Virus record (IMG/VR): IMGVR_UViG_3300023256_000008
Location: 1-42,202 of that record
Direction: 5' to 3' (one strand)
Source of the DNA: a virus
Taxonomy: Duplodnaviria; Caudoviricetes
DNA: 42,202 nt
Shown: piece after piece, positions 1 through 42,202 of the stretch
Layout of the letters: every line of letters begins with the position of its first letter
Numbering within the stretch: the stretch's first letter is position 1
The notes under the pieces: model-generated
Databases searched by the model: none
What the model saw: only the letters and a program-made list of their open reading frames with translations
What the model was told of the DNA's origin: nothing
Made by a program: the position numbers and the translations under genes

Positions 1-370
1 CCTTGCTTATATCTTTTAATATTATATTTTTTTCAATTTTTTTGTCAATAGTAATCCCATATGATGCCAACGAAACTAACGAAATGTCAGAAATGATTTC
101 TTCCATATATTTTGATAAATTAATCTCTGATAAATTTTGATTAATGTATAATTTTTCATATGTTGATGATATTGCTCCTATTCTAGTTATGGCGCCGTTT
201 AAGATTTTTCGTCCTACTTTTGATCTTGTTTTCATACTTTGTAAATGAAGTAGGCTCATTAATAATTGATTATTATTTTTAACTCTATGGTGTATTTCTT
301 TTATTAGCACTTCTTTTTCTTTTAATGTTTTTTGTATTTGCGATAAGTAATTTTTTTTATCAGTTTTCAT
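1..370 (-). CDS. Sensor-less histidine kinase, HisKA_2 type (runs off window edge)
   Basis: Manual translation MKTDKKNYLSQIQKTLKEKEVLIKEIHHRVKNNNQLLMSLLHLQ; EIHHRVKNN is the HisKA_2 H-box. Confidence 0.8.
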   Translation of the reverse strand, partial: MKTDKKNYLSQIQKTLKEKEVLIKEIHHRVKNNNQLLMSLLHLQSMKTRSKVGRKILNGAITRIGAISSTYEKLYINQNLSEINLSKYMEEIISDISLVSLASYGITIDKKIEKNIILKDISK

Positions 371-386
371 AATATTTCCTTAATAT

Positions 387-417
387 AAAAAACGGCAAAG
401 TGCAAACTTTGCCGTTT
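387..417 (-). terminator. Intrinsic terminator
   Basis: aaacggcaaag/ctttgccgttt inverted repeat followed by a U run on the minus strand. Confidence 0.7.
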
Positions 418-439
418 AAAAAAATCTTTTTTTTATTTT

Positions 440-1171
440 TTATTCGCCAATTTTTGTTTCTGGGATTAATAATTCACCAATGTAAGTTTTATTGACTCCA
501 GTTTTAATTTGCTTAATGCCAAGCAAATCAAAGTTATTTGCGTCAACCAAGGTGCCAAGATAACTTTTATTATGATTGTCTGATTTAATTTTGGCTCCGT
601 CATTTGATTCGCAAACAAACAAGTCATCTAAAGCATCCATAATTTCAATACCCATGTAATCATATATATCTTCGGTTTCATAAAATTGTAAATCTTTTAT
701 ACGTTTTGGTAGTAAAAGAGTTGCAATTTTACTCTTTGCAAAATAGTATCCATTAATCATTTCATTTTTAATTGCAAACACTTTAATGATTGAACTGATA
801 AGATTTTCCTTCATTTTATCGCCCATTTCTTTTTCAAGTTTTTCGAGTTTAACAATTTGGCCATCATATTCTTTTTCGCTAACAACGCCCGTAACATCTG
901 ACCATACAATGACTTCGCCATCTAATAATTGATCGTAAAGTTTGTTATCAAATTTTGATTTTTTGATGCCTTGAGATTGACGTTCGACAAGTATTTTGTC
1001 AATAATCTTACTTGCTTTTTGGCGAAAACTTTTATTTTTCAAAACAACATCTTTTAATATAAAGTTTGTTGGGAAGTACATGTTATCCTTGTCCGAAATC
1101 TTTACAACAATTTCTTCTAATAGTTCGTCAATCAAATCGCCCTTTTTTGTGTTATTCACTTTGTCCTCCAA
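440..1171 (-). CDS. Hypothetical protein
   Basis: 243-aa ORF, co-oriented with neighbours. Confidence 0.75.
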   Translation of the reverse strand: MEDKVNNTKKGDLIDELLEEIVVKISDKDNMYFPTNFILKDVVLKNKSFRQKASKIIDKILVERQSQGIKKSKFDNKLYDQLLDGEVIVWSDVTGVVSEKEYDGQIVKLEKLEKEMGDKMKENLISSIIKVFAIKNEMINGYYFAKSKIATLLLPKRIKDLQFYETEDIYDYMGIEIMDALDDLFVCESNDGAKIKSDNHNKSYLGTLVDANNFDLLGIKQIKTGVNKTYIGELLIPETKIGE

Positions 1172-1201
1172 ATTTTATTTCTTTCATAATTCTAATATTT
1201 A

Positions 1202-1621
1202 TCATTTTGTCTTTTCTGTCAACTTATTTTTATTTTTTTTGTCTTCAAATAATACAAACAATGTTTCCGCTGGCATACCAATTTTATATTGCTCGCTGTC
1301 GTCAAACAATACATCAATATCATACATTTCGCAAATCTTTCCTTTAGCACTCCACCAACTTTCGTCGTCTGCCCACCAAGTATTCTTATCATCTATCCAC
1401 ATTTTGCAACCAGTTGTTTTTAAGTAATCTGCAACTGATAAAGTTTCATCATAATGTTCGTCTGTATAGCCAAGCTCTGCAAGTTCTTTAATTATTACAT
1501 CCTTTGGCGGTCCTGATAAAATAATCACTTCAATGTTATTGCTTTTGAATAACTTTAATAGTGGCTTAAACAAATCTGGTCTATCAGCTATAACCCCATG
1601 TACGTCAAATGCTATTTTCAA
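1202..1621 (-). CDS. HAD-superfamily hydrolase
   Basis: KIAFDVHGV motif I, ILSG, LFDD; ends TGA-TAA. Confidence 0.7.
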   Translation of the reverse strand: MKIAFDVHGVIADRPDLFKPLLKLFKSNNIEVIILSGPPKDVIIKELAELGYTDEHYDETLSVADYLKTTGCKMWIDDKNTWWADDESWWSAKGKICEMYDIDVLFDDSEQYKIGMPAETLFVLFEDKKNKNKLTEKTK

Positions 1622-1689
1622 ATTTTCTCCAAATTTTTATTTATGAAACAACAATAATCTTTCTATCTTTGTTGCCAATTATCTTTTTA

Positions 1690-1977
1690 TTAAATTATTT
1701 TTATATCTTTGCAATTAATTAAAAATATGTGGTCAGTTTTGTTGTTTTTGAAACCATAAAACCCCATTGACAATAGTTCTTCAATATCATCATTATGAGT
1801 AGTTACTTTATTGGTGGCATCATCCTTTAATGCGAATGGGTCCATCATAAGCAAATCTCTCGAAAACACCATATCCGTTTTTGCTTCTGTTTTGCTTAAG
1901 GAATCTTTCGTAAAACTCTCGTCCTTAATGTTTTTTGCAACGACTATTTTGGTGCCTTTTTTTGCTAAAAATAACAC
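1690..1977 (-). CDS. Hypothetical protein
   Basis: GTG start with AGGAGG RBS. Confidence 0.7.
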   Translation of the reverse strand: MLFLAKKGTKIVVAKNIKDESFTKDSLSKTEAKTDMVFSRDLLMMDPFALKDDATNKVTTHNDDIEELLSMGFYGFKNNKTDHIFLINCKDIKII

Positions 1978-2002
1978 GTAACCTCCTATATAACAACCGA
2001 CT

Positions 2003-2308
2003 CTATGCGGCTGTATTTTTATATGCTTTTTTCTTTAAGTATGCTAATTCTACATTTCTAATGTGGTTATAAACATTTTTAGAAACATTTATCATAGATA
2101 TTTCGTCCAAGTTTCTTTTTCTCCATATTATTAGTAATTGTTCTCTAACTTTATGGTCACTAATTTTAATGATTGCGTTTAATCCACGGTTGTAATTTGT
2201 AAGTTTTTTCCCAATTATTCTGATTGTTTTTTTTGTTGCACTTTCTTCTTCTAAAATCTTTACTAAATCATTTGCGGCTTTCGTTTTCCCAAAAGTATTT
2301 TGGTTCAT
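2003..2308 (-). CDS. Hypothetical protein
   Basis: ORF with purine-rich RBS. Confidence 0.65.
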   Translation of the reverse strand: MNQNTFGKTKAANDLVKILEEESATKKTIRIIGKKLTNYNRGLNAIIKISDHKVREQLLIIWRKRNLDEISMINVSKNVYNHIRNVELAYLKKKAYKNTAA

Positions 2309-2444
2309 CTTCCTTTTCCACCTTTTTTTATTTGTTATAACCTTTTTTTATTTCTCTCTAATATAAATATTAAAATCTATACCTTTTGTATCATATATTA
2401 AAAGATAGTTTTATTAAAAAATTCTTGGCTTTGCTATTACTTAT

Positions 2445-2726
2445 TTAACCATGCAACAATTTACTGCCGATTTTACTTTCAAATTTAGTTACATCGTTAT
2501 CCAAACCAGTACTAACAATTCTAATCTTATTACTGCCAATCAATTTCTTTTTAATAAAATATAATACATCAATATTAAGTTTCTTTGCCATTGCTTTTAA
2601 CCATACAACGAAATCATCTGTTTGACCTTTGCTACATCTAATAATGATTGTTGATTCAGTTTTTTCTATAATCACCTTACTTCTCCTATATCGCATTCCA
2701 TTTGCGTGTGTCTTCAATTTCTTCAT
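2445..2726 (-). CDS. Hypothetical protein (start uncertain)
   Basis: ORF in co-oriented cluster. Confidence 0.55.
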   Translation of the reverse strand: MKKLKTHANGMRYRRSKVIIEKTESTIIIRCSKGQTDDFVVWLKAMAKKLNIDVLYFIKKKLIGSNKIRIVSTGLDNDVTKFESKIGSKLLHG

Positions 2727-3087
2727 AACATTTGTGACATATAGTTGTTATCCAACCGTCTGTCTTACCAACATATTCAGTGCTTCCGCAAACTTCGCAA
2801 GTAATTTCTGATAAATTTTCTGCCATTTCAATTGCACCCCAAATATGATCGTCGCCACTATCTACATAAAATCTTAAACCACCAAATTTTTCTTTTATTT
2901 GTATTGCTTCACAAACAAATATTTCTTCATCATCTTTTATATTGCGATTAATGTTTTCCAGATGACCTTGTATTGTGTGGCATAATATATCAATAATATG
3001 ATACCAACCATCACCGCAAGAAATATAAGCTTTGGATAATATTTCTGGGTATTTTTTCTCTAATTTACTTTGCAATTCAATTTTCAT
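2686..3087 (-). CDS. Phage hypothetical protein with CxxC motifs
   Basis: GDGWY...QIKEKFGGLRFY...CEVCG...CHKC; AGGAG RBS. Confidence 0.7.
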   Translation of the reverse strand: MKIELQSKLEKKYPEILSKAYISCGDGWYHIIDILCHTIQGHLENINRNIKDDEEIFVCEAIQIKEKFGGLRFYVDSGDDHIWGAIEMAENLSEITCEVCGSTEYVGKTDGWITTICHKCYEEIEDTRKWNAI

Positions 3088-3095
3088 AGTTTCTC

Positions 3096-3428
3096 CTATA
3101 TACGTTCTATTTTTCTGCTTTCAATAACCAACAATTCATTCTTCAAATTAGATGAAATCTCCTTACCATAAATTGTGTAAGAGAGCAATATATCTAATTC
3201 TATTTTCCAATTAAAACATAAACCCCATATATTACCCTTAATAGAAACTTTTGGATAATCTTCATCCTCATCATTACCGCCATGAGTTGCTTTTGTATCA
3301 GTGGGTACAAAATAACCTTTACTCCCATTTGCCCCAAGTGCACCTGGGCCACCAGAAATAACTTTTAGTTTGTGTCTACTATTAATATATTGCTCCCAAT
3401 TGGAACTCTGCGTTAATATTACTTTCAT
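3096..3428 (-). CDS. Hypothetical protein
   Basis: 110-aa ORF. Confidence 0.55.
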   Translation of the reverse strand: MKVILTQSSNWEQYINSRHKLKVISGGPGALGANGSKGYFVPTDTKATHGGNDEDEDYPKVSIKGNIWGLCFNWKIELDILLSYTIYGKEISSNLKNELLVIESRKIERI

Positions 3429-3499
3429 TTCGCTAACCTTTTGTCATATATGTCATATTTGATTATTACATTTATTACAAATTTTATTGGAAATCTTTT

Positions 3500-4264
3500 T
3501 TATATTTCCAGAAATTTAACTGGAAACCCACCTTGGAGGGTACCGCATAATGGCACCATCTCATTTTTATTAATGATAACTTCGTCTTCAACTAATTTAT
3601 CTAATTCAGTTACAACTTTATGAAAGTTGCAATTAATTGTTGCTCTTTCCATCAATACATGATATCCACTTTTTGTTTCAATAACATGATATTTAATGTC
3701 ATTCTTTTTTAGAAAATCAATGTATTTTACTAATACATAATACTCCTTTACCTTATCAATATCAAAATCAATATCGATAAATTTCTTTTGTCCACGACTT
3801 CTTTGAACACAATTCATAAGTTCAACATCGAGTTTGCTAAATTTTGTCATAATTGAATCACATTTTTTTCTATTCAAAAGTGCTCTTGTCATTTCAAAAG
3901 AATATTGGTTTACCTTTTGTTGATATTCAGCATTCGCCACAAGCATATTAGATGCATTAATATTAATGTACGTTACAATTGCTTTTGCCGGATAAGATTG
4001 TCCAGTTTTGGTTGTATAACCATTTTCATTTACTTCCATTCTGCTCATAATTTTGAAAAACTTCTCATATGATTTTTCTCTAACAATACTACGTGCAAAC
4101 ATTTCAGCACGGTTAAGATTATATATTTGCCTTTCTGCTTTTGTTAAATACTTTTTCCTTGCTGATAGAGAAACAAAATATACTTCTGCTGGTCCTAAAT
4201 CGTTTAGCAAGTCAATCATTTTTTTCATTTCTTCAAAATCATTTATTACTTTATAACTTTTCAT
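3500..4264 (-). CDS. Protein with archaeo-eukaryotic primase (AEP)-like motifs
   Basis: IDIDFD and ETKSGYH resemble AEP motifs I and II. Confidence 0.5.
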   Translation of the reverse strand: MKSYKVINDFEEMKKMIDLLNDLGPAEVYFVSLSARKKYLTKAERQIYNLNRAEMFARSIVREKSYEKFFKIMSRMEVNENGYTTKTGQSYPAKAIVTYININASNMLVANAEYQQKVNQYSFEMTRALLNRKKCDSIMTKFSKLDVELMNCVQRSRGQKKFIDIDFDIDKVKEYYVLVKYIDFLKKNDIKYHVIETKSGYHVLMERATINCNFHKVVTELDKLVEDEVIINKNEMVPLCGTLQGGFPVKFLEI

Positions 4265-4290
4265 CTTTAATACTTCCTTTCTTTTTTTTT

Positions 4291-4331
4291 TACTTACATT
4301 ATTATAATAGTATTTTAATCAATTTTGTCAA
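4291..4331 (-). promoter_or_regulatory. Sigma70-like (early) promoter
   Basis: TTGACA-N16-TATTAT-AATAATGTAAGT; related copies near 4725-4762, 8433-8472, 9494-9528, 30656-30698, 39912-39954, 42159-42199. Confidence 0.75.
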
Positions 4332-4352
4332 CAAAAAAATCTTATTTGATTT

Positions 4353-4697
4353 TTATTTTTCTCTCGCACATTTATCTGAATCATTTGTTATTTTTGTTTC
4401 ATAATTATCATCGCCATATTGTACTTCAGCCCATGCAAGTGGCGAGGAGTCATCATCGTAATTTTTTTCTTCAAGCCATTCGATAAATTTATTTCTTTTA
4501 TTGTCTCCATCAGCAGATTCTTCCCATCCTTCTTTGCTACCATCTGGCGGTACATAAAATGATTTAGTACCATTTATCATCTCTGGACTTATTTCGCTTA
4601 CATAGCCAAATATTTCCAATGCTTTTTTGTGTGCTTTATCTATCCAATCACCATAAGTCCCAGTTATTACTATTGCGTGATGCCTAATATGTCCCAT
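4353..4697 (-). CDS. Phage hypothetical protein
   Basis: ORF directly after a promoter, PDGSKEGW motif. Confidence 0.7.
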   Translation of the reverse strand: MGHIRHHAIVITGTYGDWIDKAHKKALEIFGYVSEISPEMINGTKSFYVPPDGSKEGWEESADGDNKRNKFIEWLEEKNYDDDSSPLAWAEVQYGDDNYETKITNDSDKCAREK

Positions 4698-4867
4698 TTT
4701 TTCCTTCCTTATTCTTTATTTAACTTGCTTTATTATAATAGTATTTTAACCAATTTTGTCAATAACTATTTTAAAAATCTATATCTTCGTACTTAAATAT
4801 GTTATTAATTTGTCTACCAGTGTAGGTAATTATTCCAACTATTATTGCAATTATTGCAAATCCGACT

Positions 4868-5353
4868 TTAGTTTTTGTTTTCATTATTTTTCTCCTTTTC
4901 TATTTTTTGTGCTTCAAATGATTCAATTACAAAACAAACATCTTCGTATGTAAGACCATTATTCGGGTCTATTATAAGTTTTGTTAAATTATTACCAAAT
5001 CCAGAAAGTTCTTCAGCACAATCATCAAGAATTACAAACTCGTCAATATTATTTGTATCTATATATTCTTTAATTTCTGAAATGCGTTTGTTATTTTCTG
5101 CAATTGGTGTAACGCCAACACATTTGTCTCTGTATTTGAATTCTACTTTTTCAAGAATTTCTATTAAGCCTTCAAAAGTGAATTGCTCTCTCCACGAAGT
5201 TGAAAAAACAATATTGGCGTTTGTTCTTTCTATTAAGGTATTTAGCAATTTTACCTTTTCTTTCATTATTAAATCTGGATAATTACTCATGTTATGAAAC
5301 AAAAACTTGCCATTATTTAATACTCCATCAAAATCTAAAAATATTACTCTCAT
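4868..5353 (-). CDS. HAD phosphatase, RNA-repair associated (HAD_SAK-like)
   Basis: VIFLDFDGVLN, IVFSTSWR, FVILDD. Confidence 0.75.
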   Translation of the reverse strand: MRVIFLDFDGVLNNGKFLFHNMSNYPDLIMKEKVKLLNTLIERTNANIVFSTSWREQFTFEGLIEILEKVEFKYRDKCVGVTPIAENNKRISEIKEYIDTNNIDEFVILDDCAEELSGFGNNLTKLIIDPNNGLTYEDVCFVIESFEAQKIEKEKNNENKN

Positions 5354-5356
5354 TAT

Positions 5357-5590
5357 CTATCTCCTATTTATTTTGTTTATAATATAATTATACCCACCTT
5401 TGCTATGAGGTAGTGTACATTTGGAACAATCTTTAATATTATCTTTTAGTCTCGTATAATTCCCACCACAATCATCCATATTATATAATGGACAAAAACA
5501 AAATAAACAATTAATCTTGTCTACATTTTTGCATGGGTAAAATTCGCAGTTTTTATTTTCAAAAAATTTGTAACTAAATTTACTCATCAA
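5357..5590 (-). CDS. Cysteine-rich small domain protein
   Basis: CEFYPC...NCLFCFCPLY...CGG...DCSKCTLPH. Confidence 0.75.
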   Translation of the reverse strand: MMSKFSYKFFENKNCEFYPCKNVDKINCLFCFCPLYNMDDCGGNYTRLKDNIKDCSKCTLPHSKGGYNYIINKINRR

Positions 5591-5811
5591 AGCCCCTCCA
5601 TTGGTTCATCAAGATAATCTAAAACACCATCGCTTTTCATTGAATATTTCGTAACAATACTTCCTGTGCTTTCGGGATATATTTCGCTAATTTGTATAAG
5701 ATTTCCGTATATATCATACATTTTTTTTCTACGTGGTTTTTTATTTAAATTTTCAAGCTCCTTAATCATTGCCCTAATTTTGTCCGTGTTTATCCCTATA
5801 GTTGTTTCCAT
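5587..5811 (-). CDS. Hypothetical protein
   Basis: RBS present; TGA stop overlaps next ATG; shares YDIYGN with the small ORF at 5811-5930. Confidence 0.65.
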   Translation of the reverse strand: METTIGINTDKIRAMIKELENLNKKPRRKKMYDIYGNLIQISEIYPESTGSIVTKYSMKSDGVLDYLDEPMEGL

Positions 5812-5940
5812 TATTTCTCCTTTAGTATATAAACTATACTTAATTCATTACCATATATGTCGTAAGCCATTGTAAGTTTTAAATTTTGTAAATTTTTCAA
5901 TCTTTTCTTTAATAGCCCTATATCAAACATTATCTTTCCA

Positions 5941-6255
5941 TTAATCCCACCCGAAGTCATTATTGGCAAACTCATCCAGAGCGTTAAACATTTTGAAAAT
6001 AAATTCTTTTGTTGCATGAAATTTACATTTATTTTCGAATCCACCAGCATGTATATAAACTTCGTTTAATGTTTTGCATACTTCTGGGGACATATCTGCA
6101 ATAATAGTAATACCATTTGATGCCTTGAATTCTTTTTTTAAGGGAGTTAATTTGTTGGTCGGAAGTCTTGGTGAGTCAAATTCCAAAGAAAAATGTACAC
6201 CTTCAATGTGATTTAATTTTATTTTCATTTTTGGTGTGCGAGCATCTAACTTCAC
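5941..6255 (-). CDS. Hypothetical protein
   Basis: GTG start with AGGAAGG RBS. Confidence 0.6.
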   Translation of the reverse strand: MKLDARTPKMKIKLNHIEGVHFSLEFDSPRLPTNKLTPLKKEFKASNGITIIADMSPEVCKTLNEVYIHAGGFENKCKFHATKEFIFKMFNALDEFANNDFGWD

Positions 6256-6287
6256 TTGTATAACCTTCCTATTAAAATTTAAAAAAA

Positions 6288-6666
6288 TGGAGCGAGCGTA
6301 GATTGTATAATCTCAATGACTCATAATAACCTATCAAATTATATTTAATCGATCATCTATGATGAACTGCGAATATAATGGCGATTTACTGCTTCACTCA
6401 CCTTTCGGCTTCGGGTCTTTCGGGGTTTCAGAATCACCATATCTACTACACTATATCTAATACAAACCCTTTTTCGATATATGTATTTATTCAACTATCA
6501 AAATTTGTAGACGTACATCAACGATTTTAAGGGAATCAAATCCCACTTCAATTTATCTTGCCACCATAGCAAGGGATAGAAGCCGTTTTCTCCCTTTGAT
6601 GTTAGGGTTGATGGTTAGTCATCTTTAGCTTTCACGTCTATTTAATTAATCTAACAAGACACTCGC
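6288..6666 (-). ncRNA. Unidentified 379-nt structured RNA with tRNA-Gly-like acceptor stem and encoded CCA
   Basis: 5' GCGAGTG pairs with 3' CGCTCGC-T-CCA; many internal helices; no long ORF. Confidence 0.6.
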
Positions 6667-6685
6667 ATATCCTGCCTATTAAAAT

Positions 6686-7420
6686 CTAAAAAAATTTAAT
6701 AACCTCTCCAATCTTTTTGTCTCATTTATTTATTTCATTTAATATTAATTTAACTTGGATGTCAATATCTTTATATTTTTCGTTATCAATTCTAATTAAT
6801 AATTTATTTTGATTTATGGCTTCATTATTTTCCACATAATCTCTTAATTGTGATTTTTCGAAATCATGGTTTTTATGTATTTTCCTAAAATGATACGGGC
6901 CATCACTTTCAATCCAAATGTTTTTGTCTTCTGATACAATATCTATATCGAAATTAATCACATCGGTTTTAATTCTACAATGTCTCTTGAAGCCATATTG
7001 CTCTAATTTTTTTGCCAACCCTCTTTCTATTTTTGAAGAAAATCTATCATTATTTTGATTTGATGCAATGAAGTTTTCAAATTTTTCGGGATTTTCTTTG
7101 TAAAGGGTCGCAAGTGTTTCCGAAATCTTCTTTTTTTGTTTATCACTTCACTTTCTGCCATTGGCACATTTTTGACTACAAAATTTTTTATGTTTGTCTT
7201 GACGATTTTCTCTAACGGTTACTTCGAATGGTCCATTACATATCGGACAAATTATTTCTTTTGTAATTTTTTTACCAAATCGGGCATCAACACTATTTAA
7301 AAAATTTTTTCTGCCATCTTCACTATACTTTATTTTTTTATGCTTTCATCTAACATGATTTGCTTTTTGTTGTCACTTTTCAAACTCTTCTCCGCATATT
7401 TCGCATTCATATTTTTTCAT
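6686..7420 (-). CDS. Homing endonuclease-like protein (Zn finger, NUMOD3, Vsr/DUF559-like nuclease); needs TGA=Trp x4
   Basis: 244 aa with in-frame TGA at 7373, 7346, 7148, 6722; CEICG..NHVR[W]KH, GRK[W]SDKQKKKIS, IWIESDGPYH. Confidence 0.75.
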
Positions 7421-7490
7421 TTTTTTCTGCCTCCATATATAAGTATGGAGGCAGAAAGTTATATAGACTATTTTTGCCTATACAAACAAA

Positions 7491-8043
7491 TGGTGGAGGT
7501 GGTGGGACGTTATCTTAACTCTACTTTCTCAAACCATTTATAGTAGAGACGAGACTATCGCATCATCCCATAAGGATGTCTCTTCGCTTAGTCGTTCACG
7601 CTGGCACTACCCTTGCGCCCTGTCGTCCTATGGTAGGACTTCCAAGTCAATCAGAAGAGATTTATTCACTATACCTTTCAATACAGGTCGACAATTATAC
7701 TTATCGAACCCACGTCCACGAAGTCGCCTACTATAATTTTCTTACACACTTAGTTTATTTTACAATTTCAGATGCATCAAAAATAAACAAACCATACATC
7801 GCCCTCTTCGCCAGGTACATTGCGTTTCTACATGTTTTTATCATTGTTAGTAGTCACCAATTATCCTTCATTATGACTTCGATTTGCAGTGTAGAAAGAA
7901 TAGACACCGCACGAAGGGTGGCTTACGCCGCCATTAATTGGCTGTTGCCGTTTAATTTTGTTTTGCAACATAGTTCGTATGCTCGTTGCCATCATAGTGT
8001 GAATCATATAAGGCGGGTCTCCATGTCAAAACCGGTCACCCCC
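7491..8043 (-). ncRNA. ssrA: tmRNA interrupted by a group I intron
   Basis: GGGGGTG/CACCTCC-ACCA acceptor with G3.U70; tag frame GNSQLMAA* at 7923-7949; spliced length 358 nt. Confidence 0.92.
7508..7702 (-). mobile_element. Group I intron (195 nt, no ORF) in the tmRNA T-loop
   Basis: Exons rejoin as GTGGG-TTCGAT^T-CCCAC; 5' exon ends in U, intron ends in G; guide GTCGA pairs with exon TCGAT; P3 TCTCTTC/GAAGAGA; P7 GACTA/TAGTC. Confidence 0.85.
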
Positions 8044-8050
8044 TAATTAT

Positions 8051-8410
8051 TTAAAAACTTATTAATTTTGTCCAAACAAATGGTATATGACTTCCATATC
8101 CAAGTTCACTAATTATGTTAGTTGCGCCAGGAAAATTTAACGAATGCACATAAAGTGCAAACTTTGGTTTTTTTAAAGCATTTTTTGCCAACCATTGTGC
8201 CACTTCATACCCAGTACCCCCATCAGACTCTACCATTTCTAATCCGCCTAAGTCGTGGTCTAAGAATATATAGTCAAAAGGATTCTCTTTTCGTAATATT
8301 TTTATTGCTTTTTTACTTTCTTTTGCAATAGTTAAATCTGCATTTCTAAAGTTCTTACGAAATTGAGCAATTCTTTCATCGTTATCTTCCAATATAAAAA
8401 TTTTTGCCAT
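8051..8410 (-). CDS. Stand-alone receiver domain (cyclic-phosphate-processing type)
   Basis: ILEDN, IFLDHDLG, GTGYEVA, VHSLN. Confidence 0.7.
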   Translation of the reverse strand: MAKIFILEDNDERIAQFRKNFRNADLTIAKESKKAIKILRKENPFDYIFLDHDLGGLEMVESDGGTGYEVAQWLAKNALKKPKFALYVHSLNFPGATNIISELGYGSHIPFVWTKLISF

Positions 8411-8491
8411 TTTTTTTTCTCTCCTTTATTTAACTTACTATACTATAATATTCTTTTAGACGAACTTGTCAAGTTTGTTTTATTTTTTTTA

Positions 8492-8704
8492 TCAAACGTT
8501 GTGAGTTTTAGCTTTATCTTGTACTAACAAATCATGAGCCACTATAATACGTTCTGGCGTAATAGTCATTCTTTTCATCCTAACCCATTCATTGGTTTTT
8601 TTGCCTCTAAAGTAAAACTCTTGACCAAAACATCCGATTTCAGCATTTCCTATACAATCGTTTGGGTCCAAAGCCATATGTATAATATTAATTTCTTTAT
8701 TCAT
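8492..8704 (-). CDS. Hypothetical protein, paralog of 8714-8956
   Basis: Shared INI.H.ALDP, GC..QEFY.R, ITP.RI. Confidence 0.7.
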   Translation of the reverse strand: MNKEINIIHMALDPNDCIGNAEIGCFGQEFYFRGKKTNEWVRMKRMTITPERIIVAHDLLVQDKAKTHNV

Positions 8705-8713
8705 GTTTCCTCT

Positions 8714-8956
8714 TTAATTTACTTTATTTCCGTATATTGTAAATCTATCATCAGATTTATCAAGTGATAATAATTTATAAAAAAGTTCAATACGTTTTGG
8801 TGTGATATGTATTTTCTTCATTTTAGTCCATCTCGTCGCACCATTTGTCCTACAATAAAATTCTTGATTCTTACAGCCGAACTCACACAATCCGTCGTGG
8901 TGTGGATCTAAAGCTGTATGTTTAATATTAATACGCATTGGCATTTTTTGTTTCAT
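8714..8956 (-). CDS. Hypothetical protein, paralog of 8492-8704
   Basis: Same shared motifs. Confidence 0.7.
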   Translation of the reverse strand: MKQKMPMRINIKHTALDPHHDGLCEFGCKNQEFYCRTNGATRWTKMKKIHITPKRIELFYKLLSLDKSDDRFTIYGNKVN

Positions 8957-9023
8957 TTTGCACCAACTAATTGAATAAATTTATAATCTTTTTCTTTTTT
9001 TAGGTCTGTAATATTTACTTGTT

Positions 9024-9494
9024 TCATACTCTTCCCCTTTCATGTGAAATATCTGTTTTTATATTTTTAATTTCATTTACCAATAAAAAATCTACAAAAT
9101 CTTTTGGCGTTACTCCAGAATAAATTTTGAAATCTTTGCCAGTTATCCATGGCAATTTTTTTTTACAGTTAATTTCTTCAACTGTATTTCCCAAACAGGA
9201 GTTGGCAACAGGATAAGTAAATTTTATTGCTGATGTCCAAGTTAAATATAAAATACCCCACTTTGGGTTTGCAGAATCGCCCCATTGATTCCTTCGTTCT
9301 TTGGTCGGTTCAAATGGCGGACTACATTTATGAAATGAAGCGGTTGAACTCCAAAAGTCCCCATCTTGTCTTTTTAATTTTTGCGTAGTAAAATATGCAG
9401 TATTATCTTTCACAAAGCAAAGTTTGTATTTGCTTAAATTGTCATGCATCCAATGAGATAATTTCATTTTGATAGTAAATAATTTATTTTTCAT
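9024..9494 (-). CDS. Hypothetical protein
   Basis: 156-aa ORF immediately after a promoter. Confidence 0.6.
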   Translation of the reverse strand: MKNKLFTIKMKLSHWMHDNLSKYKLCFVKDNTAYFTTQKLKRQDGDFWSSTASFHKCSPPFEPTKERRNQWGDSANPKWGILYLTWTSAIKFTYPVANSCLGNTVEEINCKKKLPWITGKDFKIYSGVTPKDFVDFLLVNEIKNIKTDISHERGRV

Positions 9495-9535
9495 ATTACT
9501 ATAATACCTTACTTATGATTTTTGTCAACAATTAT

Positions 9536-10576
9536 CTAATACTCATTATCCAGTATATTTAGGAAATTTGCCCCAATTAATTGAGCAGTTTGTTTTCCAA
9601 CATTCTTATTTATTAATTTTCTGTCTTTCTTGACAAGTACATTTAATGCATCACTACCATTTTCTTCAATGTAATCTTTCATAACATCAGCAATAAATTC
9701 TTTGTTAAGTAAACCAAAATCTTTGTTTGTAATTTCTCCAATGTGAGATAAAACGTTACGTAATCTATTTTCAGTAACATACATGCTGATTTCTTCAACG
9801 ATAGGTTTGATTGCTTCATTGACTTCTTTTAATTGCTTTTTGGGTGCTTTGGTTTTTTCTTCCCATTTTTTATTTTTATTCTTAAATGCAACTCTAGATT
9901 TATCTCTAAAGTATAAATCTTCTACTGGCATAAATACATAACCTTCCATAATATTATCTTCTATTGGTGGAAGATCGAAATCCTTATATACTTCACTCAG
10001 CTCATCATTAGGTAAAGCTATCATTTCATCAAATGTACCAATAAATAAAACTTTTGGAGTTTTAAGTTTAGATTTTGTATATGTTAAACTTTCTATTAAT
10101 TCTGTCCAAGTAACGTGCCTATTTTTTGTATTATCGTCAAATATTAAAAGTATATCATAAATATATAATTCATTATGAGGGCAATAATATATGCCTTTTT
10201 GTACTTTTTTTCCACACTTATCATTTGATACATCTGGATGTGGATAAGTTCCACCAAACAGTTCACCAAATATAGCGATTTGATTAAGATTGGGATGTAT
10301 ATTTTTAAAGTATTTATATAGCTTTCTAGCATCTTCGGAATATTTTTCCATTATTAGTTCATAATTAAAAAAGAATTCATCTTTTTCGATAAAACTGGTT
10401 CTCTTTGCTGGTTTAATTTCGTCTTTATCAACCCACACAGAAAAATTTCCGCCATGAATTTTCTCAGTTGCAACCCATTTAATATCTGGCGCATCATATT
10501 CATGTTCCCTTACCATGTTGATAAATTTTTCTCTATAACTATTTTCTATACTTCTATACTTGATAAATCTTAACAT
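9536..10576 (-). CDS. RNA ligase, Rnl2 family
   Basis: EKIHGGNFS (motif I), FGELFGG, YDI, EGYV, FKNKN plus Rnl2-like C-domain. Confidence 0.9.
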   Translation of the reverse strand: MLRFIKYRSIENSYREKFINMVREHEYDAPDIKWVATEKIHGGNFSVWVDKDEIKPAKRTSFIEKDEFFFNYELIMEKYSEDARKLYKYFKNIHPNLNQIAIFGELFGGTYPHPDVSNDKCGKKVQKGIYYCPHNELYIYDILLIFDDNTKNRHVTWTELIESLTYTKSKLKTPKVLFIGTFDEMIALPNDELSEVYKDFDLPPIEDNIMEGYVFMPVEDLYFRDKSRVAFKNKNKKWEEKTKAPKKQLKEVNEAIKPIVEEISMYVTENRLRNVLSHIGEITNKDFGLLNKEFIADVMKDYIEENGSDALNVLVKKDRKLINKNVGKQTAQLIGANFLNILDNEY

Positions 10577-10705
10577 TGTGACTCCTATTTGTCTATTTTA
10601 TTATATCCAAAGCCTAGTTCTTTTGCAGTTTGGATAATTGCATCTTTCCAAGGTTTGCCACTATACCTTTGCCTTTGGCATAGCGTACCTAACATTATGT
10701 GCGCC

Positions 10706-11323
10706 TTAGTTTGTAAATTGTTTTTTAAAACTTTGGTAAGACTCTTCTGATATTTCAATCTCCTTTTTGTCTAATACGATAATTCTTGCTTTTGTGAATA
10801 TAGATTTATTCACATATCTTAATGACAACTCATTTCGCTTTACAGCTTCCAAACAAATCTCAGATGTTTGTTCTTTTACATATCTTAATGAATATCCATT
10901 TTGTTTTACAGCTTCTAAACAAATCTCAGATGTTTGTTCTTTTACATACCTTAATGAGTATCCATTTTGTTTTACGGCTTCCAGACAAATCTCCGATGTT
11001 TGTTCTTTTACATATTGTAGTGAGTCTCCATTTCGTTTTACAGCTTCCAAGCAAATCTCAGATGTTTGTTCTTTTACATATTGTAATGAATCTCCATCTT
11101 GTTTTACAGCTTCCAGACAAATCTCAGATGTTTGGTCTTTTACATATTGTAGTAAATACCCATCTTGTTTTACAGCTTCCAAGCAAATCTCAGATGTTTG
11201 GTCTTTTACATATTGTAGTAAATCTCCATCTTGTTTTACAGCTTCCAAAGCCTCTTTGCCGTCATAATCAATAATACCACTTTCTTCTCCATTTACTTTT
11301 TTCAAAAATTCTTTTAATGTCAT
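10706..11323 (-). CDS. DUF4116-like repeat protein
   Basis: Tandem 22-aa (66-bp) repeats EICLEAVKQNGxxLxYVKEQTS; start placed at ATG after AGGGG RBS. Confidence 0.8.
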   Translation of the reverse strand: MTLKEFLKKVNGEESGIIDYDGKEALEAVKQDGDLLQYVKDQTSEICLEAVKQDGYLLQYVKDQTSEICLEAVKQDGDSLQYVKEQTSEICLEAVKRNGDSLQYVKEQTSEICLEAVKQNGYSLRYVKEQTSEICLEAVKQNGYSLRYVKEQTSEICLEAVKRNELSLRYVNKSIFTKARIIVLDKKEIEISEESYQSFKKQFTN

Positions 11324-11337
11324 CTTATCCCCCTTTA

Positions 11338-11406
11338 TTTTTTTTATCTCTTTCACTCTCTCACTTACATTACTATAATATTCTTATTGATGGTTTTGTC
11401 AAGTTT
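11338..11406 (-). repeat. Repeated ~70-bp promoter/leader module
   Basis: Near-identical copies at 12473-12539, 15283-15343, 28692-28759. Confidence 0.85.
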
Positions 11407-11603
11407 ATTTTAATCTTCTTTCTTCACGCTTGAAATGCAACCATAAATACATTTTATTTATTCTGCCCCTTCTGTTTCTACACTCTTCAATACTAAATTT
11501 CCAACTTCGCCTAATGAGCCAAATGCATCGTCGAAATTACTTGATAAAAATTGTTCTGGACTCATTTCTAATTTGATTGTAACTACTACTTTTTTATTTT
11601 CCA

Positions 11604-11822
11604 TTACTTGTTCTCCTTATTTTTGGAATCATTAATCTCAATTTCGTCACTTATTTCTTGAAATATTTCTGCAACCTCAATTTCTTCTTGGGTTACTTTT
11701 TCATTATGAGATTTTTTTACTTTTGGCCATTTTGCCATTATCTTAAGAAATCTTTTTTGATTTGGATTTAAATTATCAAGAATTAATAGATTCTCAATAT
11801 CTTCTCTTTTTATTTTTTTCAT
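11604..11822 (-). CDS. Hypothetical protein
   Basis: TAATG coupling on both sides. Confidence 0.6.
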   Translation of the reverse strand: MKKIKREDIENLLILDNLNPNQKRFLKIMAKWPKVKKSHNEKVTQEEIEVAEIFQEISDEIEINDSKNKENK

Positions 11823-12448
11823 TATATCTCTCTTATTTTGACTGGAAGAATTGCATATGCGTTTTTGTCATATGATTTTAATATATCTTTTGCTTTAAGC
11901 AAAGTAAACTTTTTTGCAAAATTATCAAATGCGCTCATGTGCAAACTTCTTTTGGTTGATTTTGAAACATATGCGTTATGCTCTTTATTGAAAATAACAA
12001 ATTTTTTCTTGTCGAGTTTCATATTAATTACTTCTTGCACAAACTCTTCTTTAAGTTTTGCAACACCATCAAGCATTTTTTCATCTTTCAAAACTTCGAT
12101 TATTTTGACAATATTTTTGTAATTCCAATGAGTTTCTGGTGTAGCCTCATAAGTTGCAAGTGTTTCTTTTGGAGTCTTTGGTAAATCACTTGCGTCATAG
12201 GCACTCAACCCAGTTAATTCTTTCATCAGTTTATCATACTTATACGCCAGATTTTCAATAGCAATATTTTTATCACTTCTTGTTTTGAATTGAATGTTTC
12301 CGCCAAATATTTCTTTGATTACTTCACTAATTGGAAAATATCTTGACCAATAATTTGAACGTGGCATAACATTATTGTCTCCGCCTTTAACTTTACAGGT
12401 TAACTCTTTCTTGTTGATTGAAATAGCATTTGCACAAAAATAACTCAT
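11822..12448 (-). CDS. Hypothetical protein
   Basis: 208 aa, GAGGAG RBS after promoter module. Confidence 0.75.
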   Translation of the reverse strand: MSYFCANAISINKKELTCKVKGGDNNVMPRSNYWSRYFPISEVIKEIFGGNIQFKTRSDKNIAIENLAYKYDKLMKELTGLSAYDASDLPKTPKETLATYEATPETHWNYKNIVKIIEVLKDEKMLDGVAKLKEEFVQEVINMKLDKKKFVIFNKEHNAYVSKSTKRSLHMSAFDNFAKKFTLLKAKDILKSYDKNAYAILPVKIREI

Positions 12449-12709
12449 ATTAATCTCCTCTTTATTTCTTTATTTTTTATCTCTTTCACTCTCTCACTTA
12501 CATTACTATAGTATTCTTATTGGTGGTTTTGTCAAGTTTTTTAATCTGATTGCGAATGGTTTGCAAATGCATTCAAAACTTTACTTATTTACAACATTCA
12601 GGTATTAAAATAAACTAATCTTAAAGTATTGTAAGTTTTTTATTTCATTCCAATCTCCTTTATTTATAATACAACAAATGCTATTCCAACTACTAACAAA
12701 GCAAAATCT

Positions 12710-12844
12710 GGTAAAACTGGAAAGAAAAGCCGTATTGATTCTCTCGAAATACATCATAAAGACAGAAACACAAACAATAATGACCCAAAAAATCTTATAG
12801 TTTTAACAGTAAAAGAACACGATGATTTACACAGCCGTGACTAA
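12710..12844 (+). pseudogene. HNH endonuclease remnant
   Basis: EIHHKDRNTNNNDPKNLIVLTVKEHDDLH on the plus strand; no in-frame start found. Confidence 0.7.
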
Positions 12845-13084
12845 TTTCATGTTCTGAATGCTAATAATTGACCCAGTAGGTATTAACATGATATTTCTAT
12901 AATCTCCCTCATCGTTATACTCTTCTGCAATAATTGTGGTTATATCATCTTTTTCAAGTAAATATCCTAATGTTGTAAATAAACACATTTTGACTTTCTC
13001 GCATTCGTCTTTTGTATATGTTCCAGTGTATAATCTTGCATCATGCCAGACAATGCAAACTGGTTTATATTGATTTTTATTCAT
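12827..13084 (-). CDS. Hypothetical protein
   Basis: AGGAG RBS; IVWHDA motif. Confidence 0.65.
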   Translation of the reverse strand: MNKNQYKPVCIVWHDARLYTGTYTKDECEKVKMCLFTTLGYLLEKDDITTIIAEEYNDEGDYRNIMLIPTGSIISIQNMKLVTAV

Positions 13085-13100
13085 CTTGTGTCTCCTTTAT

Positions 13101-13646
13101 TTATAATACAACAAATGCTATTCCAACTATTAACAAAACAAAATCTTGCCAAACAGCCCTTGGAACAATAATCCAACCGTTAAGAACATCCCAACTTGAT
13201 TTCTGTGGCCATAAATCATTATAAGATATATGATTAAATACTCTTTCATAAAAGAATATTCCAGCCATCGTTGCCCCCATATAATCAAACAATAATCCTT
13301 GTAATGCATAACCCTGATGTGCCAACCAAACATACATTATAACAGAACCAAACATTCCAACATTCTCGCCCATAACTCGCCATGTATGGTAACACCACCT
13401 GCCCTGAGCGGTTTTGAATAATGGGCTGTCGTGAATTCCAGGTCTTATAATATAATTGCCATGTCGCCTTTCGCTAGTTGACCACGTATATCCTTCAGTT
13501 GCACCTTCACCTACCCAATACCACATTGTGAACATTATTGCCGATGCTACTGGAGATAATCATGTAACTCCTACAGCAATACAAATAAGTGCAATCTCTA
13601 TCCAATGATTTACGACTCAATTTCCAATATCTTTAATCCATTTCAT
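13101..13646 (-). CDS. Trp-rich membrane protein; needs TGA=Trp x2
   Basis: AGGAG RBS before ATG 13646; MKWIKDIGN[W]VVNHWIEIALICIAVGVT[W]LSPVASAI runs in frame into the tracked ORF; 181 aa. Confidence 0.75.
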
Positions 13647-13669
13647 CTTGTGTCTCCTTATATTTTCCT

Positions 13670-14038
13670 TTATTTAACTATGATTGTACAACCAATTTCT
13701 TCGAATCTTTTCTTTAGTCTATTGGCTTCATCTAAATTACAGCCTGTTGATAACGCAAGATTTTTCGCTTCAACTAAATCTTTTGTTTCTTTAAGCATTG
13801 TGCCTAATATAGTTCTTGCTTCTTTAATAACTCTGATTTTCTTTGTTGGTATAAAATCAGTCATTATAACGTCAAATTCTGTTTGTGCTTCTTCTTTTAC
13901 AACTTTCTGAACAATAATAGCTTCTGGTGGCCTCGCTACAATATCGAACTCCTTTTCAAGTGCCGAAGTCGTTTCGTTAAATTCCCACACTGACATTGTT
14001 TTGATAATGTCTAATACTTGTTTAATTTTCTCGCTCAT
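13670..14038 (-). CDS. rplL: Ribosomal protein bL12 (L7/L12) homologue
   Basis: IKTMSVWE..LEKEFDI N-domain; EEAQTEFDV, KIRVIKEAR, LKETKDLVE C-domain. Confidence 0.85.
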   Translation of the reverse strand: MSEKIKQVLDIIKTMSVWEFNETTSALEKEFDIVARPPEAIIVQKVVKEEAQTEFDVIMTDFIPTKKIRVIKEARTILGTMLKETKDLVEAKNLALSTGCNLDEANRLKKRFEEIGCTIIVK

Positions 14039-14185
14039 TTTATTCTCCTTTTATTATTTCAAACATTCGACACTTTTTACTCTTTGGTGTCGAATGTTGG
14101 GCTTTATCTTTTTATTCTTTTATCAAATTATTATTTTATCTGTCAAGATATTTTGGTGGAATACAATCCGCTATAATCTTCTAAC

Positions 14186-14410
14186 TTAATATTTATTATA
14201 TTTTTTAACTGATGTCTCAATTATACGTGCTACCTTTTTTACTTTTAATTTCTCGCCAGTTATTTCGACCCTAATCGTCTCTCTTAAAAATCCTTTGTCT
14301 ATATCTAATATAACTTCAACGTCATTCAAAAAGCAAACATTTTTTATAAATATTGGGAACTTTGCCCATCGTGAACATTTTATACAACTTTTTGCTATTA
14401 TTTGCGCCAT
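14186..14410 (-). CDS. Hypothetical protein
   Basis: ORF with RBS. Confidence 0.6.
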   Translation of the reverse strand: MAQIIAKSCIKCSRWAKFPIFIKNVCFLNDVEVILDIDKGFLRETIRVEITGEKLKVKKVARIIETSVKKYNKY

Positions 14411-14423
14411 AATTTGCCATCCT

Positions 14424-14666
14424 TTATTTTTCGCTACTCGTCTTCGTTTGATTAGCCTTCATACGTGCTTCTATTTCTTCAATTGCAACAAATTTATACA
14501 TTTTTTTCATTATCGTGTATTGGCATCTTCCTTTTATTGTGTCTGCTTCGTCGTAAAATTCTTTTTCAGTTTTAAATACATGTGCATCGATTATTGTTAC
14601 ATAATTAAGTTTTTTATTAAAATACCAGCCTGAGCAATCTGAATGTTCAATAACAAAATTTTTCAT
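14424..14666 (-). CDS. Hypothetical protein
   Basis: Start moved to ATG after AGGAG. Confidence 0.6.
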   Translation of the reverse strand: MKNFVIEHSDCSGWYFNKKLNYVTIIDAHVFKTEKEFYDEADTIKGRCQYTIMKKMYKFVAIEEIEARMKANQTKTSSEK

Positions 14667-14667
14667 T

Positions 14668-14826
14668 TTATCTCCTTTTATCGTCAATGAATTTCTTTCC
14701 TTCTTCTTCATCTTTTACGGGTATTAACATTCCATGTCCAACAACATATAATCCGTCTGATTTGGTTACTGTTCTATATTCACCAGAGGTATCAAATTCC
14801 ATTCCGTCTGAAAACTTCAAACTCAT
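14668..14826 (-). CDS. Small hypothetical protein (52 aa, not in ORF track)
   Basis: MSLKFSDGMEFDTSGEY...; GAGGAGG RBS, ATGA overlap with upstream stop. Confidence 0.65.
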   Translation of the reverse strand: MSLKFSDGMEFDTSGEYRTVTKSDGLYVVGHGMLIPVKDEEEGKKFIDDKRR

Positions 14827-15074
14827 GCCTCCTCCTCTTCATCTTCGCCGTAATCTCTAATGGCGTTTGCAAGTGACATTATAGATTGATTATATCGGTT
14901 TTGATTTTCAATTGACTCATTAAGATGTTCAAAAACATATGCGTCTGCATTGCCAATCATTACGCCTTTATGATTAAACTCTCTAACAATTTCACGTGCC
15001 TCGTCAACGAGGTTTTGCATTTCTTCGGCTATTTCTTCTAATCTGTCTACCGCTTCTCCTTGTAACATTTTCAT
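14823..15074 (-). CDS. Acidic hypothetical protein
   Basis: ORF with RBS, TGA stop. Confidence 0.7.
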   Translation of the reverse strand: MKMLQGEAVDRLEEIAEEMQNLVDEAREIVREFNHKGVMIGNADAYVFEHLNESIENQNRYNQSIMSLANAIRDYGEDEEEEA

Positions 15075-15076
15075 AA

Positions 15077-15265
15077 TTATTCTCCCTCTATTTCTTCACC
15101 ATAACAGCTACAACTTTCACCTTCTATAACGTCAAAACCGCAAATAGGACATTCAGTAATACTAACCCATTCGCCATCAATAAATTCTTTGCTATCATTT
15201 GGACATCCAACCTCATGGATAAAAATGCCATTAACAACCATGGCTTCGCATTGGTTACATTTCAT
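15077..15265 (-). CDS. Small Cys-rich protein
   Basis: MKCNQC...HEVGC...CPICG. Confidence 0.65.
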   Translation of the reverse strand: MKCNQCEAMVVNGIFIHEVGCPNDSKEFIDGEWVSITECPICGFDVIEGESCSCYGEEIEGE

Positions 15266-15360
15266 AATTTGTCTCCCTTTTATTTTTTTTATCTCTTTCA
15301 CTTACATTACTATAGTATTCTTATTGGTGGTTTTGTCAAGTTTATTTTTTATTCTTAGGT

Positions 15361-15392
15361 AAAAAAAATGATGCACTTAAGAGTGCATCATT
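15361..15392 (-). terminator. Intrinsic terminator
   Basis: aatgatgcact/agtgcatcatt hairpin plus U run. Confidence 0.75.
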
Positions 15393-15416
15393 ATACTAAT
15401 CTTTTGAATGATTATT

Positions 15417-15653
15417 GGGCATTGCGAAAACTCAGTGATGGCCTGTAAAGCCTCTTGTAACCAAGTTTGCCGTTCATCTTACAAATTAGTGTTGAAAAAT
15501 AATATATTAGGCCTTCAGTTCTTGGCGACAGCCTTACATTGGGGTGGCATTTCATCCACTATTGTTTGTTAGGTTTCTCCTAACGCTATCCAAGATTAAC
15601 GATATTATTTTTTCTGTTGTTTGAAACGCAACGAGTATCCTACAAATTACCCC
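15417..15653 (-). ncRNA. Candidate structured ncRNA
   Basis: Non-coding with several complementary segments, followed by a terminator. Confidence 0.4.
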
Positions 15654-15668
15654 GTTATTTGTTTGTTT

Positions 15669-15704
15669 TGGAGCGGACGACCAGGTTCGAACTGGCGACC
15701 TCAC
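15669..15704 (-). pseudogene. 3' half of a disrupted tRNA-Gly
   Basis: TGAGGTC-GCCAG-TTCGAAC-CTGGT-CGTCCGC-TCCA. Confidence 0.8.
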
Positions 15705-15706
15705 TT

Positions 15707-16561
15707 CTATTGTGTAAATAGTTTCTTTTCTGTCCAAACTTCAAATAATATATTATTATTTTTACAATAATCTTTCATTATATTTATTTTTTTGTTATTG
15801 TTTCATATATTTAACAATCTTTTTGGCTTAATTTCTATTAATTTTTTTTTATTATTTTTATATATTACTAAAAAATCTGGTATAGTCGAATGGTTATTCT
15901 TGTCATATGGAATGTTAAATGGTTCATATTCGTATGAAAGAATGTTTTTATTATTTTCAATAATTTTAAATGCCTTTAATTCGTATGAACTTTTGTAATA
16001 CCATGTTTTATTATTTTTATTACTATAGAAATAACCGCTTACATAATTTTTATTTAGTGGCGGCTTTCCATACATTGGGTTGTTTTCGCCTTTGTTTTTT
16101 GACCATTTATTTTGTATATCATAGCATAATTTACAACAACATGTTTTTTTGGAATTTGATGTCTTGACTACAAATGGCGCATTACATACTTTACATTGTT
16201 TTATTTTTATTTTAGTAAATTTATAATTTTCTTTTGTTAAATATTTTTTGCCAGTATTTGCTTTTGTTATTTTTTGTATTGTCTCTTTTGAATGTTGTCT
16301 GCTGTTTGCACATTTTCTACTACAAAATTTTTTATATTTTCCTTTGTTAAGTTGGGTTTTAGTAAGTTCAACCATATATTCTTTATTGCATTTTTTACAA
16401 TTAAACTTATAAAATTTTCTTTCTTTTGTATTTTTTTTTGCTATTTTTTCATTTATTTTTTGTTTTGCGGGATTGCTTGGGCAGTTTCTAATATGGGCTC
16501 CAAATTGTTGAAGATTTTTAAATTTAATTTCTTTTTTACATCATTTACATATTCTTTTCAT
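15707..16561 (-). CDS. Homing endonuclease-like protein (Zn ribbons, NUMOD3, TnsA-like nuclease); needs TGA=Trp x2
   Basis: 284 aa; MKRICK[W]CKK; YKSSYE, IPDF, IEIKP then [W]NNNKK...YCKNNNILFEVWTEKKL. Confidence 0.8.
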
Positions 16562-16617
16562 TTTTATTCTCCTTACTACTATAAATATATAGCGGAGAAA
16601 AAAAATCGAAACTTTTT

Positions 16618-16691
16618 TGGAGCGGATTGGGGAAATCGAATCCCCATCTAATGAGTGGCACTCATTTATTCTACCATTAAAATAAACCCGC
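16618..16691 (-). tRNA. tRNA-Gly(GCC), divergent
   Basis: GCGGGTT/AATCCGC-TCCA; loop GTGCCAC. Confidence 0.75.
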
Positions 16692-16724
16692 AACGTTACG
16701 CTCTACCGATTGAGCTACACCCGC
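16690..16724 (-). pseudogene. 5' half of a disrupted tRNA-Gly(GCC)
   Basis: GCGGGTG-TAGCTCAATCGGTAGAGC-G-TAACG-TTGC, breaking inside the anticodon. Confidence 0.8.
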
Positions 16725-16734
16725 ATTTGCAACT

Positions 16735-17082
16735 TTATATTGAAAATATTATTACAAGTCCTGTTGCTATAATTGTCAATCAACTTCCCGCAACTACATC
16801 GCAACAACTATCAATAAATTTATATTGTAATCAGAATTTAATTTTTTCTTTACCTTCTTGTAAGTTCCATTGCTTAACTTCAAAACCTATAAGGATACCA
16901 ATATAAAATATAGATGCGCATATAAATAACCATCATTGCTTAAATATTAATGATGCTACTACACCAAAAATTATAAAAAATATTGAGAATGGCAATCCTA
17001 TTTTTGCATGTTCTGGTAAGGATGATACATTTTCAACACCAACCTTTGCTCATTTAACTATTGTCTTAATTCACTTAAACAT
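16735..17082 (-). CDS. Membrane protein (about 3 TM segments); needs TGA=Trp x5; not in ORF track
   Basis: 115 aa MFK[W]IKTIVK[W]AKV...FKQ[W]WLFI...KF[W]LQY...AGS[W]LTII, no TAA/TAG until the end. Confidence 0.75.
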
Positions 17083-17083
17083 T

Positions 17084-17224
17084 TTATTTCTTTGGCTCTG
17101 CCCAGTCTTTACCAAAACGTCCACCTGGTTTAATTTTTTTTATTCCGTCTGCGTCACATTTGCCCCATTCATTTCCTGTTTTTGCTCCGTCTCCATTTGG
17201 TCCTGTTCCGTCTCTTTTTGGCAT
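17084..17224 (-). CDS. DUF5320-like small protein (46 aa)
   Basis: MPKRDGTGPNGDGAKTG..WGKC; AGGAG RBS. Confidence 0.65.
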   Translation of the reverse strand: MPKRDGTGPNGDGAKTGNEWGKCDADGIKKIKPGGRFGKDWAEPKK

Positions 17225-17391
17225 AATAAATCTCCTTCTTTATGTATTTTTTTATATAATTTGTTTCTACTTCCTACTTTATGTATATAGTAAAATTTAT
17301 ACATTCCATAAGATTTAATTCCATTTTTTTTACTATATCGCTCACCATGTTTGAATCATGCTAATGTTTCTTTGCGTTTCATTATTCTTTA

Positions 17392-17697
17392 TTAAGGCAT
17401 TGCAAGATACGGTAATGTTTTTAAAACTTCAAAAGCTTCTGAAAATATATATGGTGTGGTTTTATATTTTCCATCTTCTTGTTTTAAACTTAAGTTATAG
17501 CAATGATCGTCTATTGATATTTGACATCGTCCGCCATGTTCATCAGCTAATGTTGCAATTGGATCGAAGAGTGCCCCATTTTCAAACATTGATATTTTGT
17601 CTGTCTCTACTTGTTTATACATAATTGTCTCCTTTATATTATTTACGACTTTTGCTATTGGTGTTAATCCCAGCTCTGAATAGAAATTCTTCAGCAT
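17392..17697 (-). CDS. Hypothetical protein (start may be the ATG near 17622)
   Basis: ORF track; internal AGGAG RBS. Confidence 0.6.
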   Translation of the reverse strand: MLKNFYSELGLTPIAKVVNNIKETIMYKQVETDKISMFENGALFDPIATLADEHGGRCQISIDDHCYNLSLKQEDGKYKTTPYIFSEAFEVLKTLPYLAMP

Positions 17698-17737
17698 TTT
17701 TCTTTGTTGAAATTATATTTCAAATATACTTCAATTT

Positions 17738-17980
17738 CTATTTTGCCAACCCTTGATAACGAGGAACCCAAATAGAATCCTGGTCTATAATTTTGGGGTT
17801 ACTATAATCTATAAAAATAAAATCTCTAATATCCCATTGCTCATAAATTTTTTTATAAGCTTTACCATTAGAAATAATATTTTTAGTTCTTCTTACTTTT
17901 TTATTTGCCTGTCTTTTAGCAAACTTAAGATGTTTTCTACCTTCGCTAAAATGTGGATACTTTTTAAAACTTCTACTCAT
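17738..17980 (-). CDS. Small basic protein
   Basis: MSRSFKK...KRQANKKVRR...YKKIY..WDI. Confidence 0.7.
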   Translation of the reverse strand: MSRSFKKYPHFSEGRKHLKFAKRQANKKVRRTKNIISNGKAYKKIYEQWDIRDFIFIDYSNPKIIDQDSIWVPRYQGLAK

Positions 17981-18043
17981 ACCTAAATCTCCTTTTTTAA
18001 GAATATTTAGAACATTGCACTTCTTCTAAAATTTATTTTCATT

Positions 18044-18238
18044 TTATTCTTCTGAATTTGATTTTTGTGGTAAATTATTCCACCATTTAATTGCATCATT
18101 GGCGTCTTCAAATCGACCTGACCTTATAAGACAAGATGTACATTGTATTACTGAATATTTGTCCAGCCCTACAATCCAACCATCCTCTTCGGTAATTTTA
18201 CATTCTTTCCCACAAAGTGGGCAATTATTTATTTTCAT
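18044..18238 (-). CDS. Lar-like zinc-ribbon protein
   Basis: CPLCG...CTSC...AIKWWN. Confidence 0.6.
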   Translation of the reverse strand: MKINNCPLCGKECKITEEDGWIVGLDKYSVIQCTSCLIRSGRFEDANDAIKWWNNLPQKSNSEE

Positions 18239-18413
18239 ATCTTTCCTTCTTTATTATTATAGAACCACAAGATTTAATCTTAGTGTCAGACCAAAAATTA
18301 CCCATACATAATTGTGCGTGAATTAAGAAAAAATCTCCACCATAGTATTTTCTTCCAAATTTGAATTGGATTAAATTATACTTTAGTTCGAAATATTTAA
18401 GCATTTTTTTCAT
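18225..18413 (-). CDS. Hypothetical protein
   Basis: Start moved to ATG after AAGGAG. Confidence 0.55.
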   Translation of the reverse strand: MKKMLKYFELKYNLIQFKFGRKYYGGDFFLIHAQLCMGNFWSDTKIKSCGSIIIKKERYENK

Positions 18414-18432
18414 ACGTTTACTCCTTAGATTT

Positions 18433-18732
18433 TCATGGCGAATAAATAACATTCCCAACTTTACACCAACATTTTTTATTTTCTTCTTCGCTATATTGCC
18501 AGTTTACTTTGTGCCATTTTAATCGCCATCTAAAATTTTTAGTATGTTTCATTGCTTCATCACGTCCTTTCGCTGTATCATATTTTTTTATATGCGTATC
18601 TTGCTTGCCATGAAACCAATGATATTCTGTAATGTGAATTCCGAACAATTTCTTTTTCTTGCCACGTGGTTTAGTTTTCATTTTAAACCTTTGTGTGATG
18701 TCATATTCAAGTTCAATTCTACTTCTTTTCAT
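18433..18732 (-). CDS. Basic hypothetical protein
   Basis: ORF track. Confidence 0.55.
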   Translation of the reverse strand: MKRSRIELEYDITQRFKMKTKPRGKKKKLFGIHITEYHWFHGKQDTHIKKYDTAKGRDEAMKHTKNFRWRLKWHKVNWQYSEEENKKCWCKVGNVIYSP

Positions 18733-19003
18733 TAAACCACCCTGCTTTATTCAATGCTGATTTTTTAATTTTAGTTATTCTTGTTCTTTCTTTATAAGTT
18801 CTAAACGGAATATATAATTTTTCATAGCCGTTTAATTTTTCTATGTCTTCTACGGCTAAAGCAACATTGCCAATATATTCATCAACTTCATCAGATGGTG
18901 TGTTTCCAATGTTTACTTCAACAATTAATACTTTTTCATCATTATCTTTTAATGCTTCATTTATATTATTTATTACAACTTCTACTTTTGTTACTTTTTC
19001 CAT
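18719..19003 (-). CDS. Hypothetical protein
   Basis: ORF with RBS. Confidence 0.6.
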   Translation of the reverse strand: MEKVTKVEVVINNINEALKDNDEKVLIVEVNIGNTPSDEVDEYIGNVALAVEDIEKLNGYEKLYIPFRTYKERTRITKIKKSALNKAGWFNEKK

Positions 19004-19027
19004 AAAATTGCCTCTCTTTAATATTTT

Positions 19028-19249
19028 TTACTCAACAATAATTCTTTTTGCCATTTTATAGCCAATTGCAATTTGAGTTTGCCCAATATTAATAGTAATG
19101 GGGCCGCACATCATTTGAGATGAAACTTTTGATATTTCGACACCAACTCTTATTCCCAAAGATTCAATTTTATTAATAAAATGCTGTCCACCAATTATAT
19201 CTTTTATTATTGCGATTTCGCCATTTTTTAATTCTGAAATTTTTCTCAT
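19028..19249 (-). CDS. feoA: FeoA-family protein
   Basis: ISELKNGE..II..LGIRVG..I...GPI.I.IG..IAIG..MA..I.V; start uncertain. Confidence 0.8.
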   Translation of the reverse strand: MRKISELKNGEIAIIKDIIGGQHFINKIESLGIRVGVEISKVSSQMMCGPITINIGQTQIAIGYKMAKRIIVE

Positions 19250-19530
19250 AATTTTATTGTTTAACTTTGTCTCCATATATTGTTTATTAACAATTTTTTT
19301 CAATTATATTATTATAAAGTTTAGATGATTCTATAAGCATATATATTGATGTTTTAATTTGTTCATTATCGATATCTGCTCTTTTGATAAAATCTATTGT
19401 GCTATTCAATAGATTGTTCCATAGTTTAAGTTTAAATTCTACTAATTCTACATTGTATTCTTCCATAATTCCTCCTCATAATTTTATTGTTTAACTTTCC
19501 CTTTAGTTGCTCCAGCTTATTATGGGTAAC

Positions 19531-19899
19531 TTACCACCACAATCCTTCCAATATTTCACCAAATAACTTTAATCCCTCATCAACTATGATTCTTTCTTTG
19601 TCTGTGAAAATTCTAATCCCTTCATTTCTTGATAAAAGTTTAAATGATTCAATAACTTTTTCACAATTAATGGTAAATTCTTTTTCATCAAGACAATCTT
19701 TAGTAATTTCTACATACCTTTCAAGTCTTGGGATTGCAAAATTAATGATAGTGTCGCCAACTGACCAAGTTTCTGAATCATCAAATCCTCTTTTTATTCT
19801 TTGCTTAGAATATTCTTTTTCTCTATCATCATTTTTTTTTGTCAATGAAAAACATATATTCGGAACACCCAAATATTTTATGTCTAATTTTTTATTCAT
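19531..19899 (-). CDS. Phage hypothetical protein
   Basis: RGFDDSETW...IPRL...GLKLF...LWW. Confidence 0.7.
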   Translation of the reverse strand: MNKKLDIKYLGVPNICFSLTKKNDDREKEYSKQRIKRGFDDSETWSVGDTIINFAIPRLERYVEITKDCLDEKEFTINCEKVIESFKLLSRNEGIRIFTDKERIIVDEGLKLFGEILEGLWW

Positions 19900-20307
19900 A
19901 GTTTATTCCTTTTTGTCATAAGTTCCTAATATTTTTTGTGTAGATTCTATTAATTTTGCTGTATTATAATGATGATTTTCAAGATACCTAATTGCATCAT
20001 CTAATACATTAATAAAATCTTGAAGTTTCCCCCCCGTTATCTGTGTCATATCAACTTTAGTTTCAACCCAATCATCAGGCAGTACACTATCAATAGGTTC
20101 TCTTATTTTTTTTCATTCACCAAATCATCATACATTTTTGATAATGATTCTGGATAAAATGGACAATCTGGATGATGTTTAATCTCTCCACCCGTATAAG
20201 CTCTACATCCTGCTACACATTTTTCTTGCATCTCTTCCTCCTTTCGCTACACATAACATAGCTGTCGCGCTACGCTTTGCATCACACACGTGCTCATTAT
20301 GCGTAAC

Positions 20308-20898
20308 TTAACTTTGTTGTAAGCTTTCTTTTAGTTGTTTGACCCATTTATTTCTTTCCACTACCCGCTCTATTTCTTCACGGTTACTTTTTGTATAATA
20401 ACTTACATCCCACAAAATACTCTTCAATTTTTTATTAGCCCATTCTTCGGCATTTGATATTGTTGGATATTTTGGTTCATAACAATCAAAATCTATAGAT
20501 TCATTAATTTGTTTTATCATAAAACTTTTTAATTCTTTGTGATCAAATGTTGGTTGTTGCCATTCTCTAACTTTTTCAAGCATTTTGTTATATTTTGATT
20601 TTTGAGATTCATTTTCTTTTATTTCTTCTTCATATCTTTTAATAGCAGAAGAAAACTCATCTTTCGCTTTTTGTTCCCAATCTGATTTTGAAAGTTTTTT
20701 AAATTCAATTAGTTCTTTTTCTGCCTTAGCTAATTCTTTACTGAAATAATCAGATGGTTCAAAAATTGGAATTTCTTTATCTTTCGGATCATCCCTCATT
20801 GTAATACAAGCACCAAAAGCTCTGGCGCAATCCATCACAAAATCTTTAAAACTAATCCCTTCTTCACTTATTATTGCTGCTGTGTATCCCGTTGGCAT
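20308..20898 (-). CDS. Phage hypothetical protein
   Basis: MPTGYTA...CARAFGA; AGGAGG RBS. Confidence 0.75.
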   Translation of the reverse strand: MPTGYTAAIISEEGISFKDFVMDCARAFGACITMRDDPKDKEIPIFEPSDYFSKELAKAEKELIEFKKLSKSDWEQKAKDEFSSAIKRYEEEIKENESQKSKYNKMLEKVREWQQPTFDHKELKSFMIKQINESIDFDCYEPKYPTISNAEEWANKKLKSILWDVSYYTKSNREEIERVVERNKWVKQLKESLQQS

Positions 20899-20966
20899 TT
20901 TAGCCTCCTTTTTGTTTTGTTGTTACACATAACACTGCATCATCGCTGTGTGTAGCGTGCTTCTCA

Positions 20967-21167
20967 TTAGGCACAATCCTCTTTTTCGTAATATAGTCTT
21001 GCAACATTATATTTCACTCGCCCTGACGTGTATTTAAATCCCGGGGTAAAATATTCACTTTTATATTTTTCTTTTTGAACAGTCTCTATCTTTAGTGTCT
21101 TGACGTTATTATCCACCTGATATTTTTCCAAATCTTTTGCGTATTCAAAATCTTTAAATGTAATCAT
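20967..21167 (-). CDS. Hypothetical protein
   Basis: AGGAG RBS. Confidence 0.65.
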   Translation of the reverse strand: MITFKDFEYAKDLEKYQVDNNVKTLKIETVQKEKYKSEYFTPGFKYTSGRVKYNVARLYYEKEDCA

Positions 21168-21250
21168 ATTTTCTCCTTATATTTTTCCAAGAACTGCGCA
21201 TAGCACTGTACTCCTGCCTTCGGCATAGCATGCTGACAGTTGCAGACAAC

Positions 21251-21466
21251 TTAACAAAATCTATATCCAGTATAAAGACAATTAGAACAATGTGTTCTTT
21301 TTTGCGGTGGATTACTTGTTAGAATACACATCGGTTCACTATCTAATAATTCTTTGCCACATTTAGGACATTCAATTCCATTTAGTCTTGGTTCATTAGA
21401 ATTTAATGTACTGCGAATTTGCGAAACTTCTGCATTTGATTCGCTTAAACTTTTTAATTTGCTCAT
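21251..21466 (-). CDS. Zinc-ribbon protein
   Basis: CPKCG...CSNC. Confidence 0.65.
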   Translation of the reverse strand: MSKLKSLSESNAEVSQIRSTLNSNEPRLNGIECPKCGKELLDSEPMCILTSNPPQKRTHCSNCLYTGYRFC

Positions 21467-21541
21467 AATTATCTCCTTTATTTTTAAGCGGCCTATAACA
21501 CTATGCCTTCACTGCATTGCGGTTGCACAGCGCACCTACCG

Positions 21542-21775
21542 TTATGTACTAATTGCTTTTATTATGAATCGCTTAATCTTGTTGATAGCCCTCAGTCCGC
21601 AATTAAAATCATCACACTCTTCACCTTCTTCCGGTCTTTTAGCCACCTTATGTTTTCTACAGTAACCCTTTTCAATATATGCACCAGATTTACTGGGATT
21701 AAAGTTATAATAAAAACAAAAATCACAAACCTCAATATCGATACAATTTTTACATTTTTTCATCTTTTTCTCCAT
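21542..21775 (-). CDS. Cys-rich hypothetical protein
   Basis: CKNC, CDFC. Confidence 0.6.
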   Translation of the reverse strand: MEKKMKKCKNCIDIEVCDFCFYYNFNPSKSGAYIEKGYCRKHKVAKRPEEGEECDDFNCGLRAINKIKRFIIKAIST

Positions 21776-21877
21776 TTTTATTTAGCACAAACTGCCACTA
21801 ACAAGTTGCTTAGTGCTGGCCTTTGTAGTGTTTTGGCACGTTGACTCTTCGAGTCTTTTGCATCGCACACCTCTTCA

Positions 21878-22828
21878 TTATATACACACTATATTCTTTA
21901 ATATATGAGCAATAACATCAACTGTCCATCCATTTCCAATACATTTGTATCTATTTGTTTCACCAATTAAAGATGTATATTTGTCTGGTATTGTTTGCAG
22001 TCTTTCAGTTTCAGTTGGCGTTAGCCTTCTTATGTTATTTTTATTAAAATCTTTCCCATCTTCTAGATAATATAATCCACTTTTGCCGCCAAGCCCACCC
22101 GAATTTGCATTTATTGTGCAAGATTTTCCATTAATAGAATACACTCTGTTTCCTTGCGAAAAACTTCTTGACGTATCCCTATCATTATCTATCCATTTTT
22201 TCTTACTTATAATTCCACAAACATATTTTAATCCACGTTTTGAATTATGTTTGCTTTTTTTGGGGACATAAATATAATCTTTTTTAAGAAAATATTTATC
22301 ACCAACATCATGGGAGATTATATCTTTCACTAAGATATTAGCATCTTTAGGCTGTTTGATGTTTTTTATATTTGTCCAATAAATCCGATCTCTACTTTGT
22401 GCAGACAATAGATTTGAATTTATTGTTATCGGTTGTGCATTAAAATAACTGCAAATAATTTCCTTATTTTCTTTTGTCATACTACCTACATTTTCAAATA
22501 AATAATAGGTTGGTTTTGTATATTGCATGGCTTTGATAAATTCAAAAAATAGTTTAGATTTTTCGCCACTTAGTCCTTCATTTTTCGTATTGCATCTTGA
22601 CAAATCTTGACAAGGTGAGCCTCCAATCAATAAATCTATTCTTGGTAGCTCTGAAAAATCAGCACCCACAACATTTCCCATTTGTATTGTTTTTGGATAA
22701 TGATGGTTTGTTATGGAAATTGCATTCTTATCTATCTCGTAAGCAAAATAATTGTCCACAACAATCCCTGCCCTTTCCAATGCAATTTGCCCGCAACTTA
22801 TCCCGTCAAATAAACTTAATACATTCAT
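21878..22828 (-). CDS. DNA cytosine-5 methyltransferase
   Basis: SLFDGI, GGSPCQ, ENV, QSRDR, RRLT, GNGW. Confidence 0.92.
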   Translation of the reverse strand: MNVLSLFDGISCGQIALERAGIVVDNYFAYEIDKNAISITNHHYPKTIQMGNVVGADFSELPRIDLLIGGSPCQDLSRCNTKNEGLSGEKSKLFFEFIKAMQYTKPTYYLFENVGSMTKENKEIICSYFNAQPITINSNLLSAQSRDRIYWTNIKNIKQPKDANILVKDIISHDVGDKYFLKKDYIYVPKKSKHNSKRGLKYVCGIISKKKWIDNDRDTSRSFSQGNRVYSINGKSCTINANSGGLGGKSGLYYLEDGKDFNKNNIRRLTPTETERLQTIPDKYTSLIGETNRYKCIGNGWTVDVIAHILKNIVCI

Positions 22829-22944
22829 TTATATACCTCCGTGTATACATAGTTACACGCTTTCCCATTATGTGAAATTTATTTTTCATTCCTTCATAAC
22901 AGCCAATCCACGCTTTGTATGGCATGCTGGCAGTTATAAGCAAC

Positions 22945-23262
22945 TTATTTTCTCTGTTGTTTTTGGTAATATATACCCTCCATAAATGCAGAATGACAAA
23001 TTTGTTTATAAGATAATTGTCCACAATGAAATCTGGCTTGTTCATTTTTGAACCATTCGCTAAAATATGTGTCTTTTTCGGAAATTTCATCTACATCTAA
23101 GTCTTTAATTTGTTCTAAATTACCAATCTCATCTCTTGCATTTAATTCATTTGATTTTTGGTTAGCTTCTTCTTCTGAATATCCACCTTCTGCAAAGTTT
23201 TTCTCTTCATTAAGTATAACCCAATATCCGCAAACTTCTGAATATTCTGCCCTATATTTCAT
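22945..23262 (-). CDS. Hypothetical protein
   Basis: Start moved to ATG after GGAGG. Confidence 0.6.
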   Translation of the reverse strand: MKYRAEYSEVCGYWVILNEEKNFAEGGYSEEEANQKSNELNARDEIGNLEQIKDLDVDEISEKDTYFSEWFKNEQARFHCGQLSYKQICHSAFMEGIYYQKQQRK

Positions 23263-23314
23263 CTTTTCCTCCATTTTTATTTGACGCAAACTATCACTAA
23301 CAGCCATATCTGTA

Positions 23315-23509
23315 CTATTTTTCAATTATTAGCTCTTGTCCACATTGACTGCATTTGAATCTAACTATTTCAACCATCCCGTTCCAACCATTTAATTCTT
23401 CAAACCCAGTATAACAAGATGGGCAACTATAGTGTGCTTCAATTCGATAAGTTGGTACTTTGATAAATCTAATTTTAACCTTTTTGGCTCTTTTTGTTGG
23501 CTTACTCAT
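23315..23509 (-). CDS. Zinc-ribbon protein
   Basis: CPSC...CSQCG. Confidence 0.65.
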   Translation of the reverse strand: MSKPTKRAKKVKIRFIKVPTYRIEAHYSCPSCYTGFEELNGWNGMVEIVRFKCSQCGQELIIEK

Positions 23510-23567
23510 ACAAATTCTCCTTATTTCTATAATAATACTCTATTAATTATCATAATTTAATTACTAT

Positions 23568-24398
23568 TTAGAAATTACAATACATCACTTCTACTTTATT
23601 GTTAGATTCGGCTGATCTATTAGGTGATATACTTCGCATATTTCGTATATTAATTTTTCGCCAGCCATCTAATATTTCATCGTTCAATTTGTGATCAGTA
23701 TTTGTATATAATACACGTCCTTTAATATTTTTGACCACATTAAGAAACTTTATAGTTTTTTCTTCTGAAAAAGATTGTTTATACCCGACTACATTCCTTT
23801 CGAAATAAGGTGGGTCTATAAACCAAGTTGTCCCTGGGGAGCTTATTATTTGATTCGGTATATCAAAAAAATCTAGATATATAATTTTCGCTTTATTGAG
23901 ACTATGTTGTAAATCTAATAACATAGTTTCTGTTAAATAAATATCGCCGCATCTGTTACCGTAAGATTGATTGAATCCATTAGGGCCGAATCTTATCATG
24001 GAGTTGATACAACTACGCATTAGATAAAATAGACCAATAGACTCCTCCTTGGTACCTGTATTAAAATACTTTTTATTATACACATCATTCCTGAAACTAT
24101 AATATGCTTCTTTGCTCTTACTGATATCACCATACCTACATACTTCATTATCATAGAACTTCTGAATGTCTTTAAAACTAATAGTGGCGAAGTCATTTAA
24201 TAATTTAATAATTGGTTTATTAATATCGAATCCATAACATTTCTTAAATTCATACCCAAGATTGACCAATACTGTACCGCTTCCTAGAAACGGCTCCACA
24301 AACAGATTATTCTTATCGCATTTATCTAATTCTGCCTTTATTAGGTCTAGATATTTAAATTTGTTTCCTACATACTTTAGAAACTTAAGTTTTTTCAT
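23568..24398 (-). CDS. DNA adenine methyltransferase, Dam/D12 class
   Basis: KYVGNK, EPFLGSG, DPPY. Confidence 0.9.
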   Translation of the reverse strand: MKKLKFLKYVGNKFKYLDLIKAELDKCDKNNLFVEPFLGSGTVLVNLGYEFKKCYGFDINKPIIKLLNDFATISFKDIQKFYDNEVCRYGDISKSKEAYYSFRNDVYNKKYFNTGTKEESIGLFYLMRSCINSMIRFGPNGFNQSYGNRCGDIYLTETMLLDLQHSLNKAKIIYLDFFDIPNQIISSPGTTWFIDPPYFERNVVGYKQSFSEEKTIKFLNVVKNIKGRVLYTNTDHKLNDEILDGWRKINIRNMRSISPNRSAESNNKVEVMYCNF

Positions 24399-24500
24399 TT
24401 TTTCTCCTTATAACAGCCTATTTATGCTATGCTTCGCTTGCATGGTATACTGGCAGTTGTATGCAATTAAAAAAGACATACAACAATAAATATAAGTAAT

Positions 24501-24597
24501 GTGAGCGGCTAGAATCAAACTAGCTCAAGGGTCTTAATCTATGACTTTACGCCCGAAATAAAGTCTATTTAGCGTCTACTCAATCCGCCACACCCAC
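24501..24597 (-). ncRNA. tRNA-like RNA with elongated anticodon arm, no CCA
   Basis: GTGGGTG/CGCTCAC, Leu-type D-arm, T-arm GCTAG-TTTGATT-CTAGC. Confidence 0.55.
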
Positions 24598-24616
24598 ATA
24601 CTCATATTATATCTAG

Positions 24617-24796
24617 TTATGTGCCATTAATTCCATTCCTAAAATTATTAATATATATCTCATAATCTTTACGTTTCTGTTTACTTTCTTTTGTTTCTAT
24701 TAAGCCGATAAAAGGTATGTCTTTGAATTTTCTACAAGGTGGTGGTTTAGGTGGTGATGGGTATTTAGATAAATCTAAAATAGAATTCTTTTTCAT
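24617..24796 (-). CDS. Small Pro-rich protein (59 aa)
   Basis: MKKNSILDLSKYPSPPKPPPC...; stop lies in an attC-like box. Confidence 0.55.
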   Translation of the reverse strand: MKKNSILDLSKYPSPPKPPPCRKFKDIPFIGLIETKESKQKRKDYEIYINNFRNGINGT

Positions 24797-24848
24797 TTTA
24801 CTTCCCCTTCATAACGGCCCATCTATGCCTTACATAGCATACTGGCGG

Positions 24849-25031
24849 TTATGCGTTATATCTGCCAATTACTTCGCCTTCAAAATAATCTTTTTCTCTA
24901 TGCCATCCATTTTTTGTTTTTTGAACATGTGTAAACCATTTAGAAATGCCATCTGTACAAGATATTTTATCGTGTTCTTTAACGATTTGTCCGGCTTTAT
25001 TTATTCCCCATATATTCATTCCGTCCTCCAA
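24849..25031 (-). CDS. Small hypothetical protein
   Basis: ORF between attC-like sites. Confidence 0.55.
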   Translation of the reverse strand: MEDGMNIWGINKAGQIVKEHDKISCTDGISKWFTHVQKTKNGWHREKDYFEGEVIGRYNA

Positions 25032-25127
25032 GTCTTTTTTGTTTTGTCGTTACACATAACATAATTGTCAGCGTTAGTTTTTACATGTGCTTTGGCTTTG
25101 ATTATTCTGATCACGTCGCACACTCTC

Positions 25128-25787
25128 TCATTGTACACAAGCCTCACTTGCTTCTATTATCTCTTTACATAATTCTGATGGTATTTTTGACCTCTCATAA
25201 TTGTTCTTCCGCCCCTGAGTTCCAGTTTTAGTACCTCTTCTTGCCGATTCGTGATGGCAATGCTTGTTTATGATATTTCCATCAGCGTCATATTTGTAGT
25301 TATGACACATTGGTCTGGGAATCCACTTCTCATTATTCGTCCACCAATCTGTCGGCTTCATTCTGGAATCTCCGTATTTACAATAGCACACGGTATTTCT
25401 TGGAATTCCCTGCATAAACTTCATTTTTCTTAGCATCCCTCTCGGATTTTCGATATAAAACTTGAAATTTTGGTTTACTTTTAGGATGTCGGCAAATAAT
25501 TTTAGCATGTTTTCGGCCATCCTGTCGCTCTTTTTGGCAAACTCAGATATTGGTATTTGCCCATTTCTATGATGCGATATTGCCGCAATGGAATATGACA
25601 TACACGGTAATGATGCCTGGCAAACATCTGGGATAAATGGAAGATCATTGATGGTTATATGCTCACAATCCATTACAATGTCAATTCCTTCAAATGGTTC
25701 TATATCAACAGAGCAACAAATATGCCCTCGCTTTTCTGCTTCCTTCTCAAATGACCTACTACCTGCAAAAAGTACAATTATTTTCAT
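25128..25787 (-). CDS. Short cytosine-5 methyltransferase-like protein
   Basis: LFAGS, ASLPC, IENP, YCKYG..RMKPT. Confidence 0.75.
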   Translation of the reverse strand: MKIIVLFAGSRSFEKEAEKRGHICCSVDIEPFEGIDIVMDCEHITINDLPFIPDVCQASLPCMSYSIAAISHHRNGQIPISEFAKKSDRMAENMLKLFADILKVNQNFKFYIENPRGMLRKMKFMQGIPRNTVCYCKYGDSRMKPTDWWTNNEKWIPRPMCHNYKYDADGNIINKHCHHESARRGTKTGTQGRKNNYERSKIPSELCKEIIEASEACVQ

Positions 25788-25869
25788 TCGTTCTCCTTAT
25801 GTATAACACTATATATACTTTACGCTTCGCTTGCATAGCATACCTCACATTAGTGATAATTATCTGTTT

Positions 25870-26055
25870 CTAACTCCCGTATATTCTGTTGCTTTTCCTT
25901 TTTCCACAAGCAACGCAAAACGCCAGACACTTTTCAAGTCTATACTTGATATTGACCCTACTTCTCTCCAATGGCATAATCCTCATAAAGCTATCCTTTC
26001 GAGAATTGTTTGCTCTGGTTATATCATGCCTTACTGCTCTATATGTTTTTTCCAT
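25870..26055 (-). CDS. Hypothetical protein
   Basis: AAGGA RBS. Confidence 0.5.
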   Translation of the reverse strand: MEKTYRAVRHDITRANNSRKDSFMRIMPLERSRVNIKYRLEKCLAFCVACGKRKSNRIYGS

Positions 26056-26065
26056 ATTTCTTTCC

Positions 26066-26248
26066 TTAATTTTTTTGCCACAGCCAACTTACAGAATGTT
26101 CCATTTGTATTTGTTCGTATCCATTTTCAATGTAGTATCGTTTAGTTGTTGAGCCTTGATAAATTGCCGTTGTAAATATTATACATAGTGCAATTATAAT
26201 AAAAATCATTATTACCGCTGTTGGATTATTTTTTAAAAATTCTCTCAT
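26066..26248 (-). CDS. Small membrane protein
   Basis: One hydrophobic segment, AGGAG RBS. Confidence 0.6.
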   Translation of the reverse strand: MREFLKNNPTAVIMIFIIIALCIIFTTAIYQGSTTKRYYIENGYEQIQMEHSVSWLWQKN

Positions 26249-26454
26249 CTTATCTCCTTTGTTTTTTTAATTATTGGCTTCCACTCTATCCTGTACCATT
26301 TACACCATTCATCACATTCGTATATTCTTCGTTTTACATATTTTATTTCACGAGATTTGATATATTCAATAGCATCTTTTTTGAACTGAAATATTTTATC
26401 CAAATATCCATCGTGACCATAATCTCCGTGCATTAGTAGATAAACCTTATTCAT
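26245..26454 (-). CDS. Hypothetical protein
   Basis: AGGAGG RBS; ATGA overlap with next gene. Confidence 0.65.
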   Translation of the reverse strand: MNKVYLLMHGDYGHDGYLDKIFQFKKDAIEYIKSREIKYVKRRIYECDEWCKWYRIEWKPIIKKTKEIR

Positions 26455-26538
26455 CTTTTCCTCCTATTTTTTCGGTCTGCTATACTAAAAATGAAATATA
26501 ACAAGCCACTCTGTGCAATCGTACCGCAGTTCCACACA

Positions 26539-26769
26539 TTATGCGTAATTTTTTATTCTTTCAAAATATGCTTTTGGGTCATACTCTTCTTCTGGTTGCA
26601 ACCATGTTAATGAATGACTTTCATCATCTTTAAACTTTTCTTCCATATCTCTAATACTGCCACTATAATACCCATCAATCCAACTATAATTGTATATTGT
26701 GTAGAAAAAATAAGTTTTGCCTGTATCTAATGGCTTTTGTTCTTTAAAATCTATTTCTTTGTAAAACAT
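26539..26769 (-). CDS. Hypothetical protein
   Basis: AGGAG RBS. Confidence 0.65.
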   Translation of the reverse strand: MFYKEIDFKEQKPLDTGKTYFFYTIYNYSWIDGYYSGSIRDMEEKFKDDESHSLTWLQPEEEYDPKAYFERIKNYA

Positions 26770-26842
26770 AATCTCTCCTTAAAAACTATGCATAGCAAGC
26801 ATATATTCGTTTTGTTCCTCACGTACCATTATATAAAAAAAA

Positions 26843-27730
26843 CTAAAATAAATTTGAATATTCTGCTTTAACTTTTGCAAATGTAAAATGTTGCAATGTT
26901 TTAAAGTTGATTACTGGATTCTTTTGTTTTTTGATTATTTGCCAAATTTCTTCTATAACAAAATCATGATAAACTGTATGTAATAATCTTGGAATATCTT
27001 TTGATCTGAATCCACCATCTTGCTCAATCTTAGCATACACTTTATCTATCATTGCTTTTGTAAGAAAAGAGTTAACCGCTTCTTCTTCTGGTATCTTAGT
27101 TCCATTTTGAAGTGGTGCGCCCATTGCTTTATGATGTTTTTCTTTGAATTCTGATCCAACAATTTTGGCCCATGTTGTTCTTCCATATTTATTTACATAA
27201 TCATATCTTTTTATAACAATTCCTTCACCAAAGCCTTTTCCATTTTCAATTAGATATTCATTCGCATCTAATAATTTTACAAACTGTTCATACGTTCCAT
27301 TCTTTAGAATTCTTATTGGTGGAATATATTCAACTCCAAAATCTTCAAGATACGATTGGTACTCATCATAATGTAAATAAGATTTATCAACCATCACATC
27401 AAAAACATAGAATTTTTTCCACGCATTTTTACGGTAAGTTTTTAAAGAATGAGGAACAAGCCATTCTCCAAAAAGTCTATGATTCGGAAATTTATTAAGA
27501 TAATTTAAGATATTTTTATCATGTATGATATCAGTGCAAAAACCAGCATTATCTTGTTCGATAGATAATTCTCTTCTTCTACTACCTGCACACAATTCGC
27601 CTTCGCACATCCATACGCTTGCATTTGTTCCGTCAATTTTTGGAAAAACATAACATTCTCCGAATTCGATTCCTTCAACTTCGGATGTGCCAAATCTTTC
27701 AATGTGTTGGTATTTTACAAAATCCATCAT
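26843..27730 (-). CDS. RNA ligase family protein (Rnl2-like)
   Basis: PKIDGTNAS, FGEWL, VFDV, EGIVIK, WAKIV. Confidence 0.85.
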   Translation of the reverse strand: MMDFVKYQHIERFGTSEVEGIEFGECYVFPKIDGTNASVWMCEGELCAGSRRRELSIEQDNAGFCTDIIHDKNILNYLNKFPNHRLFGEWLVPHSLKTYRKNAWKKFYVFDVMVDKSYLHYDEYQSYLEDFGVEYIPPIRILKNGTYEQFVKLLDANEYLIENGKGFGEGIVIKRYDYVNKYGRTTWAKIVGSEFKEKHHKAMGAPLQNGTKIPEEEAVNSFLTKAMIDKVYAKIEQDGGFRSKDIPRLLHTVYHDFVIEEIWQIIKKQKNPVINFKTLQHFTFAKVKAEYSNLF

Positions 27731-27898
27731 TTCTCCTGTTTTAGTTTAATCATATAACAAACATGTATTCGTTTCGCCTTGCTCAGTCATCATATTTTCT
27801 TTCGCTTTTATTTTTAACTTCATTTACTACTTTATATATATTGATGAAACTGTCAAACAATTTCTTTTCTTATCACATTTTTTCATATTTCATCATTA

Positions 27899-28141
27899 TT
27901 AAAAATCTTTTGCCTTTTTGTCTTGGGCGACCGCCTCAAACTCACTAATGGCAGACATATTCCGAGTGCAACCTGTTTCGTGAATATCACTTTCAAAAGC
28001 AACACGAATTGGATTTACTGTTCCAGTTATTGCAGAGACATAATTATAATGTATTTCTGTAACATTATTTAATGTTTCTATGATATTGCCCATATGAGAA
28101 TTTTCATTATAAGTAATTGTTACTTGCATTCCGTAATTCAT
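27899..28141 (-). CDS. Hypothetical protein
   Basis: AGGAG RBS. Confidence 0.65.
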   Translation of the reverse strand: MNYGMQVTITYNENSHMGNIIETLNNVTEIHYNYVSAITGTVNPIRVAFESDIHETGCTRNMSAISEFEAVAQDKKAKDF

Positions 28142-28149
28142 AATTTCTC

Positions 28150-28455
28150 CTATAATTCTTTTATATTTATAAATTTTGGCTCTTCTGGATATTGATTTTC
28201 AATTATTCTTTTTAATTTCACATATCCTTCATCTCTTTCGATATGAACGACTGCCGCTTTTGCCGCTTCATCGCCCCACATTTCACGCACTTTTTTAACG
28301 CCTTCGTCGTGGTGTCTGAAACGTCTATGGTTAATATTTAACATATTGCTTTCTGCTGGAAATGCTAACTCGTCCAACCATTTGTGAACATAATCAAATG
28401 TTTCTCCAAAGATTGCCATGCAATCTTCATTGTGTTCCTTTCTATTCGCCATCAT
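28150..28455 (-). CDS. His-rich hypothetical protein
   Basis: VHKWLDE...HRRFRHH...HIERD. Confidence 0.65.
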   Translation of the reverse strand: MMANRKEHNEDCMAIFGETFDYVHKWLDELAFPAESNMLNINHRRFRHHDEGVKKVREMWGDEAAKAAVVHIERDEGYVKLKRIIENQYPEEPKFINIKEL

Positions 28456-28470
28456 TTCTCCTATAATTTT

Positions 28471-28677
28471 TTATTCGTATACTGGGTAAACGCACCACGT
28501 TAACCCATTTAATAATTTTATAATGTTCTTTGCATACCATGGAGCTTTTATTCCATTTTCATACGCAATGTGTTTGATAATACTTCTACATGATTTTCCG
28601 GCATAAAACTTATCGGTGTCAGAAATTGGGTTACAATTTTTGTCCGCTTTCCAAGCATGATATTTTATAATTTTCAT
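28471..28677 (-). CDS. Hypothetical protein
   Basis: First gene after a promoter module. Confidence 0.6.
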   Translation of the reverse strand: MKIIKYHAWKADKNCNPISDTDKFYAGKSCRSIIKHIAYENGIKAPWYAKNIIKLLNGLTWCVYPVYE

Positions 28678-28817
28678 AACGTCTCCCTTGTTTTTTTTAT
28701 CTCTTTCACTCTCTCACTTACATTACTATAGTATTCTTGTTGGTGGTTTTGTCAAGTTTATTTTTTATGCACTGCCCCAGTGCATGTTTTTTATTCATGC
28801 ACTAAAAATTAAAAAAA

Positions 28818-28895
28818 TGGTGCTCCTGAAAAGAATCGAACTTTTACTTCCTGATTACGAAACAGGCGTGCTAATTCCGTTAACACTACAGGAGC
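28818..28895 (-). tRNA. tRNA-Thr(CGT)
   Basis: Cloverleaf, loop TTCGTAA, CCA. Confidence 0.85.
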
Positions 28896-28897
28896 AT

Positions 28898-28977
28898 AAA
28901 AAAATGAGTGTAAATAATTAGATTACTTACACTCATTAAAAAAATATGAGTAAATAATTAGATTACTTACTCATATT
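28898..28977 (-). terminator. Two tandem hairpins with the same loop, each followed by a U run
   Basis: aatgagtgtaa/ttacactcatt and aatatgagtaa/ttactcatatt. Confidence 0.55.
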
Positions 28978-28981
28978 GGAA

Positions 28982-29083
28982 CAGGATACTTGCTAATACC
29001 TTGCAGGGCGTTTTCTGCTCAAACTTTCGAAGGGCAGAATAGGGCTCGAACCTATAATTTTTTAATTTGCTGGCTGTATCCTT
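28982..29083 (-). ncRNA. Y-RNA-like RNA (CAGCAAA family) with T-arm
   Basis: AGGATAC/GTATCCT closing stem, CAGCAAA, ATAGG-TTCGAGC-CCTAT. Confidence 0.5.
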
Positions 29084-29279
29084 AATTATGTATTATCTTA
29101 ATATCTATTTTTAAGTTTTTTTGTTTGGCCATCATCAATAAAAATAATCTTTACTGCTTTACATATTTAGTTTCAACTTATTGAACTGGCTCTAAAGTTC
29201 CATATTGTAATTTTATCAATTGGTAAATTGCTTTTATTTTTCTGTAAATCACTACGCTTCAATTCTCTAACGTTTGTCA

Positions 29280-29870
29280 TTATAACATTCTTTTTTTTAT
29301 TTTATCAATCATTGTTTTTAATTGTTGGGCGGTAATATAACATGCTCTTTGTCCCATAATATTTGTTGCTGATTTAATTTCATTAGTATTGTTTTTATTT
29401 TCAAATATATATGGCCTACCTTTAACTTTAGTCAAAAATTCTCCAGATTTGCCGAATATAGCATTTTTGAATTTTCTTACTTTATGGTATCCAGGAAATT
29501 CAGCATTGTTTGTTCCAATTAATTCACTTTTTTCTCCGCCCTTATATACAAATAAAACACTATCTTGCTCAAATTCTTCGCCTAACTTAACTAGATGTTT
29601 TCTTAATTTTCCACCATCTTTTAAATCTACAACAAAATAAGTTTTTTCGCCAACTTCTTTCGCTTTTGATGTACCATAATCTTCTATATATCCGCCTATA
29701 ACAGAAGTTATTCCATAACCCATTGATTGTAATAATGCTCTTAATCTTTTGTTATTTATTAAATTTATTTTTTTTATATTATTGCCTCTAAATGCTGTAA
29801 TATATCCGGTATCATGAGCAAGCGAATGATCTCGCACTCTATTTAATGACTTCTCATTTAATTTTTTCAT
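29280..29870 (-). CDS. Phage hypothetical protein
   Basis: 196 aa, AGGAG RBS, GYITAFRG, FEQDSVL. Confidence 0.75.
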   Translation of the reverse strand: MKKLNEKSLNRVRDHSLAHDTGYITAFRGNNIKKINLINNKRLRALLQSMGYGITSVIGGYIEDYGTSKAKEVGEKTYFVVDLKDGGKLRKHLVKLGEEFEQDSVLFVYKGGEKSELIGTNNAEFPGYHKVRKFKNAIFGKSGEFLTKVKGRPYIFENKNNTNEIKSATNIMGQRACYITAQQLKTMIDKIKKRML

Positions 29871-30010
29871 AATGTACTCCTTAATTTATATTAGTATATA
29901 TAAAGAAATTTATTCAAATTCTATTTTAAGTATAAGTATATTTTCTTTATCTAATTTTTCAAATAATTCTTTATCAACTATAATATACCCATTGATCGTA
30001 TCCTAAAAAA

Positions 30011-30098
30011 TGGTGCAGATGGTGGGACTTGAACCCACAACTCAAAACCGCTGTTAAACGGGTACTCTCCCAATTTTAGTATTACGAGATACATCTGC
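30011..30098 (-). tRNA. Atypical tRNA, anticodon undetermined
   Basis: Good acceptor, T-arm and CCA; enlarged D-arm; irregular loop TTTAACAG. Confidence 0.55.
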
Positions 30099-30105
30099 AT
30101 ATTTT

Positions 30106-30181
30106 TGGCGCCCAATATTGGAATTGAACCAATGACCCCATCCTTGCCAAGGATGCCATCTTCCATCTGAACTAAGAGGGC
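30106..30181 (-). tRNA. tRNA with GGC anticodon on a Thr-like body (possibly pseudo)
   Basis: CATCC-TTGGCAA-GGATG; acceptor has two mismatches and no G3.U70. Confidence 0.6.
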
Positions 30182-30188
30182 ATGTCGT

Positions 30189-30635
30189 TTAATCTATTTG
30201 TTTGAATATTGCAAATTCATGTTTCTTCTTTCCTATTCTTGTAAAGTGAGAAAGCCCTTCTGGTATATCTTTGCCTGATTTATTCCAATTTTTTCTTGCT
30301 TGACTTCTTGATTTAAATATTCCAAAATCTACAAGAATACTGAACACGTCAGTTTCTTTGGGAATCAAAGTCCATTCGTCTGAACCGAAAAGTCTTTCTA
30401 AAAATTTATTGTCAAGATTGTCTGACTCAACGACAAGATTTCTATTAATTCTTTCAGAAAAGAAATTGCCTTTAAATAAATGTGAATCATCAAAAACTTC
30501 ATTTAGTTCAAGAATATGTATATCGTCACCGTATGTTCCTTTAAGAATTGCGGTAACATATTCAATATCAATTCCTCGTTGTTCAAGTTTGAAAATTGTA
30601 TTACCTTTAATAAATCTTACTTTAAACTCTTTAAT
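30189..30635 (-). CDS. Protein with C-terminal S4-like segment; apparent ATT start; not in ORF track
   Basis: 148 open codons after AAGGAG-N7-ATT; ILVDFGIFKSRSQARKN...RIGKKK. Confidence 0.65.
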   Translation of the reverse strand: MKEFKVRFIKGNTIFKLEQRGIDIEYVTAILKGTYGDDIHILELNEVFDDSHLFKGNFFSERINRNLVVESDNLDNKFLERLFGSDEWTLIPKETDVFSILVDFGIFKSRSQARKNWNKSGKDIPEGLSHFTRIGKKKHEFAIFKQID

Positions 30636-30771
30636 TTTATTTCTCCTTATTTTTTCTCACTTACTTTACTATAGTATTCTTTCAGGGAATTTTGTCAAGT
30701 TTATTCTAATAAAAACTGACGTTCTTTGCTTCTTCGTTAAGCTTTAATTCTCTTAGCTACAGATACAGAAA

Positions 30772-31077
30772 ATAGATGGCGGGGATTTGACGAGATGAAG
30801 CCGTAACTCTATCCGTACTAAGAACAGTAACTTTGTCTCGATACTCGTATAGTCACCCCGCATGGTTATCGTTTGTAGCTTTCCTTTGTATTCTGCCACA
30901 CTCATTAAATACAAACTTGGTTAAGTCGCCATTCCTGTTTGACTTTAACTACTACCTCGTTTCATATGTGGTTGATAATTCTGGCTATTAAGTATTGTCA
31001 CAAATACTCCAAAATGTCTCACAGTCAAGATTGATAAACCTCACCGATTTAGCGTTTACCTATTCCGCCACATCTAT
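30772..31077 (-). ncRNA. 306-nt expanded tRNA-like RNA
   Basis: ATAGATG/CATCTAT acceptor, Leu-type D-arm, GCGGGG/CCCCGC T-stem, large helical insertions. Confidence 0.55.
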
Positions 31078-31087
31078 TAAAAAAGTC

Positions 31088-31149
31088 GGAACACATTTTT
31101 TCTTAATTGGAAGTTAAGTTTCTTTTTTTTATTTGCTGGATGTGTTCCT
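31088..31149 (-). ncRNA. CAGCAAA-family small RNA
   Basis: GGAACACAT/ATGTGTTCC stem, CAGCAAA, apical CTTAA-CTTCCAA-TTAAG. Confidence 0.5.
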
Positions 31150-31279
31150 ATATAATTTGTTACTAATCATATCTCGTTAGTTACGAAATAGATGATTAAC
31201 TACTTATGAATGTTAGTAAATACCAACATTAAGTATCATTTTTGCAGTTAATGTTAGCAAATACACACATTGATTTTTG

Positions 31280-31363
31280 TGGCGGAGGGGCAGGGGCTCG
31301 AACCCTGAAACCCGCAGGCGCATGGTTAGCAACCATGTTGTTTACCAATTAACATACCTCTCC
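31280..31363 (-). tRNA. tRNA-Ser(GCT)
   Basis: Cloverleaf with variable arm, GCCA. Confidence 0.85.
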
Positions 31364-31454
31364 TAATTTCATTAATTATATTTAATCACTAATCCTAATA
31401 CTATTAAATCTTTCTTTTCTGAAATAACAATTTTTTTATTGGGATTGCATTCAA

Positions 31455-31733
31455 TTACTTTTTTCCTTTTTCGTCAAAATATGCAATACACTTTCCAGTC
31501 TTTCGACCATATTTTAATACAATGTATAAGTTATCATCTTTGAATCTAAAATCGCCACGCAAAGTATTAACCAATAAGTCTTTGTCTATAGTATTTCTTA
31601 TTGTTTCTGTTAATGTGTCGATTCTCATTCTTTCATCTCTTTTTGTGTTCTCTGTAAGCTTCAATCTTGCTTCGTTAGTAGTTAAGGTTAACTTGTTAGT
31701 GGAACCCTTTGTCTCAATTACTCTTATTTTCAT
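31455..31733 (-). CDS. Hypothetical protein
   Basis: GAGGGG RBS, promoter upstream. Confidence 0.65.
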   Translation of the reverse strand: MKIRVIETKGSTNKLTLTTNEARLKLTENTKRDERMRIDTLTETIRNTIDKDLLVNTLRGDFRFKDDNLYIVLKYGRKTGKCIAYFDEKGKK

Positions 31734-31882
31734 TATTTTCCCCTCTTCTTATTATGAATATAATATAATTATGTATGGAATAATGTCAATTAATTTTTTA
31801 ATTTTTATTCAAATCATCTTTAATCCGTATAGCTCATAAGATGATTTTGTTTTTCTAATTGGCATTATTTCATTTGATGCCC

Positions 31883-32266
31883 CTAAACTTTCTTGTAATT
31901 TGTATAATTTTTTTCTTCAATAAGTTCGGAGCCAAATTTCAAATTAATCTTTCTTTTAATATCACTTCTCGTATCATTCTTCCAATAAACGCTTCTGGCA
32001 AGTTCAATGAATTTTTCATCAAATTCTTTGTTAAATTCTTTTATACGAATTTCATCTTCAATATGCCATAATTTTGAATTTACATTTCTTAATTCATTAT
32101 ATTCATCTGAAGTACTTAAAATGCCAACTTCGTTAATTGCATCTTTCAAAAGTTGATATTCTTTTTTAATGTTCTTTAGTTTTCCACTATCGGTAACCTT
32201 TTCTAATTTGATTTCGAGAATAGTTACTTTGTCAACTGCTTCGCCAATTGATATTTCGACTTTCAT
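31883..32266 (-). CDS. DUF6165-like protein
   Basis: ISIGEAVDKVTILEIK...LWHIEDEIR...LARSVY..ND.R..IK. Confidence 0.75.
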   Translation of the reverse strand: MKVEISIGEAVDKVTILEIKLEKVTDSGKLKNIKKEYQLLKDAINEVGILSTSDEYNELRNVNSKLWHIEDEIRIKEFNKEFDEKFIELARSVYWKNDTRSDIKRKINLKFGSELIEEKNYTNYKKV

Positions 32267-32276
32267 TTTTTCTCCA

Positions 32277-32678
32277 TTATTGCTCTTTAATTAATTGAGT
32301 TGCCTTTACTTTGGTGATAAGATTTCCATATATAGAACTGCTTAAATCTTTTGATATATTTTTCAATACTTCTCTGCGTAATTTTCTGCCATAATTAATC
32401 TGTGTATATTTGTATTGGTTACGATATGCTTCCAACTCTTGGCTTAATCTAAATTCAGGTTCATTAAAATATCTATCCCACCATATATCTTTGCCCATTT
32501 TCTCCTGTTGCCTTTGATGTGTTTCTTCATGTTTCATTAAATCATGTGAAATTGAATGGGCATTTGGTGCATATAATATATCTCCATAAGTAAATATAAC
32601 GCCTTGCTTATTAGCAACTGTTGGAAAGTGTTTTATTATCTCCAAATAATTAGGCGGCCTCTTATGTTCTATTTTCAT
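32277..32678 (-). CDS. HExxH-motif protein
   Basis: HEETH..QQ...ELEAY. Confidence 0.65.
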   Translation of the reverse strand: MKIEHKRPPNYLEIIKHFPTVANKQGVIFTYGDILYAPNAHSISHDLMKHEETHQRQQEKMGKDIWWDRYFNEPEFRLSQELEAYRNQYKYTQINYGRKLRREVLKNISKDLSSSIYGNLITKVKATQLIKEQ

Positions 32679-32879
32679 CTAATTTTCCGTATAGAATAAT
32701 GAATATAAAGTCCATAATTCATTTAATAAAAAATGCTTTATGTTTCTAATTTCAATAAGCCTGTCATAAACTTTCTGCTCTTCATTCTTTTCAACTGAAA
32801 TATAATAATCTAATTGAGACTCTTCAATTGATAATTTTTTAATTCGTTTGAGTAATTTTAATGCTTTAAAAATTTTCAT
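32679..32879 (-). CDS. Hypothetical protein
   Basis: AGGAG RBS. Confidence 0.6.
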   Translation of the reverse strand: MKIFKALKLLKRIKKLSIEESQLDYYISVEKNEEQKVYDRLIEIRNIKHFLLNELWTLYSLFYTEN

Positions 32880-32894
32880 AATTTCTCCTTAAAA

Positions 32895-32984
32895 TGGCAG
32901 AGAGTCTGAGATTCGAACTCAGGGAGGGCTTGCGCCCTCAATGGTTTTCAAGACCATCGCATTCAACCACTCTGCCAACTCTCT
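32895..32984 (-). tRNA. tRNA-Ser(TGA)
   Basis: Loop CTTGAAA, long variable arm. Confidence 0.9.
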
Positions 32985-33150
32985 AAAAATGTCCCAATAC
33001 AAATCACCTACAAACAAGGTCGACCTTCGTAAGTATATGTTTTGTATACCGATTGGGGCGGATTGCAAACGTTCCCTAAACATTACAGGCTGTCACCTGT
33101 AGATATATATATATGTATAAATTATGATAAAACAATATTTTTCTAAAAAA

Positions 33151-33228
33151 TGGTGGACCTGGCGAGGCATGATCTCGCAATTATTCTTCCGTGCAAGGGA
33201 AGTGCCATCCCAATTAGGCGACAGGCCC
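33151..33228 (-). tRNA. tRNA-Ala(TGC)
   Basis: G3.U70; atypical T-loop ATCATGC. Confidence 0.8.
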
Positions 33229-33251
33229 GTATATATTTATTACTTTAAATT

Positions 33252-33329
33252 TGGCAGGCACGGAGGTATTCGAAACCCCGACACGAGGTTTTGGAGACCC
33301 CTGCTCTAACCGGACTGAGCTACGCACCT
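33252..33329 (-). tRNA. tRNA-Trp(CCA)
   Basis: Loop CTCCAAA, G73. Confidence 0.9.
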
Positions 33330-33397
33330 ATAATATTATACCCGATAAGGTATAATTTTGCTGAATTGTTTCTATATTATACCCGATAAGGTATATT

Positions 33398-33485
33398 AGT
33401 CAACCTATGTATTGACAATTCATAGTAAAAAGTCAACCTATGTATTGACAATTCATAGTAAAAAGTCAACCTATGTATTGACAAT
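33398..33485. repeat. 33-bp tandem repeat, about 2.7 copies
   Basis: agtcaacctatgtattgacaattcatagtaaaa. Confidence 0.9.
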
Positions 33486-33490
33486 AAAAA

Positions 33491-33565
33491 TGGTGGAGAG
33501 TATAGGTTTCGATCCTATTCCTTTGGTACTTCACACCAAAATGCCACCGGTTACACCAACTCTCC
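33491..33565 (-). tRNA. tRNA-Phe(GAA), atypical
   Basis: TTGGT-GTGAAGT-ACCAA; T-loop ATCGAAA. Confidence 0.7.
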
Positions 33566-33738
33566 ATAAAAGAAACATAAATATCAATGCTGTATGCTCT
33601 TGCTAATTTAATCAATACATCTGTCAATGTAGTCACGAATCCAAATAACAATTACCCACTCGTCGTAAGGCGTTTGACCAGAGTTAGCTGACAGGCAAGG
33701 ATTCTCGCTCACATATATGCATCTTTACTTATTAAACT

Positions 33739-33862
33739 ATTTGTTGGTAGGAGTCGAACCTACAATTAATTACTGGAGTCGAACCAGATTTGGATATTAT
33801 CCCTATGTCCCACATAGCTCTCCGTATTAGGAAGAGGCGTTTACCACTTTCACCACAACAAA
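33739..33862 (-). ncRNA. tRNA-like RNA with two T-arms, AAT anticodon position, no CCA
   Basis: TTTGTTG/CAACAAA; two GGTTCGACTCC arms; two extra hairpins. Confidence 0.6.
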
Positions 33863-33874
33863 TATTTAAAAATT

Positions 33875-33951
33875 TGGTCGGGCCGGCAAGGTTCGAACTT
33901 GCAATAACCAGAATCAAAACCTGGTGTCTTAGCCATTTAGACGACGGCCCA
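33875..33951 (-). tRNA. tRNA-Gln(TTG)
   Basis: Loop TTTTGAT. Confidence 0.85.
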
Positions 33952-33963
33952 TTAATAATATAT

Positions 33964-34039
33964 TGATGCAAGTGACAGAAATTAAACCTACATTGACGGA
34001 TTAAGAGTCCGTTGTAAAATCAATGTTTGCTACACCTGC
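33964..34039 (-). tRNA. tRNA-Lys(CTT), degenerate
   Basis: ACGGA-CTCTTAA-TCCGT; poor D and T arms, ends TCA. Confidence 0.6.
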
Positions 34040-34047
34040 GTAAAATT

Positions 34048-34125
34048 TGAGGTATGCGATGGAAGTCGAATCCACATCTACAGGGGTCACGATCCTGTGC
34101 TTTATTTATTTAAGTTACGCATACC
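34048..34125 (-). tRNA. tRNA-His(GTG), degenerate
   Basis: G-1/C73, C33, ends TCA. Confidence 0.65.
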
Positions 34126-34373
34126 ATATAAGATTCGTTTCTTCTGCCATTACATTCTACTGACAGAGCATTAGAATCATTTTAATTTGCAACAGTAAGT
34201 ACAATATATTGTACTTACAAGAGAAAGTTATGTTGAAATTTATCGCTTTCTTTAACATAACTATTGTCTCATGTTGAAGAAATACGTTTTTTTTAACATA
34301 AAAATTTGAACTATTGGTCAGCATTACCTGTTTCTATTTAGTACCACGTAGAGGTTGTTCAATTTACTAAATG

Positions 34374-34448
34374 TAGCCATCCTGAGACTCGAACTCAGAC
34401 TGTACAGCGTTTGAAACTGCTTCCTCTTCCAGATTGGGATAGATGGCC
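34374..34448 (-). tRNA. tRNA-Leu(CAA) with short variable loop
   Basis: GCAGT-TTCAAAC-GCTGT. Confidence 0.7.
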
Positions 34449-34512
34449 TTATATAACAAAATCAGGATACATTTTTTGCTTGCTTTACTACTTAAGCTAT
34501 CTCCCAATAAAA

Positions 34513-34591
34513 TGGTACAGACGAAGGGACTCGAACCCTCATATGACGCAGGATATGATTCTGCCGCTTCATCCAATTGAGCCACGTCTGC
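34513..34591 (-). tRNA. tRNA(CAT), Met or Ile2
   Basis: Loop ATCATAT. Confidence 0.75.
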
Positions 34592-34599
34592 ATAAAATT

Positions 34600-34675
34600 T
34601 GGCACCCCTGGAGAGATTCGAACTCCCGACTTAAAATTCGTAGTTTTATATGATATCCAATTTCACCACAGGGGC
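34600..34675 (-). tRNA. tRNA-Arg(ACG)
   Basis: Loop CTACGAA. Confidence 0.9.
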
Positions 34676-34681
34676 ATAAAT

Positions 34682-34760
34682 GATTTAAGTAGTAAAAGTG
34701 GAATCGAACCACCATTTGTCTAAAAGGCCTTGCTCAACCGCATCCTATACTAATTAAATC
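34682..34760 (-). ncRNA. Small T-arm-containing RNA
   Basis: GATTTAA/TTAAATC closing stem, GTGG-TTCGATT-CCAC. Confidence 0.4.
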
Positions 34761-34765
34761 TAAAA

Positions 34766-34842
34766 TGGAATCGGTGCCGAGACTCGAACTCGGAATTTGT
34801 AGGGTTGCAATCTACCGCCTTAGCCAATTTAGCTACACCGAC
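34766..34842 (-). tRNA. tRNA-Cys(GCA)
   Basis: Loop TTGCAAC, U73. Confidence 0.9.
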
Positions 34843-34850
34843 ATAAAATT

Positions 34851-34935
34851 TGGTACTCCTGGAGAGACTCGAACTCTCACGACCTTTCGGCCACCTGCTT
34901 CTAAGGCAGGCGTGTATTCATTCCACCACAGGAGC
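34851..34935 (-). tRNA. tRNA-Leu(TAG)
   Basis: Loop CTTAGAA, variable arm. Confidence 0.9.
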
Positions 34936-34946
34936 ATATAAAAAAA

Positions 34947-35035
34947 TGGTAGGCAAGGTGGGAGCCGAACCCACAACAGGCTTTCGCCACACTGGATTTT
35001 AAGTCCAGCCGATAATCCAATTCTCGTACTTGCCC
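34947..35035 (-). tRNA. tRNA-Leu(TAA)
   Basis: Loop CTTAAAA, variable arm. Confidence 0.85.
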
Positions 35036-35077
35036 ATTTATTTTACCGTTACATATAATTATTTTAAATTAAAAAAT

Positions 35078-35173
35078 ATGTAAAAGATAGGATTTGAACC
35101 TATAAAATAGAACTACTAATTCTATCTGACCCCCCTTCGGGGCTTTAGATTGCCACTTTCTTCACTTTTACAT
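35078..35173 (-). ncRNA. tRNA-like RNA without a normal anticodon arm or CCA
   Basis: ATGTAAAAG/CTTTTACAT; ATAGG-TTCAAAT-CCTAT. Confidence 0.5.
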
Positions 35174-35182
35174 ATTAAAATT

Positions 35183-35234
35183 TGGTATCCTACGGCCGAG
35201 AACCGTAAATCCTTACCATTTAGACGATGAGAAC
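35183..35234 (-). pseudogene. tRNA-Glu(CTC) remnant lacking the T-arm
   Basis: D-arm and TACGG-TTCTCGG-CCGTA followed directly by GGATACCA. Confidence 0.6.
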
Positions 35235-35242
35235 ATAAAGCT

Positions 35243-35328
35243 TGGTACGCCCGACGGGGTTCGAACCCGCTTCCCCATAATGGGACCAGAGTGAAAGTCT
35301 GGTGACCTGCCAATTAGTCATCAGGCGC
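35243..35328 (-). tRNA. tRNA-Glu(TTC) with long variable arm
   Basis: Loop CTTTCAC; variable arm TCCCATTATGGGGA. Confidence 0.8.
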
Positions 35329-35334
35329 ATAAAA

Positions 35335-35410
35335 TGGTATCCCTACAAGGATTCGAACCTTGACTATAAGTTTAGGAAACTCAAGTGCTTATCCATTACA
35401 CTATAGGGAC
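35335..35410 (-). tRNA. tRNA-Arg(CCT)
   Basis: Loop TTCCTAA. Confidence 0.9.
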
Positions 35411-35416
35411 ACAAAA

Positions 35417-35493
35417 TGGGGTATGAAACGGAAATCGAATCCGCATCTACAGGAGCCACAATCCTGTGCTTTTCCAATTAAGCTATTCACACC
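35417..35493 (-). tRNA. tRNA-His(GTG)
   Basis: G-1/C73, loop TTGTGGC. Confidence 0.9.
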
Positions 35494-35500
35494 ATAAAAT

Positions 35501-35578
35501 TGGTGCAGGCGGCGGGAATCGAACCCACATTTCCCGCTTAAAAGGCGGATGCCAAGACCAGTAATTTGCTACGCCTGC
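35501..35578 (-). tRNA. tRNA-Lys(TTT)
   Basis: Loop CTTTTAA. Confidence 0.85.
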
Positions 35579-35586
35579 TTGAAAAA

Positions 35587-35663
35587 TGGTACGGGCGGTT
35601 GGGCTTGAACCAACATTTCCTCGCTTATAAGACGAGTTCCTTCACCGAGTCGGACACACCCGC
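35587..35663 (-). tRNA. tRNA-Ile(TAT)
   Basis: Loop CTTATAA. Confidence 0.85.
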
Positions 35664-35676
35664 ATAATTGAAAGTT

Positions 35677-35753
35677 TGGTACGCCAGGGTGGAATCGAAC
35701 CACCAATCTTCCGGATATCAGCCGAACGCTCTAACCGACTAAGCCACTGGCGC
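35677..35753 (-). tRNA. tRNA-Ile(GAT)
   Basis: Loop CTGATAT. Confidence 0.9.
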
Positions 35754-35761
35754 ATATAATT

Positions 35762-35848
35762 TGGTAGGAGTAGAAGGATTCGAACCTACTTAGCCAACAG
35801 GCGTCCGGCCTACAACCGGGTGGAGTTCACCGTCACTCCAGTACTCCC
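35762..35848 (-). tRNA. tRNA-Tyr(GTA)
   Basis: Loop TTGTAGG, variable arm. Confidence 0.8.
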
Positions 35849-35856
35849 AAAAAAAA

Positions 35857-35932
35857 TGGTGCTCTTGGAGAGACTCGAACTCCCAACGACCTACTTACAA
35901 GGCAGGGCTTCTTCCAATTGAATTACAAGAGC
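35857..35932 (-). tRNA. tRNA-Thr(TGT)
   Basis: Loop CTTGTAA. Confidence 0.9.
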
Positions 35933-35937
35933 AAAAA

Positions 35938-36068
35938 CAGGATAATATTTTTTATTCCAACGTGTCTACCAATTTCACCATTACTAACTATCAATTAGTA
36001 AGTAGGACTCGAACCTACACGACATTACATCATCAGATTTTAATTTTTGGTTTGCTGTTATTATCCTT
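35938..36068 (-). ncRNA. YrlA-like RNA (circularly permuted tRNA on a CAGCAAA stem)
   Basis: AGGATAATA/TATTATCCT; order T-arm, loop-closed acceptor TTACTAA/TTAGTAA, D-arm. Confidence 0.65.
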
Positions 36069-36078
36069 AATATTAAAA

Positions 36079-36155
36079 TGGCGGGGATAACGGGACTTGA
36101 ACCCGTACTCTCTGCCTTGACAGGGCAGCGACTTGACCAATTCGTCTATATCCCC
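36079..36155 (-). tRNA. tRNA-Asp(GTC)
   Basis: Loop CTGTCAA, G73. Confidence 0.9.
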
Positions 36156-36216
36156 ATGTATTAAATAATCTTTTTTGTTATTTTCTTTTAATTTTTCGTT
36201 CACATCTCTATAAATT

Positions 36217-36301
36217 TGGTGCGAGTGGTAAGATTCGAACTTACTTAGCCTAGGCGTCAGCTTTACAGGCTGGTGCAACTCTCCCACGTTGCCGCACTCG
36301 C
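36217..36301 (-). tRNA. tRNA-Tyr(GTA)
   Basis: Loop CTGTAAA, variable arm. Confidence 0.85.
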
Positions 36302-36340
36302 ATAAAACTTAATCAGCAACATATTACTGATTATAAAAAA

Positions 36341-36416
36341 TGGCTGTCCTGGAGGGGCTTGAACCCACATTTGTCACGTTAACAGCGTGCCGCCTTACCG
36401 AGTTGGCTACAGGACA
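36341..36416 (-). tRNA. tRNA-Asn(GTT)
   Basis: Loop CTGTTAA, G73. Confidence 0.9.
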
Positions 36417-36423
36417 ATAAAAA

Positions 36424-36500
36424 TGGTACCCAGCATCGGACTTGAACCGATACAACCTATCTTGTAAGGATAGTGCTCTCCCAAATTGAGCTAGCTGGGC
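36424..36500 (-). tRNA. tRNA-Val(TAC)
   Basis: Loop CTTACAA. Confidence 0.9.
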
Positions 36501-36512
36501 ATAAATTAATAA

Positions 36513-36591
36513 TGGTGGAGATACTGGGATTTGAACCCAGCTGACGTCCTGATTGCAAAACAGGTGACCACCCCTAGCAGTCCCTATCCCC
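36513..36591 (-). tRNA. tRNA-Ala(TGC)
   Basis: G3.U70, loop TTTGCAA. Confidence 0.85.
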
Positions 36592-36600
36592 GTGTAAAAA

Positions 36601-36677
36601 TGGTACACCCGATGAGACTTGAACTCATAACTTCAGCCTTAAAAGGGCCGTACTCTGCGCAATTGAGTTACGGGTGC
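36601..36677 (-). tRNA. tRNA-Lys(TTT)
   Basis: Loop CTTTTAA. Confidence 0.9.
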
Positions 36678-36700
36678 ATAAAAAATAAAATATATAAAAA

Positions 36701-36776
36701 TGGCACCCCCACAAGGATTCGAACCTTGACTATAAGTTTAGAAAACTTAAGTGCTCGTCCATTACACTATAGGGGC
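36701..36776 (-). tRNA. tRNA-Arg(TCT)
   Basis: Loop TTTCTAA; near-duplicate of Arg(CCT). Confidence 0.9.
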
Positions 36777-36794
36777 ATAAAAAATATAATAATA

Positions 36795-36874
36795 TGGTGG
36801 AGACGGAGGGTATCGAACCCTCGAACTAAACGTTCCATTTGTTGGTTTACGTTCAGTTTCACCTTTTCGCCCCC
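36795..36874 (-). ncRNA. 80-nt RNA resembling the tmRNA tRNA-like domain
   Basis: GGGGGCG/CGTCTCC-ACCA with G3.U70, no D-stem, long helix in place of the anticodon arm, canonical T-arm. Confidence 0.65.
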
Positions 36875-36953
36875 TGGGAACGGATTGCGGAGTTGAACCA
36901 CATTTAATACTGGCTTATGAAACCTGCCGAGATACCGACCTCGTCCATCCGTG
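36875..36953 (-). tRNA. tRNA(CAT), atypical, 1:72 mismatch
   Basis: Loop TTCATAA, CCA. Confidence 0.65.
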
Positions 36954-36969
36954 TCGTAATAATAATAAA

Positions 36970-37044
36970 TGGAGCGGGCTGGGGGTTACAATCCCCCGAC
37001 TAATGGTTGGAAGCCACTTATTTTGTCAATTAAACTAAGCCCGC
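36970..37044 (-). tRNA. tRNA-Gly(TCC)
   Basis: Loop CTTCCAA, U73; atypical T-loop ATTGTAA. Confidence 0.8.
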
Positions 37045-37063
37045 TTAAATTGTTTTTTTATTT

Positions 37064-37140
37064 TGGTCGGGTGAGCCAGAATCGAACTGGCTAATCCAGG
37101 TTTCCAGAACCCAGATGCTTATAGCCTTAGTCACCACCCG
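37064..37140 (-). tRNA. tRNA-Pro(TGG), atypical
   Basis: C1-G72, A73, loop TCTGGAA, extended anticodon stem. Confidence 0.75.
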
Positions 37141-37208
37141 TTATTTGTCTTATAATATATTGTATGCTATAAACATACAATTGTATTCCTTAAACATACA
37201 ATAAAAGT

Positions 37209-37266
37209 CAGGACATATTTATTTACTTTACAATAGTAGTTTTTTTAATTTGCTGTATATGTCCTT
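37209..37266 (-). ncRNA. CAGCAAA-family small RNA
   Basis: AGGACATAT/ATATGTCCT stem with ACAGCAAA. Confidence 0.5.
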
Positions 37267-37280
37267 TACATATATAATAT

Positions 37281-37324
37281 TGGTACCGAAGGGCAGACTC
37301 GAACTGCCAACCTTTAGATTATGA
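37281..37324 (-). pseudogene. 3' half of a disrupted tRNA(CAT)
   Basis: TCATAA-TCTAA-AGGTT-GGCAG-TTCGAGT-CTGCC-CTTCGGT-ACCA. Confidence 0.8.
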
Positions 37325-38107
37325 CTTCATAATTATTAATTCGCACTCATAACCATTATTCTTATACATTTTAAATTTATCATCCATATTTTGTTTATTA
37401 TAAGTATAATTACATTTTATTTCTACTATTTTATTTTCCAAAGGTAAGTAAAAATCTGGTATTGCTATACTATATCTTTTTTTTTGAGTATCATAATATA
37501 TAAGCCTTTTTGATTCCATTTCATATGGAATTTTTTGTTTGTCTAAATTTTTGGCATATCTTAGTTCGTAACTGCTTCTGTAAAATACTTGTTTTCCGTG
37601 CCAAGTTGTATGCCATCCATGTTTGTACTTGTTTTCACAAGGCATATTACGTCTATTATTATGCAAACAAATTAATTGAGCCTTAGATTTTCTTCTCATA
37701 GAAATTTTATGTTTATTAAAGAAATTACGTAACGATAATTCATGTATATTAAATTTTTCTTGTATTTCCAATGATGATAGTTGTAAGTTATTATATAAAT
37801 ATCATAATTTTTGTAATGCTTCGTGCCCTGCCTCTTTTAATGATAGGTCGGTATAATTTATATCTAACCTGTCAAATAATAGTTTATTTTGTATATATTT
37901 ATGACATTCAAAGCAATATTTTTTCTTACTTTTGGGCGTTTTATTATTACAACTAATACAATAAGTTTGTGTATTTTTTTGTAATGAATTGCTTATTTTT
38001 TCTTTTGTTTTTTGAGAATGATTTCGAGAATTGGCGCAACTTCTGCCACAAAACCTTCCAGAACCATAATTGCCGTCATGTTCTTTATTACAATTTTCAC
38101 ATTTCAT
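37319..38107 (-). CDS. Homing endonuclease-like protein (Zn ribbons, NUMOD3, TnsA-like nuclease); needs TGA=Trp x1
   Basis: Tracked ORFs 37802-38107 and 37319-37771 are in frame across a single TGA; YRSSYE, IPDF, VEIK; 262 aa. Confidence 0.8.
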
Positions 38108-38180
38108 AATTGTTCTCCTATATTAATAAGTATAGTCGAACCTAAAAATTTAGTATATATTTTTTTATATACCAAAAAAA

Positions 38181-38257
38181 TGGTAGCGATAACTGGACTT
38201 GAACCAGTAACCTCACAAGATATGAGCTTGGAATTCTACCAATTGAACTATATCGCC
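38181..38257 (-). tRNA. tRNA(CAT), probably Met
   Basis: GGCGATA/TATCGCT-ACCA, loop CTCATAT. Confidence 0.85.
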
Positions 38258-38270
38258 ATAATTGTATTAT

Positions 38271-38294
38271 GCCCACCAGTTGTGCTACTTCGGT
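38271..38294 (-). pseudogene. 5' fragment of the disrupted tRNA(CAT)
   Basis: ACCGAAG-TA-GCACAACTGGT; ACCGAAG is the exact complement of CTTCGGT in the 3' half. Confidence 0.7.
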
Positions 38295-38420
38295 ATAAAT
38301 TTTGAATATCTTACATCCACAAAGACCACTTCTATAAGTTGAGATTGTTTCTCAACCCTCTTATAAAGATTCTGCTAACTTTCACTTATTTTACTTATTC
38401 TAAAAAAACTTTTTACAAAC

Positions 38421-38453
38421 AAAAAAGCCCAAGACTTTAGGTTCTTGGGCTTT
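38421..38453 (-). terminator. Attenuator terminator upstream of the tRNA array
   Basis: AAAGCCCAAGA/TCTTGGGCTTT plus U run. Confidence 0.8.
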
Positions 38454-38474
38454 ATAATATATTTATATCTTAAC

Positions 38475-38606
38475 TTATATAAAGCCCGGCGGTCCCAATT
38501 CACCAAAAATCGCATCCACTGTATTCATATTTCTATGGCAATACGGACGTTCCTGTGGTGTCCATGTTGATAACGATTTGAGTGATATTGAACTTTGCTT
38601 TTTCAT
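38475..38606 (-). CDS. Putative leader peptide (43 aa, all 20 amino acids)
   Basis: AAGGA RBS; MKKQSSISLKSLSTWTPQERPYCHRNMNTVDAIFGELGPPGFI*; last codons form the antiterminator arm. Confidence 0.75.
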   Translation of the reverse strand: MKKQSSISLKSLSTWTPQERPYCHRNMNTVDAIFGELGPPGFI

Positions 38607-38924
38607 TTTGATATTCCTTTTTAATTTTTTTTGAAACTCTTTTTGTCTCTTACATTAATATATATTGAGACAATAAAGAAAACTCTATTTTTTTTGTTTT
38701 TTTTTAAAATTTGTTAACTTAGGTCTAACTCTTTTGTTTCATTCTCTAAAAATCCTGCCTTTCGGAACTATCCTTACGACTGCTTCTCGGGACTTACGCC
38801 GTAGGACATTTTCAGGGCTAATGAGAAATAAAACCATATTAACATTTCACTCTATATTCTTTTAAGTGAGCTGACACTTTAGCCATTTAACCCTATTGAG
38901 GCAGATGTGGGACTCACTTGCTCT

Positions 38925-38988
38925 TTCACTTTATATAGACAACATAATCTATTAGGATAAATTGTCAAATCTTTTTTTACTTTTTTTT
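38925..38988 (-). promoter_or_regulatory. Promoter duplicated at about 40247-40308
   Basis: TTGACA-N16-TATGTT; near-identical ~60-bp copies, each ahead of a non-coding structured region. Confidence 0.65.
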
Positions 38989-38998
38989 CTTGATGAAT

Positions 38999-39130
38999 GA
39001 AAAAGTAAGGCTGGGTCTGCGTTTGTATTCCCAGCTTTTTGTTATTTGGTTTTATGTTTGGTCTTTTATCCGGACTGTACGGCCGGAAGACGTTCGGATC
39101 CAAAAATAACCGCAGGTCGCTTACTTTTTC
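38999..39130 (-). ncRNA. Rod-shaped ncRNA candidate, possibly 6S-like
   Basis: GAAAAAGTAAG/CTTACTTTTTC closing stem, CTGCG/CGCAG, apical TCCGG/CCGGA. Confidence 0.4.
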
Positions 39131-39503
39131 ACTCTATAATTTGTTTGGTAAATATAATATTTCAGCATTAATATTCCTGCAATTACCGTGCCCTTTTCTC
39201 ACATACACGAGCAAGTCATATAATTAAATACAAGTTATTCTGTATGCTGTTTCTTTACACTAATATTCCCCAATTTTTATTTGAAAGGTGGGGTTAAATC
39301 AGCCTTAGTCCATACCCAGGAGCCTGTATCGCAATTTATATAATTATTTCGTCAATCTGTTTTTGCTCCGGAACCATAGTCAGCAGATAAACCTTAGGTC
39401 TCATTCCCACGCTCAATACGTATCAAACGTATATAACAAAATAACTAATGTGCGGTCATTGGCTTTAATCCAAATGGCGCTTTCAACCGTCTCTCAAACA
39501 TTA

Positions 39504-39644
39504 AATAGAATAGAATAAATTGCCAGTCGTTCAACATAAATGAGACCTTCAGCATCCAACAGCAGTCTCTTGTTTTTGGTTGCCCTGTCTTACGGGGGTT
39601 GGATTTAACAATGCTTTCACACGTTTGATTTATTCTATTCTATT
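39504..39644 (-). ncRNA. Structured RNA candidate closed by a 17-bp inverted repeat
   Basis: aatagaatagaataaat/atttattctattctatt; internal ATCCAAC/GTTGGAT and GAGAC/GTCTC. Confidence 0.45.
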
Positions 39645-39650
39645 AATTAA

Positions 39651-39826
39651 ATAAATGGTAGGATTCGATTCCTACATTCTATGGCCACTTGAATCATAAA
39701 AAAACGCTTTACCTCTTTATTAAGCTACCAACCAATTAAGTTTGGGGTTAAATTAGGAATTCAACCTAATCGGACTCGAACCGCCACTATATTTTTTTAT
39801 GTGCGTCTCTATTGCGCCACATCTAT
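39651..39826 (-). ncRNA. Nested double tRNA-like RNA
   Basis: Outer acceptor, D-arm and T-arm; long anticodon helix encloses a second T-arm and D-arm. Confidence 0.55.
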
Positions 39827-39984
39827 TCTATTAAAAAATGATACAAGGAACATAAGGTTCGAACTCATAAATCGTCTTTGCCTTTGACAGTTAAGTATCA
39901 TTTTTTCTCTTTCACTCTATATAACTATAATATTCTTTTAGGTAATCTTGTCAATTCTTTTTTCGTTTTTCTTTTAATAACATA

Positions 39985-40240
39985 AGAAATTGAGGTGTGC
40001 TTTCACGCTAAAACTCGGCTACCGTCTTTTCTAATTAGTGTAATCACTTAAACATACGGTAAGTTGCTCTCCGCTTCCATATGATACTTACTAAGACAGT
40101 ACTTTCGAAATACTTCCACCAGAGATTTATGAGAGACAGGTTTAAATAATGAGATTGTAAATCATCCCCGTTCTGGTATGTTATCTTTCCAAATACTCTT
40201 TAAATGATGGCTGCCTCTAAGCCTACATTCCACAACTTCT
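39985..40240 (-). ncRNA. RNA mimicking the 23S rRNA L11-binding domain (H43-H44) with a large insertion
   Basis: ATGTAGGCTTAGAGGCAGCCATCATTTAAAGA...AGCGTGAAAGCACAC, closed by AGAAGTTG/CAATTTCT. Confidence 0.75.
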
Positions 40241-40454
40241 TTTTTTTTCACTCTATATAGACAACATAATCTATTAGGATAAATTGTCAAATCTTTTTTT
40301 ACTTTTTTCCTTATTGTTATTTTTTATCTTATTTGACAATTCAAATTGTCTTATTGTCATTTTACTTAATCGTTGTGTGAATATCGCATTCAACCAATTT
40401 CGATTTTAAATCTATAACAGAACCTCTTGCCAAATATAGTAAAGTTTATGCACT

Positions 40455-40919
40455 TTATTTACCGAACTCTTCAGCTATACTTTTTATCAATATATCTAAT
40501 TCGTATCTACATGTTATTCCATTATTTTCACATTTCGCTTCAATGTATCTCATGTTGTAAGCATTAAATGGAAACCCTAATCTTATTTTGGTTGGGACTT
40601 TCCCAAGCCAATATCCAAACTCGATGTTTGTTGTAAAGCCAGGTAAAGTTTCTTTATCTCTTGGTATCCAAAATAGAACAATATCTGCTTCTTCCATAGC
40701 CTGCTCTTCTCAATCGATTTGCTTGTCATAATGAAAATCGTCAATCGAAGTAGTTTCAAATTCAGGCAATAACAATGTGCCTTCAAACTTATATTTTTTA
40801 AATAATTCAATTGCTTCTGGTCGTCAACTCTTAACGTTATTATTGCGGGGAGAAGGCCCCGCCAAAAATATTGACGAGCCTTCTATTTTAATTTCTTCTT
40901 GTGCGTATATAATGTTCAT
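40455..40919 (-). CDS. Nucleoside 2-deoxyribosyltransferase-like protein; needs TGA=Trp x2
   Basis: SIFLAGPSPR..VKS[W]RPEA...QID[W]EEQAM..ADIVLFWIPR...TTNIEFG; 154 aa. Confidence 0.85.
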
Positions 40920-40933
40920 ATTAAATCTGATGA

Positions 40934-41317
40934 TTATTCGTCAGTTGGCAAGTCAGATAATGGTCCATTATACATATCTTCGTTATAAATGGTTACCTTA
41001 ACATGAATTGTATTGTCGTCGCCCTTGTAAAGAATATATGTATATCCTTCTGTTTCGCTATCTGATGGATAAATATAAAACCCGCCAATTTTTTGTTTGA
41101 AATGCTTGACAAGTTGAGCGGCAAAACAGCCCATTCCATTTGCACAATTAGGTGCATCAGGATTACTGAATCCATTAATAATTTGTGTGTTACCGAATGC
41201 TTCTTTTAGGTCTGCTCCGTGTCCGCCTACATATCCATCAAATTGTCTATACATATGTAAAAGAGTTGGAGAATCTAATCCACTATCTTTAATAATTGTG
41301 CTTGCTCTTGTTCCCAT
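40934..41317 (-). CDS. Phage hypothetical protein
   Basis: MGTRA...YRQFDGY...ANGMGCFAAQL. Confidence 0.75.
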   Translation of the reverse strand: MGTRASTIIKDSGLDSPTLLHMYRQFDGYVGGHGADLKEAFGNTQIINGFSNPDAPNCANGMGCFAAQLVKHFKQKIGGFYIYPSDSETEGYTYILYKGDDNTIHVKVTIYNEDMYNGPLSDLPTDE

Positions 41318-41525
41318 AATAATCTCCTTTATTTATTTTTGTTTTACTTCTTTCTCTTATAATTTTATCACAAAAAACTACTATTATTGGCAATATTGGT
41401 CCAATTGCATATGATATCCAAAATCCAATCCAAAAGTTATAACCGCAACGTTTATATAGTTTGCCTACAGTAAATGCGATAGCGGTTAATATTAGCCATA
41501 CAAATATACTTAAAATCATTTCCAT
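41289..41525 (-). CDS. Small membrane protein
   Basis: Two hydrophobic segments. Confidence 0.6.
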   Translation of the reverse strand: MEMILSIFVWLILTAIAFTVGKLYKRCGYNFWIGFWISYAIGPILPIIVVFCDKIIRERSKTKINKGDYYGNKSKHNY

Positions 41526-41527
41526 AA

Positions 41528-42133
41528 CTATTTCTTTTTTCTGCCACTTTCTGTCATAATCTTATCATAAAATACTGCAACTTGTTGTGTGGAAACTAAA
41601 TTGAAATTCCATACATCTACACCAACATTAATAACAGGTATGTTGCCAACAAATTTGTATTTCCAATTGTTATGAACGTGTCCGCAAAGAACAGCGTCGA
41701 TATTTTTTGGAATCTCTGCAATACACATAGGTGGTCTATGTATCAAATAAAACAATTTATTTGCGAATTTAATTGTGGCGCTTTCTAATCCACCTTTGAC
41801 GCCATTATTTCCGTCGTGATTGCCAACAATATGAGTAATTTTAGCATTGATTTGGTCCTCATATGTTTGGGCTTTTTTCTTACCACTTGCTTCTTTTCCG
41901 CCTTTGAAACAAAAGTCACCAACGTGATAAATTGTATCGCCGTTTTTTGCTTTATGATTGATTGCTTTGATTAGTGCAGAATTCATTTTTGTAACACGTT
42001 GTTCCGCAATCTCTTTGCTTGCCCAATTACCTTTGGCGTCCAAGTCACCTTTCTTAAGCCAGGGTCTATTTGTATATCTAATTATATTCCCGTGCTGGAA
42101 ATGGAAATCAGAACTAAAGTATGTCTTAGCCAT
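41528..42133 (-). CDS. Calcineurin-like metallophosphoesterase
   Basis: SDFH, GDF, GNHD, GHVH, NVGVD. Confidence 0.9.
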   Translation of the reverse strand: MAKTYFSSDFHFQHGNIIRYTNRPWLKKGDLDAKGNWASKEIAEQRVTKMNSALIKAINHKAKNGDTIYHVGDFCFKGGKEASGKKKAQTYEDQINAKITHIVGNHDGNNGVKGGLESATIKFANKLFYLIHRPPMCIAEIPKNIDAVLCGHVHNNWKYKFVGNIPVINVGVDVWNFNLVSTQQVAVFYDKIMTESGRKKK

Positions 42134-42202
42134 TTTATCCCCCCCCCTTTCTTTTTTTTACTTACATTGTTATAATAGTATTTCAATCAATTTTGTCAAG
42201 AT

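Follow-up and report, generated by a model that had tools for sequence, protein, structure and literature searches.

TGA codons within six genes of the window

In the window (the whole 42,202-nucleotide stretch of phage DNA analyzed here), six open reading frames contain in-frame TGA codons (4, 2, 2, 5, 1, and 2; 16 in total) and no internal TAA or TAG (Table 1). A sequence-only reading of this DNA had described 16 in-frame TGA codons in six otherwise intact genes, and the description was borne out: the ORFs were checked, and contigs from another run, X13, which carries no flag as a possible source, had the identical TGA codons rather than TGG. These contigs showed no differences from the window over positions 5200-8441, 13100-15271, 36712-38961, and 40279-42174; over 15319-18000, mismatches occurred at 17162, 17323, and 17812, with no TGA site among them. 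Each of the six ORFs is encoded on the minus strand, a point that the sequence-only reading had left out of its description.

The endonuclease-like gene beside the tmRNA gene matched PHROG 1271/559 "HNH endonuclease" (E 1e-6 and 7e-5), and the one heading the tRNA array matched PHROG 15137/945 endonuclease profiles (E 4e-6 and 3e-4). Two cassettes were missing from strain X23: 15707-16561 with tRNA-Gly (16618-16691), where the X23 contig joins 15703 to 16690, and 37319-38107 with tRNA-Met (38181-38257), where it joins 37306 to 38276. In the predicted membrane protein (13101-13646), whose ATG is preceded by AAGGAG, both TGA codons lie in an N-terminal extension. Most of its 58 relatives align only from residue ∼37, and the TGA columns are gaps in 28 and 23 of 30 aligned rows, so no Trp comparison is possible there.

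The six genes together carry 16 TGA and 22 TGG codons, compared with no internal TGA and 109 TGG in the other 67 window genes, a split picked on its outcome. In a permutation test over the window and its L004 extension, TGA fell in 6 of 62 Trp-bearing genes where 13.9 were expected (P < 1e-4); P values for five other codon pairs ranged from 0.03 to 0.65. With all 27 TGA codons taken as Trp, 15 of 56 genes were affected where 20.9 were expected (P = 0.002).

Table 1. Positions of TGA-bearing genes, terminal TGA codons, and RNA and promoter features in the window
Feature	Position	Strand	Details
Endonuclease-like gene, free-standing, adjoins tmRNA	6686..7420	-	4 TGA (7373, 7346, 7148, 6722), 1 TGG
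Trp-rich predicted membrane protein	13101..13646	-	2 TGA (codons 10, 29), 12 TGG
TnsA-like/NUMOD3 endonuclease gene	15707..16561	-	2 TGA, 3 TGG; PF08722 (E 1.5e-12), PF07460
Small hydrophobic protein, no family match	16735..17082	-	5 TGA, 2 TGG
Endonuclease-like gene, head of tRNA array	37319..38107	-	1 TGA, 2 TGG
Nucleoside 2-deoxyribosyltransferase-like gene	40455..40919	-	2 TGA (codons 32, 70), 2 TGG; PF15891 (E 2.4e-12)
TGA stop, TGATG	5587..5589	-	Coupled to PF04071 gene 5357-5587
TGA stop, ATGA	9024..9026	-	End of 9015-9494; coupled to next ORF (24 aa), itself ending in ATGA-coupled TGA
TGA stop, ATGA-coupled	End of 8908-9027	-	Second coupled stop after 9015-9494
TGA stop, ATGA	14823..14825	-	Coupled to 52-aa ORF 14668-14826
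TGA stop, ATGA	26245..26247	-	Coupled to 26066-26248
TGA then TAA immediately	1202..1204 and 8492-8494	-	
Ambiguous terminal TGA	ORFs 25074-25787 and 18418-18732		
tmRNA-like gene	7701..8036	-	RF00023, 47.9 bits (gathering score 47)
tRNA array	28818..38257	-	33 of the window's 34 ARAGORN tRNAs; no UCA anticodon
Sole tRNA-Trp of the window, anticodon CCA	33252..33329	-	5-bp anticodon stem, G28.U42, G24, A9
Repeats directly upstream of tRNA-Trp	33333..33485	-	33-nt unit x2.7; 22-nt palindromic unit x2
Sigma70-type promoter repeat, 12 copies	4300..42199	-	TTGACA-N16/18-TA[CT]TAT
Identical stretch shared with record G005 (70.8 kb)	42076..42200		125 nt; G005 contains a heavily recoded replication and tail block

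Tryptophan columns and TGA stops

When homologues were aligned at the TGA columns, Trp occupied both columns of the deoxyribosyltransferase-like protein in 120 of 120 sequences. In the tail sheath protein of G005, the adjoining record from this same phage, Trp is family conserved at two of five TGA columns (60/60 and 56/60). The other three are not conserved (one has Gly in 21/60), and the closest relative carries Trp opposite all five. In three aligned pairs, two of them syntenic orthologues, the window has TGG opposite a TGA of the relative G001; one G001 TGA stands opposite Gly in its window orthologue. In the fast-evolving nucleases, most TGA columns face residues other than Trp. Code 25 (TGA as Gly, as in Gracilibacteria/Absconditabacteria phages) was ruled out by the Trp at conserved columns. 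The seemingly internal TAGs, which numbered 2, 3, and 7 across three recoded phages, looked on inspection like junctions of neighboring in-frame genes, leaving only TGA as an interruption and ruling out code 15 or other TAG recoding in this phage, G001, and G003/G004. TAG remains a stop even though both relatives carry CUA tRNAs.

Nine window genes end in TGA: five are coupled to the next start, the TGA lying over a downstream ATG, two are backed by TAA, and two are ambiguous. The stops that had been singled out beforehand (5587, 14823, and 26245 as coupled; 1202 and 8492 as TAA backed) were all as described. ORFs downstream of the coupled stops span 24 to 80 aa, versus just 1 to 18 aa, with a coding score of <1, for overlaps at the 16 internal TGAs. 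The next TAA or TAG follows at a median of 4 codons past TGA stops (n = 9) versus 15 past other stops (n = 64; P = 0.043). Homologue Trp columns and coupled TGA stops thus back the claim that TGA stands for Trp in some genes and for stop in others.

Distribution across the genome, promoter motifs, and likely host

An X13 contig continues past position 42200 with the same 30 letters as G005. The first 28 kb of G005 hold 9 TGA and 127 TGG codons and the remainder (28 to 70.8 kb) 82 TGA and 89 TGG, with a P value (2e-16) that is nominal because the boundary was set after the data were seen. TGA carriers include the tail sheath, tail tube, baseplate, helicase, recombinase, and ribonucleotide reductase genes; nine genes of the tail/baseplate block contain 42 TGA and 22 TGG, and a homing endonuclease gene (61360-63111, 583 aa) has 7 TGG and no TGA. 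Two relatives (G001 and G003/G004) show the same TGA pattern. The proposal that recoding is confined to nucleases and membrane proteins fell with these carriers, whereas its companion, a phase-dependent code, stands as the best inference from genome layout.

Sigma70-type repeats in the window begin at 4331, 4762, 8472, 9528, 11402, 12535, 15339, 28755, 30698, 31789, 39954, and 42199; four more occur in the first 28 kb of G005, and beyond that there are two matches, both within genes. Judged by these repeats, the window, part of a TGA-poor region of small genes, is likely early, early and late being putative classes drawn here from sequence motifs alone. In sets outside those defining it, the motif ATA(C/T)TTAT occurred ≤70 nt upstream of 9 of 50 TGA genes versus 1 of 108 TGG-only genes in G005 and G001 (P = 1.4e-4) and of 4 of 49 versus 0 of 92 in G003/G004 (P = 0.013). 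It was not top ranked in an unbiased 7-mer search. A ATACTTAT motif ends 18 nt upstream of the ATG of 6686-7420 and lies 18 nt upstream of that of 37319-38107, and ATATTTAT lies 19 nt upstream of that of 15707-16561; the three non-nuclease TGA genes of the window have no ATA(C/T)TTAT near their starts.

The lineage turned up in 23 runs from salt lakes and in a single marine run, and gene similarity points to Cloacimonadota as the likely host. We saw 119 kb of a genome estimated at 220 to 325 kb, about half remaining unseen. No lysis cassette was identified in these 119 kb, and no terminase was recognized among the 40 G005 and 37 window proteins scanned (one weak small-terminase match in the window).

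Decoding of UGA and comparison with known systems

We consider it probable that this jumbo myovirus-like phage infects a standard-code host and uses TGA for Trp in some genes and for stop in others, with UGA decoding likely switched on in midinfection. Early genes would stay TGG-only because host RF2 still terminates at UGA while they are translated. A phage-made UGA reader, most likely tRNA-Trp(UCA), perhaps accompanied by TrpRS or RF1, and presumably encoded in the unseen half of the genome, would then appear. Since TGA occurs in the genes for helicase, recombinase, and ribonucleotide reductase, the switch would have to come before DNA replication. In genes transcribed from then on, TGG-to-TGA changes would be tolerated under AT pressure, leaving these genes dependent on the switch; mobile endonucleases among the early genes, with a candidate late-promoter motif of their own, would belong to this set. 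The remaining TGA stops would tolerate read-through because TAA or TAG lies close behind. The pattern expected of an evolved TGA lock "restricting" proteins would also arise by drift in genes that are expressed once the switch has occurred.

As had been claimed, none of the 34 window tRNAs, which together cover all 20 amino acids, has a UCA anticodon. Extending the search for such a tRNA and a release factor 1 beyond the window yielded neither: UCA tRNA, RF-1-family, and TrpRS-family genes were not found in the 119 kb of this phage (including the 6.5-kb L004 extension, covered by tRNA scan only), 56 kb of G001, and ∼94 kb of G003/G004. The search spanned main arrays of 34, 33, and 25 tRNAs, respectively. 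PF00472 matched none of 7 records and PF00579 none of 5, all of them fragments.

Each of the three recoded phages has one Trp-CCA tRNA. It is conceivable, though unlikely, that the phase-dependent code of this saline-water lineage uses this near-cognate tRNA, strongly expressed, with a loosened anticodon or D stem (relatives have a 4-bp stem or A24, and here there would be a dedicated promoter flanked by repeats) and perhaps RF2 inhibition, and no UCA tRNA. The tRNA-Trp of G001 has an unpinned U27xU43 top pair and A24, that of G003 has A24 and U31.G39 with 27:43 paired, and the window tRNA has G28.U42, whereas the canonical Trp-CCA tRNAs of candidate hosts (5/5) are fully paired with G24. A 4-bp-stem Trp-CCA tRNA reportedly raised UGA read-through in Escherichia coli ∼2.5-fold (PMC13092985), and a TGA suppressor was detectable in only 35% of code-4 gut phages (10.1101/2021.08.26.457843). 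The window gene is also one of two among 34 tRNA genes with an 11/12 sigma70 match ≤90 nt upstream, and its upstream repeats contain a TTGACT-N16-TATAAT site. However, these repeats were not found before tRNA-Trp of G001 or G003, and the window tRNA, with G27-C43 paired, lacks a 4-bp stem, A24, and C9. Among 92 tRNAs of the three arrays (a few possibly misregistered), 53 had non-Watson-Crick anticodon-stem pairs and 12 an unpinned top pair, which makes the Trp tRNAs unexceptional in looseness. Essential genes with 11 to 12 TGA codons would require near-complete decoding, and the Jade code-change module sits beside a lysis cassette, a region outside the part seen. A strictly Blastocrithidia-like tRNA-Trp(CCA) (unpinned 27:43, 7-nt loop, no A9C/G24A) was rejected given the paired G27-C43 of the window and A24 in G001 and G003.

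Less probable still is that TGA is constantly Trp (code 4 across the whole phage, or a host that uses code 4), its uneven spread reflecting expression-linked codon bias and its stops short read-through tails. All nine terminal TGAs do meet TAA or TAG within 21 codons, G001 has just 2 candidate TGA stops in 97 genes, and no CRISPR spacer tying the phage to a host was found. Yet TGA-free genes use A-ending codons for 83% of Lys/Glu/Gln while showing 0 TGA among 129 Trp codons, and five of the terminal TGAs show coupling to real starts downstream. Candidate hosts keep RF2 (5/5 genomes) and its CTT-TGA-C frameshift site (3/3 loci read); TGA was 3 of 28 sampled stops. A further suggestion, that the TGA genes are decayed or are imports from code-4 phages and are not fully translated here, has the two mobile cassettes among the six in its favor but is very improbable and largely refuted by TGA in structural and replication genes, by TGA-only interruptions, and by TGG/TGA swaps in place between syntenic orthologues. 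A sequencing or assembly artefact or selenocysteine/glycine (code 25) decoding, despite the Gly-aligned G001 codon and a tRNA-Sec(UCA) in one candidate host, is hardly credible against the X13 contigs and the conserved Trp columns.

By layout, the phage is a member of the partial code-4 phages, of Agate/Jade type. Agate phages are ∼127-kb gut phages with TGA as Trp in structural genes and standard code in early and replication genes (10.1101/2021.08.26.457843). Structural TGA, standard-code early genes, a TGA-written homing endonuclease among them, and a predicted standard-code host are shared. Unlike in Agate phages, the genes for helicase, recombinase, and ribonucleotide reductase contain TGA here, the endonucleases stand free instead of sitting in a group I intron, and the habitat is saline water, with Cloacimonadota as likely host. 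Jade phages carry tRNA-UCA, TrpRS, and RF1 in a "code change module" upstream of the lysis cassette (10.1101/2021.08.26.457843), and a phage-derived AP1 TrpRS:tRNA(UCA) pair has been shown to insert Trp at UGA (PMC12636597). Recoded genes likewise span several modules of a large genome here, and a decoder of the Jade/AP1 type is the expected kind, but no such module was found in the 119 kb covered here.

Blastocrithidia nonstop and "Ca. Zinderia insecticola" have tRNA-Trp(CCA) whose anticodon stem spans 4 bp (PMC13092985). Like them, our phages have UGA as Trp with no UCA tRNA detected, and G001 shares the unpinned 27:43 pair; unlike them, the window tRNA has a 5-bp stem, and A24 excludes G001 from the "Blastocrithidia-like" class of PMC13092985. 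In that survey of bacterial genomes, "phage" appears once, in a reference. T4 SegB is a free-standing GIY-YIG homing endonuclease in a tRNA gene cluster, with RNA hairpins over its ribosome-binding site (PMC2330249). The endonuclease genes here similarly lie beside tRNA genes, vary among strains, and would have early expression held down at translation, but the three match TnsA-like, HNH-labeled, and other endonuclease profiles and carry TGA codons.

The TGA layout is already published for gut phages; the lineage, habitat, likely host, and ATA(C/T)TTAT motif before recoded genes are new. These data extend partial UGA-to-Trp recoding, known mainly from gut phages, to a salt-lake/marine jumbo lineage that likely infects Cloacimonadota. 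One survey called 0 to 0.65% of non-gut jumbo phages alternatively coded (PMC13037316), and a stretch like the window would evade coding-density filters because just 6 of 73 genes are affected. The recoded replication genes suggest a switch that acts before DNA replication, beyond gating lysis alone, and the upstream motif offers a testable tie between codon use and the class in which a gene is transcribed. With three large tRNA arrays that all lack a UCA tRNA, how UGA is decoded in suppressor-less phages becomes a testable question. If the near-cognate tRNA-Trp(CCA) reading were true, the Blastocrithidia/Zinderia mechanism would extend to phages and could explain many of the code-4 phages in which no suppressor is detectable.

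Number and meaning of in-frame TGA codons

The sequence-only reading had reported 16 in-frame TGA codons in six genes free of internal TAA or TAG, and this count was confirmed: the ORFs carry 4, 2, 2, 5, 1, and 2 TGA codons, in the order of the table, and zero internal TAA or TAG. All 16 codons are identical in contigs of another run (X13) and are therefore not assembly errors. The window has a GC content of 31.7%, with almost every gene on the minus strand, and its DNA was listed for 23 runs with a salt lake label and for one marine run, 24 in all, none of which is an RNA run.

Genes were called with our own codon-score caller, not Prodigal, giving 74 window genes, one of which was discarded as spurious. 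Left out before counting were the calls at window 31229, at 19423 of L004 (another assembly, providing a 6.5-kb extension), and at 51021-51278 of G005 (an overlapping 70.8-kb record of the same phage), as well as two calls in the relatives G003/G004. Trimming removed TGAs taken as terminal or as lying before the start from nine window genes, three genes of the relative G001, and one G005 gene, and lone TGAs within the last 8 codons from G003/G004 genes. The six genes hold 16 TGA and 22 TGG codons; in the remaining 67 window genes there are 109 TGG, and internal TGA is absent. Across the window and the L004 extension, which added 14 calls (13 retained), TGA occurred in 6 of 62 Trp-bearing genes versus 13.9 expected (P < 1e-4) with nine C-terminal TGAs taken as stops; when these were scored as Trp instead, the figures were 15 of 56 versus 20.9 (P = 0.002). 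The same clustering statistic gave P values of 0.03 to 0.65 for five control codon pairs. Neither a +4/-1 context rule nor positional bias distinguished TGA from TGG.

The proposed translation of TGA as Trp was borne out by homologue alignment for 40455-40919 (PF15891), where each of the 120 aligned homologues, taken as the best out of 384, has W at both TGA columns. For this phage's tail sheath, aligned with 60 of 120 listed homologues, two of the five TGA columns are conserved W (60/60 and 56/60) and the other three are variable; the closest relative among the matches listed has W at all five. Three aligned positions place a window TGG opposite a G001 TGA, two of them in syntenic orthologues, and one G001 TGA lies opposite Gly. 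The proposal gained nothing from the nucleases, whose TGA columns are too divergent to inform on the residue, or from 13101-13646, whose TGAs fall in an extension absent from most homologues. Recoding of TAG was rejected: TAG is a stop in this phage, G001, and G003/G004, and G001 and G003 keep it so despite one CUA-anticodon tRNA each. These two tRNAs differ from each other in the acceptor stem, and the window has no counterpart.

Recoded genes elsewhere in the phage and in its relatives

G005 shares 125 identical bases with the right end of the window, and an X13 contig extends beyond 42200 with the same next 30 letters as G005. TGA is unevenly distributed in this record: up to 28 kb it makes up 9 of 136 Trp codons and further on 82 of 171, a boundary set after inspecting the data. 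Nine genes of the tail/baseplate block hold 42 TGA and 22 TGG. Genes for the tail sheath (5 TGA), tail tube (2), DnaB-like helicase (2), UvsX/RecA (1), ribonucleotide reductase (7), baseplate hub and wedge, and two GIY-YIG-like nucleases (7 and 3) are recoded; a homing endonuclease of 583 aa uses TGG throughout (7 codons). The earlier description of the recoded set as nucleases and membrane proteins thus stands only in part: three of the six window genes match endonuclease profiles, but tail, baseplate, helicase, recombinase, and ribonucleotide reductase genes are recoded too. The TGAs may have been selected as a lock on such genes or may have accumulated by drift where they do no harm. Of a sigma70-type promoter repeat, the window has 12 copies and G005 a further 4 within its first 28 kb; beyond 28 kb there are two matches, both inside genes. 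From this distribution, the window is probably the early region, with the six TGA genes as exceptions. In total, 119 kb was seen of the 220 to 325 kb implied by completeness figures; within it, neither a terminase nor a capsid or lysis module could be recognised.

The same layout recurs in G001 (56 kb, 73% on the marker), where 44 TGA and 174 TGG codons were counted, TGA occurs in 20 of 76 Trp-bearing genes versus 33.1 expected, and four nuclease-like genes have TGA only. The more distant G003/G004 (~94 kb) are also recoded. A further relative, G002 (100 kb, 41% on the marker), was rejected as recoded, its TGAs lying mostly at gene ends, and was treated as standard code. A genome scan gave no relatives for 6686-7420, nor did three window proteins used as single queries against viral contigs; a degenerate motif for TGA-bearing deoxyribosyltransferase genes had one match, discarded as an off-frame chance hit in a 59% GC contig.

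Features of the window, the rest of the phage, its relatives, and a candidate-host contig
Feature	Location	Observation
TGA-bearing genes	window 6686-7420, 13101-13646, 15707-16561, 16735-17082, 37319-38107, 40455-40919	all on minus strand
Strain-variable cassette	window 15704-16689	endonuclease gene and tRNA Gly-GCC; missing in strain X23
Strain-variable cassette	window 37307-38275	endonuclease gene and tRNA Met-CAT; missing in X23
Translation/RNA-repair genes	window 7701-8036, 9536-10576, 13670-14038, 26843-27730; L004:16697-18235; L039:4757-6145 (G005)	tmRNA, ribosomal L7/L12, two RNA ligases, RtcB, tRNA nucleotidyltransferase-like gene
Short tRNA-like elements	window 36795-36874, 30011-30098	score against tmRNA model; acceptor and T arm of the first are tmRNA-like, with a CCA end and without an anticodon arm
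Recurring non-coding GGA-ACA-CAGCAAA ... TGT-TCC in tRNA region	window 37201-37274, ~35950-36070, ~30800, ~29050; L018:9909-9978 (G001)	no Rfam family at threshold
ORF-poor stretch (~2 kb)	window 38257-40455; G001 counterpart L018:8560-9830	no credible ORFs; degenerate tRNA-like and hairpin sequences; part missing in X23
HDV-like ribozyme model	window 34305-34372; L018:18789-18856	both matches weak, at 25.6 and 36.5 bits against a gathering score of 44
CUA tRNAs	L020:10579-10653 (G001); L034:2376-2450 (G003)	well-formed; 67 and 61 bits to RF00005
tRNA-Ile(UAU)	window 35587-35663; L018:14413-14488; L034:3571-3646	in all three recoded phages
tRNA-Trp flank	window 33333-33485	immediately upstream of the tRNA gene: 33-nt unit x2.7, palindromic 22-nt unit x2, sigma70-like site; relatives without; possible operator array
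Single-base differences	window 17323, 36151	one base longer there in higher-depth contigs from other runs; the single-base deletions of the window may be minor variants or errors
Altered arrangement	L004:1122-1715 vs window 12548-13595	part of 12474-12547 repeated, 13101-13646 region arranged otherwise; possible rearrangement at promoter repeat
Internal repeat	window 12605-12757	repeats end of membrane gene 13101-13646
Ribonucleotide reductase	L039:9585-12272	intein-like insert (PF14890/PF07591 matches) besides the TGAs
Likely counter-defence candidates	L039:12286-12831, L039:13030-13671, window 29280-29870	Tad6-like match (PF25188, 3 TGA), two SAM-lyase-like genes (PF23780)
Fragment in candidate-host contig G008:C99	L147:11313-13022	matches window 11637-12198 at 75-78% in DNA; seemingly part of a phage gene, over cellular ORFs

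TGA at gene ends and a motif upstream of recoded genes

That TGA also functions as a stop, as had been proposed, was supported by the sequence. Window genes end in TAA (50), TAG (15), or TGA (9); five of the nine terminal TGAs overlap the ATG of a downstream 24- to 80-aa ORF, two directly precede TAA, and two are ambiguous. At internal TGAs, overlapping ATGs open no credible ORF. The next TAA or TAG lies a median of 4 codons past TGA stops versus 15 past other stops (P = 0.043), as would be expected if TGA stops in the window were sometimes read through.

All three nuclease genes of the window have ATA(C/T)TTAT, which is the T4 late consensus in reverse complement, 18 to 19 nt before the ATG; it is absent near the starts of the three non-nuclease TGA genes. 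Among genes that did not define the motif, in G005 and G001 it lies upstream of 9 of 50 TGA genes versus 1 of 108 genes with TGG only, and in G003/G004 the counts are 4 of 49 versus 0 of 92. It did not come first in an unbiased 7-mer ranking, and one literature search showed no paper on it among the entries listed. We regard it as a candidate late promoter. The pairing of endonuclease with tRNA genes in the two cassettes resembles T4 SegB, which sits in the T4 tRNA cluster (PMC2330249).

Candidate host and decoding of UGA

Two genes are suggestive of a Cloacimonadota host. The best 7 of 80 kept matches to the G005 thioredoxin, at 73 to 78% identity, include four titled Cloacimonadota and two Ca. 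Tenebribacter, which we take to belong to that phylum. When the window FeoA gene was searched within Cloacimonadota alone, its DNA was 80% identical to that of the best-matching genome. In five such genomes RF2, the release factor at UGA, is intact, and the Trp-CCA tRNA is fully paired and has G24; TGA makes up 3 of 28 sampled stops in candidate-host genomes. No CRISPR spacer against window 1-20000 was evident in 232 genomes of the phylum, a weak negative given that 2 to 4 candidates were scored per genome, and no relevant paper on Cloacimonadota phages was found by title or abstract start. Contig G008:C99 is cellular-looking apart from its fragment.

Scans agreed with the sequence-only reading that the window (34 tRNAs) has no UCA-anticodon tRNA, and none was found in the L004 extension, G005 (0 tRNAs), G001 (33), or G003/G004 (25). 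No RF-1-family gene was found in seven records and no TrpRS-family gene in five; TCA anticodon-arm scans returned only D-arms of known tRNAs or coding DNA, and the tRNA-Sec model cut-off was reached in 0 of 5 records. The window and G001 share a Leu-AAG tRNA, and the UAU anticodon of the tRNA-Ile is unusual in bacteria.

Each phage carries one Trp-CCA tRNA, and UGA might be read near-cognately by this tRNA in a loosened form. That of G001 has U27xU43 and A24, that of G003 has A24 and U31.G39, and that of the window has only G28.U42; in E. coli, one study reports, unpinning 27:43 raises UGA read-through ~2.5-fold (PMC13092985). However, a control takes most of the force out of this explanation: across all 92 tRNAs of these arrays, 53 carry a non-Watson-Crick stem pair and 12 have an open top pair. 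Genes carrying 11 to 12 TGA also require efficient decoding. Moreover, the code-change module of Jade phages is described as adjoining lysis genes (10.1101/2021.08.26.457843), and the lysis region is absent from the part of the genome seen here. On these grounds, a cognate UCA tRNA in the unseen part is more likely. No paper on point concerning near-cognate decoding in phages was found by title or abstract start.

Published code-4 phages of standard-code hosts have recoded structural and lysis genes, with detectable suppressors in 35%, and the Agate type has a recoded intron endonuclease inside an early gene (10.1101/2021.08.26.457843). A phage TrpRS:tRNA(UCA) pair inserts Trp at UGA, as another study shows (PMC12636597). 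The present phage appears to work like an Agate/Jade-type partial recoder, with TGA at conserved Trp columns and with structural genes recoded and likely early genes largely compatible with the standard code. In such a phage the host would use the standard code, a UGA decoder would be expressed before replication, and the genes expressed after the switch would depend on that decoder.

Follow-up and report, generated by a model that had tools for sequence, protein, structure and literature searches.

The 42,202-base phage record IMGVR_UViG_3300023256_000008, analyzed over its whole length and here called the window, carries a 986-bp cassette (15704..16689, minus strand) inside the anticodon arm of a resident tRNA-Gly(GCC) gene. 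We read this cassette, with a probability of about 0.75, as a homing unit: it would cut the anticodon arm of intact tRNA-Gly(GCC) genes and bring along a spare isoacceptor predicted to resist cutting, with no intron involved.

Organization of the tRNA-Gly(GCC) cassette

All parts lie on the minus strand. In order of transcription they are the 5′ half of the resident gene (tRNA positions 1–35; 16690..16724); a complete replacement tRNA-Gly(GCC) of 74 nt (16618..16691), called by ARAGORN and scoring 55.8 bits in Rfam; a 56-nt spacer (16562..16617), in which a Shine-Dalgarno-like AAGGAG is seen at 16574–16569; an ORF for a predicted endonuclease of 284 aa, P0001 (15707..16561), recognized under genetic code 4 and by Pfam, profile and structure prediction; three bases; and the 3′ half of the resident gene (positions 42–76; 15669..15703). 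The cassette itself consists of the tRNA, the spacer and the ORF. Both halves are dead remnants, identical in sequence to the corresponding parts of an intact gene on the metagenomic contig L148. The first two bases of the replacement tRNA double as G34 and C35 of the old gene (old G34-C35 equals new G1-C2), and this 2-nt microhomology leaves the left edge of the cassette ambiguous. The acceptor strands of the two halves pair at seven of seven positions, five by Watson-Crick and two by G-U pairs.

A sequence-only reading had described these four gene parts in this order, and ARAGORN, Rfam, Pfam and the L148 alignment recovered all of them, including the diverged but complete tRNA sharing the junction GC (16691–16618), the endonuclease gene with its TnsA-like and NUMOD3 domains and the pairing of the acceptor strands. 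One coordinate was corrected: the 3′ half, placed by that reading at 15669–15704, is present but starts at 15703 on the minus strand according to L148. The two halves lack six nucleotides (positions 36–41, from the last anticodon base to the middle of the stem), so they do not make up a whole gene. A pairing script run over the 42-kb window found the Gly halves as the sole pair of this kind; it missed the tRNA(CAT) pair described below.

The comparison with L148 revealed neither terminal inverted repeats nor a target duplication at the cassette, which encodes no transposase or integrase. A 12-nt direct repeat links the 3′ ends of the replacement tRNA and of the old half. Sigma-70 promoters near the cassette were not in excess (10 found, 11.8 expected). 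An assembly artefact was ruled out: one contig spans 15319–17100 without differences in four of four high-share runs, and L127, a filled locus from a separate assembly, is 99.8% identical across 6,024 bp. A chance origin of the split layout was ruled out by the intact gene that L148 carries between the same flanks.

Filled and empty alleles

A scan of metagenomes with the 3′ end of the old gene returned 41 loci: one filled (L127), one empty (L148) and 39 others, which have no long match to the window and in no case the anticodon arm of the old gene. L148, a single contig of 1,279 bp and the sole example of the empty allele, holds an unbroken 76-nt tRNA-Gly(GCC), with 145/145 bases upstream (100%) and 434/436 bases downstream (99.5%) identical to the window. 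The sequence-only reading had named, as its check, a related genome with an intact gene at this locus, and L148 is such a relative and nearly identical. In the window, the 986-bp cassette takes the place of six nucleotides, positions 36–41 of the tRNA. Near-identical phages therefore differ in having the filled or the empty allele, and the old gene is lost on filling. The claim of a mobile unit is supported by the filled/empty pair and by the recurrence reported below, and destruction of the old gene is shown by the loss of positions 36–41 of the L148 gene. Like a homing endonuclease gene, the cassette is an optional element, present in the window and L127 and absent from the one empty contig. 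That the halves and flanks are still almost perfect suggests a recent insertion.

The empty joint was seen in none of eight examined runs (24 are listed), data at contig level being incapable of showing absence. Scans of viral contigs with P0001 and with a pattern of the 5′ half found nothing, and a pattern of the 3′ half gave three matches, all of them unrelated intact tRNAs. A promoter-like element is repeated in the window (15270–15350, 28695–28768, 11330–11411, 12475–12542 and 30635–30705). L148 departs from the window to different genes exactly at this repeat, which suggests that modules may be shuffled at such elements.

The predicted nuclease

P0001 is composed, from its N terminus, of Cys-rich zinc-binding modules, which have weak matches to zinc-finger profiles, a NUMOD3 motif (Pfam, residues 88–106, E 6.9e-7) and a TnsA-like PD-(D/E)XK domain (Pfam Tn7_TnsA-like_N, residues 204–278, E 1.5e-12), both Pfam matches lying above cut-off. 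The predicted catalytic residues E194, D229 and E243 are invariant, and K245 is nearly so, in an alignment of 23 relatives out of 56 matches. Profile searches against PDB matched TnsA (1f1z, E 3.5e-4), TnsA-domain fusions (E 1e-7) and T7 endonuclease I. In the AlphaFold model (mean pLDDT 70.9, pTM 0.49), the C-terminal alpha/beta domain is predicted with confidence and the linkers are of low confidence. Homing enzymes typically join recognition modules to a nuclease domain, and P0001 has DNA-recognition modules together with conserved catalytic residues. From this composition we infer that P0001 is a nuclease.

The best PHROG match of P0001 is a head-completion nuclease, and a search of cultured phages returned matches of this type alone. 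A head-completion nuclease like T4 gp4 would be a short TnsA-like protein, encoded in the virion gene block and without a long DNA-binding extension. This identity was rejected for P0001: PHROG 218 covers residues 182–248 only, the gene is optional and lies within a tRNA, and the protein has a long extension. In PMC7824862 the head-completion nuclease is described as virion-associated. Among distant viral relatives of P0001, none of 44 has a tRNA within 2.5 kb; linkage to tRNAs is therefore not a general property of the TnsA-like family.

Relatives adjoining tRNA-Gly(GCC)

Closer relatives do adjoin the same isoacceptor. Locus L160 encodes P0006, 46% identical to P0001 and in the same nuclease-domain clade (SH-aLRT 91), and its stop codon falls within a tRNA-Gly(GCC). 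Loci L166 and L167 encode one protein, which starts 58 nt after a tRNA-Gly(GCC) and is 40% identical to P0006 and 29% to P0001; its nuclease domain falls outside the P0001 clade. These placements come from a quick tree of few columns, with 69 of 76 domains kept after removal of duplicates and short rows. Comparable tRNA clusters of phages contain 244 distinct tRNAs, of which 3 are GCC, and two Gly-GCC neighbors would be expected by chance about 6 times in 10,000, by a rough sum allowing two slots per locus. Loop position 38 is changed in all three partner tRNAs; the other 12 distinct Gly-GCC tRNAs at the loci examined all keep the loop TTGCCAA, but they form a biased set in which five came from searches with the 3′ end of the old gene and some are near-duplicates.

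A motif search gave four matches, L160 being the only relative with a tRNA; the weak relatives L168–L170 have no tRNA beside them; and a genome scan with P0006 gave two matches, both to the N-terminal part only. tRNA halves were not found in L160 or L166. From the three loci, the anticodon arm of tRNA-Gly(GCC) is the predicted target of P0001. Because the relatives mostly adjoin an intact diverged tRNA without halves, the halves are probably transient traces left by a recent invasion and no stable part of the element.

The replacement tRNA

The replacement tRNA-Gly(GCC) has a 4-nt variable loop, an altered anticodon loop and an encoded CCA, and folds at −24.7 kcal/mol (z −2.67). It is identical to the old gene at 44/76 positions and to the phage's own tRNA-Gly(TCC) at 52/75; in the anticodon arm, 7 of 17 positions match the old gene and 10 differ. 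In the precursor, its own acceptor stem forms with a probability of about 0.77; for pairing between the replacement and the old 5′ half the value is 0.2. What the cassette carries is a well-formed tRNA whose anticodon equals that of the old gene and whose anticodon loop departs from the conserved form. The old site is absent from the filled window, where its best match is 18/29, and the replacement likely resists cutting by P0001. It is the only Gly-GCC tRNA within the window; among 6,140 codons of long ORFs on the minus strand, GGT occurs 88 times and GGC 78 times. The replacement may compensate for the destroyed gene, although the phage tRNA may also be dispensable.

Recurrence in other tRNA genes

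A second cassette lies at 37281–38294 of the window, also on the minus strand. It contains a 5′ piece of an older tRNA(CAT) (38271..38294, inner end approximate), the piece that the script missed, recognized by eye from acceptor pairing at seven of seven positions; a complete tRNA-Met(CAT) called by ARAGORN (38181..38257); the gene of P0002, a 262-aa PD-(D/E)XK-type nuclease (37319..38107), with a stop codon that runs into the anticodon loop of the older tRNA; and the 3′ half of this older tRNA(CAT), which reaches from its anticodon to CCA (37281..37323; 19.3 bits with a 3′-half profile). P0002 and P0001 are only distantly related. A scan for an empty tRNA-Met allele found nothing.

In the P0002 family, tRNAs occur within 1.5 kb in 39 of 39 strong viral loci and in 0 of 30 weak ones. 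The split-and-replaced layout was recognized in L060 alone among the 39: at 1136–2442 this locus holds a 5′ piece, a whole tRNA with the anticodon GAA (44.1 bits, missed by ARAGORN), an ORF and a 3′ half with matching acceptor, the tRNA being tRNA-Phe. Several further tRNAs of the L060 locus are interrupted at the anticodon. In Lak-B phages a nuclease of the P0002 family is present in five of nine genomes, exactly at tRNA-Phe(GAA), which is interrupted in these five. Lak-B2, the one that was examined among the four empty genomes, has an intact tRNA-Phe(GAA) (L172, 480–566); Lak-B1 (L164, 480–1572) has the same 5′ half as far as the anticodon, where an insert of about 85 nt begins, followed by a 3′ half unlike that of Lak-B2 and by the nuclease. 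The flanks of the two are 99.8% and 100% identical. Judged by the pattern that the Met, L060 and Lak-B1/Lak-B2 loci share, nucleases of this kind are again and again accompanied by an altered copy of the tRNA whose anticodon marks the allele boundary, the copy being a whole second gene or an interrupted one depending on the locus.

At many of the loci L048–L086 the stop codon of the nuclease is at most 20 nt away from the tRNA gene that follows, or lies within it. Processing of the tRNA would therefore sever the mRNA of the nuclease, which has also been proposed for SegB.

Genomic setting and genetic code

ARAGORN called 34 tRNAs in the window, all on the minus strand. P0001 is present on contigs of up to 138 kb, and the phage is therefore a large one. 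All 24 listed metagenome runs bearing the region are from salt lakes. Judging from its reading frames the phage reads TGA as Trp, because several ORFs of the window extend through TGA and the two in-frame TGA codons of P0001 align with Trp in the relatives P0005 and P0006 and with Phe/Tyr in P0003 and P0004, the closest relatives being P0003–P0005. Code 4 extends the cassette ORF to its 284 aa, gene calling with table 11 shortens it to 190 aa, and code 15 brings no extension.

Other features of the window are of separate interest. The sequence at 34373–34448 (minus strand) was called as tRNA-Leu(CAA), yet its variable loop is short and the run TTTCAAA stands at its anticodon, and it could be the UGA-reading tRNA of a phage in which TGA encodes Trp. 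Further tRNA-like or degenerate tRNA sequences on the same strand were left uncalled by ARAGORN (30011–30100, 36795–36960, 33740–33830, 34699–34760 and 36000–36060), and two more at 33967–34124 (minus strand) were detected by Rfam alone. About 1.6 kb at 38700–40300 (minus strand), without long ORFs, resembles structured non-coding RNA; nothing there matched Rfam at gathering scores.

A tmRNA gene (7490–8036, minus strand), missed by ARAGORN, has an Rfam match that ends in the T-loop at 7701, about 190 nt before the 3′ end. By eye, this stretch of about 190 nt after 7701 looks like a group I intron; an Rfam intron match was not found in it. Directly after the tmRNA, at 6686–7420 (minus strand), lies a third zinc-finger nuclease-like ORF (244 aa under code 4), with weak matches to an HNH-family PHROG and a restriction-endonuclease Pfam family. 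This ORF is possibly the homing partner of the tmRNA insert. Structured non-coding DNA is seen beyond it, at about 6340–6680.

Alternative explanations

The cassette might have been exchanged passively, as a module joined by recombination at microhomology and spread by drift or because its altered anticodon loop escapes a host anticodon nuclease, its ORF taking no part in cutting the site. The modular downstream region, where L148 diverges at the promoter-like repeat, agrees with such an exchange, and one study reportedly proposed that phage tRNAs change their anticodon loops to evade host defences. A passive swap leaves unexplained why the same isoacceptor was landed upon three times (Gly, Met and Phe) and why two more relatives adjoin Gly-GCC against a background of 3/244, and we regard it as unlikely. 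The nuclease could instead serve mainly as a weapon that cuts the conserved tRNA-Gly(GCC) genes of the host or of rival phages, the recoded tRNA protecting and supplying its carrier and homing being a side effect. Conservation of the anticodon loop in the 12 other Gly-GCC tRNAs, high-GC bacterial-type ones included, would suit such a weapon, and for SegB a potential toxicity to the host is mentioned in PMC2330249. Insertion at the presumed target and the filled/empty polymorphism are nevertheless marks of homing, which make this reading improbable as the main account; weapon-plus-immunity and homing are compatible and not exclusive of each other. We consider it highly improbable that L148 is an assembly chimera formed through an identical tRNA of another organism. 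It is one short contig that was not seen in eight runs, and a further tRNA-Gly whose anticodon arm is similar occurs in run X23; on the other hand the agreement of L148 with the phage extends on either side across the 35-nt half, L148 has two substitutions of its own and different distal genes, and the anticodon arm of the old gene was absent from the other 39 loci. Even if L148 were a chimera, the split gene and the cassette would stand.

Two further accounts have hardly any probability left. The insert ends in G and is located in the anticodon loop, as might be expected of an intron, whether group I or spliced by proteins, or of halves trans-spliced into a working tRNA, and Lak tRNA "introns" holding a tRNA are reported in PMC6784885. 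Ligation of the halves would, however, give a product without an anticodon, positions 36–41 being deleted. The tRNA and the ORF fill the cassette and leave no room for a ribozyme; Rfam finds the tRNA only, with no intron match at E values up to 5. The claim that the unit is intron-less was upheld on these grounds, and a group I or other tRNA intron is largely refuted: the exons do not rejoin to a full gene and a ribozyme core is absent. A Tn7-like transposon is brought to mind by the TnsA-like domain, and an integrase by the site, tRNA genes being common places of integration. Neither fits a 6-nt deletion in place of a target duplication, cassette ends without terminal inverted repeats, the lack of any transposase or integrase gene in the cassette and a target not rebuilt from a carried 3′ piece. 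The absence of TnsB/TnsC, terminal inverted repeats and target duplication led to rejection of the transposon; that of an integrase, a duplicated att core and target rebuilding led to rejection of a tRNA-targeting integrative element.

Comparison with known systems

The homing unit that we prefer has partial counterparts. I-Ssp6803I, a PD-(D/E)XK enzyme, is an intron-encoded homing endonuclease in a tRNA gene. It shares with the Gly cassette a PD-(D/E)XK gene that sits at the tRNA anticodon loop and destroys its own site, and differs in that self-splicing restores function, whereas the Gly cassette cannot splice and carries a second tRNA gene. The gene mobE of Aeh1 is a nuclease gene that splits a host gene without an intron, and so-called fractured genes are said to consist of split inteins flanking a free-standing endonuclease. 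In these cases the pieces stay functional; at the Gly cassette the halves are dead and a new gene takes their place. An engineered home-and-rescue gene drive both cuts an allele and brings, within one cassette, a recoded copy of it; the Gly cassette would differ as a natural, protein-guided unit in a phage.

T4 SegB, as set out in PMC2330249, is a free-standing nuclease of a tRNA cluster that cuts tRNA genes and homes together with neighboring ones. The resemblance extends to NUMOD3, to the tRNA region and to absence from close relatives. According to the same source (PMC2330249), SegB differs in being a GIY-YIG enzyme that recognizes the T-loop motif common to many tRNAs and cuts their 3′ ends; it sits between intact genes, with no split gene, and T4's own sites stay cleavable. 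The Gly cassette also lies outside any intron or intein. In PMC2988022, intronless homing of the Seg/Mob kind proceeds by double-strand-break repair with co-conversion of adjoining DNA, and by definition its cleavage sites are separated from the insertion site of the gene by hundreds to thousands of bp. Seg/Mob genes are inserted between genes and far from where they cut; the Gly cassette sits in its presumed target, inside a tRNA gene, with a whole replacement gene, and its Pfam domains are TnsA-like and NUMOD3 only, with no GIY-YIG or HNH. The tRNA "introns" of Lak megaphages resemble it in a tRNA nested in a tRNA gene and in filled and empty alleles among phages: one of them holds a possible tRNA. 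They were read as introns, and the word endonuclease is absent from the main text of that report (PMC6784885). PD-(D/E)XK homing genes in phage are mentioned in PMC10448857. Passages of PMC7162821, PMC12619734, PMC8421152 and PMC7824862 contain nothing on an arrangement of this kind. In a literature search covering few subscription papers and no supplements, we found no description of a nuclease cassette that splits a tRNA and brings a replacement with the same anticodon.

Proposed mechanism and implications

We propose, as the likely course of events, that the enzyme would cut intact tRNA-Gly(GCC) genes of a co-infecting phage in the DNA of the anticodon arm. The donor of the first arrival may have resembled L160, with the nuclease beside a resistant isoacceptor; repair of the break from a non-homologous donor phage could have used the 2-nt microhomology at the left, with 6–8 nt lost. 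The current spread would be ordinary double-strand-break homing during co-infections, in which halves and flanks would act as the homology arms. The spare tRNA would make the insertion neutral, as self-splicing does for intron-borne endonucleases. The halves would erode later, and the 12-nt direct repeat might offer a route for loss of the ORF and the old half.

Homing endonucleases normally spare the gene that they invade, by means of an intron, an intein or a position outside the gene. The Gly cassette would represent a third route, in which the gene is destroyed and a recoded spare is brought along, and the TnsA-like family would join the candidate homing enzymes. The filled/empty pair supplies exact substrates, the 76-nt old gene and the 74-nt new gene, and homing with rescue gives a testable alternative explanation for unusual anticodon loops in phage tRNAs. 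Annotators should be aware that tRNA finders report the replacement alone and not the broken gene, and that table-11 calling shortens the nuclease ORF.

We tentatively suggest, as a generalization that is possible and somewhat less than an even bet, that large phages carry a family of modular PD-(D/E)XK nucleases acting as natural home-and-rescue drives, each specialized on one tRNA isoacceptor, whose gene it would cut in the anticodon arm and of which it would bring a recoded copy. If this is true, such drives would be, beside host anticodon nucleases, a main force behind the odd anticodon loops, the turnover of tRNAs and the "tRNA inside a tRNA" introns of phage tRNA clusters.

Follow-up and report, generated by a model that had tools for sequence, protein, structure and literature searches.

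Transfer-messenger RNA (tmRNA) is processed at its 5′ end by RNase P, charged with alanine and bound by EF-Tu (PMC3929946, PMC8363625), and its partner protein SmpB is reported both to protect it and to enhance its aminoacylation (PMC3929946). According to E. coli structures, Trp122 of SmpB sits in a pocket formed by A15, U17, and A334, G19 stacks on SmpB together with C18, and a G19C mutation abolishes tmRNA function (PMC8363625). The tRNA-like domain (TLD) can also occur without a message. The tmRNA of mycobacteriophage DS6A is classed as "TLD only" (PMC4131195, PMC11915505), and both sources cite Mao et al. (2009) for the report that a DS6A-like molecule strongly inhibits tmRNA in E. coli, perhaps by titrating SmpB. 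The tmRNA database is described as holding 9 "standard, no CDS" genes among 97,179, with one phage case named, although it may contain more (PMC11915505). CDS-less tmRNAs are also described from jakobid and related mitochondria (RF02544) and, at ~65 nt, from Mallomonadaceae plastids; here too the tmRNA has been cut down to its TLD, but each is the sole tmRNA of its compartment, and the mitochondrial ones are usually permuted and accompanied by a nucleus-encoded SmpB (PMC11915505). The gene examined here, in contrast, is viral and lies beside a full-length tmRNA gene. No paper on the TLD-only form as widespread in phages, or as occurring alongside a full tmRNA, was found in the open-access literature.

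The window, which is the whole 42,202-nt stretch of DNA that was analyzed, is a viral contig, linear in form and, according to CheckV, 13% complete. The short gene, referred to here as the mini (Table 1), consists of a TLD with no message, as the original prediction had stated: it contains no tag frame, its fold has a minimum free energy of -31.9 kcal/mol (z -3.96, with 0 of 200 shuffles as stable), and it matches both the tmRNA model RF00023 (38.4 bits, E 4.9e-12, below the gathering score of 47) and a family covariance model (63.1 bits, the mini being in the training set). The predicted G3·U70 pair, A73, encoded CCA, and missing D-stem are all seen in the fold of 36874 to 36795. Nucleotides 1–7 pair with 70–76 along the entire acceptor stem (7/7), in which G3·U74 is equivalent to the 3:70 pair of tRNA, and nucleotides 17–26 pair with 42–51 in a long helix of 10 bp that includes one G·U. 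In the P2-like arm, the conserved C-G pair closes a core helix of 8 bp, and two further possible A-U pairs (probabilities 0.77 and 0.48) fall where tmRNA has its GA/GA elbow. Two predicted details required refinement. The helix is indeed capped, though instead of a plain loop it has a small hairpin that follows an A-rich internal loop, and the T-arm has the canonical 5-bp stem and 7-nt loop, with an A at T-loop position 60. The junction without a spacer to the CCA of the upstream tRNA was confirmed, though that tRNA is an odd Met(CAU)-like gene with a C1·U72 mismatch (read by eye).

Table 1. Coordinates of the mini, its parts and related features (window positions, except for the last four rows, which refer to the loci named).
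Feature	Positions	Strand	Evidence and remarks
TLD-only (tag-less) mini-tmRNA gene	36795-36874	-	80 nt, CCA encoded; fold, RF00023, family model
Acceptor stem, 5′ strand	36868-36874	-	G3 at 36872; fold; G3·U74 pair probability 1.0
D-loop, short, without D-stem	36859-36867	-	9 nt; conserved GG; pyrimidine-rich UUCGA of the family altered
P2-like arm replacing the entire mRNA-like domain	36824-36858	-	Helix, A-rich internal loop, small apical hairpin; fold, family covariation
Connector 5′ of the T-stem	36823-36825	-	UUC, versus GAC in tmRNA; A334 equivalent lost
T-arm	36806-36822	-	5 bp and 7-nt loop; fold
Acceptor 3′ strand, discriminator A, CCA	36795-36805	-	U at 36801 pairs with G3
Atypical tRNA-Met(CAU)-like gene	36875-36953	-	CCA abuts base 1 of the mini, zero spacer; relaxed ARAGORN only
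Phage tRNA array containing the mini	28818-38257	-	33 of the window's 34 ARAGORN calls, plus atypical tRNA-like genes
Full-length phage tmRNA, canonical elbow	7491-8043	-	RF00023, 47.9 bits; 553 nt, intron form
Group I intron in the T-loop of the full tmRNA	7508-7702	-	195 nt; RF00028, 28.5 bits, E 2.7e-05; boundaries read by eye
Mini of phage Tomas (L429), downstream of tRNA-Val	5976-6056		Unannotated
Mini of phage Riptide (L433), downstream of tRNA-Val	302-381		Unannotated
Mini of phage BRock (L434), downstream of tRNA-Val	304-384		Unannotated
Mini of phage Jay2Jay (L435), downstream of tRNA-Val	303-382		Unannotated

Alignment to a tmRNA covariance model had been named as a check on the prediction, and tmRNA is the best clan match for the mini in Rfam. 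A generic TLD pattern finds one match in the window and none in 100 shuffles. The family covariance model, which was built from 60 sequences including the window mini and leaving out DS6A, gives 64.0 bits to DS6A and at most 26 bits to the tRNAs of the window. With the DS6A gene, which was located at 28478-28560 of JN698994 (tmID 11587 / Phage__Mycobacterium.9), the mini shares a length of ~80 nt (and thus below 100 nt), a 7-bp acceptor stem with G3·U70, the discriminator A and the CCA position, a stemless D-loop with GG, a T-arm, the standard gene order, a phage genome as carrier, and a P2 helix on which a short cap (an A-rich internal loop and a small hairpin) takes the place of the mRNA-like domain and its tag frame. 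On the other hand, UCGA-C and the A334 equivalent are retained in DS6A, whose gene ends without an encoded CCA and whose genome lacks a full tmRNA, whereas the mini has a UGAAA-C / UUC elbow, an encoded CCA, a large tRNA array around it, and a companion full tmRNA. A standard tmRNA (RF00023), which acts with SmpB (PF01668), has in common with the mini the tRNA-like domain, alanine identity, and the start of helix P2; at 80 nt, with an arm of only 35 nt from D-loop to connector, the mini is without pseudoknots, resume codon, and tag frame, and its SmpB-contact elbow is altered. We regard it as almost certain that the mini is a real TLD-only tmRNA gene of the published DS6A kind, and it is counted as a variant of that kind because it fails the canonical SmpB-elbow test described below.

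The mini is neither an assembly error nor a chimera. Contigs from three of four public DNA runs, one of which may be the source of the window, span it without differences (the fourth run gives no cover), and in those three runs the depth over the mini matches that over the full tmRNA region (62 versus 60.3 in X13, the possible source). The sequencing runs listed for the window contig comprise 24 DNA runs, 23 from salt lakes and one marine, with no RNA run among them.

The full tmRNA of the window, which the prediction had placed at 7491-8043, is likewise real by its RF00023 match, and was missed by ARAGORN. A group I intron interrupts its T-loop at a place that matches T-loop position 7, the main intron site in tmRNA genes; the smallest known intron-form gene is given as 545 bp (PMC11915505). 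Its tag frame (~7967-7923, minus strand, after the first pseudoknot) reads CKTKLNGNSQLMAA-stop and is intact, which makes a plausible tag with a putative resume codon.

All 34 tRNA genes that ARAGORN calls in the window are on the minus strand, as are the features given below with their positions. Besides the Met(CAU)-like gene at 36875-36953, atypical tRNA-like genes at 33738-33863, 33967-34039, and 34051-34124 were called only at the relaxed threshold or by Rfam. An 88-nt cloverleaf-like RNA at 30011-30098 (z -3.26) has an encoded CCA, a small anticodon-arm loop, and a weak RF00023 match (E 3.6e-06) without G3·U70; by the family model, which gives it 23.9 bits, it does not belong to the mini-tmRNAs. 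An isolated T-arm and acceptor 3′ strand with CCA (37281-37308) lies just downstream of an endonuclease-like ORF (37319-37771, PHROG endonuclease matches), which may mean that a mobile element has split a tRNA gene here. A short ORF followed by a terminator-like hairpin (38424-38600) lies upstream of the array's first tRNA and resembles a leader or attenuator. The window also encodes a full-length homolog of ribosomal protein bL12 (L7/L12) at 13670-14038, whose best matches in deposited phages are less than 40% identical, and a set of RNA-repair and anti-defense genes (4868-5353, 8051-8410, 9536-10576, 26843-27730, 29280-29870, and 18044-18238), the domains found being HAD_SAK_2 (HAD RNA-repair), cREC_REC, two RNA ligases, SAM lyase, and Lar. 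The rest of the window includes genes for three DNA methyltransferases. No integrase domain occurs among the 79 ORFs scanned, and no SmpB or RF-1 domain in this 13%-complete contig. A promoter scan, which returned 28 AT-rich consensus sites versus 13.5 expected, gave no useful information.

Minis are widespread among viral contigs. The generic pattern has an estimated ~980 matching stretches in IMG/VR, of which 120 were sampled; position 70 is U in 107 of these, although the pattern permits C or U. Among the 108 unique matches, 95 have G3·U70 and 89 were retained as minis, after removal of 13 without the G·U pair, five plain ARAGORN tRNA calls, and one 3′ part of a full tmRNA (L016). The median length of the family is 81 nt. 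In a 60-sequence alignment, P2 positions are paired in 82.4% of cases versus 46.0% when shuffled (0 of 500 shuffles as high), changes on both sides are found at 6/6 pairs, and every slid register scores lower. An 18-sequence set that includes the window mini gives 92.5% versus 57.0% shuffled, in a register that was picked through the slide control after the data had been seen (one column off, 30.8% is paired). Carriers are mostly small phages with the mini outside tRNA arrays, at least three tRNAs being present in only 4 of 50 two-kilobase loci, and none of the 50 viral records with a mini that were searched, and none of five isolates, has an SmpB gene. A separate full-length tmRNA occurs in one (G048) of 118 mini-bearing records, most of which are fragments (49 + 48 + 21 searched, G007 left out), and in 1 of the 28 that are at least 90% complete. 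Matches to the pattern in GTDB are mostly tRNA-Ala genes and tmRNA ends (84 of 120 overlap ARAGORN tRNA or tmRNA calls; of the 36 other unique matches, ~4 are mini-like by eye); the family is not a general chromosomal gene.

Close relatives of the window mini were searched for in several ways. BLAST against 50,697 phage records returned T-arm matches only, none covering 80% of it, and the exact 16-nt 5′ pattern has eight viral loci, one of them another mini (L004) and seven by chance. Searches with neighboring proteins led to distant loci only (3, 7, and 0), and the family model finds nothing in the five searched of the seven. Two other RNA forms were encountered. One is a 127-nt tmRNA-like TLD with a longer multi-hairpin insert, an intermediate-length form (L130, 13742-13868, plus strand), whose 158-kb record has no full tmRNA match. 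The other is a separate class of G3·U70 tRNA-like RNAs of 69–76 nt with a reduced D-arm and non-Ala anticodon-like loops, which are missed by ARAGORN and are found in viral, metagenome, and bacterial contigs (L133, L134, L195, L204, L216, L287, L297, L327, L334, and others).

The elbow that contacts SmpB sets the window mini apart. The canonical elbow consists of U17-C18-G19-A20 in the D-loop and G333-A334-C335 in the connector, where the mini has UGAAA and UUC, respectively. Full tmRNAs have a YGAY-type D-loop in 26 of 26 cases and an A at the A334 position, at a fixed offset, in 24 of 26 (in the other two, GGAC is displaced by 1–2 nt); the full tmRNA of the window has a canonical elbow. At the equivalent position of the minis, two bases before the T-stem, the window copy has a U, which none of the 89 family members has, while 83 have A. 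One register has changes at every one of the equivalents of G19, C18, U17, G333, and A334; the other keeps the D-loop GA equivalent to G19-A20 but leaves a connector of one base, and A334 is missing in both. The D-loop GG is retained, as are the closing C-G pair and the equivalent of C335. A strict test for the canonical elbow (GG-N2-6-GA-Y plus GAC) is passed by 42 of the 89 family members, and by the BRock mini, and failed by 47; it over-calls loss of binding, because DS6A fails it (connector CAC) yet is reported to inhibit tmRNA. Patterns for this elbow were run on viral and metagenome sequences: AA...UUC has 0 viral matches, and the UC-connector pattern has five, none similar to the mini, as well as 120 metagenome loci (102 unique, 84 overlapping ARAGORN tRNAs), one of which is an identical copy (L240). 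These patterns found no non-identical relative with the exact elbow, and the evidence for selection, which is that of the family fold, is for this reason not extended to the window copy. Judged by its nucleotides, the window mini likely binds SmpB weakly or not at all.

The same pairing of a mini with a full tmRNA is found in cultured Streptomyces phages, to which a BLAST search with one family member led. With a required coverage of at least 80% of its length, the Jay2Jay mini has matches in 85 records (some are GenBank/RefSeq duplicates), and no Streptomyces row among the matches listed has an annotation at the mini site; the Streptomyces phage genome papers list one tmRNA in their abstracts. 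A full tmRNA is also present in all 12 of the Streptomyces phages tested, with a canonical elbow in 3/3 inspected; BRock has its mini after tRNA-Val as well, but gives no full tmRNA match. Wherever a full tmRNA accompanies the mini, which is so in 14 cases (the window, G048, and the 12 phages of Streptomyces), the mini fails the strict elbow test, yet these cases represent three independent lineages (Fisher p = 0.25), so that the tie between altered elbow and full tmRNA is a lead and not a result. The elbow sequence is variable among the Streptomyces orthologs: Tomas and Riptide keep the A at -2, and three Karimacvirus-type minis have a 4-nt GAUA connector and may keep GA. Four Streptomyces minis, folded with approximate ends, have z values of +0.49 to -1.13, which are not significant. 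The minis of Stanwilliamsviridae (Jay2Jay, Tomas, Riptide, Peebs, and others) and of BRock resemble that of the window in being TLD-only, in lying in a tRNA array, and in their apical cap, and, BRock's apart, those tested also in the non-canonical elbow and companion full tmRNA; they differ in their GGGU(U/C)UG acceptor stems, in not encoding the CCA, and in their elbow substitutions. Alignment scores give no sign that they are its nearest kin, and an "apical-loop subfamily" joining the two is unsupported by the same scores. The 340-kb record G048 (locus L086) contains, besides its mini and full tmRNA, a gene with an RF-1 domain and two Pth2 matches.

A tentative interpretation of the window mini, to which we would give somewhat less than an even chance, is that it is an SmpB-detuned, alanine-charged mimic of tRNA that serves as a decoy for host factors attacking tRNA or tmRNA. 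By analogy with tmRNA biochemistry, the mini would be cut from the transcript of the tRNA array by RNase P cleavage at G1, and since the spacer is zero, this one cut would also finish the CCA of the Met-like tRNA. Host AlaRS would then charge it through G3·U70 and A73, and EF-Tu would bind its acceptor and T arms. The equivalents of A334 and U17 being gone, the Trp122 pocket would be lost, and the mini would therefore neither strongly titrate SmpB nor efficiently enter stalled ribosomes; such weak binding would leave the phage's own full tmRNA working. More speculatively, the retained acceptor arm, T-arm, D-loop GG, and capped P2 could absorb host defense nucleases or sensors aimed at tRNA or tmRNA. 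CoCoNuTs are host systems with a predicted action on tmRNA (PMC11090510), and a decoy fits the RNA-repair and anti-restriction island of the window, with its two RNA ligases and other domains. Counting against such a mimic, the role of SmpB in protecting and charging tmRNA means that an RNA which does not bind SmpB may be unstable or poorly charged. A broader form of the proposal seems unlikely to us: that large phages already encoding a full tmRNA maintain an additional TLD without a message, whose SmpB site is rebuilt while alanine identity, T-arm, and capped P2 stay under selection, and that these would make up an SmpB-independent subclass of aminoacylated tRNA mimics with a new partner (a host defense nuclease or sensor, or a phage protein) and a function distinct from that of the DS6A competitor, unannotated in dozens of cultured Streptomyces phages.

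The original prediction had instead proposed an SmpB decoy or a tag-less rescue RNA. Such a DS6A-like mini would bind host SmpB, perhaps more weakly, and either titrate it or rescue stalled ribosomes as Ala-TLD·SmpB without a degradation tag. This suits the family, as the DS6A form is reported to inhibit endogenous tmRNA in E. coli (PMC4131195, PMC11915505) and a TLD-only RNA to accept peptidyl transfer in vitro (PMC3895274), but we consider it somewhat unlikely for the window copy. The shared architecture, the conserved D-loop GG and GA, C-G closing pair, and C335 equivalent, and the lack of SmpB genes in the 50 records and five isolates (consistent with use of host SmpB) have to be set against an A334 equivalent absent in either register and changed U17 and C18 equivalents; with these contacts altered, and with a strong SmpB sponge expected to inhibit the phage's own intact tmRNA, the decoy is weakened here. 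For the finishing of tag-less rescue, a release-factor or Pth2 domain is found in only one of five records (G048), Pth (PF01195) in 0 of 5, and RF-1 is absent from the 13%-complete window contig. The mini could also be a drifting relic, once canonical and now redundant or harmful beside the full tmRNA, with its SmpB site eroding in a permissive tRNA array. The array does hold other degenerate tRNA-like genes, the elbow varies among Streptomyces orthologs, and the exact elbow has no non-identical relative. Even so, a relic appears quite unlikely, as the acceptor stem (7/7), T-stem (5/5), and 10-bp P2 are intact, G3·U70, A73, and CCA are kept, and the changes are concentrated at the elbow, where they create two A-U pairs. 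Moreover, mini and full tmRNA are kept together with compensatory changes in 12/12 of the Streptomyces phages tested, and one contig that differs nearby by three substitutions and a 21-nt deletion has the mini unchanged, which with so few differences is weak evidence.

A different partner, such as a phage stand-in for SmpB, might instead bind the rebuilt elbow or the apical hairpin, in a private complex for rescue or translation control. Ten of the 12 Streptomyces copies, together with G048 and L477, share an identical AAAG-CC-GACAAU-GG cap, and a similar one is present in the window mini, whose phage also encodes the bL12 homolog; the likeness of the cap is nevertheless weak, because the mini is no closer to these copies than to ordinary family members and loops containing ACAA occur family-wide, and with no candidate protein found we judge a different partner to be very unlikely. 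It is hardly credible that the mini represents a decayed tRNA-Ala (RF00005), one part of a permuted tmRNA gene, or a fragment of an attachment site. Its Rfam score is below gathering and comparable to those of ordinary tRNA-Ala genes (37–44 bits), the UC before its T-stem is tRNA-like, and there is a partial match to the permuted two-piece model RF04321. But homologs showing a decayed tRNA-Ala, which the prediction had offered as its disproof, were not borne out: P2 covaries across the family, whose model separates the mini (63 bits) from the tRNAs of the window, and the mini has neither a D-stem nor a 7-nt anticodon loop with an Ala anticodon, nor an ARAGORN call at the default or relaxed threshold. 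The permuted form was likewise rejected, since the two strands of the acceptor stem follow the standard order within a single 80-nt unit that has tRNA neighbors on both sides (tRNA-Arg downstream). The scanned ORFs include no integrase domain.

The TLD-only kind of tmRNA is already known from DS6A, and the window copy is set apart by its companion full tmRNA and its altered elbow; were it only drifting, it would count among the ordinary members of that kind. What changes is the breadth of the form, which is present in an estimated hundreds of viral contigs and in 85 Streptomyces phage records, versus one named phage case, and this suggests that phages commonly manipulate or mimic trans-translation. 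That one genome pairs a full tmRNA of canonical type with a mini whose elbow is altered makes a testable contrast, and BRock (canonical, mini only) and Jay2Jay (altered, with full tmRNA) are a cultured pair in which a direct test is possible. If the altered minis do not bind SmpB and yet are kept, the family would have a second job.

Follow-up and report, generated by a model that had tools for sequence, protein, structure and literature searches.

A phage tRNA(CAT) gene in two pieces around another tRNA(CAT) and the gene of a predicted TnsA-fold nuclease

How does a phage tRNA gene come to lie in two pieces around a nuclease gene and an intact tRNA gene with the same anticodon? The question is raised by a locus in a DNA stretch of 42,202 nt, which was analyzed as a whole and is called the window throughout. 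The window represents 42 kb of a large phage-like genome, its recognizable genes are located on the minus strand, and it contains 34 tRNA genes (ARAGORN) as well as genes for a tmRNA, two DNA methylases, two RNA ligases and a HAD RNA-repair domain. Identical DNA was present at two further loci (L082 and L083) and in salt-lake metagenome runs. In 2 of the 4 runs examined, the region 36800-38800 was spanned by one contig without any difference. Therefore, the split layout is not a one-off misassembly, with the reservation that the runs are possibly the source data.

The first-pass annotation had described the order 5′ fragment, intact tRNA(CAT), endonuclease and 3′ half. All of these parts were recovered on the minus strand from the sequence and the ARAGORN calls, and the features are as follows:

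38264..38294, minus strand: 5′ piece of the old tRNA(CAT), reaching from position 1 to about position 32; the assignment of 1-20 is certain, that of 21-32 is probable, with decay at three positions of the stems
38258..38263, minus strand: spacer of 6 nt, left end of the insert (from the sequence)
38181..38257, minus strand: intact, different tRNA(CAT) with encoded CCA (ARAGORN; Rfam 58.7 bits)
38108..38180, minus strand: leader with two hairpins, one AT-rich and 11 bp long, the other weaker and overlapping the GGAG ribosome-binding site
37319..38107, minus strand: nuclease gene of 262 codons, DUF7487-like, with TGA as Trp at 37804-37802
37281..37324, minus strand: 3′ piece of the old tRNA(CAT), from U33 through CCA; the last codon and the stop of the nuclease ORF coincide with its first six bases

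Judged by its sequence, an old tRNA(CAT) gene was likely split between positions 32 and 33 by an insert of 939 bp (38263-37325 if the junction is at 32/33). The nucleotides 38294-38275 comprise the acceptor strand ACCGAAG, TA, the D-stem strand GCAC and the D-loop, and the 5′ piece probably continues beyond the previously proposed end at 38271 to 38264 (31 nt, ending with C32). Three of its stem positions, one in the D stem and two in the anticodon stem, are unpaired now. A junction at 32/33 yields a canonical loop with C32 and U33, and 6 of the 9 D-stem and anticodon-stem pairs hold; this number of pairs together with a pyrimidine at position 32 is equalled by about 4% of background positions. 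The 3′ piece comprises U33-CAT-AA, the anticodon-stem strand, the variable loop, a perfect T stem of 5 bp, CTTCGGT, A73 and CCA. CTTCGGT is indeed the exact complement of ACCGAAG, and this 7-mer occurs just four times on both strands of the window, with two of the occurrences being the split pieces (about 0.0025 are expected by composition per 100-nt stretch). The proposal that the last codon and the stop of the nuclease gene are the old anticodon loop itself also held, as TCA TAA (37324-37319) covers U33 to A38. When the pieces of 31 nt and 44 nt were joined without a gap, ARAGORN called a tRNA-Met(cat) of 75 nt without a pseudogene flag, and thus, the fragments do reassemble into a scoring tRNA. 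However, 5 of the 18 junctions tried were unflagged, two of these as Met(cat), and therefore the score rests mostly on the acceptor and the T arm and does not alone fix the junction.

The inner tRNA(CAT) is identical to the old gene at 27 of 45 compared positions and is not initiator-like. Three G-C pairs in the anticodon stem are a mark of initiator tRNAs, and none of the tRNA(CAT) genes in the window has them. A further intact tRNA(CAT) gene is located at 34513-34591 and a degenerate one at 36875-36953. Because of the additional intact copy, the inner tRNA(CAT) need not be essential, and "replacement" need not mean compensation. The leader between the inner tRNA and the nuclease gene has a predicted folding energy of -17.4 kcal/mol (z -3.2), and none of 200 shuffled sequences folded equally well. 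Homing endonucleases of phage T4 have been reported to be repressed by a hairpin over the ribosome-binding site (PMC2988022), and by analogy, the leader hairpins might repress translation of the nuclease.

Several features of the surrounding tRNA region are recorded here in their own right. Degenerate tRNA genes that were missed by ARAGORN with default settings are located at 33967-34039, 34051-34124 and 36875-36953 (the third is the tRNA(CAT) mentioned above). A tRNA-like gene of 80 nt at 36795-36874 has an Ala-type acceptor end and a T arm, and gives a weak Rfam tmRNA match (38.4 bits). A recurring element starting with AGGA...CAGCAAA at 37211-37264 has similar starts near 36067, 31149 and 29082; the copy at 37211-37264 folds into a long hairpin, part of which resembles an anticodon arm. 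Elements of this kind were also seen in other tRNA arrays (e.g. L123), and there was no Rfam match at the gathering score. Short tandem direct repeats are present between tRNA-Phe and tRNA-Trp (33330-33490), and a gene of the S-adenosylmethionine lyase family (PF23780, E 7.6e-13) lies within the tRNA region at 29280-29870.

The split looks clean, without an obvious deletion or duplication, and it is located in the anticodon loop. This could be explained if the insert behaved like an intron, i.e. if the halves paired via the acceptor stem, the insert was removed from the transcript, and the phage RNA ligases rejoined a working tRNA. The two RNA ligases and the HAD RNA-repair domain of the window would fit, and inserts in Lak phage tRNAs have been described as introns (PMC6784885). 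However, no group I intron match was obtained across 36700-38700 at E values up to 10, although the same type of search found one in the tmRNA gene (E 3e-5; 7530-7713). In addition, the 5′ piece has three stem positions without a pairing partner, and the other split tRNA of the window (see below) lacks the 3′ side of the anticodon arm. Removal of the insert from the transcript is thus regarded as very unlikely. The group I-like intron in the tmRNA gene (7530-8036) is located in the T-loop and scores below the gathering score. The tmRNA gene is directly followed by a third nuclease-like gene (7420-6686, 244 codons, four TGA as Trp), and the two possibly represent a pair of an intron and a free-standing nuclease.

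With translation table 11 the nuclease ORF stops at codon 102 (TGA at 37804-37802), and it is whole only under code 4. A nonsense mutation at this site was considered and rejected, because TGA as Trp holds elsewhere on the minus strand of the window, e.g. at 40455-40919, 13101-13646 and 6686-7420, and several further ORFs open up with this reading. One other window gene was tested, that of a nucleoside deoxyribosyltransferase-like protein (40455-40919), and both of its in-frame TGA columns align with W in 119 of 119 homologues. The TGA column of the nuclease is occupied mostly by Y, F, V or L in its homologues and is uninformative in this respect. A TCA suppressor tRNA was not found in the window; the only tRNA-Trp found there was tRNA-Trp(CCA). 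Recoding of TGA in phages has already been described (bioRxiv 10.1101/2021.08.26.457843).

The nuclease gene is a stand-alone ORF, its frame is open under TGA as Trp, and its active site is intact. The protein of 262 amino acids has 221 homologues at E values up to 0.001 and is composed of N-terminal Cys motifs, a helical middle part and a C-terminal PD-(D/E)XK domain of the TnsA fold. E181, D218, E229 and K231 are invariant in 40 of 40 sequences, and the N-terminal Cys motifs are invariant as well. The structure model (pLDDT 92.8) matched Tn7 TnsA best (1t0f_A; Z 11.3, rmsd 3.0 over 123 residues, VIA-align), followed by mitoribosomal proteins, Vsr and I-Bth0305I (EDxHD, Z 7.9). The designation as a TnsA-like endonuclease is thus borne out by the modelled fold and the invariant residues. 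The match to Pfam DUF7487 (PF24308) had 21.9 bits at a cut-off of 27; the domain is present in many close homologues. Pfam, PHROGs and the fold all indicate PD-(D/E)XK, and not a GIY-YIG catalytic domain. A variant was seen at locus L304, where an HNH nuclease (778-1491), which has the N-terminal Cys module in common with the window nuclease, follows a tRNA-Lys with a group I-like intron (1609-1800); by sequence, the catalytic domains appear to be swapped on a shared N-terminus.

The TnsA fold raises the possibility of a transposon-like or integrase-driven insertion, all the more as tRNA genes are common insertion sites. However, sequence inspection of both ends of the insert revealed neither a target duplication nor a restored 3′ end at the junctions. 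The insert has no second ORF, and neither an integrase nor a DDE transposase was found among the 18 window ORFs, a subset, that were scanned in Pfam. Such an insertion is considered extremely unlikely.

The window contains another case with the same order of parts (16724-15669), in which a tRNA-Gly(GCC) and a NUMOD3/TnsA-like gene are enclosed:

16690..16724, minus strand: 5′ half of an old Gly-like tRNA, with a two-base overlap with the intact tRNA-Gly(GCC) at 16691-16618
15707..16561, minus strand: nuclease gene of 284 codons, NUMOD3 and TnsA-like, two TGA as Trp (PF08722, E 1.5e-12)
15669..15701, minus strand: 3′ piece, from the variable loop through CCA, lacking the 3′ side of the anticodon arm

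The nearest neighbour of the 5′ half is Gly(GCC), with 35 of 45 identical positions. The two nucleases are only distantly alike, with local matches of 41% over 49 residues and 33% over 82 residues, and therefore the two cases represent separate events, in agreement with the independence claimed at first. Distant relatives of the Gly-case nuclease in IMG/VR were not linked to tRNAs (2 of 61 loci, window included), and its close relatives had no loci there.

Next, an unbroken version of the old tRNA(CAT) gene was sought. A contig of 151 nt with a depth of 2 from the salt-lake run X16 matched 37281-37324 with 5 differences in 44 positions and has a similar downstream spacer. Upstream of this match, the contig contains the last part of a D-loop, then a D-stem strand that is the complement of GCAC in the window, and an anticodon stem. 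By its sequence, it appears to represent the unbroken tRNA(CAT) of a related phage; it is a single record of depth 2 that extends only 16 nt past the junction and stems from a run that is possibly the source of the window DNA. Pattern scans of IMG/VR for an unbroken old tRNA(CAT) yielded 0 hits, then 31 hits without any tRNA(CAT) (one was a tRNA-Leu). The only intact tRNA(CAT) of the ACCGAA type that was seen directly follows a homologous nuclease gene (L093). A motif scan with the downstream spacer gave two hits, which were both discarded as chance matches in coding DNA. A joint across the insert was not found in any of the 4 sequencing runs examined. One contig of run X22 begins exactly at 37324, and 37336-37938 is uncovered in this run, which proves nothing about an unbroken allele. 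A donor cassette, that is, the inner tRNA allele upstream of the window nuclease, was not found elsewhere.

The genomic context of the nuclease family was analyzed at 164 fetched homologue loci, which were reduced to 110 distinct loci with E below 1e-20 and to 99 loci after removal of near-duplicates (the window's copy included). The family resides in phage tRNA arrays: at 93 of the 99 loci, tRNA genes were located within about 2.5 kb. At 50 of the 99 loci, an intact tRNA starts within -45 to +40 nt of the nuclease stop, and in 15 cases the stop lies inside that tRNA. A tRNA end was found within 130 nt of the estimated nuclease start at 46 of the 99 loci. The weak matches L054-L081 had a tRNA at just 5 of 28 loci. 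For many homologues the closest tRNA is downstream, so that the target neighbour is not fixed. Matched tRNA halves around the nuclease were present at 2 of the 85 loci with enough flanking sequence, namely the window's own copy and L017, and the full four-part layout at only 1 of 85, the window's own. Intact tRNAs flanking the nuclease had the same anticodon in 2 of 42 cases, compared with 33 of 498 other neighbouring pairs (p=1).

Two kinds of unusual tRNAs were seen beside family members. At L004, L029, L034, L042, L053 and L126, the tRNA adjoining the nuclease looks interrupted, by eye, immediately behind the anticodon; no group I intron at these six loci was confirmed by Rfam (E up to 0.01). 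At L026 (upstream of the nuclease) as well as L107 and L113 (downstream), odd tRNA-like genes missed by ARAGORN have a normal acceptor and T arm, and in them an arm resembling that of the anticodon comes before a motif resembling a D-loop.

Close relatives were found to differ in whether a homologue occupies a given site; at the window locus itself, the comparison is limited to the one short contig. In Lak-B genomes, the homologue is present in 5 of 9 and absent from 4 of 9, with a flank identity of 99.9%. Comparison of Lak-B6 and Lak-B2, with flanks that are 99.8-100% identical, revealed that the empty site is an intact tRNA-Phe(GAA), whereas the filled site shares the Phe(GAA) 5′ half, has an insert behind the anticodon, and continues with a 3′ part that differs and then with the nuclease. 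Thus, an insert-bearing Phe(GAA) 3′ part and the nuclease have taken the place of the 3′ 40 nt of the intact tRNA-Phe(GAA). In Lak-A2, the Phe allele with the insert occurs without the nuclease. In L135 compared with L116, the place of a tRNA-Asn(GTT) is taken by a different Asn(GTT) together with the nuclease (flanks 84-92% identical), and L154 compared with L031 points in the same direction, with flanks only 70-78% alike. Such swaps agree with the notion that the broken tRNA is replaced, which did not hold as a rule. In Lak-A2, the nuclease precedes a tRNA-Val remnant that lacks the D and anticodon arms, with no spare tRNA in the insert, while A1 and C1 have an intact Val(TAC) at this site. 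In L017, the nuclease is flanked by decayed halves whose acceptor strands match, and the locus has no tRNA.

The results with Lak-A2 and L017 show that a nuclease can wreck a tRNA gene without replacing it. It is thus conceivable that the nuclease and the inner tRNA(CAT) arrived in two separate events at different times, in either order, and never formed a mobile unit. The other half-state, a tRNA nested in halves without a nuclease, was identified in a scan of IMG/VR. The scan asked for a D-arm too closely followed by the next tRNA start; it recognized canonical D-arms only and was blind to anticodon and nuclease. It returned 35 loci, of which 21 start with a tRNA-type 5′ half, and 4 of these 21 have a matching 3′ half and T arm, which was sought up to 1.8 kb downstream (less than 1 kb of DNA was available in 4 loci). 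Lys(TTT) halves surround an Asn tRNA in L283 and a Pro tRNA in L307, both without an ORF inside; an HNH gene lies just outside the halves in L307. In L300, an Ile tRNA is nested without an ORF, and the outer anticodon is unreadable. A nested Thr(TGT) case has also been described (PMC6784885). As an observation apart, orphan tRNA 5′ halves directly before intact tRNAs were seen in L282, L285, L288-L290, L293, L296, L299, L303, L306, L309 and L311; their 3′ halves were not found within up to 1.8 kb.

Two other loci contain an ORF between the halves. L313 consists of a half, Phe(GAA), and an ORF of 147 codons that ends inside the 3′ half. The ORF had no Pfam hit, and its Cys/His pattern is one that we take to be HNH-like. 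L308, which was caught via another motif, has a half, a PD-(D/E)XK gene (Phage_endo_I, E 2.8e-9), a Phe(GAA) overlapping the ORF end, and the 3′ half. The outer halves of both loci are probably Phe(GAA), their nearest neighbours among 963 reference tRNAs according to a method that gave the correct isotype for 129 of 178 tRNAs at similarity 36-38 and for 192 of 401 at 33-35. A survey for a half, a same-anticodon tRNA, a nuclease and a half had been proposed earlier; the present search, which was blind to these features, recovered two loci with a nuclease that are probably Phe-for-Phe, as well as three without a nuclease, of which L283 and L307 have different anticodons. Both independent splits with a nuclease inside probably have the same anticodon (2/2), and neither of the two readable ones without a nuclease does (0/2); the numbers are small. 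The question whether anticodons match better than by chance received a divided answer: these two splits speak for it, as Phe accounts for just 38 of the 767 tRNAs in the family loci, and the flanking intact tRNAs (2/42 versus 33/498) speak against it.

For two separate events, a chance match is eased by the fact that CAT is common (47 of 767 tRNAs). However, the two readable nuclease-free nests both differ in anticodon, and in all four cases with a nuclease the anticodons are the same or probably so, although the two in the window had been picked for the match, which leaves L313 and L308 as the other two. Moreover, two rare insertions at one site would be needed, twice in the window. Separate arrival is, in our opinion, a serious but rather unlikely explanation. 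A tRNA-linked homing cassette is supported by the family context, the filled and empty sites, and L313 and L308. The general class of tRNA-replacing cassettes suggested by the first-pass annotation is plausible; the single four-part layout among 85 loci and the flanking anticodons weigh against it, and the split layout is a minority outcome.

The arrangement was compared with known systems. Tn7-like transposons have the TnsA fold in common with the window nuclease, but the insert has no TnsB or TnsC partner ORF and no duplication, as far as the 42-kb fragment extends. Unlike integrative elements at tRNA genes, the locus has no duplicated core, and the inner tRNA is a whole different gene. Archaeal split tRNAs are another known case of tRNAs in pieces; their halves are expressed and joined by trans-splicing, with complementary leaders that form a bulge-helix-bulge. 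Homing endonucleases of group I introns lie within a ribozyme core, for which no match surrounds the window ORF. I-Ssp6803I (PD-(D/E)XK) and I-Bth0305I (EDxHD) also use a restriction-like fold for homing. I-Ssp6803I resides in the group I intron of a tRNA-fMet gene, i.e. a tRNA(CAT) target. Both are intron-encoded, and splicing restores the host gene, whereas no intron was detected at the split locus and the host gene stays broken. The F-Tfl endonucleases of phage T5 are of the HNH type. F-TflI, F-TflII and F-TflIV resemble the window nuclease in being encoded by free-standing genes in a phage tRNA cluster (PMC2330249).

The closest likeness is to SegB of phages T4 and T6, a free-standing nuclease gene between tRNA genes that is absent from close relatives. 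SegB cuts within tRNA genes, drives its own segment and spreads with flanking tRNA genes; its homologues are often near tRNAs, and cases have been reported in which the segB end was joined to a tRNA gene at a microhomology (PMC2330249, PMC13096335, PMC2988022). In contrast to the TnsA-fold PD-(D/E)XK nuclease of the window, SegB is a GIY-YIG enzyme that cuts near the 3′ end and recognizes a T-loop motif of many tRNAs (PMC2330249), and split halves around a same-anticodon allele were not seen in these three sources. By analogy, the window nuclease may work like SegB, with a nuclease of another family. HEG islands are alike in that a nuclease and a linked allele spread together; they carry protein-coding cargo, and no tRNA splitting was seen in the source (PMC10448857). 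Lak megaphages have tRNA "introns", one of which is predicted to encode a tRNA (PMC6784885). Thus, a tRNA-like gene is nested in a phage tRNA gene there as well, and Lak phages carry homologues of the window nuclease beside altered tRNAs, but the nesting was read as introns, and the word "endonuclease" is absent from the main text of that paper. In the literature searched (main texts, few subscription journals), neither halves around a same-anticodon tRNA plus a nuclease nor a description of this TnsA-fold family in tRNA arrays was found. In summary, the split layout is real, intronless homing in tRNA clusters is known, and the split same-anticodon arrangement is new relative to the literature searched.

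Based on the sequence comparisons, we consider it probable that tRNA(CAT) genes are the target of a free-standing homing endonuclease that moves together with an allele resistant to it, and that the halves are the scar of a non-homologous repair. With regard to cleavage, specificity and the order of events, we infer the following course. In a mixed infection, the nuclease would cut the tRNA gene of the recipient in the anticodon arm, while being linked to an allele that it does not cut, because that allele is diverged, interrupted or ruined. Usually, the donor allele or its flanks would be alike enough for homologous repair, and a clean allele swap without halves would result, as in Lak-B and L135. 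In the window, the donor allele may have been too different (27/45), and the break would have been closed by non-homologous capture of a segment with the tRNA and the nuclease. This capture would have destroyed the target, left both dead halves, and joined the end of the ORF to what had been the anticodon loop. The identity of the anticodons would then follow from the target specificity, since the nuclease is tied to an immune version of the gene it cuts, and not necessarily from compensation. A point against this course is that SegB recognizes a T-loop motif, so that anticodon-specific cutting has no direct precedent in the literature surveyed, as far as its main texts extend.

We hypothesize, with slightly more doubt than confidence, that a general gene drive is at work, in which a nuclease targets a single tRNA isoacceptor gene, cutting it at the anticodon arm, and is linked to an immune allele of that tRNA. 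Such drives might have been built repeatedly from unrelated families (TnsA-fold, HNH) and might cause the turnover of alleles within phage tRNA arrays; their scars would be the split halves, the nested tRNAs and some of the "introns" reported for phage tRNAs. The split point would be a precise predicted cut site for an uncharacterized nuclease family. If this were true, annotators would no longer interpret such halves as introns. The usual explanations for phage tRNA arrays are codon supply and escape from host tRNA nucleases. If a widespread nuclease family swaps tRNA alleles anticodon by anticodon, the diversity, duplication and decay within the arrays would partly reflect selfish homing.

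Follow-up and report, generated by a model that had tools for sequence, protein, structure and literature searches.

A leader element composed of a short open reading frame (ORF) with codons for all 20 amino acids, an antiterminator, and an intrinsic terminator precedes a large tRNA gene array in the phage sequence studied here, and we consider it probable (probability about 0.8) that this element is a ribosome-coupled transcription attenuator for the phage tRNA array. The leader/terminator layout is a real, recurrent regulatory element. The window, which is the whole stretch of DNA that was analyzed, comprises the entire virus record (42,202 bases; G+C content, 32%), and the sequence of this record occurs in salt-lake metagenome runs. 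It represents part of a large phage and contains 34 tRNA genes and a tmRNA (full match at 7701-8036), and the genes examined in the window are on the minus strand.

Among the other genes of the window are a homolog of ribosomal protein L7/L12 with both Pfam domains (13670-14038, minus), a SAM-lyase-family gene (29280-29870), FeoA (19028-19303), and DNA methyltransferases. Two RNA ligases and a protein with the HAD_SAK_2 RNA-repair domain (9536-10576, 26843-27730, and 4868-5353, all minus) are consistent with a theme of tRNA repair.

The leader ORF and the predicted folding switch

The element consists of the following features.

38475-38606, minus: leader ORF, 43 codons, all 20 amino acids, no Pfam match
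38615-38619, minus: Shine-Dalgarno-like sequence AAGGA, 8 nt 5' of the ATG
38502-38579, minus: codons 10 to 35, a 26-codon stretch with all 20 amino acids, inside the predicted sensing zone (codons 1 to 36)
38478-38487, minus: antiterminator 5' arm GGGCTTTATA, last base of codon 40 plus codons 41 to 43
38447-38456, minus: shared segment TATAAAGCCC, antiterminator 3' arm, overlapping the terminator 5' arm
38416-38453, minus: intrinsic terminator and U-rich tail, 11 pairs, -15.7 kcal/mol, with the hairpin at 38424-38453

A preliminary description of this DNA had reported a 43-codon ORF with a ribosome-binding site and all 20 amino acids, 18 of them within 23 residues. Both statements were borne out, and all 20 types are moreover present within residues 10 to 35, so that the set is first complete by codon 35. 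Tryptophan, cysteine, histidine, tyrosine, valine, aspartate, and alanine each occur once (alanine, 1/43). The probability of all 20 types in 43 codons was 0.016 at the ORF's own base composition, and that of all 20 in the first 35 codons was 0.0022 in simulation; all 20 fell inside some 26-residue stretch in 58 of 400,000 simulations. All 20 types were present in 37 of 4,786 43-residue windows from the long minus-strand ORFs of the contig and in 3 of the 379 short ORFs of the window, the other two of which are longer (57 to 58 amino acids).

The leader ORF is a predicted gene on 16 contigs. Its peptide cluster has four members with three variants, which differ at only 1 to 3 positions and all contain 20 types. 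A search with the leader peptide returned matches only from its own cluster, and blastn of 38100-39100 against cultured phages matched a tRNA and nothing else. Loci fetched via the neighboring protein (37 to 54% identical) included no syntenic relatives of the window locus. Because no close relative of the locus was found, conservation of the window's element rests on the three peptide variants. Contigs from runs X17, X19, and X20 span the element with zero differing letters, and no variant of it was seen in contigs from 8 of the 24 listed runs.

The synonymous codons that had been listed as varied are indeed present, but their variety does not exceed chance: the leader has 31 distinct codons compared to 30.0 expected from phage codon usage (P = 0.39), and uniform codon choice would give 33.2. 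Synonymous-codon design was thus rejected for the window's copy. Coverage of the array's anticodons was likewise at the chance level (26/30 versus 24.1; P = 0.17). ATA is used twice and CTC once, the latter having a 2% share in phage genes. Codons 1 to 38 gave a folding score of -24.2 versus -18.2 ± 3.1, and 10 of 300 shuffles folded equally well; a pause hairpin within the ORF is therefore a weak candidate.

The last leader codons (38478-38487) pair perfectly over 10 bp with the terminator-overlapping segment (38447-38456), as had been described, to give an antiterminator of about -12 to -13 kcal/mol. The terminator reported there is also strong, with 11 pairs followed by a U tract, and is one of only two strong minus-strand terminators detected in the 42 kb. 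A search for the three-part motif found it once in the window and in none of 100 shuffled sequences.

Nascent RNA was folded under constraint, with the ribosome footprint set from -16 to +13 about the A-site codon, an assumption based on toeprint geometry. The antiterminator was predicted to form with probability 1.0 when the RNA was free of ribosomes or the A site was at any of codons 1 to 36, and with probability 0 when the A site was anywhere from codon 37 through the stop. This prediction agrees with the switch logic first proposed, in which a ribosome at the stop masks the antiterminator. The accompanying proposal that a stall at any codon opens the switch holds in the model for codons 1 to 36 and fails for codons 37 to 43, where a stall would terminate transcription, given the assumed footprint. 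At equilibrium, the full-length RNA was predicted to divide nearly evenly between the two states (0.51/0.49), and thus the outcome of the switch would rest on folding order. In the folding analysis, the leader lacked the protector (1:2) pairing that would terminate transcription when the leader is untranslated. Because no upstream segment sequesters the antiterminator arm, read-through is the predicted default.

The tRNA array and its promoters

The preliminary description had placed a tRNA array for all 20 amino acids downstream of the leader. The array is there, with 30 genes (32895-38257) on the same minus strand as the leader. Promoters were scored with a weight matrix built from nine phage promoters.

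39927-39954, minus: strong phage-type promoter TTGACA-16-TATTAT, 11/12 consensus, likely source of the leader transcript
38941-38968, minus: nearest promoter-like site upstream of the leader, score 14.1 (best plus-strand background, 13.3)
38181-38257, minus: first tRNA gene, anticodon CAT, 167 nt past the terminator
37319-38107, minus: two ORFs inserted in the array (101 and 150 amino acids), the 150-residue ORF with weak endonuclease-like matches
33491-37140, minus: main tRNA block, 26 further ARAGORN genes
33376-33403, minus: internal promoter, 11/12 consensus, ahead of the last three tRNAs
32895-33329, minus: tRNA-Trp, -Ala, and -Ser, 3' of the promoter at 33403

The promoter at 39954 scored 42.4 as a training site and 30.1 when left out, and the matrix also picked out other strong sites in the rest of the sequence. 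No phage-type promoter was found directly upstream of the leader (score, 3.3), and a dedicated promoter at that position was dropped as a candidate on the basis of the weight matrix. Between 38420 and 33403, no strong phage-type promoter was found either, the best score (4.9) being at background level (plus-strand scores up to 13.3). With no strong promoter between the terminator and 33403, 27 tRNA genes, which serve 18 amino acids, seem to require read-through of the terminator. Transcription of the array from promoters past the terminator, raised earlier as an outcome that would contradict the model, finds no strong promoter for these 27 genes; it may apply to tRNA-Trp, -Ala, and -Ser, which are probably independent of read-through given the promoter at 33403. 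The leader carries Trp and Ser codons, even though tRNA-Trp and tRNA-Ser sit behind that promoter.

Several other features of the region were observed. A near-identical promoter-like block occurs twice (38924-38986 and about 40246-40308, minus). An inverted repeat, TTGTCTC-N17-GAGACAA (38643-38673), lies just 5' of the ribosome-binding site and is a possible operator or 5' hairpin. The upstream segment 38735-38935 did not behave as a structured RNA (z = -0.62) and had no Rfam match; the GC-richer noncoding stretch 38735-39900 contains tRNA-like fragments, also without an Rfam match. Short tandem repeats (33340-33480, minus) overlap the promoter at 33403, between tRNA-Phe and tRNA-Trp. Two tRNAs have unusual anticodons, tRNA-Ile(TAT) at 35587-35663 and tRNA-Leu(AAG) at 35078-35172, both minus, and degenerate tRNA-like genes at 33967-34039, 34049-34125, and 36875-36953 were visible only at a lower threshold. 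Within the array, an 80-nt RNA (36795-36876, minus) with a G3-U70-type acceptor stem, a CCA end, and no message part resembles only the tRNA-like domain of tmRNA (38.4 bits against the Rfam tmRNA model; cutoff, 47).

These features suggest the following sequence of events. RNA polymerase starting from an upstream promoter, which we infer to be that at 38968 or 39954, would transcribe the leader. A ribosome that translated the leader and kept pace to codon 37 or beyond would cover 38478-38487, so that the terminator would fold and transcription would stop 167 nt before the first tRNA. If the ribosome were held at codons 1 to 36, or were absent, the antiterminator would fold first and the 27 tRNA genes would be transcribed. 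With the protector segment absent, the default state would be ON and completed translation would be the OFF signal. This scheme assumes that transcription and translation are coupled in the phage's host. Having only one or two codons per amino acid, the leader would be a poor sensor of mild starvation but would respond well if any one charged tRNA, or ribosome activity, were almost entirely lost. Once made, the phage tRNAs would allow decoding to resume and so shut the switch again, a negative feedback. Nuclease attack fits the sensitivity expected of such a leader, and we infer, as the preliminary description did, that anticodon-nuclease attack may be the trigger; severe starvation or ribosome damage would open the switch too.

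Related leaders in other phages

To find related elements, viral contigs were searched with three stem patterns (103, at least 120, and 78 stretches), metagenomes with one (5/64 parts), and genomes with one (10/64 parts). The RNA arms are part of the search pattern, so that only the ORF and the tRNAs serve as independent signals in these matches. Matches were dereplicated, and those with less than 150 nt upstream, or tRNA-free with less than 1,500 nt downstream, were left out (35 viral). A broad leader was defined as an ATG ORF of 12 to 60 codons with at least 18 amino acid types that ends at the antiterminator.

Among the matches listed, a broad leader was present in 44 of 81 tRNA-linked viral loci versus 1 of 105 tRNA-free loci (Fisher p = 5e-19), and 26 of these 44 leaders had all 20 types. 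After clustering, the corresponding values among the matches listed were 17/27 with tRNAs and 1/80 without (p = 6e-12). All-20 leaders made up 27 of the 80 distinct tRNA-linked leaders listed, the window's included, compared to 0.9 expected. For 42 broad leaders among the matches listed, folding predicted the antiterminator in 42/42 without a ribosome and in 42/42 with a ribosome in mid-ORF, and its loss with a ribosome at the stop in 38/42; the stop of the broad leaders listed lay a median of 14 nt past the start of the arm.

Most of the remaining tRNA-linked leaders were narrower, with contents such as Asp/Glu/Val/Leu or Ala/Lys that corresponded to the tRNA block of the same locus. Among the matches listed, 22 narrower leaders, several of them mutually related, were enriched for the amino acids of the downstream tRNAs (0.106 versus 0.058 in shuffled pairings; 0 of 20,000). 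In viral contigs L423 to L497, such leaders preceded blocks for Asp/Glu/Val/Leu and for Cys/Ser/Phe/Arg/Gly/Asn/Thr, with further leader-block matches for Gln/Thr/Phe/Val/Leu and Thr/Arg/Ile, which suggests that these phages divide the code among attenuators. In metagenome contigs L105, L108, L133, L152, L185, and L193, which may come from phages or from cells, Ala/Lys-rich leaders with a common C-terminal motif preceded blocks with tRNA-Ala/Lys.

Other properties of the window's leader were less general. Across the family as listed, amino acid types were not concentrated upstream of the footprint at a 14-nt offset (17.6 versus 17.4), and the set was complete before the footprint in 6 of 49 listed leaders at 14 nt and in 28 of 49 at 6 nt. 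As a family rule, a full set ahead of the footprint is therefore unsupported at 14 nt and weak at 6 to 10 nt, and the neat fit of the window's leader is not general. Among the matches listed, codon variety exceeded locus usage in 40 of 40 leaders, yet was near that of uniform choice (mean z, 0.45), and single-copy residues were not significantly better conserved than others (14/178 versus 89/691; p = 0.07). The number of types was kept in 21 of 25 close uncultured pairs among the matches listed versus 14.2 expected, in a set restricted to leaders with at least 17 types.

A peptide search with an alignment of 12 pattern-found leaders retrieved 42 loci, seeds included. All 34 distinct loci had tRNAs downstream, and 33 had a terminator. 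The 31 distinct peptides had 20 types in 25 cases and 19 in the other 6, with a median identity-like score of 0.42. In this peptide-fetched family, the antiterminator arms covary: across 17 arm combinations, 201 Watson-Crick pairs were found versus 181 ± 3.5 (0 of 20,000 permutations, uncorrected for kinship). Short all-amino-acid ORFs with covarying arms upstream of other phages' tRNA arrays, which the preliminary description had proposed to look for, were thus found in many. In two loci fetched via an unrelated neighboring protein, L242 and L255, an all-20 leader of 41 codons and a terminator precede 27 to 28 tRNAs. The 33-tRNA array of L291/L292 has no leader and terminator, as judged from L291.

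Of 10 cultured phage arrays, those of Vibrio phage 1.081.O and Xanthomonas phage X1 have a leader and terminator; no leader-plus-terminator was found in the other eight (T5, phAPEC8, BcoS-136, P59, Boevelstad, Pyxpy01, Akh-2, and DC31). L624 and L625 were left out of this count, having fewer than three tRNAs each. The Vibrio element matches 48 records. In nine of nine examined KVP40-like Vibrio phages, picked by DNA similarity and including nt-1, an ORF of 37 to 38 codons with 18 to 20 types, its stop, and the terminator are kept (KVP40 leader ORF, L633:1590-1703), and pN/pS in these leader ORFs was mostly 0.4 to 1.4. GenBank annotates the opposite strand over the KVP40 leader; an ORF on that strand was rejected as a conserved feature because its length varies among relatives. 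The predicted switch was clean in X1. In the Vibrio phages the antiterminator is weaker, a short split helix, and 1.081.O showed no clean switch, the antiterminator probability being 0.64 to 0.84 at every ribosome position.

Outside phages, tRNAs were downstream of 0 of 114 dereplicated pattern matches in bacterial genomes (10/64 parts). One of the 69 tRNA-free genome matches, in Emticicia agri (L525:2556-2651, minus), has a 31-codon leader with 19 types (P = 0.007) and the same switch motif, followed by a PcfJ-like gene and an RNA ligase instead of tRNAs. It could be a bacterial counterpart or chance.

Other explanations of the element were weighed against attenuation by the ribosome. That a chance ORF lies beside an ordinary terminator, with the tRNAs transcribed from other promoters, is very improbable. 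All 20 types in 43 codons has by itself a probability of 0.016 and is seen in 3/379 short ORFs of the window, and the search for close relatives of the locus found none, but a perfect 10-bp antiterminator at the end of the ORF, the occurrence of the motif in 0 of 100 shuffles, the lack of a strong promoter between the terminator and 33403, the contrast between loci with and without tRNAs, and the covariation of the arms all argue against it. It is also very unlikely that the peptide itself is functional, as an arrest peptide or small protein, with its amino acid variety a by-product. The pN/pS of 0.45 across the 25 close pairs among the matches listed would agree with a functional peptide, as would a few invariant residues inside one family and the small differences (1 to 3 positions) between the window leader's variants. 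Against this, the leaders form many families that lack a common sequence (69 ORFs in the matches listed, some not tRNA-linked, fell into 38 groups at 45% identity), the window's leader has no relative beyond its own cluster, and pairs from cultured phages reach a pN/pS of about 1 or more and still have 18 to 20 types.

An unlikely, but more serious, alternative is a fixed developmental switch, in which host shutoff or a phage antitermination protein opens the attenuator in every infection and so times the tRNAs rather than sensing damage. The state without a ribosome is predicted to be ON, as this alternative would have it. Furthermore, for the 49 broad leaders among the matches listed, a TATAAATA/TATAAT-like box lies no more than 25 nt from the ATG in 23, and a Shine-Dalgarno-like motif is present in only 4, so that many leaders may be poorly translated or belong to late transcripts. 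However, a timer needs no complete set of amino acids, which leaves the all-20 leaders (27/80 versus 0.9 expected among the matches listed) unaccounted for; narrower leaders match their own tRNA blocks; and the window's copy has a ribosome-binding site. Sensing of translation by the ribosome remains the preferred reading.

With somewhat less than even confidence, we propose that the leader is a repeatedly evolved surveillance gene, which would sample each amino acid once or twice, detect the loss of any single host tRNA to an anti-phage nuclease, and release a full replacement set in that event alone. It would be an inducible, target-agnostic counter-defense, in cultured KVP40/nt-1-like phages as well, with a possible bacterial counterpart before RNA-repair genes (L525).

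Comparison with known regulatory systems

Leader-peptide attenuators such as trpL, hisL, pheL, and leuL sense a single amino acid type, and thrL and ilvL are multivalent. In these classical attenuators, regulatory codons for one to three amino acids occur in runs, the controlled genes encode biosynthetic enzymes or synthetases, and a protector segment terminates transcription when the leader is untranslated. The phage leader resembles the trpL/hisL/thrL type in its short ORF with a ribosome-binding site and in a predicted antiterminator that would exclude an intrinsic terminator and be masked by the ribosome near the stop. In contrast to that type, it has all 20 amino acid types instead of regulatory codon runs, has no protector pairing, and precedes tRNA genes rather than biosynthetic or synthetase genes. 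The best match to an Rfam leader family was to Thr_leader (22.8 bits; cutoff, 55 bits). The phage leader falls outside the trp/his class. T-box riboswitches also choose between terminator and antiterminator according to tRNA status, by binding one uncharged tRNA directly, without translation; no Rfam T-box match was found in the window at gathering or E-value thresholds. A model of classical leader-peptide attenuation is presented in PMC1183508.

Whether phage tRNA arrays serve codon compensation or replace damaged host tRNAs is a decades-old question. Phage tRNAs reportedly act as counter-defense against PARIS, retron PtuAB, and PrrC. According to PMC11555353, phage tRNAs counter tRNA-cutting nuclease defense, which supplies a likely purpose for the array, namely, replacing tRNAs destroyed in the host. 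T5-like counter-defense tRNAs reportedly rely on a strong promoter, and the T5 tRNA region has no comparable leader-plus-terminator. If the window's array opens only upon decoding failure, replacement would gain direct evidence from regulation, and which tRNAs each phage monitors could be read from the codon content of its leader. With a similar element in cultured phages, among them nt-1 and QD01, which grow on Vibrio natriegens, the question can be addressed by reporter assays and ordinary infections. The leader could double as a small reporter for finding tRNA-cutting defense systems.

A tRNA array under stress control has been described in Anabaena, in which the 26-gene trn operon is normally silent and is turned on under translational stress (PMC10272220). 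That array is on a plasmid, and a DNA-binding repressor, TrcR, acts at its promoter, whereas the phage leader is a predicted attenuator; neither 'attenuat' nor 'leader' occurs in that paper. The same two terms and 'terminator' are absent from the main text of a 2026 survey of phage tRNA genes (PMC13015707). Searches of an open-access library brought up no paper on leader-peptide attenuation of tRNA genes, a scope that leaves subscription journals largely outside, so that a published description may have been missed.

The closest relative in logic is the whiB7 upstream ORF (uORF) attenuator of mycobacteria. According to PMC10274678, efficient translation of the uORF leads to termination, read-through follows when the ribosome stalls or the start codon is lost, and the uORF's own amino acids are the ones sensed; the M. 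smegmatis uORF has all but Cys. The phage leader is alike in that, by predicted folding, completed translation would terminate transcription and a stall or lack of initiation would allow read-through. Broad uORF sensing having been shown for whiB7, the phage switch logic is not itself new. The bacterial system controls a transcription factor, and its uORF is selected for Ala richness (25 to 40%), not completeness; the phage leader has 1 Ala in 43 codons and 20 types in 26 codons, and its target is a tRNA array. The mechanism would thus be a known one, of the whiB7 type, with tRNA genes added to the targets of ribosome-mediated attenuation.
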